From Isurus oxyrinchus (Eukaryota), in assembly GCA_026770705.1 (NCBI GenBank), contig JANJGN010001184.1, positions 124,001-177,742 of the forward strand: a DNA stretch of 53,742 bases, written 5' to 3'. Under the pieces are notes generated by a model. It saw nothing but the letters and a program-made list of their open reading frames with translations, made no database searches and was not told the DNA's origin. Position numbers and translations under genes: made by a program. Of this stretch, positions 1 through 53,742 are shown piece by piece; positions within the stretch are counted from its first letter, which is position 1, and every line of letters begins with the position of its first letter.

Positions 1-960
1 CAGCTTTGTTGTCCCATTTGATCCTGAGATGAGCTTCCGGCCTCATATCTGCGCCCTCACTAACACTGTCTATTTCCACCTCCGTAACATCGCACGACAT
101 CACCCTGTCTCAGCTCATCTGCTGCTGAAACCCTCATCCACGCCTTCATTACCTCCAGACTCGACTGTTCCAACACACGCTCTACACTCCATAAACTTGA
201 GGCCATCCAAAACTGCTGACCATGTCCTTACTCACACCAAGTCCCATTCCCTTATCACCCGCTCTGCTCGATGACCGAGACTGGCTCTTGGTCAAGCAAA
301 GTCTCAATGTCACAATTTTCATCTTTGTTTCCTCACTATCTCTGTAATCTCCTCGTCCTCCTCCAGTACCTACAACCATCCCATTCTCTGTAACCTCTTC
401 AAGCCTCTGCTGCTTCCCTATATCTGTAAATTCATCCTGCACAAAAAACCTACCAAACTCTGCAACCTCCTCCAGCCACTACAAACCTCTCTAGCTCTGC
501 GAACTCCTCCATACCCTACACTCTCCCAATCTCTCTTAAATTTTCCAGCCTCTACAACCCTCCCTATCTCTGTAACTCCTCCAATCACTACAACCCTCCC
601 TATCTCTGTAACCTCCTCCAGCCCCTCCAACCCTCTGAGGTCTCTGTGCTCATCCAATTCCAGCCTCTTGACCATCCCCCGATCCCATCACTCCAACATC
701 GGCGGCCGTGCCTTCAGCTGCCTGGGACCTGAGCTCTGTAACACCCTCCCTCAACCCCTCTCCGTCCCTCTCTCTCACTCTCTCCATCACTCTGTCTCTC
801 TCTCACTATCCATTTCATCCCCCTTTGAAGATTCTCCATAACACCGACCTCTTCTGGCCAGCTGTCGCTAATATCTCCACATGTGTCTGGGTGACATAGT
901 TGTTTTATGACGCTCCTGTGTAGCACCTTGGGGTGATTTGTCATGTTCAAGTTGTTGTGT
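1..960 (+). mobile_element. Degenerate L2/CR1-type LINE 3' region with internal CT-rich tandem repeats
   Basis: YFHLRNIAR-like RT C-terminal remnant and repeated ctctgtaacctcctccagcc units. Related pieces at about 12980-13510, 17700-17990 and 26310-26540. Confidence 0.6.
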
Positions 961-1519
961 AAATATAAGTTGTAGACCTTTGACCCTCGACCCCAGATCG
1001 AGTCTTATTTTAGAGGGAATGTACAACCTCCTTAGATTTCTGACCAAAATGTCATTTGATTATTTTTACTGAGCGAATGCCAAGCCCCGATACCGAGCGA
1101 GAGCCTCCTCATTTGCTGAGTTTAAGGTGATGAGTCAGCCCCTTAGTCCGTAGAGGGGATTCTCCTCGGTAATGTGCAGCCTTGTTTGTGTCTCTCCACA
1201 AGCGCATGAGGGGTTTGTACAGAGGCTGCAGCGCTGGAGGGGGTCTGCACAGGGGTCCTGGCCTGTCCTGAGCCGGTTTTAGCAAGGACCACTCTGGCCT
1301 TGGCAGCTGAAAGCCAGCCATTGGACAGACGGGGCCTGTCACAAGGAGCCTGTTAGTCACTCCCCCCCCGTGTCTCCTGTGCTCGGATCCAGACCATGTT
1401 GGCTGGTGGATCTGGCTCAGGAAGGGTCCTCCCCATGGGACCCCCAGATGGAAGGTGGGTCGAGCGGGTCAGTCACTTGCATGTTTATTCTGCAGCTTTA
1501 ATATTTTAAGAAGGTAAGA

Positions 1520-2320
1520 ATGTAGGAACATAAGAAATAGGGACAGGAGCAGGCCATTCAGCCCCTCGAGCCTGCTCTTGCTGATCTGGTTGTGGCCTTA
1601 ACTCCATTTTCCTGCCTGTCCCCCAAACCCTTGACCCCCTTGTCGATCAAAAACCTGCCTCACTCAGCCTTGAGTCTATTCAATGGCCCAGCCTCCACTG
1701 CTCTCTGGGGAAGAGAATTCCACAGGCTAGCGCCCCTCTGAGAGAGGAAATTCCTCCTCATCTCAGTCCTAAATGGGGGAGCCCTCATTCCGAAACTGTG
1801 CTCCCTGGTTCTAGATTCCCCCACGACGGGGAAACATCCTCCCAGCATCCACCCTGTCAAGCCCCCTCGGAATCGTATATGTTTCAATAAGGTCACCCTT
1901 CATTCTTCTAAACTCCAATGGATACAGGCCCAACCTGCTCAACATTTCCTCACAGGACAAACCCTTTAATCCCAGGAATCAGCCCAGTGAAGCTTCTCTG
2001 AACTGCCTGTACACAATGATCCTGTTACAATCTCACTAACACCCTGTGCAGCTGTTGCAAGACTTCTCTCCTTTTATACTCCATCCCTTTGCAAAAAAGG
2101 CCAACATTCCACTTGCCTTCCTCATTCCGTGGTGTTCCTGAATGCTGACTTTCTGTGATTCATGTACAAGGACACCCAGATCCCTCTGTACTGCATTCTG
2201 CAGCCTGTCTCCATTTAAATAATATTCTGTTTTTCTATTCTTCCTGCCAAAATAATTTGTTGCCATTCTCCTCAGTATTGACCATCCCCCCAATTCAGCC
2301 TCATCTGTAAATTTTGAGTC
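1520..2320 (-). mobile_element. CR1 LINE 3' fragment
   Basis: - strand peptides RDLGVLVHESQKVS and FRTEMRRNFLSQR..WNSLP; tail of cttatgttc-type repeats. Confidence 0.85.
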
Positions 2321-2371
2321 TAGTGGATCCACAAACCATCCAGAGATAAATATTGAGATTTCTCTCCCCAG

Positions 2372-2740
2372 TTGGACTGTCACAAGAGTGGAAAAGTGAC
2401 ACTCCACGAGAGGTGACAGCGCAGGAAGGTTCGTGTGTACAGATTCCATGTCATTACAGTTATCCATCGTGTCTGGAAAACCAACCGCGAGGTGGAGTCT
2501 GGTTTAATGACGAGAAACAGATTCCCTGGGCTCCCATTGCCTTTCACTCCAAGGATCACAGTCATGAGTTACCACGGTTCCACCATCGGACCCGGCTGTC
2601 TGGAGACCTGAAAGATGGCGACTGTTCCCTGATTATAAACAACATCAGACGGGAAGATGCAGGACCTTATTTTTTCAGAATAGAATTTGACAATGGTCCG
2701 AGCCATAACTATTACCCTGTAACCCAGCTTCACGTTTCTG
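2372..2740 (+). CDS. Siglec-like gene A, V-set sialic-acid-binding Ig domain exon (phase 1-1)
   Basis: ccccag acceptor and G|gtaagt donor, 369 nt open. GLSQEW..CVQIPC..W..GDCSLII..DAGPYFFRIE: Siglec B-E strand Cys pair, extra interdomain Cys and F-strand Arg (cf. CD33 YFFRME). Confidence 0.92.
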
Positions 2741-4055
2741 GTAAGTGCTGTGTTATAATTACTCAACAATTCACATTCAACACTCAATGGGAAATAACAC
2801 AAACTGTGATGTTTACATATTAACACAAAACACAGCTTATTATAACACACTGTCTGATTCTCAATAACCTGCTGATAGCTTCCAGTTCAGTCCTAAAGCA
2901 ACCTCTAATACTCACTTTAATATCAATGATTAAATGTATTGACTGTGTCCATCAATGTTATCAGGTTATCCACTCCCATCAGTCTACCTCATGCTTTTTA
3001 AATGTCTAACAATTTGACAAAAGAAGGATGTGCATTCCTATAGCGCCTTACACCACCTCAGCAAACTTCAAATCATTTCACAGACAATGAAGAAATTCTT
3101 GAAGTATAGTCACTGTCTAACGTGGCAGTGAGTTTGTGCACAGGAAGATCCCATAGAGAGCAATGGGATCAGTGACCCAGATCTCTGAGAGAATGATGAG
3201 CCAGGGTTCCATGAGCTGTGGGCTGCTCCATCACCCACACCCCAGTGTTGGCAATTCAAGGGTCTGGGAGTGAAAGTGTATTGAGCTCAGTGACACATTC
3301 CCCACCAAGTTTGAAAATAGGAAAGTTGCTGCTGATTGTTGTTACCTCTCAGTTCCCATCTCATCCTTGGAAACCTGCTTTCAAAATACAAAAGCAAGTC
3401 TCACATTTCCATAGCGCCTTTCACCACCTCAGGACGATCCTAAATCAATTCACAGTCAATGAAGTGATTCTTGAAGCACACATTCGCCCCACTCTCTGGG
3501 TAAAGAAGTTTCTCCTGAATTCCCCATTGGATTTATTAGTGAGGATCTTATATTGTCAGCCTCTGGTTTTGTTCATTGTGAGGAATGGAAACACTCTCTC
3601 CATGTCTACTCGATCAAAACCTTTCACTACTTCAAAGATCAAATGAGGTCACCACTCAACCTTCTCTGTTCAAGAGAACAGAGACCCAGACTGTACATCC
3701 TCTCCTGATAGGTAAAGCCTCACATTGCTGAGATCATCCTTGTGAAGCTTTTTACCACCCTCTCCAGTGTCTCTATATCCTTTTCCAAATGCTGAGTCTG
3801 TTCTCCCCGAGCTGTGAGCTGTTCCTCCACCCTCACCCAGTCTGGTCAAATCAAGGGTCACTGAGTGAGAGTGTATTAATCTGAGTGACAGAGATTCAAC
3901 AAGTGTAAAAATAGACAATTCTTAAATGATCATTGTAACCTCTCAGTTCTGATATCATCCTTGTAAAAGTGCTTTCTCGTGTGGGACTGTGATTTCTATT
4001 TGAACTGATGCTTCACGTTATATTTCTCTAAAAGGATCCATTCTCTGTCTGTTAG

Positions 4056-4352
4056 ATTTCACAGATAAACCCACGATATTCCTTGCTGAAATTATTGCAG
4101 GAAAGCGTGTGGATGTAAGCTGCACCTTCAACACAACGTGCAATGGAACAGCAGAACCTGTCTTAACCTGGGACACTCCCACTGACGTACCTGGATCAGT
4201 CTCAAACACTGTAACTCAGCATGGTGTCACTCTGACCTATACTTCTGTTCTGACCCTGATCCCATCACTCAAACACCACGGACACACACTCAGCTGCAGA
4301 GTGAGATATCCATCTGTTTCATCGGAGCGGACCCTCGTAATGACTGTGCTAT
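4056..4352 (+). CDS. Gene A, first C2-set Ig exon
   Basis: gttag acceptor, T|gtaagt donor, 297 nt open. DFTDKPTIF..VSCTFNTTCNGT..LTW..YTSVLTLIP..LSCRV, with the extra Cys typical of Siglec domain 2. Confidence 0.9.
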
Positions 4353-4524
4353 GTAAGTACAAACACCCTTCATTCTACATTAGCTGAATAGTATCAAATG
4401 TGCACAGCAAGCTCCCACATACTGCACTTTGTTTACCAACAAACCATTGGTGTTTCACTGGTAAAAAGTGACCCCTGACAGGCAGTACATCCTTACTACT
4501 GACTCTCCGACAGTGCATATTGGC

Positions 4525-6255
4525 TCATAGACTCATAGACACATAGACAGAAGGAGGCCATTTAGCCCATCATGTCCATGCTGGTCAGCAACTCCCTCCC
4601 CAAGTGCATCACCTCACATTTTTCCAGGTTGAATTCCATTTGCGTCTTGATCGTTCCCCCTTTATATAAGTCCAATTCATTTATATACACCACAAACAGC
4701 AAGTGCCCCAGCACTGAGCCCTGTGGAACCCCACTGGAAACAGACATCCAGTCACAGAAACATCCCTCCACCATCACCCTCTGCTTCCTGCCTCAGCCAA
4801 TATTGGATCCAACGTGCCACTTTGCCTTGGATCCCATGGGCTCTTACTTTCTTGGCCTCTCTGCCAAGAGGCACCTTATCAAATGCCTTCCTCAGCCCAT
4901 GTCGACCACATCAAAGGCATTACTCTCATCAACACTCCTGGTTACCTCCTCAAAAGATTTGATCAGGTTTGTCAAACATGACCTTCCCTTAACAAATCCA
5001 TGCTGAATATCCCAGATTAATCCTTGTCTCTCCCAGTGCAGATTCATTCTGTCCTTCAGAATTCTTACTAGTAACTTCCCCACCACCGAGGTTAGACTGA
5101 CTGGCCTGTAATTTCCTGATCTATCCCTTCCTCCCTTTTTTAATAATGGGACAACATTAGCCATCCTCCAGTCCTCTGGCACCTCACCTGTGGCCAGAGA
5201 GGATTTGAAAATTACTGCCAGGGCCCCTGATATCTCTTCCCTTTCCTCCCTCAACAGCTTTGGATTCATCTCATCCAGGCTTGTGGATTTATCCACTTTT
5301 CAGGCCATTAAACCCACTAGTACCTCCTCTCTCTGTGTTAATTTCCTCTCATATTTCACTGTCCTCCACCCTGATGTTATATCTGCATCATCCTTTTCCA
5401 TTGTGAAGACTGATGCAAAGTATTCATTGAGGACTGTACCCACGTCTTCCAGGTCCACACACCCATTACCTCGATGGTCCGTAATCAGCCCCACTCTTTA
5501 CCGAGTTATTCTCCTGCTCTTTACATATTTAAAAAACCCCTCTGCATTTTGCTTTATTCTACCCACCTGTGTTTTCTCATGCACTCTCTTATCTTTCCTA
5601 ATGTCCTTTTTCAGTTCCCATCTGCACTATTTGTACTCCTCTAGGGACTCTGCTGTATTGAGCCCTCAGTATCTGCCATAAGCTTCTCTTTTTTCTCAAT
5701 CCTAACCTTTATGTTCCTTGTCTTCCAGGGTTCTCCAGACTTGGTCTCCCTCTTTGTCTTTACAGGAAGATATCTGCTCTGTACTCTCGCTATTCCCTCC
5801 TTGAATGCCTCCCACTGCTCTGATACAGTTTTATCTGCAAAGAGCTTCTCCCAGTCCACTTGGGCCAAATCATATCTCATCTTAGTAAAATTAGCCTTTC
5901 CCCAGTTTAGAATTTTTATTCCCAGCCCAAACTTATCCTTCTCCATAACTGTCCTAAATCCAATTGAGTTACAGTCACTATCTCCCCTACTGATACGCTT
6001 TCCACCTTCCCCGGCGCTTTTCCATATATTACGTCCAGAACTGTCCCCTCCCTTGTTGAGCTTTCTATGCACAGGCTAAAAATCTTCTCCTGGATGCAAC
6101 TTCAGAATTTTTCTCCCTCCCTACCTTGCTCACTAAAGCTGTCCCAATTAATATTTGGGTAGTTAAAATCCCTGAGTATTACTGCTTTATTATTCTTACA
6201 CATCTCTGAAATGTGATCACATGTTGGATTGTCCATCTCTCCCTGACTGTTTGTT
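4525..6255 (-). mobile_element. CR1 LINE ORF2 fragment in gene A intron
   Basis: VPEDWRMANVVPLLKKG..NYRPVSLTSVVGK..QHGFVKGRSCLTNL and SGVPQGSVLG; contains stops and deletions. Confidence 0.92.
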
Positions 6256-6260
6256 GGTTT

Positions 6261-6625
6261 TATATCTTGAGTCTATGAGTTCACTGGTTGATTAAACTCG
6301 AATTGCACTCCTTCATGTACACTTGTTAGTTGATAAAAACAAAAAAACATCAACTCTTTTCTTCTCCCCCGATGCTGCCAGACCTGTTGAGTTATTCTTA
6401 GCTGATGCTCGCTATCAATAACCAAGAGAGACCAACATTAGAACAAGCTGATTATTTATTGTAACAGAGGGCAGAGCACTAAATTCTTGCCTGCTCTCAC
6501 CGCCACCTCCAGCTCTAGACTTACAGTTAACCAGTGGCCCACACTGTCCAGTGATTGGTCAGTACTGTCACATGGTTTATCCACTTGTATTCTCTTAAAG
6601 GTACCTGGCACTCCACATTATCACA
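6261..6625 (-). mobile_element. Solo LTR of a Gypsy-like element
   Basis: Matches both LTRs at 30984-31275 and 32670-32964, with the same flanks. Confidence 0.72.
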
Positions 6626-7196
6626 GGAGGCCTATAGTACACACATAACAGCGTGTTTGCCTCCTCAGCACTGACCCGTCTACAGTGCAGCATTTCCCTC
6701 ATTACTGACTCTCTAACAGTGTAATGATCCCTCAGTAGTGCTCCTCCAACATTGCACTGGTCAATCAGAACTGACGCTCTGACTGTGCAGTTTTACCTCA
6801 GCAGTAACCCTCCTACAGTGCAGCGCTCCCACAGTACTGTCCCTCCTACAGTGCAGCACTCCCTGTCTCTCCTACAGTGCAGCACTCCCTCAGAAGCGAA
6901 CATTTGACAGTGCAGCACTACTTCAGTACTGACCCTCCAACAGTGCAGATCTCCCTCACTACTGACCCTCCGACAGTGCAGCACCCCCTCAGGACTGACC
7001 CTCTGACAGTGCAGCACGCCCTCAGTACTGACCCTCTGACAGTGCAGCACGCCCTCAATACTGAACTGAAGTGTCTGCCTGGATTACGGGCTATGTGGTG
7101 AAAGAACTTACATTGACATCACACCTTTCACATTCTCAGTGTCTTTCAAAGTGCTTCACAGTCAGTGTAAGTTAACTGATCTGTATTTGTTTTTAG

Positions 7197-7478
7197 ATGC
7201 TCCACGGAATCTCTCAATTACTTCTCCAGATATGATTAACGCTTCATCGATCAATATAATTGAGGGGAATTCTGCAGTGATAATCTGCTCTGTCGAGAGC
7301 TTCCCAGCTTCTAACCTGACGTGGCGACATCTTAATGTCCCAATGAACAGAACAAGTTCCAACAATGAGCTGTGGTTGGTGATTCCTCACGTTACATCCA
7401 GGGATACTGGAGAATATCAGTGTGTGGCAGAGAATGAACATGGAGCAGTGGAGGGGTTCCTAACCATTACTGTGGAAC
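7197..7478 (+). CDS. Gene A, second C2/I-set Ig exon
   Basis: ttttag acceptor, C|gtgagt donor, 282 nt. YAPRN..EGNSAVIICSVESFPASNLTW..DTGEYQCVAENEHG. Confidence 0.9.
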
Positions 7479-9188
7479 GTGAGTGTACACAGACTTCAAT
7501 ATTTCTCTCATCTCCGAACACATATACTCAGATGCTCTCCCACACACACACACACACACAAGCACTCACAAATGTGCAGACCCAAAGTGCATGCACACAC
7601 ACAATCCCACACTCATGAGCACACAGAAAGACACACTCACACACAAACACATTAGTACACACTTCCCTGTGAGTTACCTGACCTCCCCCAGTACTGCACT
7701 GGAGAGTTCTCCTGGATTCTGGGATTTGTGTTCCCATTCATATTTATCGAAGAATATCCAAATTACAAAGTCTATTCCAGAAACTCACATGCACAAAGAT
7801 TCCAACTGATACTCCCCACCTCTCCGTGTATCTCTCTCCTCCTTTAAGAAGCTTCCTAATCCCTAACTCTTGCCTGTCCTAACTCCTCCTTATAATGCCC
7901 TGTGTCAAATTTTTTGTGTATCTGAGAGAAAGGGAGAGATAAGGAAGTTTAGGAAGGGATTTCCTGTTAGTGAAGAGCTTACTTCTTTTTCTCACCTTTC
8001 CAGTGTTCAGTTTTGCCATCATGTCCAATGACCCTGTTTATAATGGGGGCCTCCTATGTAAACGTCACACTGTCTTTACATCCTCCCACCAGTGGTGGCA
8101 CTGTGGTGCTTAACCTTGCACCTCCCAGCTTTTCAGCCAACTTCACTTCCCAATTTGCTACACATGCTGTAAGTTCATCAAAACTAACTTATATATCAAA
8201 TGGTAGATGTGATAATTCATTTTACTGAAAGGTTCATCCGCGCTCTGGGAAAGGTTTGCACTCTCCAGGAAGCAGGAATAGGCTGGATGTTGGGGTGTTC
8301 ATTTTTTCCCAGAGAGTAGGGATCCTCGGGAATGTGCTGTCAGTGGGTGTGGTGGTTGCTGTCTCTCTGTTGCCTTCAAGAGGGATCTGGAGTGGTTACT
8401 GACTGGGGGAGAGATCATGGAAGCAGAGAATGATACAGCACAGGAGGAGGCCATTCAGCCCATTGTGCATGTGCCAAGTCTTTCAATGTTCTATCCAATC
8501 AGATCCACTAACCACCACTCCACTTTGCCCCCATCTTCTTCCTTCAAGTGTTTATCCAATTTCCCTTTTGAAAGTTCCTATTGAATCTGCTTCCACCGCC
8601 CTTTCAGGCAGCACCTTCCAGATCACAACAACTCGCTCTGTCAAAACAAATTCTCCTCATCTCCCCCTCCAGTTCATCAATCTGTGTCCCTCTGGTTACC
8701 GACCCTCCTGCCCCTTAAATACATCGATCCTGTTCACCTCAACCACTCCCTGTGGGAGCGAGTTCCACATTCTCCCCTCTCTCTGGGTAAAGATTGGAAC
8801 TGTTTATTAAGCGGGGGGTGTAAGTCCGTGGGGGAGTCCATCTCGATCCTGCCCGATTCGCACACGCGTCCGAGATGGATTTCCACCCTGCACTAAACGT
8901 TTCCAGAATTTTCTACAGCACAATCCTGTACACAGCGATGGAGAGAAACATTGGACAGGGAGTCCAACAGCACAATGATCCATTCTCACCAATGTTCCAC
9001 GCTAAGGGGAAAGTTCCGATTGTCCACTCTTAGAGTGTTTACAATGAAAACATTCATTCCACATTGAATCCCAGTGGATGGGTCAATATTACAGCAAATG
9101 TTGCAGTGATATGAAGCTTGATTGTTCAGCCAGAGTGAGAGATTGAAAGCGGAGAGTCAGTGATGATTTCTTTCTGTGTGTTCTCTAG

Positions 9189-9328
9189 ACAGTGGAGGAG
9201 AGATTCTGCACGTGATCCTGATCCTGGGAATACGAGCTGTGATATTCCTTGTGGCTGTGGTTATCACTATCGCTGGAGTCTGTGTCTGGGAGAGACAAAC
9301 AGTGAAAGGAAGTCGACAGACTGTTTGA
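9189..9328 (+). CDS. Gene A, terminal TM exon with intramembrane Arg and short tail (activating type)
   Basis: ttctctag acceptor in phase 1 gives HSGGEILHVILILGIRAVIFLVAVVITIAGVCVWERQTVKGSRQTV*. No tyrosine motif. Confidence 0.82.
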
Positions 9329-9419
9329 AGCTTTGTACAGCAACAATCTGGTCAGTCAGTGCGGACAAATAACGTGTGATGTTGTGTTAAGTTGTAAAGA
9401 AACTGGTCAGTGTCCTGGT

Positions 9420-10045
9420 TAGAATCACCTTCGTATCAGAGAGGCATTCCAGCACAGTGGGAGCCCATTCAGCCCATTGAGTCTATGCTGTCTCTCTGTA
9501 GAGCAATCCAGTCAGTCCCATTCCCCCGCTTTATCCCCGTATCCCTGTGAGTTTATTTCTAAGTGTCCGTCCAATTTCCTTTTGAAATCATTCATCGTCT
9601 CCGCTTCCACCATCCTCGTAGGCAGCGAATTCCAGCTCATTACCACTCGCTGTGTAAAAAAGTTCCTCCTCACATCCCCCCCCGCCCAAAACCTTCAATC
9701 TGTGTCCCCCAGTCCTTGTCCCATCAGCTAATGGCAACAGCTTGTCTTTGTCTACGTTATCTAAACCCATCATCATCTTGTACACCTCGATCAGATCCCC
9801 CCTCAATCTCCTTTGCTCCAAGCAGAACAACCCCAGCTTCTCCAACCCAACCTTGTAGCTAAAATCCCTCATCCCTGGACCCATTCTGCTCAATCTCCTC
9901 CCCACCCTCTCAAGGACCCTCACTTCCTTCCCAAAGTGGGGAGACCAGAACTGGACACAATACTCTAGTTGTGACCTAACCAGAGCTTTATAAATGTTCA
10001 GCATAACCTCCCTGTGTTTGTACTCAATCCCTCGATTTATGAAAA
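9420..10045 (-). mobile_element. CR1 3' fragment downstream of the gene A TM exon (copy at about 22350-22970)
   Basis: YKALVRSQLEYCVQFWSPH..LEQRRLRGDLIEVYK. Confidence 0.9.
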
Positions 10046-10400
10046 GCTTATTCTTTCCATCAGCAGAAACAATAATTTCCAAGCGGACTCCCATCAGCAG
10101 ACAGAGTGCAATGAAACATCGGCATGCCTGCTTCTTAATGTACGGAGAGAAACCTGCAACGAGAGATTCTCCTTCTTCTCCTCAGCAAGCTGAAACTTTT
10201 CCTTATACCTGGTGCTCCCCAGTCCTGCTGTGTGGACACATCATAACCACGGCATTGTCTGGCTGTGTGCAGCCAACATGGTCGAATAGGAATGAACAGA
10301 AATGTGCCGTTGCTAAACTCTGTTCTCTGATTGGAATGTGCTTTCTGAATGCTGCACCTTTTTCATGCTGCGATAGATTGTAAGAAGCATTTGGGTTATG

Positions 10401-10406
10401 AATAAA
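10401..10406 (+). terminator. Probable poly(A) signal of gene A
   Basis: AATAAA at the end of a segment conserved with gene C (about 23328) and homologous to the 3' UTR after the last ITIM exon. Confidence 0.5.
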
Positions 10407-10749
10407 ATTACATTGATTAACACAAGTGATTAAAATGCTCAGCCTGTTCTGTAGATATTTATAGATTAAAATTCTTATTTTGCTGCCAAATTCTTGGCTC
10501 AAAGACATTACTTCGTGTTGTCACTTTTTCCAGTCAGATGAATTCCTGTGCCCATCTTTATAATGGAAATTTTCAATGTAAACACGTCACATTGCAGCTG
10601 CACACAATTGCCAGTAGGTGGTGTGATATCAAAGCTGCCTTGCTGCTCAGAAAGAGAGAGAAATATTCCTGACAAATGCATGAACTTCATGTGTGCATCA
10701 GACACTGACATCAGATGCAATTTTGTGCAATTTGTGCAATGTACTTTAG

Positions 10750-11420
10750 ACAGTGCAGCACTCCCTCAGTTCAGACCCTCCAACAGTGCTGCACTCCCTC
10801 AGTTTAGACCCTCCAGCAGTGCAGCACTCCCTCAGTTCAGACCCTCCAACAGTGCAGCACTCCCTCAGTTCAGACCCTCCAGCAGTGCAGCACTCCCTCA
10901 GTTCAGACCCTCCAGCAGTGCAGCACTCCCTCAGTTCAGACCTTCCGACAGTGCAGCACTCCGTCAGTTTAGACCCTCCTACAGTGCAGCAATCCCTCAG
11001 TTTATACCTTCCAACAGTGCAGCACTCCCTCAGTTCAGACCTTCCGACACTGCAGCACTCCCTCAGTTTAGACCCTCCAGCAGTGCAGCACTCCCTCAGT
11101 TCAGACCCTCCAACGGGTGCAGCACTCTCTCAGTTTAGACCCTCCAACAGTGCAGCACTCCCTCAGTTCAGACCCTCCAACGGTGCAGCACTCTCTCAGT
11201 TTAGACCCTCCAGCAGAGCAGCACTCCCTCAGTTCTGACCGGCCGACAGTGCAGCACTCCCTCAGTGCCAACACTCTGACAGTGCAGAACTCCCTCACAG
11301 CTGTCCCTCAAACAGAGCAGCACTCCCTCGCTGCTTATCCTCCATCAGTGCAGCACTCCGTCAATACTGACCCTCTGACAGGGTAGCACTCCAACAATAC
11401 TGACTCTCCGACAGTGCAGA
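10750..11420 (+). repeat. 33-bp minisatellite variant (..CTCAGTTCAGACCCTCCA..)
   Basis: Locally homogenised variant of the same unit. Confidence 0.9.
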
Positions 11421-12085
11421 ACATGCTTAGTATTTCTCCTCCAACAGCATTTTTAAATATAAACCCTCAGAGCCATGGTAGAAATTTGAAGTTAACAAAC
11501 AGCAAACAGAAAGATCACAGAGTCATGATGAATTGCCAACAGTTTGATTCTGTTGTAACGCATTGTGAAATTACGGACTCACTCCTACTGCCTGTTTACT
11601 CACTCCTTTGCTACTTCCCCATTTTGTCTCACAGAGACACATCAACCCTTTCTCACTAAATACACAGAGGGGGCAGCACAGGAAGAGGTCATTCAGCCCA
11701 AGCAGAGCGTGTGGGCAGTTCCTCCCCAGGCGAGCAGTCGGACAGGTCCTGGGTAAGTAACGGAACGATTGGAATTCACTTCCACGACCAACACCGTCCT
11801 TTGTTGATGTTGTGACTTAATAAAGACAGATTCCAATGATTGATGCCTTTGAAAGATTTCTACTGATTATTGAGATCAGGGTGTGAGGCTCAAGTCTGTT
11901 GTACAGAAAATCTTTCTAGCTCAAGGGATGAGGGAAGTGCAGAGACATGAGCTTGGGGGCGTCCTGAGGTGGTGAAAGGTGCTATAGAAATGCAAGTCTT
12001 TCATTGTTTTCTTTCTTAAAGCCTTGTAACTCTCTGCAGAGCACCTATCATCCCACAGAGAATCAAATTAGTCTGTGAAGACATT

Positions 12086-12723
12086 GGGCTGTATTTTCCA
12101 GCCTGTCGAGCGGGTGGGCCTGACCCAATCTCCAGCGGGCGGGGAGCCAATCCCCACCGGAGAAGCGGGCCCCGCCGCCATTTTAAGTGGGCGTGCCAAT
12201 TAAGGCCCACCCAGCGTGATGTCCGGCGGGAAGGGCTATGCCCTTCCTGTGTGGGCCGGGGGTGGGGGGTGGGGGTGGGGACATTCCCCAAATGCGAGAG
12301 TGCGCTCTGTCACACATGCGCATGATAAAGCCCACATCACCCTGAGGCTAAGTGCTGCCTCAGGGAGATCGCTGAAAGGTTTTCAAACAATCAAAATAGA
12401 AAAATAAAAAAATCCTCAACATGTCCCCCTCACGTGACAATGTCACTCGAGATGGGACATGTTAATAAACTGCACCAAAACTTTAATAAACTCTTTTAAA
12501 ACCGACATGAGTCCTCGTCCCGCCGGTGGATGAGGTTTCATGTTTTCTCTAGTTGTCGCTGGAGCTCCTGCCCTGCCCACCAGCCTTAAGGTTGGACCGG
12601 CAGGTCGGTTCATTGTTTAAATGTTCCTGTCAATGGCTTCAATTGGCCATTGACAGGTCGGCGGGCCCTCAGCTGAATTCACTGCACCCCTGCCCCCTGC
12701 TCACCGACAGCGAAACTCTGCCC
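12086..12723. mobile_element. Non-autonomous DNA transposon (MITE, Harbinger-like) with ATT target duplication
   Basis: Imperfect TIRs GGGCTGTATTTTC / GAAACTCTGCCC and a 3-bp TSD. Paralogous empty sites gaagacattgtctaaaag (about 17431) and gaagatattgtctaaaag (about 26033). Confidence 0.8.
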
Positions 12724-14422
12724 ATTGTCTAAAAGCAGTTCTGATCTCTGGAGAGCTGTCGGACAAGAGGTGAGGTCTCATTAACTCCTTTCTCTTTCAC
12801 AGCTTGAGAGTGAGAAGCTGATGAAATATCTGCGAGTGGACAATGATCTTACTTCCTCCTGTCAGTTCTCCAAACTAATATCATCGTCAGCTCGGACAGA
12901 TTTATGGTTAATAGTCTTTGTAAAAGATCATTCTTATTGAGCTGTGATTGGGAACCGATTCAGCAGTGAGCCAGTGTATAAACTCAGACCAAGTCCCATT
13001 CACCCATCACCCCTGTGATCACTGATATTCACTGACTCCCTGTCTGACAGCAACAGAAAATTAAAATCCAGGTCATCCTGTAGAAATCCCTCCAAAATTT
13101 TGCAACTCTCCCTATCCATGTTACCTCCTCCAGCCCATACCAACCTCCCTATCTCTGTAACATCTTTCAGCACATATATTACTCCCTATATCTGTAACCT
13201 TGCCCTGCTCCTACAATCCTCCCTATCTCAGTAACCTCCTCCAGCCCCTACCACTCTCCCTAACTCTTTAACCAACTCCAGCCCCTATATCCTTCGCTAT
13301 CTCTGTTAATTTCTCCAGCCCCTACAAACCTCCCTTTCTCTGTAACCTCGTCCACCATTACAACCCTCCCTATTTCTGTAATCTCCTCCAGTACCTACAA
13401 CCCTCCGAGATCTCTGCACTCCTCCAATTCCAGCATCTTGACCATCCCCCGATTCCCATCATTCCATTATTGGCGGCCGTGCCTTCAGCTGCCTGGGCCC
13501 TGAGCTCTGGAATTCAAAATCAAAATTCAGGGATGAATTAACTCCGATAGTCCATTCCCTGAGAGGCCATGATTACATCACAGCAGCATTCAGAATAGAC
13601 AGAGGGTCCAGCCCTCACACTTCTTGCACAGTTTCACCATAACGAAATGAATTAACTGAAAGGTAAACCGTCAGTGTAGAGAGATGAGATATTTACACAG
13701 TTTCCCTGTGTATCTTGTAGACACTGTGTTGGGTGGAAGACTGGCTTCACTAAACAGGGTCCTGAGGACCATGAGCCAATGTAGAATGAACTTGTCCACT
13801 CCTGTGTCCAGGATTCTCTTCTATCCATTGTGATACATTGGGGAGATCCCTGTGTGTCCTCTAGATGGTCCACACTGCAGCCACTGTGCCCCAGTGATGG
13901 AGGGGGTGGATATCGAGTCTAGTGGATCTACAAACTATCCAGAGTTAAATATTTAGATTTCTCTCCCCAGTTGGACTGTCACAAGAGTGGAAAGGTGACA
14001 CTCCACGAGAGGTGACAGCGCAGGAATATTCGTGTGTACAGATTCCATGTCATTACAGTTATCCATCGTGTCTGGAAAACCAACCACAAATTGGAATCTG
14101 ATTTAATGACAAAGTCCTGATAAGATTCTTTATAGCCTTTCACTCCAAGGATCACAGTCACGAGTTACCACTGTTCCGGCATCGGACCCGGCTGTCTGGA
14201 GACCTGAAAGATGGTGACTGTTCACTGATTATAAACAACATCAGACGGGAAGATGCAGGACCTTATTTTTTCAGAATAGAATTTGACAATGGTCCGAGCC
14301 ATAACTATTACCCTGTAACCCAGCTTCACGTTTCTGGTAAGTGCTGTGTTATAATTACTCACCAATTCACATCCAACACTCAATGGGAAATAACACAAAC
14401 TCTGACGTTTACATAATAACAC

Positions 14423-15467
14423 TGTTATGACATGGCAGGTGATGTGTGCCAGGTGGAGAGAATCCACAAAGGGAACTTGGCCAAGCTACCACAATGGTTT
14501 TGCCATTTACATTTGTTGAGAGAAGGCTTATGATGTGAATGCATAAGAATTGAGTCCACTAACACCTTTAGATATTTTAAAATTATATTAAGAAATGTAT
14601 TAACAAAAGAAGAAACATTCAAACACATACAGAAGATTACAGTTACTTGATATTAGAACAAATTCCAAAATTTCTCATTAACCTAATTTCCAACTACACA
14701 CCCCCTTGAAGGCAACAATCCCAATAAATCTTAAATGGAAATGGGAATCCGGCAAGGTTACTGCAGCACCCACTTGACAGTGTAATTCCAAAGTCTTTTA
14801 ACACACCTATAAGCACTGGAGCAGCAAAAGTGAACAGAAACGTTTTACCTAAAAGGATCCATTCCCTGTCTGTTTGATTTCACAGATAAACCCATGATAT
14901 TCCCTGCTGAAATTATTGCAGGCAAGCGTGTGGATGTAAGCTGCACCTTCAACACAACGTGCAATGGAACAGCAGCACCTGTCTTCACCTACTGTACCTT
15001 TCAAGAAATTCATGTCCCCCTCCCACATAACATTCCATCCTTCTTTATGTTGGTTTCTCTCTCTCCAATGTATAAAATCCCATTGTTGCACCTGTCTTGG
15101 GAAATACACTTTTCCCATAATATAAAAATCTTTCATGTTGTCAATATGGCCCATTCCTTTTGGGAAGAATACACATAATAACCTTGCCCTGGTTATCTTG
15201 TTAATTATAAACACCCAACTACCCTTTGACAATCAAACATTCTCTTTACTGATCTAAAATTTCATTTACAGCTTTTCTGTGGAACCCTCATCCTAGCTTG
15301 TCCATCCCCATTTCAGAAGTCTGCTTTGCACCAAACTCTATTGATAGTTTTAACCTCACAGTTGATCTGACTCGAATTCAATTAAATCAGACCCGCAGAC
15401 GGAACCATCTACATTCATTCCCATAAGCCGACAATATTATTCTGAAAAATATCATAGTTTCATCACA
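14423..15467. mobile_element. Solo LTR-like element (TGTTATGA...TCATCACA) in pseudogene B intron
   Basis: Terminal inverted TG..CA, approximate TSD acac/acat, absent from paralogous introns. Reverse-complement homology to 49181-50132. Confidence 0.72.
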
Positions 15468-16959
15468 ACATAAAACACAGTTTAGTATAACGCAGAGTCT
15501 GATTCTCAATAACCTGGTGATAGCTTCCATTCAGTCCAAAAGCAACCTCTAATACTCACTTTAATATCAATGATTAAATGTATTCACTGTGTCCATCAAT
15601 GTTATCAGGTCATCCACTCCCATCTATCTCTAATCTTAGGGCTGTGATTTCTATTTGAACTGATGCTTCACGTTATATTTCTCTAAAAGGATCCATTCTC
15701 TGTCTGTTAGATTTCACAGATAAACCCATGATATTCCCTGCTGAAATTATTGCAGGAAAGCCTGTGGATGTAAGCTGCACCTTCAACACAACGTGCAATG
15801 GAACAGCAGAACCTGTCTTAACCTGGGACACTCCCACTGACGTACCTGGATCAGTCTCAAACACTGTAACTCAGCATGGTGTCACTCTGACCTATACTTC
15901 TGTTCTGACCCTGATCCCATCACTCAAACACCACGGACACACTCTCAGCTGCAGAGTGAGATATCCATCTGTTTCATCGGAGCGGACCCTCGTACTAACT
16001 GTGCAAGGTAAGAACGGACACCCTTCATTATACATTCGCTGGAACAGTCTAGATTACGCTCAGCAGGATCCCATAGAAAGGTATTCTGATGACAATCAGA
16101 TAATCTGTCTTTGAGGGAAAATGGTGACCAGAATACAATTAATAACCGTTTCTGAACATTAACACAGGGGCTTTTATGTCCAGCCAAGGGGCTGATAGAG
16201 CAGAGCAGGAATCTCAATGTACTCACCCCCTGACAGTGCAGCACTCCCTCAGTACTGACCCTCTGACAGTGCAGCACTCACTCAATACTGAACCTCTGAC
16301 AGTACAACACTCCCTCAGTACTGACCCTCCGACAGTGCAGCGCACTTTCAGTACTGAACCTCCAACAGTACAACACTCCCTCAGTACTGACCCTCCGACA
16401 GTGCGGCACTCCCTGAGGACTGTCCCACCGACAGTGCAGCACTCCATCAGTACTGACCCTCCAACAGCGCAACAATTCCTCAGTACTGTCCCTCTGACAG
16501 TGCAACACTCCCTCAAAACTGTCTCTCCGACAGATTAGCACTCCCTCGATACTGTCCCTCTGACAGTGCAGCACTCCCTCAGTACTGTCCCTCTGACAGT
16601 GTAGCACTCCCTCAGTACTGACCCTCCGACAGTGCAGCACTCCCTCAGTACTGTTCCTCTGACAGTGTAGCACTCCCTCAGTAGTGACCCACTGACAGTG
16701 CAGCACTCCCTCAGTACTGACACTGGGGAATTTCAGTCTACTCTGTGGGGCAGGCATCTGCTGAATGGGGTCTTGAACCCCACAAAATTCTAAAACATAC
16801 TGACTCCCTGAGTTCGGGTGTGAAACCCACTGACCCACAGGAGAAACTCCTGGTCAATGACTGTGCACCTGTGAGCAGAAATATCAACACAGGGTCAGGA
16901 CACAAAGGGTTAACAGTTCACCAACATCTCAAAACATGAGCTGCTCTGTCACTTTGAAC

Positions 16960-19900
16960 CAACTTCCTCATTTTGTCTCACAGTGACACATCCACCCTTT
17001 CTAATTAAACACACAGAGGGAGCAGCACAGGAAGAGGTCATTCAGCCCAAGCAGAGCGTGTGGGCAGTTCCTCCCCAGGCGAGCAGTCGGACAGGTCCTG
17101 GGTAAGTAACGGAACGATTGGAATTCACTTCCACCACCAACACCGTCCTTTGTTGATGTTGTGACTTTATGAAGACAGATTCCAATGATTGATGCCTTTG
17201 AAAGATTTCCACTGATTATTGAGATCTGGGTGTGAGTCTCAAGTCTGTTGTACAGAAAATCTTTCTAGCTCAAGGGATGAGGGAACTGTAGATACTTTGG
17301 GGTGTCCTGATGTGGTGAAAGGTGCTATAGAAATGCAAGTCCTTTGTTGTTTTTCATTCTTAAAGCCTTGTAACTCTCTGCAGAACACCTATCATCCCAC
17401 AGGGATGATTATTCTGTGAATTATTCTGTGAAGACATTGTCTAAAAGCAGTTCTGATCTCTCGAGAGCTGTTGGACAAGAGGTGAGGTCTCATTAACTCC
17501 TTTCTCTTTCAGAGTTTCAGAGTGAGAAGCTGATGAAATATCTGGGAGTGGACAATGATTGGAAAATCTTACTTCCTCCTGTCACTTCTCCAAGGTAATA
17601 TCATCGTCAGCTCGGACAGATTTATGGTTAATAGCCTTTGTGAAAGATCATTCTTATTGAGCTGTTATTGGGAACCGATTCAGCAGTGAGCCAGTGTACA
17701 AGCTCACACCAAGTCCCATTCACCCATCACCCCTAAACTATCTGTCTCCTGGTCCTACAACATCTCAAACTTAAAAGTCACATCTCTTTGTTCAAATGCA
17801 TCCATTGCCTCACACTGCCTCCTTATCTCTGTAACCTCCTGCAACTCTCCCAACCAAAGTCCCAGATCTCTGTGTTACTCCAATTCCGGCCTCTTGACCA
17901 TCCCCCGATTCCCATCACTCCAATACTGGCGGCCGGGCCTTCAGCTGCCTGGGACCTGAGCTCTGGAATTCACTCCCTAAACCTCGGCAATGGAGGAGAT
18001 CAGAGGGTTTCATTTTACTGAGAATCACCACGACCACATCACAGCTGCAGTCAGAATAGACAGAGAGTCCAGCCCTCACACTTCCTGCACAGTTTCACCA
18101 TAGCAACCACAATAAGGAAGTAAAATAACTGAAAGTTAAACCGAAGACAAACCAGTCGGTGTAGAGAGATGAGATGTTTACACAGTTTCCCTGTGTATCT
18201 TGTAGACACTGTGTTGGGTGAAAGACTGGCTTCACTAAACAGGGTCCTGAGGACCATGAGCCAATGTAGAATGAACTTGTCCACTCCTGTGTCCAGGATT
18301 CTCTTCCATCCATTGTGAAATCTTGGGGAGATCCCTGTGTGTTCTGTAGATGGTCCACACTGCAGCCACTGTGCCCCAGTGATGGAGGGGGTGGATATCG
18401 AGTCTAGTGGATCTACAAGCCATCCAGAGTTAAATATTGATATTTCTCTCCCCAGTTGGAATGTCACAAGAGTGGAAAGGTGACACTCCACGAGAGGTGG
18501 CAGCGCAGGAAGGTTTCTGTGTACAGATTCCATGTCATTACAGTTATCCATCACATTTGGAAAGCCAACTGCGAGGTGGAGTCTGGTTTAATAATGAGAA
18601 ACAGATTCCCTGGGCTCCCATTGCCTTTCACTCCAAGGATCACAGTCACGAGTTACCACGGTTCCACCATCGGACCCGGCTGTCTGGAGACCTGAAAGAT
18701 GGCGACTGTTCCCTGATGATAAACAACATCAGACGGGAAGATGCAGGACCTTATTTATAAGAATAGAATTTGACAATGGTCGAGCCATAACTATTACAAT
18801 GTAAACCAGCTTCACTTTTGTGGGAAGTGCTGTGTTATAATTACTCAACAATTCACATTCAACACTCAATGGGAAATAACACAAACTGTGATGTTTACAC
18901 ATTAACACAAAACACAGCTTATTATAACACACTGTCTGATTCTCAATAACCTGGTGATCGTTTCCAGTTCAGTCCTAAAGCAACGTCTAATACTCACTTT
19001 AATATCGATGATGAAAAGCATTAACAGCATTATCAGGTTATCCACTCCCATCAATCTCTCCTGTCCTGTTTAAAAGTCTGACGTATCGATAAAAGAAAGA
19101 TGTGCATTTCTGCAGCGCAATTTACCACCTCAGGAGGATCCAAATCCCTTCACAGCCAATGAAATTATTCCTGAATTGTAGTCACAGATGTAAAACACAG
19201 CAGGCAGTTTGTGCACAGCAAGATCCAACAAACGCACTGTAATAAATCACCCAGATCACTGAGGAAATGAGAAGCCAGTGAACTCAAACCTCTGGTCTGA
19301 TGAAGAGTCATACGGACTCGAAACGTTAACCCTGTCTTCCTCTCCACTGATACTGTCAGACCTGCTGAGTCCTTCCAGCAATTTTTGTTTTATTTTCAGA
19401 TTTCCAGCATCCGCAGTATTCTGCTTTTAACTCCAATCTCTGGTCTGAGCCTCTTCTCTCATCCAGTGTTCTCAATTCACATGTCTCGGAGTGAACGTGT
19501 ATTAAGCTGAGAGACAGAAACACTACTGCCAAAGAGCAAGAAAATCTTTCCTGATCATTGTAACCTCTCAGTTCTGATATCATCCTTGTAAAAGTGCTTT
19601 CTCTTGTGGGACTGTGATTTCTATTTGAACTGATGCTTCACGTTATATTTTTCTAAAAGGATCCATTCTCTGTCTGTTAGATTTCACAGATAAAACCACG
19701 ATATTCCCTGCTGAAATTATTGCAGGAAAGCATGTGGATGTAAGCTGCACCTTCAACACAACGTGCAATGGAACAGCAGCGCCTGTCTTAACCTGGGACA
19801 CTCCCACTGACGTACGTGGATCAGTCTCAAACACTGTAACTCAGCATGGTGTCACTCTGACCTATACTTCTGTTCTGACCCTGATCCCATCACTCAAACA

Positions 19901-22301
19901 CCACAGACACACTCTCAGCTGCAGAGTGAGATATCCATCTGTTTCATCGGAGCGGACCCTCGTACTAACAGTGCAAGGTAATTACATGCACCATTCATTC
20001 TACATCAGCACTCCCTCAGCGCTGACCCTCTGACAGTGCAGCCCGTTCTCAGTATCCACATTCTCCGGCCTCTCTAAGTGCTTCAAAGTCAATAGAAGTT
20101 AATTGATATTTATTTGATTATTGCTGAATGAAGAGACAAGCTGTCTAAACTTTACATCTCGCACACACCATTCTCCATGGCAACACCTCCACCTATCAGA
20201 GACCACTTGCCAACCAATCAGCACTCTCTTCCTATAAGTATAAATTGTTGTTCACTTTCTGTTGGTAATCCTGTGAACGGGCTTCTTGATTCCTGCCATG
20301 ACATCTGAATGTCCAAATGAACAGAACAAGTTCCAACAATGAGCTGTGGTTGGTGATTCCTCACGTTACATCCAGGGACACTAGAGACTATCAGTGTGTG
20401 GCAGAGAATGAACATGGAGCAGTGGACGGGTTCATAACCATCACTGTGGAACGTGAGTTACACAGACTTCAACATCTCTCTCAGATTTGAACACTACACA
20501 AACACCATCGAACATACACACCTAAATAGACACGTGCACACACACATATATGACCACACACAAAGACACACACACACAAACACTAACACTCACTCCCTCA
20601 TGGGTTACCTGACCTCCCTCAGTACTGCACTGGAGAGTTGGCCTGAATTCTGGGATTTGTGTTCCCATTCATATTTATGCAAGAATATGGAAATTACTGT
20701 TACAGACACTCAGATGCATAGAGGCTCTCACAGATACTCTCTGCGTCTCCAACTCTCTCTCTCCTTTTAAGAAGCTTCCTGAAACCTAACCCTTTGATGA
20801 ATCACCAACCCAACTCTTCCTTATCTGATTCTATGTGATTTTCTTTGTGTATCTGAGAGTAAGAGAGAGTTGGAGAGGTTTAGTTAGAGAATTCCTGCTG
20901 GTGAAAATCTTACATCATTTACTCACCATTCCAGTGCACATAATTCCCAGTATGTCCAATGCCCCTGTTTATACTGATGACTGCCTATGTAAACGTCACG
21001 CTGTAGTTTCAGCCTCCCATCAGTGGTGGCATTGTAGCACTTAATCCTTGTGTTTCCCAGCTTTCCAAGCAACTCTACTTCCCAGTTTGCTCCACAAGCT
21101 GTGAGTTCATTAGAATTCAATTATTTCTCAAACGGTAGATTTGATGTCATTTTATTGAAAACTTCCTCAGCGCCTCCCTGAAGGGTTTACACTCTCTGGG
21201 AAGCAGGAATAGGCTGGATGTTGGGGAGTTCATCTTTTCCCAGAGAGTAGTGATCCTCGGGAATGTGCTGTCAGTGGGTGTGGTGGTTGCTGTTTCTCTG
21301 TCAACTTCAAGAGGGATCTGGAGTCGTTACTGACTGGGGGAGAGATCATGGAAGCGGAGAATGGTACAGCACAGGAGGAGGCCATTCAGCCCATGGTGCC
21401 TGTGCCAGGTTTTTCAATGTTCTATCCCATCAGATCCACTAACCACCACTCCACTTTGCCCCCATCTTCCTCCTTCAAGTGTTTATACAATTCCACTTTT
21501 GAAAGTTCCTATTGAATCTGCTTCCACTGCCATTTCAGGCAGAACCTTCCAGATCACAACAACTCACTCTGTCAAAACAAATTCTCCTCATCTCCCCCTC
21601 CGGTTCGTCAATCTGTGTCCCTCTGGTTACCGACCCTCCTGCCCCTTAAATACATCGATCCTGTTCACCTCAACCACTCCCTGTGGGAGTGAGTTCCACA
21701 TTCTCCCCTCTCTCTGGGTAAAGATTGGACCTGTTTATTAAGCGGGTGGTGTAAGTCCGTGGGGGAGTCCATCTCGATCCTGCCTGATACGCACACATGT
21801 CCGAGATGGATTTCCACCCGGCACTAAACGTTTCCAGAATTTTCTACAGCACAATCCTGTACACAGCGATGGAGAGAAACATTGGACAGGGAGTCCAACA
21901 GCACAATGATCCATTCTCACCAATGTTCCACGCTAAGGGGAAAGTTCCGATTGTCCACTCTTAGAGTGTTTACAATGAAAACATTCATTCCACATTGAAT
22001 CCCAGTGGATGGGTCAATATTACAGCAAATGTTGCAGTGATATGAAGCTTGATTGTTCAGCCAGAGTGAGAGATTGAAAGCGGAGAGTCAGTGATGATTT
22101 CTTTCTGTGTCTTCTCTAGACAGTGGAGGAGAGATTCTGCACGTGATCCTGATCCTGGGAATACGAGCTGTGATATTCCTTGTGGCTGTGGTTATCACTA
22201 TCGCTGGAGTCTGTGTCTGGGAGAAACAATGTGAAAGGAAGTCGACAGACTGTTTGAAGATTTGTGCAGCAACAATCTGGTCAGTCAGTGCGGACAAATA
22301 A
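16960..22301 (+). pseudogene. Siglec-like pseudogene C (activating-type architecture)
   Basis: Leader 17555-17594 intact (MIGKSYFLLSLLQ). V exon 18456-18822 has a frameshift/TAA at the YFFR motif and a GT>GG donor. C2 19681-19977 open. Ig3 survives only as a 3' half (about 20299-20452). TM exon 22120-22301 has the Arg. Confidence 0.87.
19291..19430 (+). mobile_element. Penelope-like/SINE repeat fragment with hammerhead ribozyme core
   Basis: CTGATGA-A-GAGTC-ATACG-GACTC-GAAACGTT followed by a gacctgctgag..tttcagatttccagcatc tail. Confidence 0.6.
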
Positions 22302-23669
22302 CGTGTGATGTTGTGTTAAGTTGTACTGAAACTGGTCAGTGTCCTGGTTAGAATCACCTTCGTATCAGAGAGGCATTCCAGCACAGTAGGAGACCATTCA
22401 GCCCATTGAGTCCATGCTGTCTCTGTGTAGAGCAATCCAGTCAGTCCCATTCCCCCTCTCTATCCCCGTATCTCTGCAAGATTATTTCCAAGTATCCATC
22501 CAATTTCCTTTTGAAATCGTTCGTCTCCACTTCCACCATCCTCGTAGGCAGCGAGTTCCAGCTCATAACCACTCGCTGTGTAAAAAAGTTCCTCCTCACA
22601 TCCCCCCTCTGCCCAAAACCTTCAATCTGTGTCCCCCAGTCCTTGTCCCATCAGCTAATGGCAACAGCTTCTCTTTCTCTACCGTATCTAAACCCATCAT
22701 CATCTTGTACACCTCGATCAGATCCCCCCTCAATCTCCTTTGCTCCAAGGAGAACAACCCCAGCTTCTCCAACCCAACCTTGTAGCTAAAATCCCTCATC
22801 CCTGGACCCATTCTGCTCAATCTCCTCCCCACCCTCTCAAGGACCCTCACTTCCTTCCCAAAGTGAGGAGACCAGAACTGGACACAATACTCTAGTTGTG
22901 ACCTAACCAGAGCTTTATAAATGTTCAGCATAACCTCCCTGTGTTTGAACTCAATCCCTCAATTTATGAAAAGCTTATTCTTTCCATCAGCACAAACAGC
23001 AATTTCCAAGTGGACTCCCATCAGCAGACAGAGTGCAATGAAACATCGGCATGCCTGCTTCTTAATGTACGGAGAGAAACCTGGAACGAGAGATTCTCCT
23101 TCTTCTCCTCAGCAAGCTGAAACTTTTCCTTATACCTGGTGCTCCCCAGTCCTGCTGTGTGGACACAACATAACCACGGCATTGTCTGGCTGTGTGCAGC
23201 CAACATGGTCGAATAGGAATGAACAGAAATGTGACGTTGCTAAACTCTGTTCTCTGATTGGAATGTGCTTTCTGAATGCTGCACCTTTTTCATGCTGCGA
23301 TAGATTGTAAGAAGCATTTGGGTTATGAATAAAATTACATTGATTAACACAAGTGATTAAAATGCACAGGCTGTTCTGTAGATATTTACACATAAAATTT
23401 CTCATTTTACTGCAAAATCTTGGCTCAAAGACATTACTTCATGTTGTGACGATTTTCCAATCATGTGAATTATTGTGCCCATCTTTATAATGGAAACTTC
23501 CCATGTAAACATGTCACATTGTAGTTAGGCACTCCTGCCATTGGGTGGTGTGATATCAAAGCTGCCTTGCTGCTCAGAAACAGCGAGAAATATTCCTGTT
23601 CTAAATTTGAAGTTAGTGAGACAAAGGCATTCGATGCAATTTTGTGAAACTTGTACAATGTTCTTTAGA

Positions 23670-25390
23670 TAGTGCAGCACTCCTTCACTACTGACCCTCC
23701 AACAGTGCAGCACTCCCTCAGTACTGACCATACAAGAGTGCGACACTACCTCAGTATTGACACACCAAATGTCCAGCACTTCCTCAATACTGACCCTCTG
23801 ACAGTGCAGCACTACCTCAGTACTGACCCTCCGACAGTGCAGCACTACCTCAGTTCTGACCCTCCAACAGTGCAGCACTCCCTCAGTACTGACCCTCTGA
23901 CAGTGCAGCACTCCCTCAGTACTGACCCTCTGAATGTGCAGCACTCCCTCAGTACTGACCCTCTGACAGTGCAGCACTCCCTCAGTACTGTCCCTCTGAC
24001 AGTGCAGCACTCCCTCAGGAACAAGACTCTGACAGTGCAGCACTCCCTCAGTACTGACCCTCCGACAGTGCAGCACTCCCTCAGTACGGACCCTCCGACA
24101 GTGCAGCACTCCCTCAGTACTGACCCTCCAACAGTGCAGCACTCCCTCAGTACTGACCATACAAGAGTGCGACACTACCTCAGTATTGACACACCAAGTG
24201 TCCAGCACTTCCTCAATACTGACCCTCTGACAGTGCAGCACTCCTTCAGTACTGACACACCAAGAGTGCAGCATTCCCTCAGTACTGACCCTCCGACAGT
24301 GCAGCACTCCCTCAGTACTGACCCAATGACAGTGCAGCACTACCTCAGTACTGACCCTCTGACAGCGCAGCACTCCCTCAGTACTGACCCTCTGAATGTG
24401 CAGCACTCCCTCAGTACTGACCCTCTGACAGTGCAGCACTCCCTCAGTACTGTCCCTCTGACAGTGCAGCACTCCCTCAGGAACAAGACTCTGACAGTGC
24501 AGCACTCCCTCAGTACTGACCCTCCGACAGGGCAGCACTCCTCAGAACTGCCCCTCCAAGAGTGCAGCACTACCTCAGTACTGAGCCTCTGACAGTGCAG
24601 CATTCCCTCTGTACTGACCCTCTGACAGTGCAGCACTACCTCAGTACTTACCCTCCGACAGTGCAGCACTCCCTCAGTACTGACCCTCTGAATGTGCAGC
24701 ACTCCCTCAGTACTGACCCTCTGACAGTGCAGCACTCCTTCAGTACTGTCCCTCTGACAGTGCAGCACTCCCTCAGGAACAAGACTCTGACAGTGCAGCA
24801 TTCCCTCAGTACTGACCCTCCGACAGGGCAGCACTCCTCAGAACTGTCCCTCCAAGAGTGCAGCACTACCTCAGTACTGAGCCTCCGACAGAGCAGCATT
24901 CCCTCTGTACTGACCCTCTGACAGTGCAGTACTACCTCAGTGCTAACCCTCCGACAGTGCAGCACTCCCTCAGTACTGACCCTCTGAATGTGCAGCACTC
25001 CCTCAGTACTGACCTTCTGACAGTGCAGCACTCCCTCAGTACTGACCCTCTGACAGTGCAGCACTCCCTCAGTATTGACCCTCTGACAGTGCAGCACGCC
25101 CTCAGTACTGACCTTCTGACAGTGCAGCACTCCCTCAGTACTGACCCTCTGACAGTGCAGCACGCCCTCAGTACTGACCCTCTGACAGTGCAGCACTCCC
25201 TCAGTACTGACCCTCTGACAGTGCAGCATGCCCTCAGGAACAATACAACAATACTCTGACAGTGCAGAACTCCTTTGCTGCTGACCCTCCAACAGAGCAG
25301 CACTTCTTCAGACCTGATCCTGCGACAGAGCAGCACCCCATCAGTACTGACCCCCTGATGGTGCCGCACGTGCTCAGTATTTACCCTGCA
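23670..25390 (+). repeat. 33-bp minisatellite (CAGTGCAGCACTCCCTCAGTACTGACCCTCYGA)n
   Basis: Direct tandem units with higher-order duplications. Related arrays at about 6660-7060, 10750-11420, 16230-16720 and 33000-33190 (+), and about 36027-36257, 39115-39312, 42155-42420, 45270-45470 and 48322-48522 (-). Confidence 0.95.
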
Positions 25391-25568
25391 ACAGCACAAT
25401 TTAATATTAACCCTCGGAGCCATGGTAGAAAACTGACGTTACCAAATAGCAAACAACAGAAGAGAAGCATCACAGAGTCACAATAAATAGGTCAAAAGTG
25501 TGATTATGTTGTAACGCTTTGTGGTATGAAGCACTCATTCCTACTGCCTGTTTACTCACTCCTTTGCT

Positions 25569-25708
25569 ACTTCCTCATTTTGTCTCACAGTGACACATCA
25601 ACCCTTTCTAATTAAATACACAGAGGGAGCAGCACAGGAAGAGGTCATTCAGCCCAAGCAGAGCGTGTGGGCAGTTCCTCCCCAGGCGAGCAGTCGGACA
25701 GGTCCTGG
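25569..25708 (+). promoter_or_regulatory. Putative promoter (PU.1/ETS box) and non-coding exon 1 of gene D; copies at about 11613-11752 and 16962-17101
   Basis: ACTTCCTCATTTT (AAAATGAGGAAGT on the - strand), an AT-rich box, then a ~90-nt segment ending in CTGG|GTAAGT. Near-identical upstream of all three leader exons. Confidence 0.55.
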
Positions 25709-26157
25709 GTAAGTAACGGAACGATTGGAATTCACTTCCACCACCAACACCGTCTTTTGTTGATGTTGTGACTTTATAAAGACAGATTCCAATGATTGAT
25801 GCCTTTGAAAGATTTCTACTGATTATTGAGATCTGGGTGTGAGGCTCAAGTCTGTTGTACAGAACATCTTTCTAGCTCAAGGGATGAGGGAAGTGCAGAG
25901 ACATGAGCTTGGGGGCGTCCTGAGATGGTGAAAGGTGCTATAGAAATGCAAGTCCTTCATTGTTTTTCTTTTTCAAGCCTTGTAACTCTCTGCAGAGCAC
26001 CTATCATCCCACAGAGAATCAAATTAATCTGTGAAGATATTGTCTAAAAGCAGTTCTGATCCCTCGAGAGCTGTCGGACAAGAGGTGAGGTCTCATTAAC
26101 TCCTTTCTCTTTCAGAGTTTGAGAGTGAGAAGCTGTTGAAATATCTGGGAGTGGACA

Positions 26158-26197
26158 ATGATCGGGAAATATTACTGCCTCCTGTCACTTCTCCAAG
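26158..26197 (+). CDS. Gene D, signal peptide (leader) exon; exon starts at 26116
   Basis: ACAATG start, MIGKYYCLLSLLQ, G|gtaat phase-1 donor joining the V exon to give ..LLQVGLSQEW. Confidence 0.82.
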
Positions 26198-27090
26198 GTA
26201 ATATCATCGTCAGCTCAGATAGATTTATGGTTAATAGTCTTCGTAAAAGATCATTCTTATTGAGCTCTGATTGGGAACTGATTCAGCAGTGATCCAGTGT
26301 ACAAACTCACACCAAGTCCCATTCACCCATCACCCCTTTGCTCACTGATATACACTGACTCCCTGTCTGACAGCAGAATTGGAGGAGTGCAGAGATCACA
26401 GAGGGTTGTAGGTTTGGAGGAGGTTACAGAGACATGGAGTGGAGCGGAGTGATGGAGGGATTGGAAATCAAGTGTGAAAATAATCACATCAAGGTGTTGC
26501 TGGACTGGGAACCAGTGTAGGTCAGCGAGTGACTTGTGGGGTCGGGGTGGGTGTGTGCGGAGGTGAAAGTTTGAGTAGAAAATCGGACACAAAATTCAGG
26601 GGATGAAGTCTATCTTGTGGCTAGGACTCTGACAGCAATGGCCTGAAATTAGTGTCTTTTGCTGATTTTAGTCAGAATTTCCCATGAAGACAACACAGCA
26701 GCTCCTAGAATAGACAGGCTGTTCAGTGTCACACTTCCTGTCCATTCTCACCTTGCTAGATACTTCAATAAGGGAGCAAGATAACTGAAAGAGAGAAGGA
26801 AGGTAAAGCTGTCCGTGTGTAAAGGTGTCAATATTCAGTTTGTATATTTGTCTTTCTCTCAACACATGCAGAACTCAGGCTAGAGGCGCTTTGTTAGTGT
26901 GTTTCACAGGGTCTGCTGGAGTAGGGTCAGTGCTGAGCTTGGGGACAAGTCAGTCTACAATGCTGCATCGGAATCAACAATACAACAATATGGGGTTTGG
27001 ATCAGAAATAATCCCCTAGACAATGAGGATCCAAAGAGATTCCTTAGACAATGAGGATCCAGGGTTAAATATTGATATTTCTCTCCCCAG

Positions 27091-27459
27091 TTGGACTGTC
27101 ACAAGAGTGGAAAGGTGACACTCCACGAGAGGTGACAGCGCAGGAAGGTTCGTGTGTACAGATTCGGTGTCACTACAGTTATCCAGCATATCTTGAAAAC
27201 AAACGACAAGTCGGAATCTGGTTAAATAATGAGAAATACAAATTCTGGCCTCCCATTGCCTTTCACTCCAAGGATCACAGTCACGAGTTACCACGGTTCC
27301 ACCATCGGACCCGGCTGTCTGGAGACCTGAAAGATGGCGACTGTTCCCTGATTATAAACAACATCAGACGGGACGATGAAGGACCTTATTTTTTCAGAAT
27401 AGAATTTGACAATGGTCCGAGCCATAACTATTACCCTGTAACCCAGCTTCACGTTTCTG
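27091..27459 (+). CDS. Gene D, V-set Siglec domain exon
   Basis: Intact splice sites, 369 nt open. CVQIRC, GDCSL and DEGPYFFRIE with the essential Arg retained. Confidence 0.92.
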
Positions 27460-28774
27460 GTAAGTGCTGTGTTATAATTACTCAACAATTCACATTCAAC
27501 ACTCAATGGGAAATAACACAATCTGTGACGTTTACATATTAACACAAAACACAGCTTATTATAACACACTGTCTGATTCTCAATAACCTGGTGATAGCTT
27601 CCAGTTCACTCCTAAAGCAACCTCTAATACTCACTTTAATATCAATGATTAAATGTATTGACTGTGTCCATCAATGTTATTAGGTTATCCACTCCCATCA
27701 GTCTACCTAATGCTTTTTAAATGTCTAACAATTTGACAAAAGAAGGATGTGCATTCCTATAGCGCCTTACACCACCTCAGCAAACTTCAAATCATTTCAC
27801 AGGCAATGAAGAAATTCTTGAAGTATAGTCACTGTCTAACGTGGCAGTGAGTTTGTGCACAGGAAGATCCCACAGAGAGCAATGGGATCAGTGACCCAGA
27901 TCTCTGAGAGAATGATGAGCCTGGGTTCCATGAGCTGTGGGCTGCTCCATCACCCACACCCCAGTGTTGGCAATTCAAGGGTCTGGGAGTGAAAGTGTAT
28001 TGAGCTCAGTGACACATTCCCCACCAAGTTTGAAAATAGGAAAGTTGCTGCTGATTGTTGTTACCTCTCAGTTCCCATCTCATCCTTGGAAACCTGCTTT
28101 CAAAATACAAAAGCAAGTCTCACATTTCCATAGCGCCTTTCACCACCTCAGGACGATCCTAAATCAATTCACAGTCAATGAAGTGATTCTTGAAGCACAC
28201 ATTCGCCCCACTCTCTGGTTAAAGAAGTTTCTCCTGAATTCCCCATTGGATTTATTAGTGAGGATCTTATATTGTCAGCCTCTGGTTTTGTTCATTGTGA
28301 GGAGTGGAAACACTCTCTCCATGTCTACTCGATCAAAACCTTTCACTACTTCAAAGATCAAATGAGGTCACCCCTCAACCTTCTCTGTTCAAGAGAACAG
28401 AGACCCAGCCTGTTCATCCTCTCCTGATAGGTAAAGCCTCACATTGCTGAGATCATCCTTGTGAAGCTTTTTACCACCCTCTCCAGTGTCTCTATATCCT
28501 TTTCCAAATGCTGAGTCTGTTCTCCCCGAGCTGTGAGCTGTTCCTCCACCCTCACCCAGTCTGGTCAAATCAAGGGTCACTGAGTGAGAGTGTATTAATC
28601 TGAGTGACAGAGATTCAACAAGTGTAAAAATAGACAATTCTTTAATGATCATTGTAACCTCTCAGTTCTGATATCATCCTTGTAAAAGTGCTTTCTCTTG
28701 TGGGACTGTGCTTTCTATTTGAACTGATGCTTCACGTTATATTTCTCTAAAAGGATCCATTCTCTGTCTGTTAG

Positions 28775-29071
28775 ATTTCACAGATAAACCCACGATATTC
28801 CCTGCTGAAATTATTGCAGGAAAGCGTGTGGATGTAAGCTGCACCTTCAACACAACGTGCAATGGAACAGCAGCACCTGTCTTAACCTGGGACACTCCCA
28901 CTGACGTACCTGGATCAGTCTCAAACACTGTAACTCAGCATGGTGTCACTCTGACCTATACTTCTGTTCTGACCCTGATCCCATCACTCAAACACCACGG
29001 ACACACTTTCAGCTGCAGAGTGAGATATCCATCTGTTTCATCGGAGCGGACCCTCGTACTAACGGTGCAAT
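28775..29071 (+). CDS. Gene D, first C2-set exon
   Basis: Intact ag/gt, 297 nt, near-identical to 4056-4352. Confidence 0.9.
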
Positions 29072-29244
29072 GTAAGTATGGACATCCTTCATTCTACGTT
29101 AGCTGGAATAGTATAAAATGTGCACAGCAAGCTCCCACATACTGCATTTTGTTGACCAACAAACCATTGGTCTTTAACTGGTAAAAGGTGACTCCTGACA
29201 GGCAGTACATCCTTAATACTGACTCTCCGACAGTGCATCATGGA

Positions 29245-30980
29245 CTCATAGACTCATAGACACTTATAGGACAGAAGGAGGCCATTTAGCACACAATATC
29301 CATGCTGGTCAGCAACTCCCTCCCCAAGTGCATCACCTCACACTTTTCCAGGTTGAAGTCCATTTGCGTCGTGATCATTCCCCCTATATTTAAGTCCAAT
29401 TCATTTATATACACCACAAACAGCAAGTGCCCCAGCACTGAGCCCTGTGGAACCCCACTGGAAACAGACATCCAGTCACAGAAACATCCCTCCACCATCA
29501 CCCTCTGCTTCCTGCCTCAGCCAATATTGGATCCAATGTGCCATTTTGCCTTGGATCCCATGGGCTCTTACTTTCTTGGCCTCTCTGCCAAGAGGCACCT
29601 TATCAAAAGCCTTCCTCAGCCCATGTCGACCACAACAAAGGCATTACTCTCATCAACACTCCTGGTTACCTCCTCAAAAGATTTGATCAGGTTTGTCAAA
29701 CATGACCTTCCCTTAACAAATCCATGCTGAATATCCCAGATTAATCCTTGTCTCTCCCAGTGCAGATTCATTCTGTCCTTCAGAATTCTTACTAGTAACT
29801 TCCCCACCACCGAGGTTAGACTGCCTGGCCTGTAATTTCCTGATCTATCCCTTCCTCCCTTTTTTAATAATGGGACAACATTAGCCATCCTCCAGTCCTC
29901 TGGCACCTCACCTGTGGCCAGAGAGGATTTGAAAATTACTGCCAGGGCCCCTGATATCTCTTCCCTTGCCTCCCTCAACAGCTTTGGATTCATCTCATCT
30001 GGGCTTGTGGATTTATCCACTTTTCAGGCCATTAAACCCACTAGTACCTCCTTTCTCCGCGTTAATTTCATCTCATATTTCACAGTCCTCCACCCTGATG
30101 TTATACCTGCATCATCCTTTTCCATTGTGAAGACTGATGCAAAGTATTCATTGAGGACTGTACCCACGTCTTCCAGGTCCACACACACATTACCTCGATA
30201 GCCCCTAATCGGCCCCACTCTTTACCGAGTTATTCTCCTGTTCTTTACATATTTAAAAAACCCCTCTGGGTTTTGCTTTAATCTACCCACCAGTGCTTTC
30301 TCATGCACTCGCTTATCTTTCCTAATGTACTTTTTCAGTTCCCCTCTGCACTATTTGTACTCCTCTAGGGACTCTGCTGTATTGAGCCCTCAGTATCTGC
30401 CATAAGCTTCTCTTTTTTCTCAATCCTAACCTTTATGTTCCTTTTCTTCCAGGGTTCTCCAGACTTGGTCTCCCTCTTTGTCTTTACAGGAAGATATCTG
30501 CTCTGTACTCTCGCTATTCCCTCCTTGAATGCCTCCCACTGCTCTGACACAGTTTTATCTGCAAAGAGCTTCTCCCAGTCCACTTGGGCCCAATCATATC
30601 TCATCTTAGTAAAATTAGCCTTTCCCCAGTTTAGAATTTTTATTCCCAGCACAAACTTATCCTTCTCCATAACTGTCCTAAATCCAATTGAGTTCCAGTC
30701 ACTATCTCCCCTATTGATACGCTTTCCACCTTTCCCGGCGCTTTTCCATATATTAGGTCCAGAATTGTCCCCTCCCTTGTTGAGCTTTCTATGCACAGAC
30801 TAAAAATCTTCTCCTGGATGCAACTTCAGAATTTTTCTCCCTCCCTACCTTGCTCACTAAAGCTGTTACAGTTAATATTTGGGTAGTTAAAATCCCTGAG
30901 TATTACTGCTTTATTATTCTTACACATCTCTGAAATGTGATCACATGTTGGATTGTCCATCTCTCCCTGACTGTTTGTTG
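29245..30980 (-). mobile_element. Paralogous CR1 ORF2 fragment in gene D intron
   Basis: Same peptides and the same lesions as 4525-6255. Confidence 0.92.
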
Positions 30981-30983
30981 GTT

Positions 30984-32964
30984 TTATATCTTGAGTCTAT
31001 GAGTTCACTGGTTGAGTAAACTCGAATTGCACTCCTTCATATACACTTGTTAGTTGATGCTCGCTATCAATAACCAAGAGAGACCGACATTAGAACAAGC
31101 TGATTATTTATTGCAAGAGGGCAGAGCACTAAATTGTTGCATGTTCCCACACCCACCTCCAGCTCTAGACTTACAGTTAACCAGTAGCCCGCACTGTACA
31201 ATGATTGGACAGCACTGTCACATGGTTTATCCACTTGTATTCTCTTAACTGTACAAGGAACTCCACTTTACCACATCCTTCCCCCTTTACTTAAAAAGTG
31301 CAGTTGACAAACTTAATAACAAGTGAACTAATTACACTAATAACTATTTACAAATCAAGTCTCTCAGGAGGCTTTCTCGAATGTTGCTCCTTCCAAATTT
31401 TGGGACCTGTCCTCTACATGTGGCCCAGACTCAAGTGGAGATGAAGACTTCATTTCTTCTTGTGGGACCAGCGTTATTTTGGGGAAATGATCCACGTGTC
31501 GTTTACTGATACATGAGAGGAGAGGGATCCAGTTACTGCACTCACCTCGCCTAACAGCCAATTGGACCCATCTCCATAGTTCATCGCGAGGACTGCACCT
31601 CCCACAGTGAAAGTTCTTTCCCAGCATGACCATCGTGCCTGGTCTCCTGCGTCTCTTGGCTTTTCTCCAGCCTCCCCTTTAAATCCGGCTGGATAAGGGT
31701 CAGGTGGGTGCGGAGATGTCTCTTCATTAGTAGTTCTGCAGGGCCAATGCTGGTCGTTGTTTGTGGCCTGGCCCAGTTTGTGAAGAGGAACCGGGACAAT
31801 CTCATGCCGATGGAATCCCCTTCCATCTTTCTCACCCTGGATTTAAAGGTTTGGATGCCCTGCTCAGCCCTGCCGTTCGATGCTGGGCGGTAGGGTGAGG
31901 GTTTGATATGGGTGATGAAGTGCTGAATAGTAACTGAGGGCTGTGGTCTCAGGTGGTTTGGAACAATTTTCATTCACTGGTTGAAAGTCTTCGAGTCGGG
32001 GATGGTCGGTGACGTGAGGCTGAGGATCAGCCCGGACGTTTTGCTCCCACATGTGGATACAAGAATCTCCCTCTTCTTCTCCTCTCCCGTGATATCATTA
32101 GCGGTAAAAAAAGAACACTAGGCGTTCGACACACTGAGACCAGTCACCTGAAATGGGGTTGAATGGATCGACACGCCGGAACTGCAGCATCGTCGACGAC
32201 TGCAAGGGGGCAGCACTTCCGATGTCTTCCCAGTTAATGTCCAATTCAGGTGTTTGTCTTACTGCAGCATCCTTCACTGCCGTCGATTGATTCATCTTTT
32301 ACCTTCCGCAGAGTTACCCGCTCTCTGGGGTCTCTTATAACATTCTGTCCACAGCCATTGTCCTTGCATGTACCTCTTTAAATGTATTGTTGCTTTAAGA
32401 GCAGTCACCTCTTTGTTAACTCCCTCTCTGTCGCTCTTGTCTTTTCTGTGCTGGGTTTCGTGCTCTCTTTGAGTTTTGCTGGGATCCCTGTGATCAGGAT
32501 TCTGCAGGGTTTTTCCCCCAAATTCTCAGTGCAGCACTGCTTCCTGCTCGGACTGCAGCCTATTTTACACCCTCCGTACAGATTCTCTTTCTAATGCTCT
32601 GCGCACTGGCCTTGTGGGTCCTCACTCAGGGGCTGTGTTTTTAGCTGTGTTCATCCTCACCCCCAGTTTTATGTCTTGAGTCTCTGAATTCACCAGTCGA
32701 GTAAACTCGAATTGCACACCTTCATATACACTCGCTAGTTGATTCTTACTATCAGTAACGGACAGAGACAGACATAAGAACAAACTGTGATTATTTATTG
32801 CAGCAGAGGACTGAACACTGAATCCTTGCGCACCCCCACAACCACCTCCAGCTCGAGAAATACAGTTACCCAGTAGCCCAACCTGTCCTATGATTGGTCA
32901 GTACTGTCACATGGTTAGTCCGCTTGCATTCTCTTAAAGGTACATGGTGCTCCACTTGACCATA
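30984..32964 (-). mobile_element. Internally deleted Gypsy-type LTR retrotransposon with two LTRs
   Basis: Direct LTRs. PPT AAAGGGGGAAGGA-TG (- strand, about 31276-31288). PBS-like ACTGGGGGTGAGGATGA near 32650-32668. Gag remnant DPFNP..DWSQCVERL.FFF and integrase remnant SPYRPASNGRAEQ..TFK. Confidence 0.85.
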
Positions 32965-33317
32965 GAGGGCCTGAAGTATACAGCCAACAGTGTGTTTGCC
33001 TCAGTACTGACCCACCCACAGGGCAGCACTCCCTCATTACTGGCTCTCTAACAGTGCAATGCTCCCTCAGTACTGTCCCTCCCACATTGCAGTTCTCAAT
33101 CAGAACTGACAGTCTGACTGTGCAGCACTCCATCAGCACTGCATCTGCTACAGTGCAGCTCTCCCTCAGCACTCTCTCAGTGCTGAACTGAAGTGTCTGC
33201 CTGGATTATGTGCTTTGTGGTGAAGGAACCTTCATTGATGTCACACCTTTCACATTCTCAAAGTCTCTCAAAGTGCTTCACAGTCAATGTAAGCAACTGA
33301 TCTTTATTTGTTTTCAG

Positions 33318-33599
33318 ACGCACCACAGAATCTCTCAATTGCTTCTCTTGATACGATTAACGCTTCATTGATCAATATAATTGAGGGGAATTCTGCAGTG
33401 ATAATCTGCTCTGTCGAGAGCTTCCCAGCTTCTAACCTGACGTGGCGACATCTTAATGTCCCAATGAACAGAACAAGTTCCAACAATGAGCTGTGGTTGG
33501 TGATTCCTCACGTTACATCCAGGGACACTGGAGACTATCAGTGTGTGGCAGAGAATGAACATGGAGCAGTGGAGGGGTTCCTAACAATTACTGTGGAAC
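33318..33599 (+). CDS. Gene D, second C2/I-set exon
   Basis: ttttcag acceptor, C|gtgagt donor, 282 nt open, paralog of 7197-7478. Confidence 0.9.
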
Positions 33600-33607
33600 G
33601 TGAGTTA

Positions 33608-33974
33608 NNNNNNNNNNNNNNNNNNNNNNNNNNNNNNNNNNNNNNNNNNNNNNNNNNNNNNNNNNNNNNNNNNNNNNNNNNNNNNNNNNNNNNNNNNNNN
33701 NNNNNNNNNNNNNNNNNNNNNNNNNNNNNNNNNNNNNNNNNNNNNNNNNNNNNNNNNNNNNNNNNNNNNNNNNNNNNNNNNNNNNNNNNNNNNNNNNNNN
33801 NNNNNNNNNNNNNNNNNNNNNNNNNNNNNNNNNNNNNNNNNNNNNNNNNNNNNNNNNNNNNNNNNNNNNNNNNNNNNNNNNNNNNNNNNNNNNNNNNNNN
33901 NNNNNNNNNNNNNNNNNNNNNNNNNNNNNNNNNNNNNNNNNNNNNNNNNNNNNNNNNNNNNNNNNNNNNNNNNN
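33608..33974. other. Assembly gap (N run)
   Basis: Run of Ns. Confidence 1.
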
Positions 33975-34070
33975 AGACTAGGCACTTTACAGATGGAGAG
34001 GAGGGAGGAAGAGATACATCGGAGCATCATTCCAAACCTGTAGTGCAGTAATTCATGGCTGTTTTTACAG

Positions 34071-34167
34071 GTAGAGACTCCAGTAAATGGACAGTAGGAT
34101 TGTTCACGGCTGGGATCATGTTGAGTGTTTTACTGGCTGAAATCTTCATCTTCATCTGTGTGAGAAA
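34071..34167 (+). CDS. TM exon of the inhibitory-type receptor (probably gene D), phase 1-2
   Basis: tttttacag acceptor, AA|gtaagt donor. RRDSSKWTVGLFTAGIMLSVLLAEIFIFICVRK: hydrophobic span plus basic stop-transfer residues. Confidence 0.8.
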
Positions 34168-34329
34168 GTAAGTCTGAAGATTTAACTTGATTTTAATATA
34201 AACATTTGTTTAGGACTAATTGGACAGTTTTTACAAAGGGCCAGCACAGGCACGATGGGCTGAGTGGCTTCCTCCAGAGCTGTGAGATTTTAAATTCTTA
34301 CATCGAATGTGACTGTCACTGATGAGGCC

Positions 34330-34760
34330 GCTATTAATATGCCATCTCTAATTGCCCTTGAGAAGGTGTTGGTGAGCTGCCTTCTTGACCCACTGCAGTC
34401 CATGTGGTGTAGGTACACCCACAGTGCTGTTAGAGAGGGAGTTCCAGGAGTTTGACCCAGCGACAGTGAAGGAACGGTGATATATTTCCAAGTCAGGATG
34501 GTGAGTGACTTGGAGGGGAACTTCCAGGTGGTGGTGTTCCCATGTGTCTGCTGCCCTTGTCCTTCTAGATGGTAGAGGTCGTGGGTTTGGAAGGTGCTGT
34601 TGAAGGAGCCTTGCTGAGTTGCTGCAGTGCATCTTGTAGATGGTACACACACTGCTGCCACTGTGTGTTCATGGTGGAGGGAGTGAATGTTTAATGTGGT
34701 GGATGGGGTGTCGATCAATCGGGCTGCTTTGTCCTGGATGGTGTCAAGCTTCTTGATTCT
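34330..34760 (-). mobile_element. CR1-clade LINE 3' fragment repeated in each cassette (about 37260, 40300, 43415, 46465)
   Basis: CTIYKMHCSNS.RLLQQHLPNP..SWNSL..KAAHHHLLKGN; the same family is on the + strand at about 50750-51150. Confidence 0.8.
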
Positions 34761-34888
34761 GTGCTTTGTGCAGATGTAATTTAATGAGACAGTCCAGTTG
34801 TCGGTGTAAGGTTACAGTGGGCTCTGTGTCTGTGCTGCACTGACTCTCTGCTATATGATAACCACAGTGTGATATTGTGTTATTGCAG

Positions 34889-34970
34889 GAGAAAGACAGC
34901 GATGGAGGAGAGAGTTTCAGGGACCAGTGACATTGCATTGACCCCCCGTTCACTCTCTGTGAATCACCAG
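34889..34970 (+). CDS. Cytoplasmic linker exon, cassette 1 (phase 2-0)
   Basis: ttgcag acceptor, CAG|gtacag donor, 82 nt. RKTAMEERVSGTSDIALTPRSLSVNHQ, in frame with the TM exon and the terminal exon. Confidence 0.78.
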
Positions 34971-35105
34971 GTACAGGAGCTGTTTACACTCACTCCAAAG
35001 TTTCAATCTCAGTGTGTAGACAACACGTGTCCCAGATTCCCAGCCCAGTTACCCACTGATTTGTACCTGTGGAGTCAGCAATGGTTTAGTATCATGCTGT
35101 CTCTC

Positions 35106-35859
35106 TGTTATGACACAGCAACTGGTAAAGGCTGTTGTTTAAAATCCCAGAGGGAAACTTTAAACAACTGTCATAACCTATATTTCCCAGTGGAATATTT
35201 GAGATGCAGCTCTAAATTCAAGAATAGGACCACCAGTTCTCGAGATGGTTTTATATCAATCTACATGAGACATTTATTAATTAACACAAGTTAAACATAT
35301 GCACATGGCTACAAGCTAGCATTATCATAACATTTTAACAAATTCCCAAACTAATCTCCTCTAAGATAACCCGTAGACTTTCAGCAGATTCCAGGCAAAG
35401 CATTTTCACCTCACAAATTCCAAATGAGGTTCCTTTCACTTTGGTTCCTTTGCAGACAGGTGTAGGCTTACAGCTGCTTTGATGTTACAAGCCTCTGCTC
35501 TGCACACACAAAACTGCTCAAGTTATACCCAGTGCTTCTCTTTGAATGTAAATTCTCATTGTATCATCAGGACCATTGAACTCCATCTCTTCCAACAATA
35601 AATCCTCTGTCATAGTATCAATTTTATTAATAAAATAAATGTTGATTGGTTTAAGATTTCACTCTCAGGTTTTGAATGCTCTGTTTAAAAATACAAATTT
35701 TTATCTCTCAGTTTACATCTCAAAACTACTATACATCAAATACCCAGACTGGCTGGCTTTAATCCAGTTAAAACACACACAGACACACCCACAGACTAAA
35801 CCCCGATGTGAATAAAAATAATTTCCAATAACATGATATTTATTAATCGCATCATGACA
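35106..35859. mobile_element. Solo LTR-like element repeated in each cassette (also 38037-38970, 41076-42009, 44192-45125, 47244-48177)
   Basis: TGTTATGA...TCATAACA/TCATGACA termini flanked by a ctctc-like duplication. Confidence 0.68.
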
Positions 35860-36400
35860 GTCTCTCTCTCTATCCCAACCTCCCTTTCTTCCTCTCTCTC
35901 TCTTTCTCTCTCTCTCATCCTCTCTCTGATTACAAGGTGCATGTTAATGAGCTTCACACCAGACACTTGAGTGCAGAATCCAACTGTCACTCACCAGAGC
36001 CATTACCGAGGGAGTGCAAGACTGACAGAGGGTCAGTACTGAGGGAGTGCTGCACTGTCGGAGGGTCAGTACTGAGGGAGAGCTGCACTGTCGGAGTGTC
36101 AGTACTGAGGGAGCGCTGCACTGTCGGAGGGTCAGTACTGAGGGAGCGCTGCACTGTCGGAGGGTCAGTAATGAGGGAGCGCTGCACTGTCGGAGGGTCA
36201 GTACTGAGGGAGTGCTGCACTGTCGGAGGGTCAGTCCTGAGGGAGCGTTGCACTGCCATAGGTGGTATCTTTCATATGACATGAGAGAGAGGGTTAAACC
36301 AACTGAGACACGACTGACATTAACAAGGCTGCACAATAATTTAACCCTATCAGTGCCAGTAAATGATGTGAGGATAACTTCTGTTTCGATTTCTCTGTAG

Positions 36401-36649
36401 GGTAAACAGAACGTGCTGATTACTGAGCCCCAGAACACAAAGAGAGACGCAACTGGCGAGGGGGAGACCCCAGCTCCCCGGGGTCTCTCTGAAGATGCAG
36501 TGGGAGGCGATGCTGGACATGGGAACCCCGACAAACCTGAAGAGTTTCTCTACGCCAATCCCCAAGTCTTGAGGATGTCCAGTGGTGATGGGTCTGTCCA
36601 CAGGGAAGAGGAGACGGAATACGCACAGATCAGGTTCGAGCATAACTGA
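36401..36649 (+). CDS. Terminal cytoplasmic exon, cassette 1 (FLYANP + ITSM TEYAQI)
   Basis: ctgtag acceptor, phase 0. GKQNVLITEP...EEFLYANPQV...EETEYAQIRFEHN*. Confidence 0.82.
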   Translation, partial: GKQNVLITEPQNTKRDATGEGETPAPRGLSEDAVGGDAGHGNPDKPEEFLYANPQVLRMSSGDGSVHREEETEYAQIRFEHN

Positions 36650-36845
36650 ATGAGAAATGGGGAGAGTGAGTGAGGAGGTATCAGGGTGGGGGTAGTGATT
36701 GAGATTCCTGGGAACAGGAAACAACCCACTGGGGGAGAGGGGGGAGAGGGAGGAAGGGATGGAATTGGGCTGCGGTTGGTGTGGTTTGGAATGAAATGCT
36801 TCTCCAGAGAGGACTGGATGCTGAGCCATTGGGGATAGAGATTCA

Positions 36846-36881
<36 letters not shown>

Positions 36882-37819
36882 GTCCCTCTCTCTCTCTCTC
36901 TCCCTGTCTCTGTCTTTCTTTCTGTGTCTGTCTCTCATTCCCTATCTCCAGCTCCTCCTTTAAGATGCCCGTTAATAACTGACTTTGTTGACTCAGCTGT
37001 TGGTCTCCTGTCCCTAATATCTCCTCATGTGGAGTCAGGTGAAGATGTCACTAACAAGCCCCGGATGAGCCTTGGGACATTTTGCTACATTGAAGGTGCT
37101 ATATAAATGCAAGTAGTTGTAGTGACTCTGATCTGCTTCGATTAACAATGGAACCACAAAGGCTCCTTCGACAGGGCGTGTGTGCAGCAGGGTCACAGTA
37201 AATACATTGAGATGTGAGATTTTTAATTCTTTCATCGAATGTGGCTGTCACTGGTGATGTCAGCGTTAATGCCCATCCCTAATTGCCCTTGAGAAGGTGG
37301 TGGTGAGCTGCCTCCTTGACCCGCTGCAGTCCATGTGGTGTAGGTACACCCACACTGCTGTTAGAGAGGTAGCTCCAGGTGTTTGACCCAGCGACAGTGA
37401 AGGAACGGTGATATATTTCCAAGTCAGGATGGTGAGTGACTTGGAGGGGAACTTCCAGGTGGTGGTGTTCCCATGTGTCTGCTGCCCTTGTCCTTCTAGA
37501 TGGTAGAGGTCGTGGGTTTGGAAGGTGCTGTTGAAGGAGCCTTTCCGAGTTGCTGCAGTGCATCTTGTAGATGGTACACACACTGCTGCCACTGTGTGTT
37601 CGTGGTGGAGGGAGTGAATGTTTAATGTGGGGGATGGGGTGTAGATCAATCGGGCTGCTTTGTCCTGGATGGTGTCAAGCTTCTTGATTCTGTGCTTTGT
37701 GCAGAGGTGATTTAAAGAGACAGTCCAGTCGTTGGTGTAAGGTTTCAGTGGGCTCTGTGTCTGTGCTGCACTGACTCTCTGCTATATGATAACCACAGTG
37801 TGATATTGTGTTATTGCAG

Positions 37820-37901
37820 GAGAAAGACAGCGATGGAGGAGAGAGTTTCAGGGACCAGTGACATTGCATTGACCCCCAGTCCACTCTCTGTGAAGCACCA
37901 G
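37820..37901 (+). CDS. Cytoplasmic linker exon, cassette 2
   Basis: Intact copy with ag/gt sites and open frame. Confidence 0.65.
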
Positions 37902-39431
37902 GTACAGGAGCTGTTTACACTCACTCCAAAGCTTCAATCTCAGTGTGTAGACAACACATGTCCCAGATTCCCAGCCCAGTTACCCACTGATTTGTACCTG
38001 TGGAGTCAGCAATGGTTCAGTATCATGCAGTCTCTCTGTTATGACACAGCAACTGGTAAAGGCTGTTGTTTAAAATCCCAGAGGGAAACTTTAAACAACT
38101 GTCATAACCTATATTTCCCAGTGGAATGTTTGAGATGCAGCTCTAAATTCAGGAATAAGACCACCAGTTCTTGAGATGGTTTTATATCAAACTACTTGAG
38201 ACATTTATTAATTTACACAAGTTAAACATATGCACATGGCTACAAACTAGTATTATCATAAATTTTTAACAAATTCTCAAACTAATCTCCTCTAAGACAA
38301 CCCATTGTCTTTAAGCAGACACCCAGGCAAAGCATTTTCACCTCACAAATTCCAAATGAGGTTCCTTTCACTTTGGTTCCTTTGCAGACAAGTATAGGCT
38401 TACCGCTGCTTTGCTGTTACAAGCGTCTGCTCTGCACACACAAAACTGCTCAAGTTATACCCAGCTCTTGAGTTTAAAGAAGACGGAGATTGATACGCTC
38501 TTGATTGGTCAGGGGATCAAAGGTTAGGGGAGAAGGTGGGAGAATGGGGTTTGTGAAACATATCAGCCATGTATGAATGGTGGAGCAGACTCGATGGACC
38601 GAATGGTCTAATTTCTCCTCCTATGTCTTATGGTCTTATGGCTTCTGTTTGAAGGTAAATTCGTAATGTATCATCAGGACCTTTGAACTCCATCTCTTCC
38701 AATAATAAATCCCCTTTCATCGTATCAATTTTATTAGTAATATAAACGTTGATTGGTTTAAGATTTCACTCTCAGACTTTGAATGTTTTATTTAAAAATG
38801 CAAATTACCACTTTACCTCTTTGTTTACATCTCAAAACTACTATACATCAAAGCACACAGACTGGCTGTCTTTAATCCAATTAAAATACACACAGACACA
38901 CACACAGACTAAACCTCTGTTTAAAAAGACAGTTTGCAATTACAATACAAAAATTAATAGATTAATAACACTCTGTCTCTATCCCTCCTCTATCCCTCTC
39001 TCTCATCCTCTCTCTGATTACAAGGTTCATGTTATTGAGCCTCACACCGGGCACCTGTGTGCAGCATCCAAGCCGGCACTCACCAGAGCCATTACCGATT
39101 GAGTGCGAGACTGACAGAGGCTCAGTACTGAGGGAGTGCTGCACTGTTGGAGGGTCAGTACTGAGGGTGTGCTTCACTGTCGGAGGGACAGTACTGAGGG
39201 AATGTTGAACTGTCGGAGGGTCAGTACTGAGGGAGCGCTGTATTGTCGGAGGGTCAGCACTGAGGGAGTGCTGCACTGTTGGAGGGTCAGTACTGAGGGA
39301 GTGCTGCACTGCCATAGGTGGTTTCTTTTATCCGATAGGAGAGAGAGAATTAAACGAGTCTGCACAATAATTTAACCCTATCAGTAACAGTAATTGATGT
39401 GAGGATGTCTTCTGTTTCCATTTCTCTGTAG

Positions 39432-39680
39432 GGTAAACAGAACGTGCTGATTACTGAGCCCCAGAACACAACCAGAGATACAACTAGTGAGGGGGAGACC
39501 CCAGCTCCCCGGGGTCTCTCTGAAGGTCCAGTGGGAGGCGATGTTGGACATGGGAACCCCGACAAACCTGAAGAGTTTCTCTACGCCAATCCCCAAGTCT
39601 TGAGGATGTCCAGTGGTGATGGGTCTGTCCACAGGGAAGAGGAGACGGAATACGCACAGATCAGGTTCGAGCATAACTGA
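39432..39680 (+). CDS. Terminal cytoplasmic exon, cassette 2 (FLYANP + TEYAQI)
   Basis: Intact acceptor and open frame to TGA. Confidence 0.68.
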   Translation, partial: GKQNVLITEPQNTTRDTTSEGETPAPRGLSEGPVGGDVGHGNPDKPEEFLYANPQVLRMSSGDGSVHREEETEYAQIRFEHN

Positions 39681-39905
39681 ATGAGAAATGGGGAGAGTGA
39701 GTGAAGAGGTATCAGGGTGGGGGTAGTGATTGAGATTCCTGGGAACAGGAAACAACCCACTGGGGGAGAGGGAGAGAGAGGGAGGAAGGGATGGAATTAG
39801 GCTGCGGTTGGTGTGGTTTGGAATGAAATGCTTCTCCAGAAAGGACTCAGTCCTTTCTGGAGAAGCATTTCATTTCACTGTCTCTCTCTCTCTCTCTCTC
39901 TCTCC

Positions 39906-39936
<31 letters not shown>

Positions 39937-40858
39937 CCTGTCTCTGTCTTTCTTTCTGTGTCTGTCTCTCATTCCCTATCTCCAGCTCCTCCTTTAAGAT
40001 GCCCGTTAATAACTGACTTTGTTGACTCAGCTGTTGGTCTCCTGTCCCTAATATCTCCTCATTTGCCTCAGAGTCAGGTGAAGATGTCACTAACAATCCC
40101 CGGATGAGCCTTGGGACGTTTTGCTACATTGAAGGTGCTATATAAATGCAAGTAGTTGTAGTAACTCTGATCTGCTTCGATTAACAATGGAACCACAAAG
40201 GCTCCTTCGACAGGGCGTGTGTGCAGCAGGATCACAGTAAATACATTGAGCTGTGAGATTTTTAATTCTTTCATCGAATGTGGCTGTCACTGGTGACGTC
40301 AGCGTTAATGCCCATCCCTAATTGCCCTTGAGAAGGTGGTGGTGAGCTGCCTTCTTGACCCACTGCGGTCCATGTGGTGTAGGTACACCCAAAGTGCTGT
40401 TAGAGAGGGAGTTCCAGGATTCTGACCCAGCGACAGTGAAGGAACGGTGATATATTTCCAAGTCAGGATGGTGAGTGACTTGGAGGGGAACTTCCAGGTG
40501 GTGGTGTTCCCATGTGTCTGCTGCCCTTGTCATTCTAGATGGTAGAGGTCGTGGGTTTGGAAGGTGCTGTTGAAGGAGCCTTGCTGAGTTGCTGCAGTGC
40601 ATCTTGTAGATGGTACACACACTGCTGCCACTGTGTGTTCGTGGTGAAGGGAGTGAATGTTTAATGTGGTGGATGGGGTGTCGATCAATCGGGCTGCTTT
40701 GTCCTGGATGGTGTCAAGCTTCTTGATTCTGTGCTTTGTGCAGAACTGATTTAAAGAGACAGTCCAGTCGTTGGTGTAAGGTTACAGTGGGCTCTGTGTC
40801 TGTGCTGCACTGACTCTCTGCTATATGATAACCACAGTGTGATATTGTGTTATTGCAG

Positions 40859-40940
40859 GAGAAAGACAGCGATGGAGGAGAGAGTTTCAGGGACCAGTGA
40901 CATTGCATTGACCCCCAGTCCACTCTCTGTGAATCACCAG
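40859..40940 (+). CDS. Cytoplasmic linker exon, cassette 3
   Basis: Intact copy. Confidence 0.65.
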
Positions 40941-42539
40941 GTACAGGAGCTGTTTACACTCACTCCAAAGCTTCTATCTCAGTGTGTAGACAACACATGT
41001 CCCAGATTCCCAGCCCAGTTACCCACTGATTTGTACCTGTGGAGTCAGCAATGGTTCAGTATCATGCAGTCTCTCTGTTATGACACAGCAACTGGTAAAG
41101 GCTGTTGTTTAAAATCCCAGAGGGAAACTTTAAACAACTGTCATAACCTATATTTCCCAGTGGAATGTTTGAGATGCATCTCTAAATTCAGGAATAAGAC
41201 CACCAGTTCTTGAGATGGTTTTATATCAAACTACTTGAGACATTTATTAATTTACACAAGTTAAACATATGCACATGGCTACAAACTAGTATTATCATAA
41301 ATTTTTAACAAATTCTCAAACTAATCTCCTCTAAGACAACCCATTGTCTTTAAGTAGACACCCAGGCAAAGCATTTTCACCTCACAAATTCCAAATGAGG
41401 TTCCTTTCACTTTGGTTCCTTTGCAGACAGGTGTAGGCTTACAGCTGCTTTGATGTTACAAGCCTCTGCTCTGCACACACAAAACTGCTCAAGTTATACC
41501 CAGCTCTTGAGTGTAAAGAAGACGGAGATTGATACGCTCTTGATTGGTCAGGGGATCAAAGGTTAGGAGAGAAGGTTGGAGAATTGGGTTTGTGAAACAT
41601 ATCAGCCATGTATGAATGGTGGAGCAGACTCGATGGACCGAATGGTCTAATTTCTCCTCCTATGTCTTATGGTCTTATGGCTTCTGTTTGAAGGTAAATT
41701 CGCAATGTATCATCAGGACCTTTGAACTCCATCTCTTCCAATAATAAATCCCCTTTCATCGTATCAATTTTATTAGTAATATAAACGTTGATTGGTTTAA
41801 GATTTCACTCTCAGACTTTGAATGTTTTATTTAAAAATGCAAATTACCACTTTACCTCTTTGTTTACATCTCAAAACTACTATACATCAAAGCACACAGA
41901 CTGGCTGGCTTTAATCCAATTTAAATACACACAGACACACACACAGACTAAACCTCTGTTTAAAAAGACAGTTTGCAATTACATTACATACATTAATAGA
42001 TTCATAACACTCTGTCTCTGTCCCTTCATCTCTATCTCTCTCTCTCATCCTCTCTCTGATTACAAGGATCATGTTATTGAGCCTCACACCAGGCACCTGA
42101 GTGCAGAATCCAAGCCGTCACTCACCAGAGCCATTACCGATTGAGTGCGAGGCTGACAGAGGGTCAGTACTGAGGGAGTGCTGCACTGTTGGAGGGTCAG
42201 TACTGAGGGAGTGCTGCACTGACGGAGGGTCAGTACTGAGGGAGTGCTGCACTGTTGGAGGGTCAGTACTGAGGGAGTGCTGCACTGACAGAGGGTCAGT
42301 ACTGAGGGAGTGCTGCACTGTCGATGGGTCAGTACTGAGGGAGCGCTGTATTGTCGGAGGGTCAGCACTGAGGGAGTGCTGCACTGTTGGAGGGTCAGTA
42401 CTGAGGGAGTGCTGCACTGCCATAGGTGGTTTCTTTTATCCGATAGGAGAGAGAGAATTAAATGAGTCAGCACAATAATTTAACCCTATCAGTAACAGTA
42501 ATTGATGTGAGGATGTCTTCTGTTTCCATTTCTCTGTAG

Positions 42540-42788
42540 GGTAAACAGAACGTGCTGATTACTGAGCCCCAGAACACAACCAGAGACACAACTAGTGAGG
42601 GGGAGACCCCAGCTCCCCGGGGTCTCTCTGAAGATGCAGTGGGAGGCGATGTTGGACATGGGAACGCCGACAAACCTGAAGAGTTTCTCTACGCCAATCC
42701 CCAAGTCTTGAGGATGTCCAGTGGTGATGGGTCTGTCCACAGGGAAGAGGAGACGGAATACGCACAGATCAGGTTCGAGCATAACTGA
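42540..42788 (+). CDS. Terminal cytoplasmic exon, cassette 3 (FLYANP + TEYAQI)
   Basis: Intact acceptor and open frame. Confidence 0.68.
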   Translation, partial: GKQNVLITEPQNTTRDTTSEGETPAPRGLSEDAVGGDVGHGNADKPEEFLYANPQVLRMSSGDGSVHREEETEYAQIRFEHN

Positions 42789-42985
42789 ATGAGAAATGGG
42801 GAGAGTGAGTGAAGAGGTATGGGGTTGGGGGTAGGGATTGAGATTCCTGGGAACAGGAAGCAACCCACTGGGGGAGAGGGGGAGCGAGGGAGGAAGGGAT
42901 GGAATTGGGCTGCGGTTGGTGTGGTTTGGAATGAAATGCTTCTCCAGAGAGGACTGGATGCTGAGCCATTGGGGATAGAGATTCA

Positions 42986-43019
<34 letters not shown>

Positions 43020-43974
43020 GGCTCTCTCCCTCTCTCTCTCTCTCTCTCCCTCCCTCTCTCTGTCTTTCTTTCTGTGTCTGTCTCTCATTCTCTATCTCCA
43101 GCTCCTCCTTTAAGATGCCCGTTAATAACTGACTTTGTTGACTCAGCTGTTGGTCTCCTGTCCCTAATATCTCCTCATGTGCCTCAAAGTCAGGTGAAGA
43201 TGTCACTAACAAGCCCCGGATGAGCCTTTGCACATTTTGCTACATTGAAGGTGCTATATAAATGCAAGTAGTTGTAGTAACTCTGATCTGCTTCGATTAA
43301 CAATGGAACCACAAAGGCTCCTTCAACAGGGCGTGTGTGCAGGAGGGTCACAATAAATACATTGAGCTGTGAGATTTTTAATTCTTTCATCGAATGTGGC
43401 TGTCACTGGTGATGTCAGCGTTAATGCCCATCCCTAATTGCCCTTGAGAACGTGGTGGTGAGCTGCCTTCTTGACCCGCTGCAGTCCATGTGGTGTAGGT
43501 ACACCCACAGTGCTGTTAGAGAGGGAGTTCCAGGAGTTTGACCCTGCGACAGTGAAGGAACGGTGATATATTTCCAAGTCAGGATGGTGAGTGACTTGGA
43601 GGGGAACTTCCAGGTGGTGGTGTTCCCATGTGTCTGCTGCCCTTGTCCTTCTAGATGGTAGAGGTCGTGGGTTTGGAAGGTGCTGTCGAAGGAGCCTTGC
43701 TGAGTTGCTGCAGTGCATCTTGTAGATGGTACACACACTGCTGCCACTGTGTGTTCATGGTGGAGGGAGTGAATGTTTAATGTGGGGGATGGGGTGTAGA
43801 TCAATCGGGCTGCTTTGTCCTGGATGGTGTCAAGCTTCTTGATTCTGTGCTTTGTGCAGAACTGATTTAAAGAGACAGTCCAGTTGTTGGTGTAAGGTTA
43901 CAGTGGGCTCTGTGTCTGTGCTGCACTGACTCTCTGCTATATGATAACCACAGTGTGATATTGTGTTATTTCAG

Positions 43975-44056
43975 GAGAAAGACAGCGATGGAGGAGAGAG
44001 TTTCAGGGACCAGTGACATTGCATTGACCCCCAGTCCACTCTCTGTGAAGCACCAG
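43975..44056 (+). CDS. Cytoplasmic linker exon, cassette 4
   Basis: Intact copy with tttcag acceptor. Confidence 0.65.
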
Positions 44057-45589
44057 GTACAGGAGCTGTTTACACTCACTCCAAAGCTTCAATCTCAGTG
44101 TGTAGACAACACATGTCCCAGATTCCCAGCCCAGTTACCCACTGATTTGTACCTGTGGAGTCAGCAATGGTTCAGTATCATGCTGTCTCTCTGTTATGAC
44201 ACAGCAACTGGTAAAGGCTGTTGTTTAAAATCCCAGAGGGAAACTTTAAACAACTGTCATAACCTATATTTCCCAGTGGAATGTTTGAGATGCATCTCTA
44301 AATTCAGGAATAAGACCACCAGTTCTTGAGATGGTTTTATATCAAACTACTTGAGATATTTATTAATTTACACAAGTTAAACATATGCACATGGCTACAA
44401 ACTAGTATTATCATAAATTTTTAACAAATTCTCAAACTAATCTCCTCTAAGACAACCCATTGTCTTTAAGCAGACACCCCGGCAAAGCATTTTCACCTCA
44501 CAAATTCCAAATGAGGTTCCTTTCACTTTGGTTTTTTTGCAGACAGGTGTAGGCTTACAGCTGCTTTGATGTTACAAGCGTCTGCTCTGCACACACAAAA
44601 CTGCTCAAGTTATACCCAGCTCTTGAGTGTAAAGAAGACGGAGATTGATACGCTCTTGATTGGTCAGGGGATCAAAGGTTAGGAGAGAAGGTTGGAGAAT
44701 TGGGTTTGTGAAACATATCAGCCATGTATGAATGGTGGAGCAGACTCGATGGACCGAATGGTCTAATTTCTCCTCCTATGTCTTATGGTCTTATGGCTTC
44801 TGTTTGAAGGTAAATTCGCAATGTATCATCAGGACCTTTGAACTCCATCTCTTCCAATAATAAATCCCCGTTCATCGTATCAATTTTATTAGTAATATAA
44901 ACGTTGATTGGTTTAAGATTTCACTTTCAGGCATTTAATGTTTTATTTACAAATGCAAATTACCACTTTACCTCTTTGTTTACATCTCAAAACTACTATA
45001 CATCAAAGCACACAGACTGGCTGGCTTTAATCCAATTAAAATACACACAGGCACACACACAGACTAAACCTCTGTTTAAAAAGACAGTTTGCAATTACAT
45101 TACATACATTAATAGATTCATAACACTCTGTCTCTGTTCTTTCATCTCTATCTCTCTCTCTAATCCTCTCTCTGATTACAAGGTTCATGTTATTGAGCCT
45201 CACACCAGGCACCTGTGTGCAGCATCCAAGCCGTCACTCACCAGAGCCATTACCGATTGAGTGCGAGACTGACAGAGGGTCAGTACTGAGGGAGTGCTGC
45301 ACTGTTGGAGGGTCAGTACTGAGGGAGTGCTGCACTGACAGAGGGTCAGTACTGAGGGAGTGCTGCACTGTCGTTGGGTCAGTACTGAGGGAGCGCTGTA
45401 TTGTCAGAGGGTCAGGACTGAGGGAGTGCTGCACTGTTGGAGGGTCAGTACTGAGGGAGTGCTGTACTGCCATTGGTGGTTTCTTTTATCCGATAGGAGA
45501 GAGAGAATTAAATGAGTCTGCACAATAATTTAACCCTATCAGTAACAGTAATTGATGTGAGGATGTCTTCTGTTTCCATTTCTCTGTAG

Positions 45590-45838
45590 GGTAAACAGAA
45601 CGTGCTGATTACTGAGCCCCAGAACACAACCAGAGACACAACTATTGAGGGGGAGACCCCAGCTCCCCGGGGTCTCTCTAAAGGTCCAGTGGGAGGCGAT
45701 GTTGGACATGGGAACCCCGACAAACCTGAAGAGTTTCTCTACGCCAATCCCCAAGTCTTGAGGATGTCCAGTGGTGATGGGTCTGTCCACAGGGAAGAGG
45801 AGACGGAATACGCACAGATCAGGTTCGAGCATAACTGA
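45590..45838 (+). CDS. Terminal cytoplasmic exon, cassette 4 (FLYANP + TEYAQI)
   Basis: Intact acceptor and open frame. Confidence 0.68.
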   Translation, partial: GKQNVLITEPQNTTRDTTIEGETPAPRGLSKGPVGGDVGHGNPDKPEEFLYANPQVLRMSSGDGSVHREEETEYAQIRFEHN

Positions 45839-46035
45839 ATGAGAAATGGGGAGAGTGAGTGAGTAGCTATGGGGTTGGGGGTAGGGATTGAGATTCCTGG
45901 GAACAGGAAGCAACCCACTGGGGGAGAGGGGGAGAGAGGGAGGAAGGGATGGAATTGGGCTGCGGTTGGTGTGGTTTGGAATGAAATGCTTCTCCAGAGA
46001 GGACTGGATGCTGAGCCATTGGGGATAGAGATTCA

Positions 46036-46070
<35 letters not shown>

Positions 46071-47026
46071 GCTCTGTCCCTCTCTCTCTCTCTCTCTCTC
46101 CCTCCCTCTCTCTGTCTTTCTTTCTGTGTCTGTCTCTCATTCTCTATCTCCAGCTCCTCCTTTAAGATGCCCGTTAATAACTGACTTTGTTGACTCAGCT
46201 GTTGGTCTCCTGTCCCTAATATCTCCTCATGTGCCTCAGAGTCAGGTGAAGATGTCACTAACAAGCCCCGGATGAGCCTTTGCACATTTTGCTACATTGA
46301 AGGTGCTATATAAATGCAAGTAGTTGTAGTAACTCTGATCTGCTTCGATTAACAATGGAACCACAAAGGCTCCTTCAACAGGGCGTGTGTGCAGCAGGGT
46401 CACAATAAATACATTGAGCTGTGAGATTTTTAATTCTTTCATCGAATGTGGCTGTCACTGGTGATGTCAGCGTTAATGCCCATCCCTAATTGCCCTTGAG
46501 AAGGTGGTGGTGAGCTGCCTTCTTGACCCGCTGCAGTCCATGTGGCGTAGGTACACCCACAGTGCTGTTAGAGAGGGAGTTCCAGGAGTTTGACCCAGCG
46601 ACAGTGAAGGAACGGTGATATATTTCCAAGTCAGGATGGTGAGTGACTTGGAGGGGAACTTCCAGGTGGTGGTGTTCCCATGTGTCTGCTGCTCTTGTCC
46701 TTCTAGATGATAGAGGTCGTGGGTTTGGAAGGTGCTGTTGAAGGATCCTTGCTGAGTTGCTGCAGTGCATCTTGTAGATGGTACACACACTGCTTCCACT
46801 GTGTGTTCGTGGTGGAGGGAGTGAATGTTTAATGTGGTGGATGGGGTGTAGATCAATCGGGCTGCTTTGTTGTGGATGGTGTCAAGCTTCTTGATTCTGT
46901 GCTTTGTGCAGAAGTGATTTAAAGAGACAGTCCAGTTGTCGGTGTAAGGTTTCAGTGGGCTCTGTGTCTGTGCTGCACTGACTCTCTGCTATATGATAAC
47001 AACAGTGTGATATTGTGTTATTGCAG

Positions 47027-47108
47027 GAGAAAGACAGCGATGGAGGAGAGAGTTTCAGGGACCAGTGACATTGCATTGACCCCCAGTTCACTCTCTGTGA
47101 AGCACCAG
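47027..47108 (+). CDS. Cytoplasmic linker exon, cassette 5
   Basis: Intact copy. Confidence 0.68.
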
Positions 47109-48641
47109 GTACAGGAACTGTTTACACTCACTCCAAAGCTTCAATCTCAGTGTGTAGACAACACATGTCCCAGATTCCCAGCCCAGTTACCCACTGATTT
47201 GTACCTGTGGAGTCAGCAATGGTTCAGTATCATGCAGTCTCTCTGTTATGACACAGCAACTGGTAAAGGCTGTTGTTTAAAATCCCAGAGGGAAACTTTA
47301 AACAACTGTCATAACCTATATTTCCCAGTGGAATGTTTGAGATGCAGCTCTAAATTCAGGAATAAGACCACCAGTTCTTGAGATGGTTTTATATCAAACT
47401 ACTTGAGATATTTATTAATTTACACAAGTTAAACATATGCACATGGCTACAAACTAGTATTATCATAAATTTTTAACAAATTCTCAAACTAATCTCCTCT
47501 AAGACAACCCATTGTCTTTAAGCAGACACCCCGGCAAAGCATTTTCACCTCACAAATTCCAAATGAGGTTCCTTTCACTTTGGTTTTTTTGCAGACAGGT
47601 GTAGGCTTACAGCTGCTTTGATGTTACAAGCGTCTGCTCTGCACACACAAAACTGCTCAAGTTATACCCAGCTCTTGAGTGTAAAGAAGACGGAGATTGA
47701 TACGCTCTTGATTGGTCAGGGGATCAAAGGTTAGGAGAGAAGGTTGGAGAATTGGGTTTGTGAAACATATCAGCCATGTATGAATGGTGGAGCAGACTCG
47801 ATGGACCGAATGGTCTAATTTCTCCTCCTATGTCTTATGGTCTTATGGCTTCTGTTTGAAGGTAAATTCGCAATGTATCATCAGGACCTTTGAACTCCAT
47901 CTCTTCCAATAATAAATCCCCGTTCATCGTATCAATTTTATTAGTAATATAAACGTTGATTGGTTTAAGATTTCACTTTCAGGCATTTAATGTTTTATTT
48001 ACAAATGCAAATTACCACTTTACCTCTTTGTTTACATCTCAAAACTACTATACATCAAAGCACACAGACTGGCTGGCTTTAATCCAATTAAAATACACAC
48101 AGGCACACACACAGACTAAACCTCTGTTTAAAAAGACAGTTTGCAATTACATTACATACATTAATAGATTCATAACACTCTGTCTCTGTTCTTTCATCTC
48201 TATCTCTCTCTCTAATCCTCTCTCTGATTACAAGGTTCATGTTATTGAGCCTCACACCAGGCACCTGTGTGCAGCATCCAAGCCGTCACTCACCAGAGCC
48301 ATTACCGATTGAGTGCGAGACTGACAGAGGGTCAGTACTGAGGGAGTGCTGCACTGTTGGAGGGTCAGTACTGAGGGAGTGCTGCACTGACAGAGGGTCA
48401 GTACTGAGGGAGTGCTGCACTGTCGTTGGGTCAGTACTGAGGGAGCGCTGTATTGTCAGAGGGTCAGGACTGAGGGAGTGCTGCACTGTTGGAGGGTCAG
48501 TACTGAGGGAGTGCTGTACTGCCATTGGTGGTTTCTTTTATCCGATAGGAGAGAGAGAATTAAATGAGTCTGCACAATAATTTAACCCTATCAGTAACAG
48601 TAATTGATGTGAGGATGTCTTCTGTTTCCATTTCTCTGTAG

Positions 48642-48890
48642 GATGAACAGAACGTGCTGATTACTGAGCCCCAGAACACAAAGAGAGACGCAACTAGCGA
48701 GGGGGAGACCCCAGCTCCCCGGGGTCTCTCTGAAGATGCAGTGGGAGGCGATGTTGGACATGGGAACCCCGACAAACCAGACGAGCTTTTCTACGCCAAC
48801 ATCAACTTTTCAAAGCTGCCCAGCGGTGACAGGACTGTGCACAGGAGCGAGGACACGGAATACACACAGATCAGGTTCCAGAAAAACTGA
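48642..48890 (+). CDS. Terminal cytoplasmic exon, cassette 5 (canonical ITIM LFYANI + ITSM TEYTQI)
   Basis: DEQNVLITEP...DELFYANINFSKL...EDTEYTQIRFQKN*. Same arrangement as CD33 LHYASL/TEYSEV. Confidence 0.82.
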   Translation, partial: DEQNVLITEPQNTKRDATSEGETPAPRGLSEDAVGGDVGHGNPDKPDELFYANINFSKLPSGDRTVHRSEDTEYTQIRFQKN

Positions 48891-49083
48891 GTGTGAAACA
48901 GGGAGCGGGGCTGTGGGGTGTGTGCAGCCAACATGGCCAAATAGTAATGAACACAAATATGATGTTGCTCAACTTTTTTTATTGATTCTGAGTGAGCTTT
49001 CTGAATGCTGCACCTTTTTCCATGCTGTAAAAGATTGTGAGAAGCTTATGTATTATGTATAATTTTACTTCTGTTAATACAAG

Positions 49084-51189
49084 GTGAGGTGAGAGTGACT
49101 GCCTTTGACATCAAGGCTGCATTTGACCGAGTGTGGCATCTAGGATCCCGAGCAAAACTGGAGTCAATGGGAATCAGGGGTGGTACGAAATTATAATAAT
49201 TTGCATAATATTTTCCTGGTTTGTTGTAAACTAGGTTTATGGGTGTGAGTGTAGATGTGTCTGTCTGTGTGGTTTAATTACATCTGGAGTCAGGTAGACT
49301 GCAAGTTTGAGATTATCAGAAGAAGCTAGGTGTAGAAATGTACTTGAAATGCTAATGAGTGAACATAGAGGCTTTCTTTGCATGTGAGGTGAGAAAGGGA
49401 ATTTGCATTTTTAGATAAGTGACGTGATTGTTTGGATTTCAAAGGGCTGTTGGTCTGTTTACAACGAGGCCGATATGCAAGGCAAAGGAGTGTGTTTATT
49501 TTTCCCACAGGTTATTGACAACATTGGCAACATGAAAGTTTTTATATTATGGGAAAAGTATAATTCCCAAGACATTTGGAACAATGAAATTTACATATCA
49601 AAGAGAGAGAAACATCAACAAAGGAGAATGAAAGGCTATTTTGGGGACCATGTAAAATCTAACAAGAGTGTGTGAATCAGCCTTGAAGAAGCCTCCAGGC
49701 ATTTGTCCATAGGTCTGTTATGTTCAGTGACTGTCGTTCGAGAAAGCCATTTGGAAATCCACTCTCAAGTGTGTTTTGTGTTAACTTGCTGGTTTTGTTT
49801 TTAAATCTGAAATCTATTTTGGTTTATTGCCTAAAAGGAGTTTTACTGCTCACTTCCAGACTTCCCAATGCCTGACCACCATCTTCAAGGTTAATTAGGA
49901 AGTTTAGGATTTGTTATAGTAGTAACCGTATCCTTATGTGTGCGCTTTAAATCTTAAATAAATATTAAAATTTAATTTTTAAGATCTCTAAATGTCTTGG
50001 TTGACACATTACTCCTGAATTCAGTGCACACATCTCATAATAAATACAAATTGCAAAACCGTTGTGATAGTGTGACCAAGTTTCCCTTGTGGATTTGGTC
50101 TCCTGGCACACATCATCTACCACATCATAACAGAGGGAAAACTCTCCACTGGTTGGAGCCATACCCAGCACAAAGGAAGATAGTTGTGGTTGTTGGAGGT
50201 CAATCATCTCAGTTCCAGGACATCACTGCAGGAGTTACTCAGGGTAGTGTCCAAGGCCCAACCACCTTCAGCTGCTTCATCAATGACCTTCCTTCCATCA
50301 TAAGGACAGAAGTGTGGATGTTCACTGATGATTGCACAATGTTCAGCACCATTCACGACTCCTCAGATACTGAAGCAGTCCTTGTCCAAATGCAGCAAGA
50401 CCTGGACAATATCCAGACTTGGGCTGACAAGTGTCAGGCAATGACCATCTGCATAAGAGAGAATCTAACTATCGCTCCTTGATGTTCAATGACATTACCA
50501 CTGCTGAATACCCCACTATCAACATCCTGGTGGTTACCATTGACCAGAAATTGTACTGGACCAGCCATAAAAATACTGTGGTTTCAAGAGCAGGTCAGAG
50601 GCTGGGAATCATGCAGTGAGTAACTCACTCCAGACTCCCCAAAACCTGTCCACCGTCTTCAAGGCACAGGTCAGGAGTGTGATGGAAGACTCTCCACTTG
50701 CCTGGATGAGTGCAGCTCCAACAAGATTCAATAAATTCAACACCACTCAGGACAAAGCAGCCCCACTAGTTCAGCTCCCCATCCACAAACATTCACTCTC
50801 TGCACAACCGACACACAGTAGCAGCAGTGTGTACCATCTACAAGGTGCACTGCAGGAACTCACCAAAACTCCTTAGGCAGCACCTTCAAACACACGACCA
50901 CTACCATCTCAAAGTACAGGTCAGCAGATACATGGTAACACCACCACCTGGAAGTTACCCTCCAAGTCACTCACTATCCTGACTTGGAAATATATCGGCC
51001 GTTCCTTCACAGTCACTGCGTCCTAATTCTGGAACTCCCTCCCTAACAGCATTGTGGGTGTACCTACACCACATGGACTGCAACAGTTCAAGAAGGCAGC
51101 TCATTACCATATTCTCAAGGGCAATTAGGGATGGGCAATAATTCTGGCCTCGCCAGTTCCGTCCACATCCCATAAATGAATATAAAAAA
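49084..51189 (+). mobile_element. 5'-truncated CR1-clade LINE interrupted by a solo LTR (49181-50132)
   Basis: FDIKAAFDRVWH, then AGVTQGSVQGP..FINDLP..MFTDDCT, an A-rich tail and flanking acaag repeats. Confidence 0.85.
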
Positions 51190-52179
51190 CAAGCAATTAA
51201 AATGCTCAGACATTTCTCTATATTGTTTTTCAAATGAAATACCATACTCTGGTGAATAACTGAATTCTCCAAGGCACCATTTCCTGTTATCACATGCCCT
51301 TTTCATTATTTACAATCATGTACCTTCGTTTGTAATGTAACATTCCATGTAAACATGTCACACTGTAGTTACAACCTCCTGCCAGTGGCGGTGCTCTAGT
51401 GTCATAGTTTTACCTCTCAGAAGATGGAGGAAATATATCCACTGTGTTTACAATATTAGAAAAACTCAGGGGTGACCAGGGGATTCTTTAGGTCATGTTT
51501 ACGATGTTTGTTAAGATACAAGGGGCCAGTTGGATTTTTCCTACTGCGTTTACAATGTTGTTAAGACAGGATTCGGGTGAAAGATGACCTTCAACCCATC
51601 ATCCCTCTCATGCCGCGAGGGAACAATAGGCTTAAGTCAGGGCCTGGCAGTTCGTGGGAACAGTCCCTGTGCCCGATTGGATAGGCTCAAAGTGAACCCA
51701 ATGTTGGGTCTTGAGCCTCAAGATCCTGGAACAGCCACAGAGTGGACACCTCGGATGGATGTCAAAAACCCCATGGACACTTTTTTGGGTGAAGTGTAGG
51801 GGGTGGGTATGGAGTCGGGTGGGGCAGTTATCCCCAGTGTCCTGGGACCAATATTTATCCCTAAACCAACATCATTAAAAAAAAACAGATGTTCTGGGTC
51901 TGTATCTCACTGCTGTTTGTGGGATCCTGCTGTGCAGAAATTGTCTGCCATGTTTCCTACTGTTCCACAGCATCCACTGTTCAAAAACATTTCTCAGGGA
52001 ATGAAGGACTATCTGTGAAGTGCAGATCCCCGTTGTAATGTAGGAAACACCACAGTCAATTTGCGCACAGCAAGCTCCCACAAACAGCAATGTGAGAATG
52101 AGCCAGACCATCTGTTTTTAGGGTGTTAGTTGGGGGTAAATATTGGCCCCAGTATTCTAAGGCACTCGATACAGGGTTG

Positions 52180-52865
52180 AATTTAAGAAGTTTTTGAAGT
52201 GTCCGGCACAGTTTTCTAAAGCTCCTCTCAGACCCCACCTGTAGTCACTGGGGTCAGTCCTGGACCCCGCACCTCAGGGAGGGGATGTTGTCCTCGGAGG
52301 GGCTGCAGCCCAGAGTCACCAGAACGATCCCGGGGCTGAAAGGGTTAAATCCCGAGGACAGGTTGCACAGACCAGGCTTGTGTTCCCTCGAGTCTCGAAG
52401 ATTAAGGGGTGATCTAATCGAGGGGTTTAAGATGATTAAAGGCTTTGTTACGGGCAATAGAGAGAAACTATTTTCCTCTGATGGGGGTGAGGTGAGGGGG
52501 TGGGGGTGGGGGTGGGGGGTGGGGGTGGGGGTGAGGGTGGGGGGGTGGGGTGGGGGTGGGGGTGGGGGTGAGGGTGGGGGTGGGGTTGAGGTGAGGGAGG
52601 GTTCAGAACAAGGGGGCAGAACATTAACATTGGAGCCAGGCCGTTCAGGGGGTGATGTCAGGAAGCACTTCTTCACACAAAGCGGGGGTGGGAAATCTGG
52701 AACTCTCTCCCCCAGAAAAAGCTGTCGAGACTGGGAGGGGGTCAATTGTAAATTTCAAAACTGACATTGGGAGATTTTTGTTGGGTCGGGGGTTAAGGGT
52801 CACGGAACCGAGGCGGGTGGATGGGGTTAAGATACAGATCGGACGTGATGTAGTCAAATAGCCGA
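52180..52865 (+). mobile_element. CR1 3' fragment with G-rich expansion
   Basis: LESRRLRGDLIEGFKMIKG..RKHFFTQ. Confidence 0.8.
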
Positions 52866-52869
52866 AACA

Positions 52870-53480
52870 GATGAGGATGAGAATGAGGAAGATGAGGAGG
52901 GAGATGAGGAGGGGGATGAGGAGGGAGTTGAGGGTGGGGATGAGGAGGGGGGATGAGGAGGGGGAAAGGGAGGGGGAAGGGGCGGGGGATGAGGAGGGAC
53001 ATGAGGAGGGGGAAGAGGATGAGGAGGGAGATGAGGGGAATGAGGAGGGAGATGAGGGGGATGAGGAGGGGGAGATGAGGAGGGGGAAGAGGATGAGGAG
53101 GGAGATGAGGAGGGGGATGAGTAGGGAGATGAGGAGGGGGAGGGGAATGAGGAGGGAGATGAGGGGGATGAGGAGGGGGATGAGGAGGGGGAAGGGAGGG
53201 GGAAGGGGCGGGGATGAGGAGGGACATGAGGAGGGGGAAGAGGATGAGGAGGGAGATGAGGGGAATGAGGAGGGAGATGAGGGGGATGAGGAGGGGGAGA
53301 TGAGGAGGGGGAAGAGGATGAGGAGGGAGATGAGGAGGGGGATGAGGAGGGAGATGAGGAGGGGGAGGGGAATGAGGAGGGAGATGAGGGGGATGAGGAG
53401 GGGGATGAGGAGGGGGGACATGAAGAGGGGGATGAGGAGGGGGATGAGGAGGGGGATGAGGAGGGGGAGGGGGAGGAGAC
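52870..53480. repeat. GA-rich low-complexity repeat (GATGAGGAGGGG)n
   Basis: Direct inspection; includes an internal duplication of about 225 bp. Confidence 0.95.
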
Positions 53481-53742
53481 ACAGGGTCTTCACCATTGAC
53501 CCACCCACCTCTCAAATGGGCCTTTCTGAAGGCCCCATTTTTTATTGGTGCCCGAGGGACCCGACCCCCACCGGACCCTCCCCTGACCCCTCACCGCTCC
53601 GGGGTCACCCAGTCGGACTGCTATTCTAGTCCACATCACCCCCTACCCACCCCCACTCCCACCCCCCACCCCCACACCCACACCCCACCCCCACCCCCAC
53701 CCCCAACCCCACCACCCCCTACCCACCCCCACCCCCACCCAC

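What the first reader, a model, noticed from the sequence alone, without database searches (positions are those of the whole stretch)
2372..48890. Paired activating/inhibitory Siglec-like receptors in an apparently cartilaginous-fish locus
Seen: genes A and D have near-identical V-C2-C2 ectodomains, both keeping the sialic-acid-binding Arg (YFFRIE) and the Siglec Cys pattern. A ends in an Arg-containing TM with a ~12-aa tyrosine-free tail, while D is followed by an unrelated TM exon and ITIM/ITSM tails. Known: this is the logic of primate SIGLEC5/14 and SIGLEC11/16 pairs, where a basic TM residue recruits DAP12 or FcR-gamma. Inference: an independently evolved paired sialoglycan-sensing system outside mammals. 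Caveat: an N gap separates D's third Ig exon from the TM exon.
Basis: partly seen in the sequence, partly recalled or inferred. Interest (0 to 1): 0.88.

Follow-up and report, generated by a model that had tools for sequence, protein, structure and literature searches.

The report
Shark Siglec-like activating and inhibitory genes
This stretch of shark DNA holds part of a large family of Siglec-type immune sensor genes: one copy ends in an 'activate' membrane anchor, and a very similar copy probably ends in 'inhibit' tails, but an unread gap means that second link is not proven here.

Summary
The window is shark DNA; the closest gene models are white-shark RefSeq 'Siglec-like' proteins. It carries four tandem Siglec-like copies.

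- **A:** intact V, C2a and C2b exons, then a terminal exon with an Arg-containing TM and a 12-residue tyrosine-free tail.
- **B and C:** pseudogenes.
- **D:** intact leader, V, C2a and C2b exons, then the N gap (inside an intron), a unique TM exon, and five tandem cassettes of two cytoplasmic exons each.

Contigs from three runs, RNA by their exon-only depth, confirm the TM-to-cyt1 splice. No contig joins D's C2b exon to the TM exon. The one contig that shares this TM exon's unusual letters has a membrane-proximal Ig exon upstream that is absent from the window. A white-shark model (P0178) does join C2b directly to this TM type.

A and D are 97-99.5% identical over about 4 kb. The exception is a roughly 90-nt mosaic patch encoding the C-C' loop, which holds 13 of the 17 V-domain differences. 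A's V also carries the cysteine typical of a second V domain, so A probably has another V exon upstream of the window.

At family level, paired activating and inhibitory Siglec-like receptors in sharks are well supported. A and D as a strict pair is about 55-60% likely. The scan has reported this same family in other windows of this genome.

The parts
2372..2740 (+). Gene A V-set exon (phase 1-1). Has YFFRIE Arg, Cys21/26/84, and an extra Cys in YPSCL that marks non-first V domains.
   Evidence: (V-set 7e-12, Ig_CD22 2.5e-9).
4065..4352 (+). Gene A first C2-set exon (C2a), with three Cys.
   Evidence: (C2-set_2 6e-9).
7197..7478 (+). Gene A second C2/I-type exon (C2b).
   Evidence: Ig_3 5e-13.
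9189..9328 (+). Gene A terminal exon: Arg-containing TM (LGIRAV), a 12-residue Tyr-free tail and the stop codon.
   Evidence: It is 95.6% identical to the end of white-shark P0175 and P0179.
12765..16006 (+). Copy B, a pseudogene. The leader has an 8-bp deletion and a lost donor. The V exon (13971-14337) has an in-frame stop and a 3-nt deletion. There is a partial C2a at 14888-15010 and a full C2a at 15720-16006. It has no C2b or TM exon.
17555..22301 (+). Copy C, a probable pseudogene. The leader (17555-17594) is intact. The V exon (18456-18825) has two 1-bp deletions and its donor is GT>GG. C2a lies at 19690-19977. C2b is truncated (20302-20451). The Arg-TM exon starts at 22120 and has a shifted tail.
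26158..26197 (+). Gene D leader exon (MIGKYYCLLSLLQ, donor GTAATA, phase 1).
27091..27459 (+). Gene D V-set exon. Keeps YFFRIE Arg and Cys21/26/84. The C-C' patch differs from A and there is no YPSCL Cys.
28784..29071 (+). Gene D C2a exon.
   Evidence: It is 98.9% identical to white-shark P0186.
33318..33599 (+). Gene D C2b exon. The donor GTGAGTTA runs to 33607.
   Evidence: Contigs cover it.
33608..33974 (.). Assembly gap (367 N) inside the intron after D's C2b exon. Its content was not examined.
34071..34167 (+). TM exon (R-RDSSKWTVGLFTAGIMLSVLLAEIFIFICVRK), phase 1 to phase 2, present once in the window.
   Evidence: It is covered by contigs and spliced 34167>34889 in three runs.
34889..34970 (+). 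Cytoplasmic exon cyt1 of cassette 1 (phase 2 to 0). Copies lie at 37820-37901, 40859-40940, 43975-44056 and 47027-47108.
   Evidence: The GT..AG joint from the TM exon is.
36401..36649 (+). Tail exon cyt2 of cassette 1 (FLYANP, TEYAQI, stop). It has an internal phase-2 donor AG|GTTCGA at 36633/36634. Copies lie at 39432-39680, 42540-42788 and 45590-45838.
   Evidence: White-shark P0164, P0202 and P0208 show serial use of this exon.
48642..48890 (+). Tail exon cyt2 of cassette 5: canonical ITIM LFYANI, ITSM TEYTQI, then the stop.
34277..48905 (+). Five tandem units of about 3.05 kb, 94-97.6% alike. Each carries cyt1, a 33-bp satellite and cyt2.

Best explanation
The window is a segment of a large, recently expanded Siglec-like receptor family in a shark (a lamnid or close relative). 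Gene A encodes an activating-type receptor. Its Siglec V and C2 domains end in a TM helix with a buried Arg and almost no tail, so it would signal only through an ITAM adaptor with an acidic TM residue (inferred). Gene D encodes the inhibitory-type counterpart: leader, V, C2a, C2b, possibly a further Ig exon hidden in the gap, then a TM exon and cytoplasmic exons bearing ITSM, YxN and ITIM tyrosines that would recruit SH2 phosphatases (inferred). The five tail cassettes may be used singly or spliced in series. A and D were homogenised recently over at least 4 kb by duplication or gene conversion. A mosaic patch encoding the C-C' loop escaped this, so the two share the sialic-acid-binding framework but probably not fine specificity. 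B and C are decayed copies.
For: Siglec identity:
- Pfam V-set, Ig_CD22, C2-set_2 and Ig_3.
- The top 17 solved-structure sequence hits are all Siglecs, with the essential Arg and QEG.C..PC aligned.
- The AF2 model has pLDDT 92.7, and its top 45 Foldseek matches are Siglec V domains with TM-scores mostly 0.80-0.89.

Shark origin and family size:
- RefSeq names from more than 20 elasmobranch species.
- The best matches are white-shark models: A's V is 97.5% identical to P0175.

Gene A:
- In-phase exons and an Arg-TM terminal exon.
- The same ending is joined to the same V type in P0175, P0179 and P0190, and also in P0006 and P0022.

Gene D:
- Intact leader and exons.
- Phases fit along TM (phase 1 to 2), cyt1 (2 to 0) and cyt2 (0 to stop).
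- The 34167>34889 GT..AG joint appears in contigs of three runs from three studies.
- White-shark P0178 reads leader-V-C2a-C2b-C2b then RRDSSKWT... TM-cyt1-cyt2, which is a direct C2b-to-TM junction.

Homogenisation:
- 97-99.5% identity from 2583 to about 6380, and 97% in the 3' half of C2b.
- dS is 0.017 outside the V patch and 0.60 inside it.
- The identity tract starts within about 20 nt of where A's homology to B and C starts (2338 against 2316); upstream, A and D are only 56% alike and an antisense ORF of retroelement look (2036-2467, judged by eye, no Pfam scan) runs into the V exon.
Against: - No contig joins D's C2b exon to the TM exon.
- One contig in run X3 shares two of this TM exon's three unusual residues (Leu20, Glu23). 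Upstream it carries an exon ending like the membrane-proximal Ig domain of P0165, P0208 and P0001. That exon is nowhere in the window.
- The stated gap length of 367 leaves only 471 nt between C2b and the TM exon, little room for such an exon. Either the estimate is wrong or that contig comes from a paralogue.
- D's TM exon differs from the otherwise conserved family TM at three residues, including Gly>Glu in the membrane core. Contigs from three of the four runs carry the consensus letters instead.
- The cyt1 letters in the contigs match cassettes 2 and 4, not cassette 1.
- A's leader is not in the window. Its V carries the 'later V' cysteine (0 of 28 first V domains, 7 of 10 later ones, p = 1e-5), so A's full ectodomain probably differs from D's.
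- Expression of A was not tested.
Confidence: 0.58

Rival explanations
1. The gap hides a gene boundary. D is a recent duplicate of an A-type gene whose own Arg-TM exon lies in the unread stretch. The 34071 TM exon and the cassettes would then belong to a different Siglec-like inhibitory gene whose leader, V and membrane-proximal Ig exons are also unread.
For: - A and D are 97-99% identical up to the last readable base of C2b.
- In A and C the Arg-TM exon lies about 1.7 kb after C2b.
- The X3 contig with this TM exon's Leu20 and Glu23 has a membrane-proximal-type exon upstream that is absent from the window.
- Post-gap sequence has no homology to A's downstream region.
- The family is tandemly repeated and therefore hard to assemble.
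Against: - The gap estimate is only 367 N.
- D and the TM and tail exons lie on the same strand, with no leader or V between them in the readable sequence.
- White-shark P0178 shows a direct C2b-to-TM junction in this subfamily.
- Paralogues are very numerous in this genome, with 243 scan notes mentioning Siglec, so the X3 contig may come from another locus.
Confidence: 0.27
2. D's 3' part is not a working gene. The TM exon is decaying (Gly>Glu in the membrane core), and the five cassettes are unconstrained tandem duplicates or an assembly expansion. Only A would be functional here.
For: - Three non-synonymous differences from the conserved family TM.
- Contigs from three of the four runs carry consensus letters rather than the window's.
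- Cassettes 1-4 lack a canonical ITIM.
- Two of the four copies in the window are pseudogenes.
Against: - All ten cassette exons keep open frames and both splice sites, although the units differ by 2.4-6%.
- An X3 contig carries the window's Leu20 and Glu23 letters in spliced form.
- White-shark models P0164, P0202 and P0208 use the YANPQV-type tail and serial cassettes.
- Copies that differ by 2-6% are not an assembly duplication.
Confidence: 0.1
3. The family has the Siglec fold and the Arg but does not sense sialic acid. It would be an Ig-type paired receptor family for another ligand, for example a pathogen protein.
For: - No binding data exist.
- The C-C' loop is hypervariable among members, as expected of receptors in an arms race.
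- Multi-V architectures (P0001, P0165) are unlike mammalian CD33-related Siglecs.
Against: - The Arg in YFFR is near-invariant across 30 aligned homologues (R102).
- An aromatic residue lies where Siglec-5 and Siglec-7 have their A-strand aromatic, and the Cys pattern is kept.
- The best structural matches are ligand-bound Siglec V domains.
Confidence: 0.12

Closest known systems
Human SIGLEC5/SIGLEC14 and SIGLEC11/SIGLEC16 paired receptors
   Same: - Linked genes with a homogenised 5' part (V plus C2).
- One partner has an ITIM and ITIM-like tail.
- The other has a basic TM residue and a short tail, and in mammals needs DAP12. PMC4042635 describes Siglec-5/14 as paired receptors.
   Different: - The origin is independent, because homogenisation occurred within a shark lineage.
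- The ligand-specificity loop (C-C') is not shared between A and D.
- A probably has an additional V domain.
- The inhibitory tail is encoded by five tandem two-exon cassettes.
- The linkage of D to the tail is unproven.
White-shark (Carcharodon carcharias) RefSeq models: P0178 'Siglec-10', P0175 and P0179 'Siglec-12', P0165 'Siglec-13', P0164, P0208
   Same: - Same exon types at 92-99% residue identity.
- Same Arg-TM ending, same RDSSKWT TM, same cyt1 and cyt2 exons.
- C2b-to-TM junction (P0178), membrane-proximal-Ig-to-TM junction (P0165) and serial cassettes (P0164, P0202, P0208).
   Different: - They are automatic predictions from another assembly or species and none is identical to the window.
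- None shows five cassettes.
- D's C-C' patch and its TM Glu are not seen in them.
Mammalian CD33-related Siglecs (CD33, Siglec-5, -7, -8, -10)
   Same: - V-domain sequence and fold, essential Arg, Cys pattern and V-C2 order.
- A two-tyrosine tail. The tail aligns without gaps to a turtle Siglec-like tail, with L.YA..FSK and TEY..IR in register (E = 9e-4).
   Different: - The V domain is about equally close to MAG and sialoadhesin, so subgroup membership is unresolved.
- Multi-V members exist.
- There is no significant tail similarity to a bat Siglec-8.
- A paper on teleost Siglecs states that fish genomes lack CD33-related Siglecs (PMC7226832); that study did not cover sharks.
Other paired Ig receptor families (KIR, LILR, PILR; teleost NITR and LITR). 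This comparison comes from general knowledge, not from a test here.
   Same: Multigene clusters mix ITIM-tailed members with charged-TM members, and evolve by rapid birth and death with pseudogenes.
   Different: Their ligand-binding domains are not Siglec-type. PILR appears only as a weak hit (E about 7e-4).

Membership tests
Siglec family | N-terminal V-set Ig domain of the Siglec type | tested here: met
   - Pfam V-set 7.4e-12 and Ig_CD22 2.5e-9.
- The 17 best solved-structure sequences are all Siglecs, from 5e-16 to 2.5e-12; the next family is at 1e-8.
- The AF2 model has pLDDT 92.7, and Foldseek ranks 1-45 are all Siglec V domains.
Siglec family | Essential Arg on the F strand that binds the sialic-acid carboxylate | tested here: met
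   The R in YFFRIE aligns with the R in YFFRVE of Siglec-5 and YFFRME of Siglec-7. It is present in A and D and near-invariant in 30 homologues (R102).
Siglec family | Unusual cysteine pattern: two Cys near the B strand, one on the E strand, and an extra Cys in the first C2 domain for an inter-domain bond | tested here: inconclusive
   The cysteines are present at the aligned places: QEGSC, (P/R)C and DCSL in V, and C..C....C in C2a. Disulfide connectivity itself was not examined.
Siglec family | V domain followed by C2-set domains, a single TM and a cytoplasmic tail | tested here: met
   C2-set_2 6e-9 and Ig_3 5e-13.
Siglec family | Sialic-acid-dependent ligand binding | not testable with these tools
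   This needs glycan arrays or cell binding with sialidase treatment and Arg>Ala controls.
CD33-related Siglec subgroup | V domain groups with CD33-related members rather than with MAG, sialoadhesin, CD22 or Siglec-15 | tested here: inconclusive
   Scores in bits: Siglec-5 62, Siglec-7 and -8 57, CD33 56, MAG 53.5, sialoadhesin 50, Siglec-15 37, CD22 26. It is clearly not CD22 or Siglec-15 type, but it is not separable from MAG or sialoadhesin. No tree was built because no reference sequences were available by id.
CD33-related Siglec subgroup | Tail with a membrane-proximal ITIM and a distal ITIM-like or ITSM motif | tested here: met
   Cassette 5 has LFYANI and TEYTQI. Cassettes 1-4 have FLYANP (not an ITIM) and TEYAQI.
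CD33-related Siglec subgroup | Orthology or synteny with the mammalian CD33-related cluster | not tested
Paired activating/inhibitory receptors (Siglec-5/14 type) | Activating partner with a basic residue in the TM and a short tail without signalling motifs | tested here: met
   Gene A's last exon. The same exon ends P0175, P0179, P0190, P0006 and P0022.
Paired activating/inhibitory receptors (Siglec-5/14 type) | Inhibitory partner whose similar ectodomain is joined to the ITIM tail in one transcript | tested here: inconclusive
   The gap lies between C2b and the TM exon. The TM-to-cyt1 splice is confirmed, but no contig links C2b to the TM exon. The analogous junction exists in white-shark P0178.
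Paired activating/inhibitory receptors (Siglec-5/14 type) | Ligand-binding domains kept alike, so that both partners see the same ligand | tested here: not met
   For A against D, the framework is 98-99% identical, but 13 of the 17 V differences lie in the B-C to C' patch (dS 0.60 there against 0.017 elsewhere). At family level the feature is met: P0165 and P0175 share the C-C' loop.
Paired activating/inhibitory receptors (Siglec-5/14 type) | Association of the activating partner with an ITAM adaptor (DAP12 or FcR-gamma) | not testable with these tools
   A literature search found nothing on shark adaptors. This needs co-expression and co-immunoprecipitation.

The most novel reading that the evidence does not exclude
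A and D are a true gene-converted activating/inhibitory Siglec pair that arose independently in sharks. D's inhibitory tail would be built from a five-unit cassette array that splicing can use singly or in series, so one gene could produce tails with one to five ITSM/YxN modules ending in an ITIM. The specificity loop would be kept deliberately different between the partners. This would put CD33-type paired sialoglycan sensing, plus a new way of tuning inhibitory strength, at the base of jawed vertebrates.
Probability: 0.3. Interest if true: 0.75.

Novelty: new member of a known kind. Interest (0 to 1): 0.55.

Why it matters
A paper on teleost Siglecs states that fish genomes lack CD33-related inhibitory Siglecs (PMC7226832), and I found no paper on shark Siglec clusters. 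A large elasmobranch family with both Arg-TM and ITIM/ITSM members would have several consequences:

- It would move the origin of this receptor logic, or a convergent re-invention of it, to the oldest living jawed vertebrates.
- It would give a natural case for studying how gene conversion and mosaic patches shape paired receptors.
- It would supply testable reagents, namely A and D ectodomains that differ almost only in the C-C' loop.

The weight of this particular window is limited. The genes are already predicted and named Siglec-like in RefSeq for many sharks and rays. The scan has flagged the same family in other windows. And the key A/D link is interrupted by a gap.

Tried and rejected
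- **Bridging the gap with reads.** I laid contigs from four runs on 33300-35880. None links C2b to the TM exon. The loose ends were used only to classify the upstream exon type. I did not fill or reconstruct the gap.
- **Joined spliced protein search.** All searches were exon by exon, by reference or with database protein ids.
- **Positive selection on the V patch.** Rejected, because dS is also very high there (0.60 against dN 0.26). The patch is a mosaic of older sequence.
- **'A and D have old, diverged 3' parts'.** Rejected, because the 3' half of C2b is 97% identical.
- **Other copies of the D-type TM exon or a membrane-proximal Ig exon in the window.** None found.
- **A leader exon for A.** Not in the window.
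- **Tail against bat Siglec-8.** No similarity.
- **Shark DAP12 or FcR-gamma in the literature.** Nothing useful.
- **Complex prediction.** Not used, because no adaptor sequence was available.

Full report
**What the window is.** The window is vertebrate genomic DNA with retroelement fragments and 33-bp satellites. [quoted passage not shown] The closest are white-shark (Carcharodon carcharias) models: A's V exon is 97.5% identical to P0175, D's C2a is 98.9% identical to P0186, and cassette-2 cyt1 is 100% identical to P0164 and P0208. The cartilaginous-fish guess is therefore right, and the species is a lamnid or a close relative. I found no protein identical to the window.

**Layout of the window.** A self-comparison and an exon-by-exon tblastn show four tandem copies on the + strand.

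| Copy | State | Exons |
|---|---|---|
| A | intact | V 2372-2740, C2a 4065-4352, C2b 7197-7478, terminal exon 9189-9328 |
| B | pseudogene | leader with 8-bp deletion and lost donor; V with in-frame stop and 3-nt deletion; no C2b or TM exon |
| C | probable pseudogene | intact leader 17555-17594; V with two 1-bp deletions and donor GT>GG; truncated C2b; Arg-TM exon with shifted tail |
| D | intact | leader 26158-26197 (MIGKYYCLLSLLQ), V 27091-27459, C2a 28784-29071, C2b 33318-33599 |

All of A's exons have consensus splice sites and a phase-1 frame. Its terminal exon reads ...LGIRAV...CVW-ERQTVKGSRQTV*. The evidence for B and C is, and for D.

**The gap, tested first.**
- D's C2b exon ends with its donor (GTGAGTTA), and the N run starts at the ninth intron base (33608). 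The gap is therefore intronic on its left side.
- On the right, 96 readable bases precede an acceptor (AG at 34069-34070) and a 97-nt TM exon at 34071-34167. This exon is unique in the window.
- C2b ends in phase 1 and the TM exon starts in phase 1, giving ...TVE-R-RDSSKW... However, every Ig exon in this family is phase 1-1, so frame compatibility says nothing about continuity.

**The tail.**
- The TM exon ends in phase 2 (AA|GTAAGT). A direct splice to the ITIM/ITSM exon would be out of frame.
- White-shark and basking-shark models (P0012, P0003) revealed an intermediate exon. It is present in all five cassettes: cyt1, G-AGA-AAG...CAG|GT, phase 2 to 0, for example 34889-34970.
- Cassettes 1-4 encode FLYANPQV and TEYAQI. 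Cassette 5 encodes LFYANI, a canonical ITIM, and TEYTQI.
- Every cyt2 exon also contains a phase-2 donor, AG|GTTC, just after TEY.QIR. White-shark models P0164, P0202 and P0208 use this donor to splice cyt2 onto the next cyt1. The array could therefore be read in series.

**Transcript evidence.**
- Twenty-two runs hold D's V exon words. I laid four of them, from four studies, on 33300-35880.
- In X1, X3 and X2 the depth is confined to C2b, the TM exon and cyt1, apart from repeat-derived signal. This is the pattern expected of RNA, although the run type is only a guess in the records.
- The joint 34167>34889 (GT..AG) appears in one contig in each of X1, X3 and X2. This confirms the TM-to-cyt1 splice exactly as predicted.
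- No listed contig joins D's C2b to the TM exon.
- The X1 contig (739 nt) and the X3 contig (340 nt) that contain the TM exon continue upstream into sequence that does not lie on the stretch.
- The 30 loose letters shown for X3 translate to the end of the membrane-proximal Ig domain seen in P0001, P0015, P0017, P0165 and P0208 (...AMFKVYLWVK). tblastn finds no such exon in the window.
- D's TM exon differs from the conserved family TM at three residues (L11F, F20L, G23E). X1, X2 and X19 carry consensus letters at two or all three of these places. X3 carries the window's Leu20 and Glu23.
- The cyt1 letters in the contigs are those of cassettes 2 and 4, not cassette 1.
- The C2b contigs are mixtures of A-like and D-like letters. 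One X1 contig has a C2b exon preceded by another C2b exon, an arrangement seen in P0178 but not in D.
- With hundreds of family notes in this genome, paralogues cannot be excluded as the source of any of these contigs.

**Evidence from related gene models.**
- White-shark P0178 reads leader-V-C2a-C2b-C2b, then RRDSSKWTVGLLTAG... TM, then cyt1 and cyt2. This is a direct C2b-to-TM junction, as proposed for D.
- P0165 reads leader-V1-V2-C2a-membrane-proximal Ig-TM-cyt1-cyt2.
- P0152 joins C2a directly to the TM exon.
- P0175, P0179 and P0190 read (V1)-V2-C2a-Arg-TM. P0006 and P0022 read V...C2b-Arg-TM.
- Both endings are thus repeatedly modelled on this V family. The same V2 type (YPSCLENQPRGGVWFN.EKQIPWAP) occurs with the Arg-TM ending (P0175) and with the inhibitory tail (P0165, P0164). 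This is the family-level support for paired receptors.

**How alike are A and D?**
- Sliding identity is 97-99.5% from 2583 to about 6380 and 97% in the 3' half of C2b. The first 200 nt of the V exon are only 87% identical.
- Intron 1 is 98.7% identical and the V exon 92.4%.
- Thirteen of the 17 V replacements fall in codons 25-53, which cover the B-C loop, C strand, C-C' loop and C' strand. In that patch dS is 0.60 and dN 0.26. Outside it they are 0.017 and 0.014.
- The patch is therefore older sequence embedded in a recently homogenised tract, not fresh positive selection.
- The tract begins within about 20 nt of the point where A's own homology to B and C begins (2338 against 2316). Upstream of that point A and D are only 56% alike, and an antisense ORF of retroelement look (2036-2467, judged by eye, no Pfam scan) runs into A's V exon. 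This fits gene conversion stopped by heterology, or a duplication breakpoint at that spot.
- D also has an insertion of about 2 kb in intron 2 (31054-33027).

**Gene A is probably longer than it appears.**
- A's V carries Cys in YPSCL. Among the fetched elasmobranch proteins, 0 of 28 leader-adjacent V domains have this Cys, against 7 of 10 V domains that follow another V (Fisher p = 1e-5). An earlier scan note, s1-300797, pointed me to this marker.
- The nearest white-shark models of A (P0175, P0179) have a V1 in front.
- No leader for A lies in the 2.3 kb available upstream.
- A's ectodomain is therefore likely V1-V2-C2a-C2b, whereas D, which has its own leader and no marker Cys, is V-C2a-C2b.

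**Family membership.**
- The V exon hits Pfam V-set and Ig_CD22.
- Its 17 best solved-structure sequences are all Siglecs, with the essential Arg, the QEG.C..PC motif and the DCSL Cys aligned.
- An AF2 model (pLDDT 92.7) has Siglec V domains as its top 45 structural matches.
- It is about equally close to CD33-related Siglecs, MAG and sialoadhesin, and far from CD22 and Siglec-15. I therefore file it as Siglec family with the subgroup unresolved.
- The tail aligns without gaps to the last 50 residues of a turtle Siglec-like protein, with both tyrosine motifs in register (E = 9e-4). It does not align to a bat Siglec-8.

**Mechanism.**
- Shown: the exon structures, the motifs and one splice.
- Inferred from established knowledge of immunoreceptors: A's buried Arg would require an ITAM adaptor with an acidic TM residue for surface expression and signalling. 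D's phosphorylated ITIM and ITSM would recruit SHP-type phosphatases. The YxN motif could bind Grb2.
- Which adaptor A uses cannot be read from the sequence.

**Literature.** A study of teleost Siglecs states that fish regularly have only Siglec-1, CD22, MAG and Siglec-15, and that fish genomes lack CD33-related Siglecs (PMC7226832). It does not mention sharks. The whale-shark genome paper only lists Siglecs among Ig families (PMC8455134). I found no paper on this shark family.

**Verdict.**
- Activating and inhibitory Siglec-like receptors in sharks at family level: about 0.85.
- D's Ig exons and the TM and tail exons forming one gene: about 0.6. About half of that includes an extra Ig exon hidden in the gap.
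- A gene boundary hidden in the gap: about 0.27.
- A and D are not a strict same-ligand pair, because the C-C' loop differs and A probably has an extra V domain.

The family is already predicted in RefSeq, and the scan has reported it in other windows of this genome (s1-300785 and others). This is therefore a new member of a known kind, of moderate interest.

Noticed in passing
36633/36634, 39664/39665, 42772/42773, 45822/45823, 48874/48875: Each tail exon has an internal phase-2 donor (CAGATCAG|GTTC) just after TEY.QIR. White-shark models P0164, P0202 and P0208 splice from there to the next cassette's cyt1 exon. The five cassettes could therefore be read in series, giving tails with several ITSM/YxN modules.
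   Followed up: partly
34103, 34132, 34140 (TM exon 34071-34167): D's TM exon has three non-synonymous differences from the otherwise conserved family TM, including Gly>Glu in the membrane core. Contigs from three runs carry consensus letters at two or all three of these places, and one (X3) carries the window's Leu and Glu.
   Followed up: partly
2440-2540 and 27160-27260: A roughly 90-nt patch of the V exon (B-C loop to C' strand) is about 28% divergent between A and D, inside a tract that is otherwise 98-99% identical. B has a third version of the patch and C resembles A. This region is hypervariable across the whole family.
   Followed up: yes
2467-2475 (YPSCL in A's V); also in B's V at about 14066: The extra Cys after YPS marks V domains that follow another V domain: 0 of 28 first V domains have it, against 7 of 10 later ones. 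This implies that gene A starts with another V exon upstream of the window.
   Followed up: yes
10749-11419, 16213-16721, 23668-25387, 33018-33173, 36021-36255 and once per cassette: 33-bp satellite arrays accompany every gene copy. In the cassette region they lie in the opposite orientation, and the cumulative GC skew turns from falling to rising at about 34 kb.
   Followed up: no
31054-33027: D-specific insertion of about 2 kb in intron 2. It has minus-strand ORFs that look integrase-like by eye (31364-31973), but there was no Pfam hit at E <= 0.01.
   Followed up: partly
4895-5296 (-), 29616-30020 (-), 49997-50479 (+): Reverse-transcriptase fragments. RVT_1 scores 1e-7 at 4895-5296 and 5e-8 at 49997-50479. 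The A and D intron copies lie inside the homogenised tract.
   Followed up: partly
33318 (loose end in run X1): One contig has a D-like C2b exon directly preceded by the end of another C2b-type exon. This arrangement is present in white-shark P0178 but not in D, so it comes from a paralogue.
   Followed up: no
52645-53629: Low-complexity Pro/Leu/Ser-rich repeat with long ORFs on both strands and no Pfam match.
   Followed up: no
43352 and 46404: AATAAA lies about 565 nt after the stops of cassettes 3 and 4, right at the unit boundary. No AATAAA or ATTAAA lies within 700 nt of the stops of cassettes 1, 2 and 5.
   Followed up: no

Follow-up and report, generated by a model that had tools for sequence, protein, structure and literature searches.

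The window, a 53,742-nt stretch of DNA from the shark Isurus oxyrinchus, contains a gene that is, as judged from its sequence, a CD33-type Siglec of a lamniform shark. The features of the gene are listed in Table 1; the exons were translated and searched singly. Its predicted ectodomain begins with a V-set exon, and the translation of this exon contains the Siglec-type arginine context YFFRIEF. Together with the Pfam matches, this corresponds to the V-set domain with a strand-F arginine that characterizes Siglecs, and sialic-acid binding is predicted. A C2-set Ig domain, a third Ig domain, and a single transmembrane (TM) exon follow, as in Siglecs. The third Ig exon is 96.6% identical to models of the great white shark (Carcharodon carcharias). 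The TM exon is hydrophobic and is 93.5% identical to the TM of the great white models P0023 and P0030. An earlier note on this DNA had described one TM exon with a phase-2 donor, and tblastn found no second copy in the window. The window also holds paired activating and inhibitory family members whose heads are near-identical. Hidden copies of tail exons for two genes of the window, A and B, were looked for by tblastn and none was found; both genes own a separate TM exon.

Table 1. Features of the Siglec gene and its tandem array (positions in the window)
Feature	Position	Strand	Basis or remark
V-set (CD22-like first Ig) exon, within open stretch	27069-27539	+	Pfam V-set 1.8e-11, Ig_CD22 2.4e-09
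C2-set Ig exon, within open stretch	28723-29100	+	Pfam C2-set_2 3.1e-09
Third Ig exon, within open stretch	33293-33604	+	Pfam Ig_3 2e-12, I-set 3.1e-10
Run of N between third Ig exon and TM exon	33608-33974	.	Seen in sequence
TM exon, 97 nt, phase 1 in, phase 2 out	34071-34167	+	Donor AAA/GTAAGT
Tandem array, 4.8 units of ~3.05 kb	34277-48905	+	Self-comparison of sequence, copies as assembled
Unit U1	34277-37208
Unit U2	37209-40247
Unit U3	40248-43363
Unit U4	43364-46415
Unit U5	46416-48905
Linker exon 1, 82 nt, phase 2 to 0	34889-34970	+
Linker exon 2, 82 nt, phase 2 to 0	37820-37901	+
Linker exon 3, 82 nt, phase 2 to 0	40859-40940	+
Linker exon 4, 82 nt, phase 2 to 0	43975-44056	+
Linker exon 5, 82 nt, phase 2 to 0	47027-47108	+	RNA depth peak, joints entering and leaving
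Type A tail exon 1, internal form 233 nt, phase 0 to 2	36401-36633	+	Donor GT 36634; read-through stop ends 36649
Type A tail exon 2, internal form	39432-39664	+	Donor GT 39665; read-through stop ends 39680
Type A tail exon 3, internal form	42540-42772	+	Donor GT 42773; read-through stop ends 42788
Type A tail exon 4, internal form	45590-45822	+	Donor GT 45823; read-through stop ends 45838; RNA joint to linker exon 5
Type B tail exon 5, last coding exon (LFYANI, TEYTQI, stop)	48642-48890	+	RNA joint from linker exon 5, motifs
3' untranslated region start, after cassette 5	48891-49300	+	RNA depth high to end of stretch covered

Downstream of the TM exon lies a tandem array whose units are 91-98% identical, far beyond chance. 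The last unit is cut off at 48905, directly after its stop, and a 33-nt satellite is present in 7.1, 6.1, 7.9, 6.1, and 6.1 copies in U1 to U5. Each unit provides one cassette, consisting of a linker exon and a 249-nt open tail exon. The five linker exons of the earlier note are all present, with AG acceptors and CAG/GTACAG donors, and the residues it gave as specific to single cassettes (PRS/PSP/PSS, VNH/VKH) are correct. The five tail exons have polypyrimidine-AG acceptors and are open to a TGA. Their description as terminal exons, however, does not simply apply to tail exons 1-4, which carry an internal donor. The tail exons of cassettes 1-4 are referred to as type A and that of cassette 5 as type B.

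The internal donor, CAG/GTTCGA, is located at nt 234 of the exon, 16 nt before the stop, and is identical in all four type A exons. It is a weak donor, with T at +3 and C at +4. At the same site, cassette 5 reads CAG/GTTCCA, without the +5 G. A linker exon and a type A tail exon up to the internal donor add up to 82 + 233 = 315 nt, which is divisible by three. The phases run 2, 0, 2 through each of the four type A modules, as is seen in in-frame repeats. With this length and phase 2 at either end, one cassette can follow another without loss of frame. Any linker also joins any tail exon in frame, and the phases thereby bear out another point of the earlier note.

Each type A module encodes 105 residues with two tyrosine motifs, YAN (a Grb2-type YxN) and TEYAQI (ITSM or ITIM-like, YxxPhi). 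The first motif reads YANP, and since FLYANP fails the ITIM pattern, cassettes 1-4 have no canonical ITIM. Cassette 5, in contrast, carries the canonical ITIM LFYANI together with the ITSM-like TEYTQI, which is the combination of a cytoplasmic ITIM with a distal ITIM-like or ITSM motif found in Siglecs. No Pfam family matched the tail exons. The mammalian CD33-related Siglecs (CD33, Siglec-7, and Siglec-9) likewise have a V-set head with YFFRxE, then C2-set domains and one TM, and their tails carry a membrane-proximal ITIM (LxYAxI/L) and a distal TEYxx(I/V). Cassette 5 has exactly such a pair. The mammalian tails carry a single motif pair, whereas the shark array has up to four extra 105-residue modules before it. 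These modules come from repeated exon pairs and contain YAN and TEYAQI with no canonical ITIM.

Splicing of the array was followed in sequencing runs compared as contigs at a likeness of at least 90% over cassettes 4-5 to position 49300. The runs were X15 (RNA-like, organism A), X17 (organism B), and the DNA runs X1 and X8. A GT..AG joint from 45822 to 47027, which connects nt 233 of tail A to the start of a linker, is present on a contig in X15 and in X17, and is absent from the DNA runs X1 and X8. The shorter side of this key joint has 27-33 letters only. X15 contigs also join 47108 to 48642 (linker to tail B), and the linker-to-tail-A join is seen in X15 as a go-back joint and as loose ends reading GTAAACAGAACGTGCTG. 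Depth in X15 relative to X1 is 2-5 for exon bins, compared with 0.006-0.08 for introns. These observations apply at the family level because paralogous tail exons in the genome also align, and the contigs with the 45822 to 47027 joint may derive from paralogues. At 45621, the letter carried by 98% of the X15 depth does not occur in any cassette of the window, and the same is true of 14 of the 39 listed differences. In the tail exon, EPQNT is proper to this locus, as opposed to EPRNT/EPRDT. Use of the donor of tail exon 1 would follow from its identity in sequence to the RNA-supported donor of cassette 4.

Serial joining of modules is also found in related sharks. In RefSeq models of Carcharodon carcharias and Cetorhinus maximus, two modules are linked at exactly the predicted junction (…TEYAQIR/RKTAMEER…); the cassette counts for the great white and the basking shark are those of protein models. 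The closest available relatives are the "myelin-associated glycoprotein-like" models XP_041037215-221 and XP_041037155 of Carcharodon carcharias. They have in common with the Isurus oxyrinchus gene an unusual TM (…SVLLAEIFIFICV…), the motif block of type A (EEFLYANPQVLRMSSGDGSVHREEETEYAQI), the ending of type B, and the serial joining of modules. The closest of them (XP_041037215/216/221 and XP_041037155), with 93.5% identity in the TM and 96.6% in the third Ig domain, read linker-A-linker-B. They differ from the Isurus oxyrinchus array in having one type A module instead of four. They also have two more Ig domains before the TM; in the window, the run of N occupies that place and these domains are not seen. 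For the closest great white gene, which has a single module of each type, there are also isoform models that skip modules. Among the isoforms are A followed by B, B alone (spliced from the TM to linker 2 or from linker 1 to tail B), and A alone, with a frameshifted stub at its end. Module skipping and the out-of-frame A-to-B splice in these models suggest that splicing in the shark array may be noisy. The isoforms give some support to the earlier idea that different tails are placed on one ectodomain; the difference arises by skipping in a serial array.

We consider it probable that the five cassettes form a serial module array that is spliced in sequence into a longer tail, rather than five alternative endings. 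Cassettes 1-4 are most likely internal exon pairs and cassette 5 the true end. According to this model, the last two coding exons of a CD33-type Siglec, the 82-nt linker and the tail exon, would have been duplicated in tandem. The latent 5' splice site CAG/GTTCGA before the stop would have become usable once a linker acceptor stood downstream, and each linker and tail pair would continue in frame into the next. Cassettes 1-4 would each add a module with YAN and TEYAQI sites, and cassette 5 would provide the canonical ITIM, TEYTQI, the stop, and the 3' UTR. Because skipping a whole module would not disturb the frame, minor or regulated mRNAs with fewer modules are to be expected. We infer that the main mRNA of the Isurus oxyrinchus locus carries all four type A modules, and that the extra modules would increase the phosphotyrosine docking sites and alter the strength or quality of the signal.

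Starting from an ancestral pair of cassettes, A followed by B like that of the great white, the array would have grown through unequal crossovers inside the tail exon. In their upstream part, units 2-4 match U5 at 98-121 of 121 informative sites, and from about nt 138 of the tail exon onward they match U1 at 33 of 33 sites. U2-U4 are thus hybrids of U1 and U5, as unequal crossing-over would produce. The expansion is young: U2-U5 are just 2-4.5% apart, and no difference separates U4 from U5 over a stretch of ~1.2 kb.

The youth of the units would also suit a recent, largely neutral expansion in copy number, in which the working mRNA contains one A and one B module, or B alone, and the extra cassettes are mostly skipped or aberrant. 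The module skipping in the great white isoform models points the same way. The "many substitutions" of the earlier note are relative: the linker and tail exons of cassettes 1-4 have 15 variable sites in 331 nt, and all of these lie outside the 3' half of the tail exon. Almost every difference that separates the exons of two cassettes replaces a residue, and no purifying selection is visible at the protein level. The test for stop avoidance across units was not significant, nor was the avoidance of indels in exons (0 of 17, with 1.8 expected). Variability in the linker exon is not reduced relative to its flanks (3/82 vs 27/600, p = 1). The tail exon, however, varies less than its 300-nt flanks (12/249 vs 74/529, p = 7e-5), and its 3' half forms the longest run without any variation among units 1-4 (146 nt of 2848). 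This run covers both tyrosine motifs, the donor, and 40 nt past the donor, and so the motif-plus-donor half is the most conserved stretch of the unit. Outside this motif half, protein-level constraint finds no support in the exon differences. Moreover, none of the four type A cassettes has lost a splice site, a polypyrimidine tract, the reading frame, or either tyrosine motif, and exons that are identical and have identical sites would tend to be included under exon definition. The U4-specific letters 45645 T and 45680 A are almost missing in the RNA contigs, which would fit a skipped cassette, but contigs drop rare variants and the missing letters carry little weight. On balance, a neutral expansion with mostly unused cassettes appears unlikely.

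The choice among five alternative last exons proposed in the earlier note, in which each cassette would end its own mRNA and give one tail per ectodomain, was unsupported and is very unlikely. An in-frame stop is present in every tail exon, any linker-tail pair is in frame, and the paralogues P0002, P0013, P0014, and P0016 of great white and basking sharks end in exons that resemble type A. However, X15 depth falls about 50-fold, from 40805 within tail A to 810 in the next bin (45881-46007), within ~60 nt past the type A stop and with no sign of a 3' UTR. After tail B (bins 48675-49300), depth holds at 25000-43000. Tail exons of this type are also spliced onward, as seen in the RNA joint in two shark species and in the serial junctions of RefSeq models, in which A is joined to the next linker. 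A scan of the sequence found neither AATAAA nor ATTAAA for ~2 kb after the stops of U1 and U2, whereas AATAAA is present 564-566 nt past the stops of U3 and U4, leaving stops 1-4 free of the signal for 560-2000 nt. The scan gives an ambiguous picture, as even cassette 5 lacks AATAAA over 1067 nt. Neither depth nor signals assign a separate poly(A) site and 3' UTR to each exon, an indirect result in contigs that cannot show 3' ends. Of the two outcomes that define a composite internal/terminal exon, use of the donor is seen in RNA, and no read-through end was seen at this locus; in paralogues, exons like type A do come last.

A stacking of paralogous or allelic copies by the assembler, with fewer true cassettes, is highly improbable: the ~1.2 kb of perfect identity between U4 and U5, the best DNA run containing only 0.60 of sampled words, and the spread of the great white Siglec cluster over small scaffolds, a sign that the region is hard to assemble, speak for it, but the units are 2-9% apart (far more than alleles) with unit-specific mosaics, indels, and satellite counts, the hybrid pattern of U2-U4 is orderly, contigs of X15, X17, and X8 bridge the unit boundary 46415/46416, and both U1-type and U2-5-type letters are present in the DNA of organisms A and B.

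The serial array has partial counterparts in known systems. In the C-mu-4 exon of the immunoglobulin heavy chain (secreted vs membrane), a 5' splice site likewise lies inside an exon, upstream of an in-frame stop. In both cases, the protein continues downstream when the donor is used and ends at the stop when it is ignored. In the heavy chain, the donor competes under regulation with a poly(A) site close by, whereas no poly(A) use is seen after the type A exons; in addition, the downstream exons of the shark gene are copies of the same module. PECAM-1 and CD22 have exon-modular, alternatively spliced tails, in which tyrosine motifs lie on separate small exons and inclusion or skipping changes the motif set. 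Tandem exon duplication is a source of internal protein repeats. What differs in the shark gene is that the unit is an exon pair that includes the original last exon, internalized through a latent donor. The copies are also young (2-9% apart) and their number varies across related species (one type A in the great white models, four here). In the literature searched, no description of Siglec tail arrays in sharks was found; two-module forms are already in the RefSeq models, without comment.

Serial splicing of these modules would offer an immune receptor a simple route to lengthen and re-weight its signaling tail. Once the last two exons are duplicated, a latent donor just ahead of the stop can make an internal exon of what used to be the last. 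With a module length of 315 nt the frame is preserved, and a whole docking module is gained or lost at each unequal crossover. More speculatively, and with considerable doubt on our part, the number of type A modules could act as an adjustable dial. One to five ITSM/YxN docking units would then stand ahead of a single ITIM, through regulated skipping or through copy-number differences between individuals or species. If so, the same sialic-acid-binding head would be connected to a changed signal strength or to other SH2 partners (SHP-1/2, SAP-type adaptors, and Grb2). The Siglecs of lamniform sharks seem a naturally suited setting in which to ask how inhibitory signaling is tuned by the kind and number of tyrosine motifs. 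For annotation, the type A exons illustrate that a stop codon in an open "last exon" need not end the protein.

The last gene of the window carries a tandem array (34277-48905) of 4.8 units of about 3.05 kb each, 91-98% identical, and every unit begins in a transposon-derived stretch. Phases were computed and the exons translated one by one. An earlier note had described a single transmembrane (TM) exon followed by five cassettes of a linker and a tail exon, and its coordinates, lengths, phases and cassette-specific residues all hold on this exon-by-exon reading. It had also taken the tail exons to be terminal. They are indeed open to TGA, but a donor inside the tail exons of cassettes 1-4 (type A) was missed. 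This donor, CAG/GTTCGA, is identical in all four type A exons, where its GT occupies exon nt 234-235, 16 nt ahead of the stop. At the same position, cassette 5 (type B) reads CAG/GTTCCA and has lost the G at +5. A tail exon that ends at nt 233 leaves phase 2, the phase required by the linker acceptor. Since 82 + 233 = 315 nt, or 105 codons, the cassettes can chain in frame. The TM exon encodes …GLFTAGIMLSVLLAEIFIFICVR, and no second copy of it was found by tblastn in the window.

Features of the window (a slash marks the exon-intron boundary)
Feature	Position	Strand	Remarks
Partial head copy	13937-16128		truncated V-set open stretch 14102-14413; C2-like stretches 14834-15175, 15659-16111
V-set exon, last gene	within 27069-27539	+	Pfam V-set 1.8e-11; CD22-like first Ig 2.4e-09
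C2-set exon, last gene	within 28723-29100	+	
Third Ig exon, last gene	within 33293-33604	+	
Run of N, last gene	33608-33974		
TM exon, single	34071-34167	+	acceptor phase 1; donor AAA/GTAAGT, phase 2
Linker exons (starts)	34889, 37820, 40859, 43975, 47027		82 nt; AG acceptor, donor CAG/GTACAG, phase 2 to 0
Tail exons (starts)	36401, 39432, 42540, 45590, 48642		249 nt, open to TGA
Internal donor GT, type A exons 1-4	36634, 39665, 42773, 45823		
33-nt satellite, one orientation	6663-7064, 10750-11419, 16219-16721, 23671-25387		
33-nt satellite, other orientation	36021-36255, 39110-39311, 42159-42419, 45268-45469, 48320-48521		

The two tail types carry different motifs. In type A (…EEFLYANPQVLRMSSGDGSVHREEETEYAQI…), FLYANP fails the ITIM pattern, YAN fits a Grb2-type YxN motif, and TEYAQI fits both ITSM and YxxPhi. 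Type B (…DELFYANINFSKLPSGDRTVHRSEDTEYTQIRFQKN) contains the canonical ITIM LFYANI and the distal motif TEYTQI, which together form the layout of CD33-related Siglecs. The types differ at 31 of the final 122 nt of the exon, and their units are 93-100% alike over the 1.3 kb 5' of the tail exon.

A search of sequencing runs gave DNA-like runs of organism A (best share 0.60) and of a relative, organism B (about 0.42), and for each organism small RNA-like runs as well. For organism A, the RNA-like run X15 and the DNA run X1, and for organism B, the RNA-like run X17 and the DNA run X8, were aligned at 90% likeness to 45500-49300. This stretch takes in tail exon 4, the boundary between units 4 and 5, linker 5, and tail exon 5 with the 400 nt that follow it. 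All runs consist of contigs, so that ends, strand and abundance are not readable from them. In exon bins X15 has 2-5 times the depth of X1, in introns 0.006-0.08 times; X15 thus behaves as RNA. Its depth is 56256 in the linker 5 bin and 434 and 696 in the flanking bins. A GT..AG joint from 45822 to 47027, connecting nt 233 of a type A exon with the first nt of a linker, is present in one X15 contig (depth 5054) and one X17 contig (depth 29) and is absent from both DNA runs, X1 and X8, over the aligned stretch. X15 also contains the GT..AG joint 47108 to 48642, from linker to tail B. Joining of linker to tail A appears in X15 as a go-back joint, 47108 to 45591, together with loose ends reading GTAAACAGAACGTGCTG behind 47109. 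The GT..AG joints in X15 and X17 therefore indicate onward splicing of type A tail exons in the RNA of both species. One further RNA-like X15 contig (depth 156) joins the linker donor at 47108 to 48236 with non-canonical GT..GG; it may come from a paralogue or be misplaced in the satellite-rich intron.

Paralogues also aligned. At 45621, 98% of X15 depth is G, and all five cassettes have A; G would encode EPRNT, as in many paralogous proteins, and the gene in the window encodes EPQNT. Among 39 listed differences within the array, 25 match another cassette of the window and 14 match none. These data show the junctions for this gene family in these sharks; for the locus in the window, we infer the same junctions because the splice-site sequences are identical.

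Protein models from two other sharks contain the same junction. When type A exon 2 (77 residues) was searched against 1.84 billion representatives, nine matches were returned, the top one with two matched stretches; the top and further matches are RefSeq models of Carcharodon carcharias (great white) and Cetorhinus maximus. Many models of these species have two modules, with the junction …TEYAQIR/RKTAMEER…, precisely what tail exon nt 1-233 followed by a linker would encode. Closest to the gene in the window come XP_041037215-221 and XP_041037155 of C. carcharias, named 'myelin-associated glycoprotein-like', with identities to the window of 93.5% (TM), 96.6% (third Ig), 88-90% (type A) and 86% (type B). 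Isoforms X1, X2 and X6 read linker-A-linker-B in series, X4 runs from TM to the second linker and B, X5 joins the first linker directly to B, and X3 splices A to B with no linker between them, which shifts the frame and leaves a six-residue stub at the end. The isoforms are predictions, and the annotators' RNA alignments in this sister species show support for serial use and module skipping. Models from non-lamniform sharks (Scyliorhinus, Hemiscyllium, Mustelus, Pristiophorus) contain just one module, which is type B-like; this makes type B the apparent ancestral form and type A an apparent lamniform novelty.

We consider it probable that the array is serial: cassettes 1-4 would be internal exon pairs, placing up to four 105-residue YxN + ITSM modules before a final ITIM + ITSM module, with some skipping. 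Duplication would have been followed by internalisation of the last exon via the latent donor, and type A modules would then be strung ahead of the type B end, some of them skipped. Tandem exon duplication, composite internal/terminal exons and exon-modular receptor tails are already known. What is new is their combination, in which a duplicated last exon internalised through a latent donor gives a shark Siglec a string of signalling modules that varies in copy number.

Among units 1-4, the longest invariant run is 146 of 2848 aligned nt; it comprises the 3' half of the tail exon, with the two tyrosine motifs and the donor, and extends 40 nt into the next intron. The tail exon is less variable than its 300-nt flanks (12/249 vs 74/529, p = 7e-5). 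In the same units, the variability of the linker exon is not below that of its flanks, and the lack of indels in exons is not significant. Visible constraint is thus confined to the motif and donor region. Nearly all exon differences between cassettes change residues. As for age, units 1 and 5 are 13-16% apart in the linker-to-tail intron, which makes their split old. Divergence among units 2-5 is only 2-4.5%, and units 4 and 5 share about 1.2 kb without a difference, which makes the expansion recent. Units 1 and 5 differ at 201 sites. At such sites in that intron, units 2-4 are unit 5-like at 98-121 of 121; between about tail-exon nt 138 and the point where homology ends, they are unit 1-like at 33 of 33, with the switch at exon nt 113-138. 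Hybrids of this kind are expected if an old A cassette and an old B cassette crossed over unequally and further rounds followed.

Of the alternatives to a serial array, the most probable, though still unlikely, is that the extra copies are young, neutral and mostly skipped. True alternative last exons, the use proposed in the earlier note, are very improbable: type A is spliced onward, and X15 depth falls from 40805 within tail exon 4 (45627-45753) to 810 in the first bin past it (45881-46007). The transcribed 3' region follows the type B exon only, with X15 depths of 25000-43000 in bins 48675-49300. An assembly over-count of cassettes is marginally less probable still, given the orderly mosaics, the indels specific to single units and the contigs of three runs that bridge the unit boundary at 46415/46416.

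Siglec-like genes form a cluster on the + strand of the window. In the last gene, the arginine of the V-set exon lies in the context YFFRIEF. The N run occupies the exact place where the closest great white models have two extra Ig domains between the third Ig and TM, so the ectodomain length is uncertain. Each of the two upstream Siglec-like genes has its own TM exon (9185-9328 and 22116-22301, +), in which an arginine falls within the membrane span (…ILHVILILGIRAVIFLVAVVITIAGV…), and a tail that is short and lacks tyrosine; a membrane arginine with such a tail is a hallmark of activating, adaptor-coupled partners. Over 4 kb, the head of the first gene, which is of the activating type (2338-6334; the V-set and C2 exons plus their introns), is 96.8% identical to that of the ITIM-tailed gene (27057-31058), far above the likeness of the remaining gene parts. 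This identity suggests gene conversion between paired receptors, as in human Siglec-5/14. The partial head copy that separates the second gene from the third is probably a fragment of a pseudogene.

A 33-nt satellite (unit like ACTGTCGGAGGGTCAGTACTGAGGGAGTGCTGC) occurs window-wide in both orientations, with up to 52 copies. It lies inside an intron of every cassette, and its copy numbers differ (7.1, 6.1, 7.9, 6.1 and 6.1 in units 1-5). Within or just past the 3' untranslated region of cassette 5 are reverse-transcriptase fragments (49041-50479; Pfam RVT_1 4.6e-08) and a repeat (48916-49083) common to 10261-10426 and 23188-23353. At the window end, 52891-53476 is a purine-rich 12-nt tandem array (GATGAGGAGGGG) of about 49 copies; its higher-order period is 225 nt.
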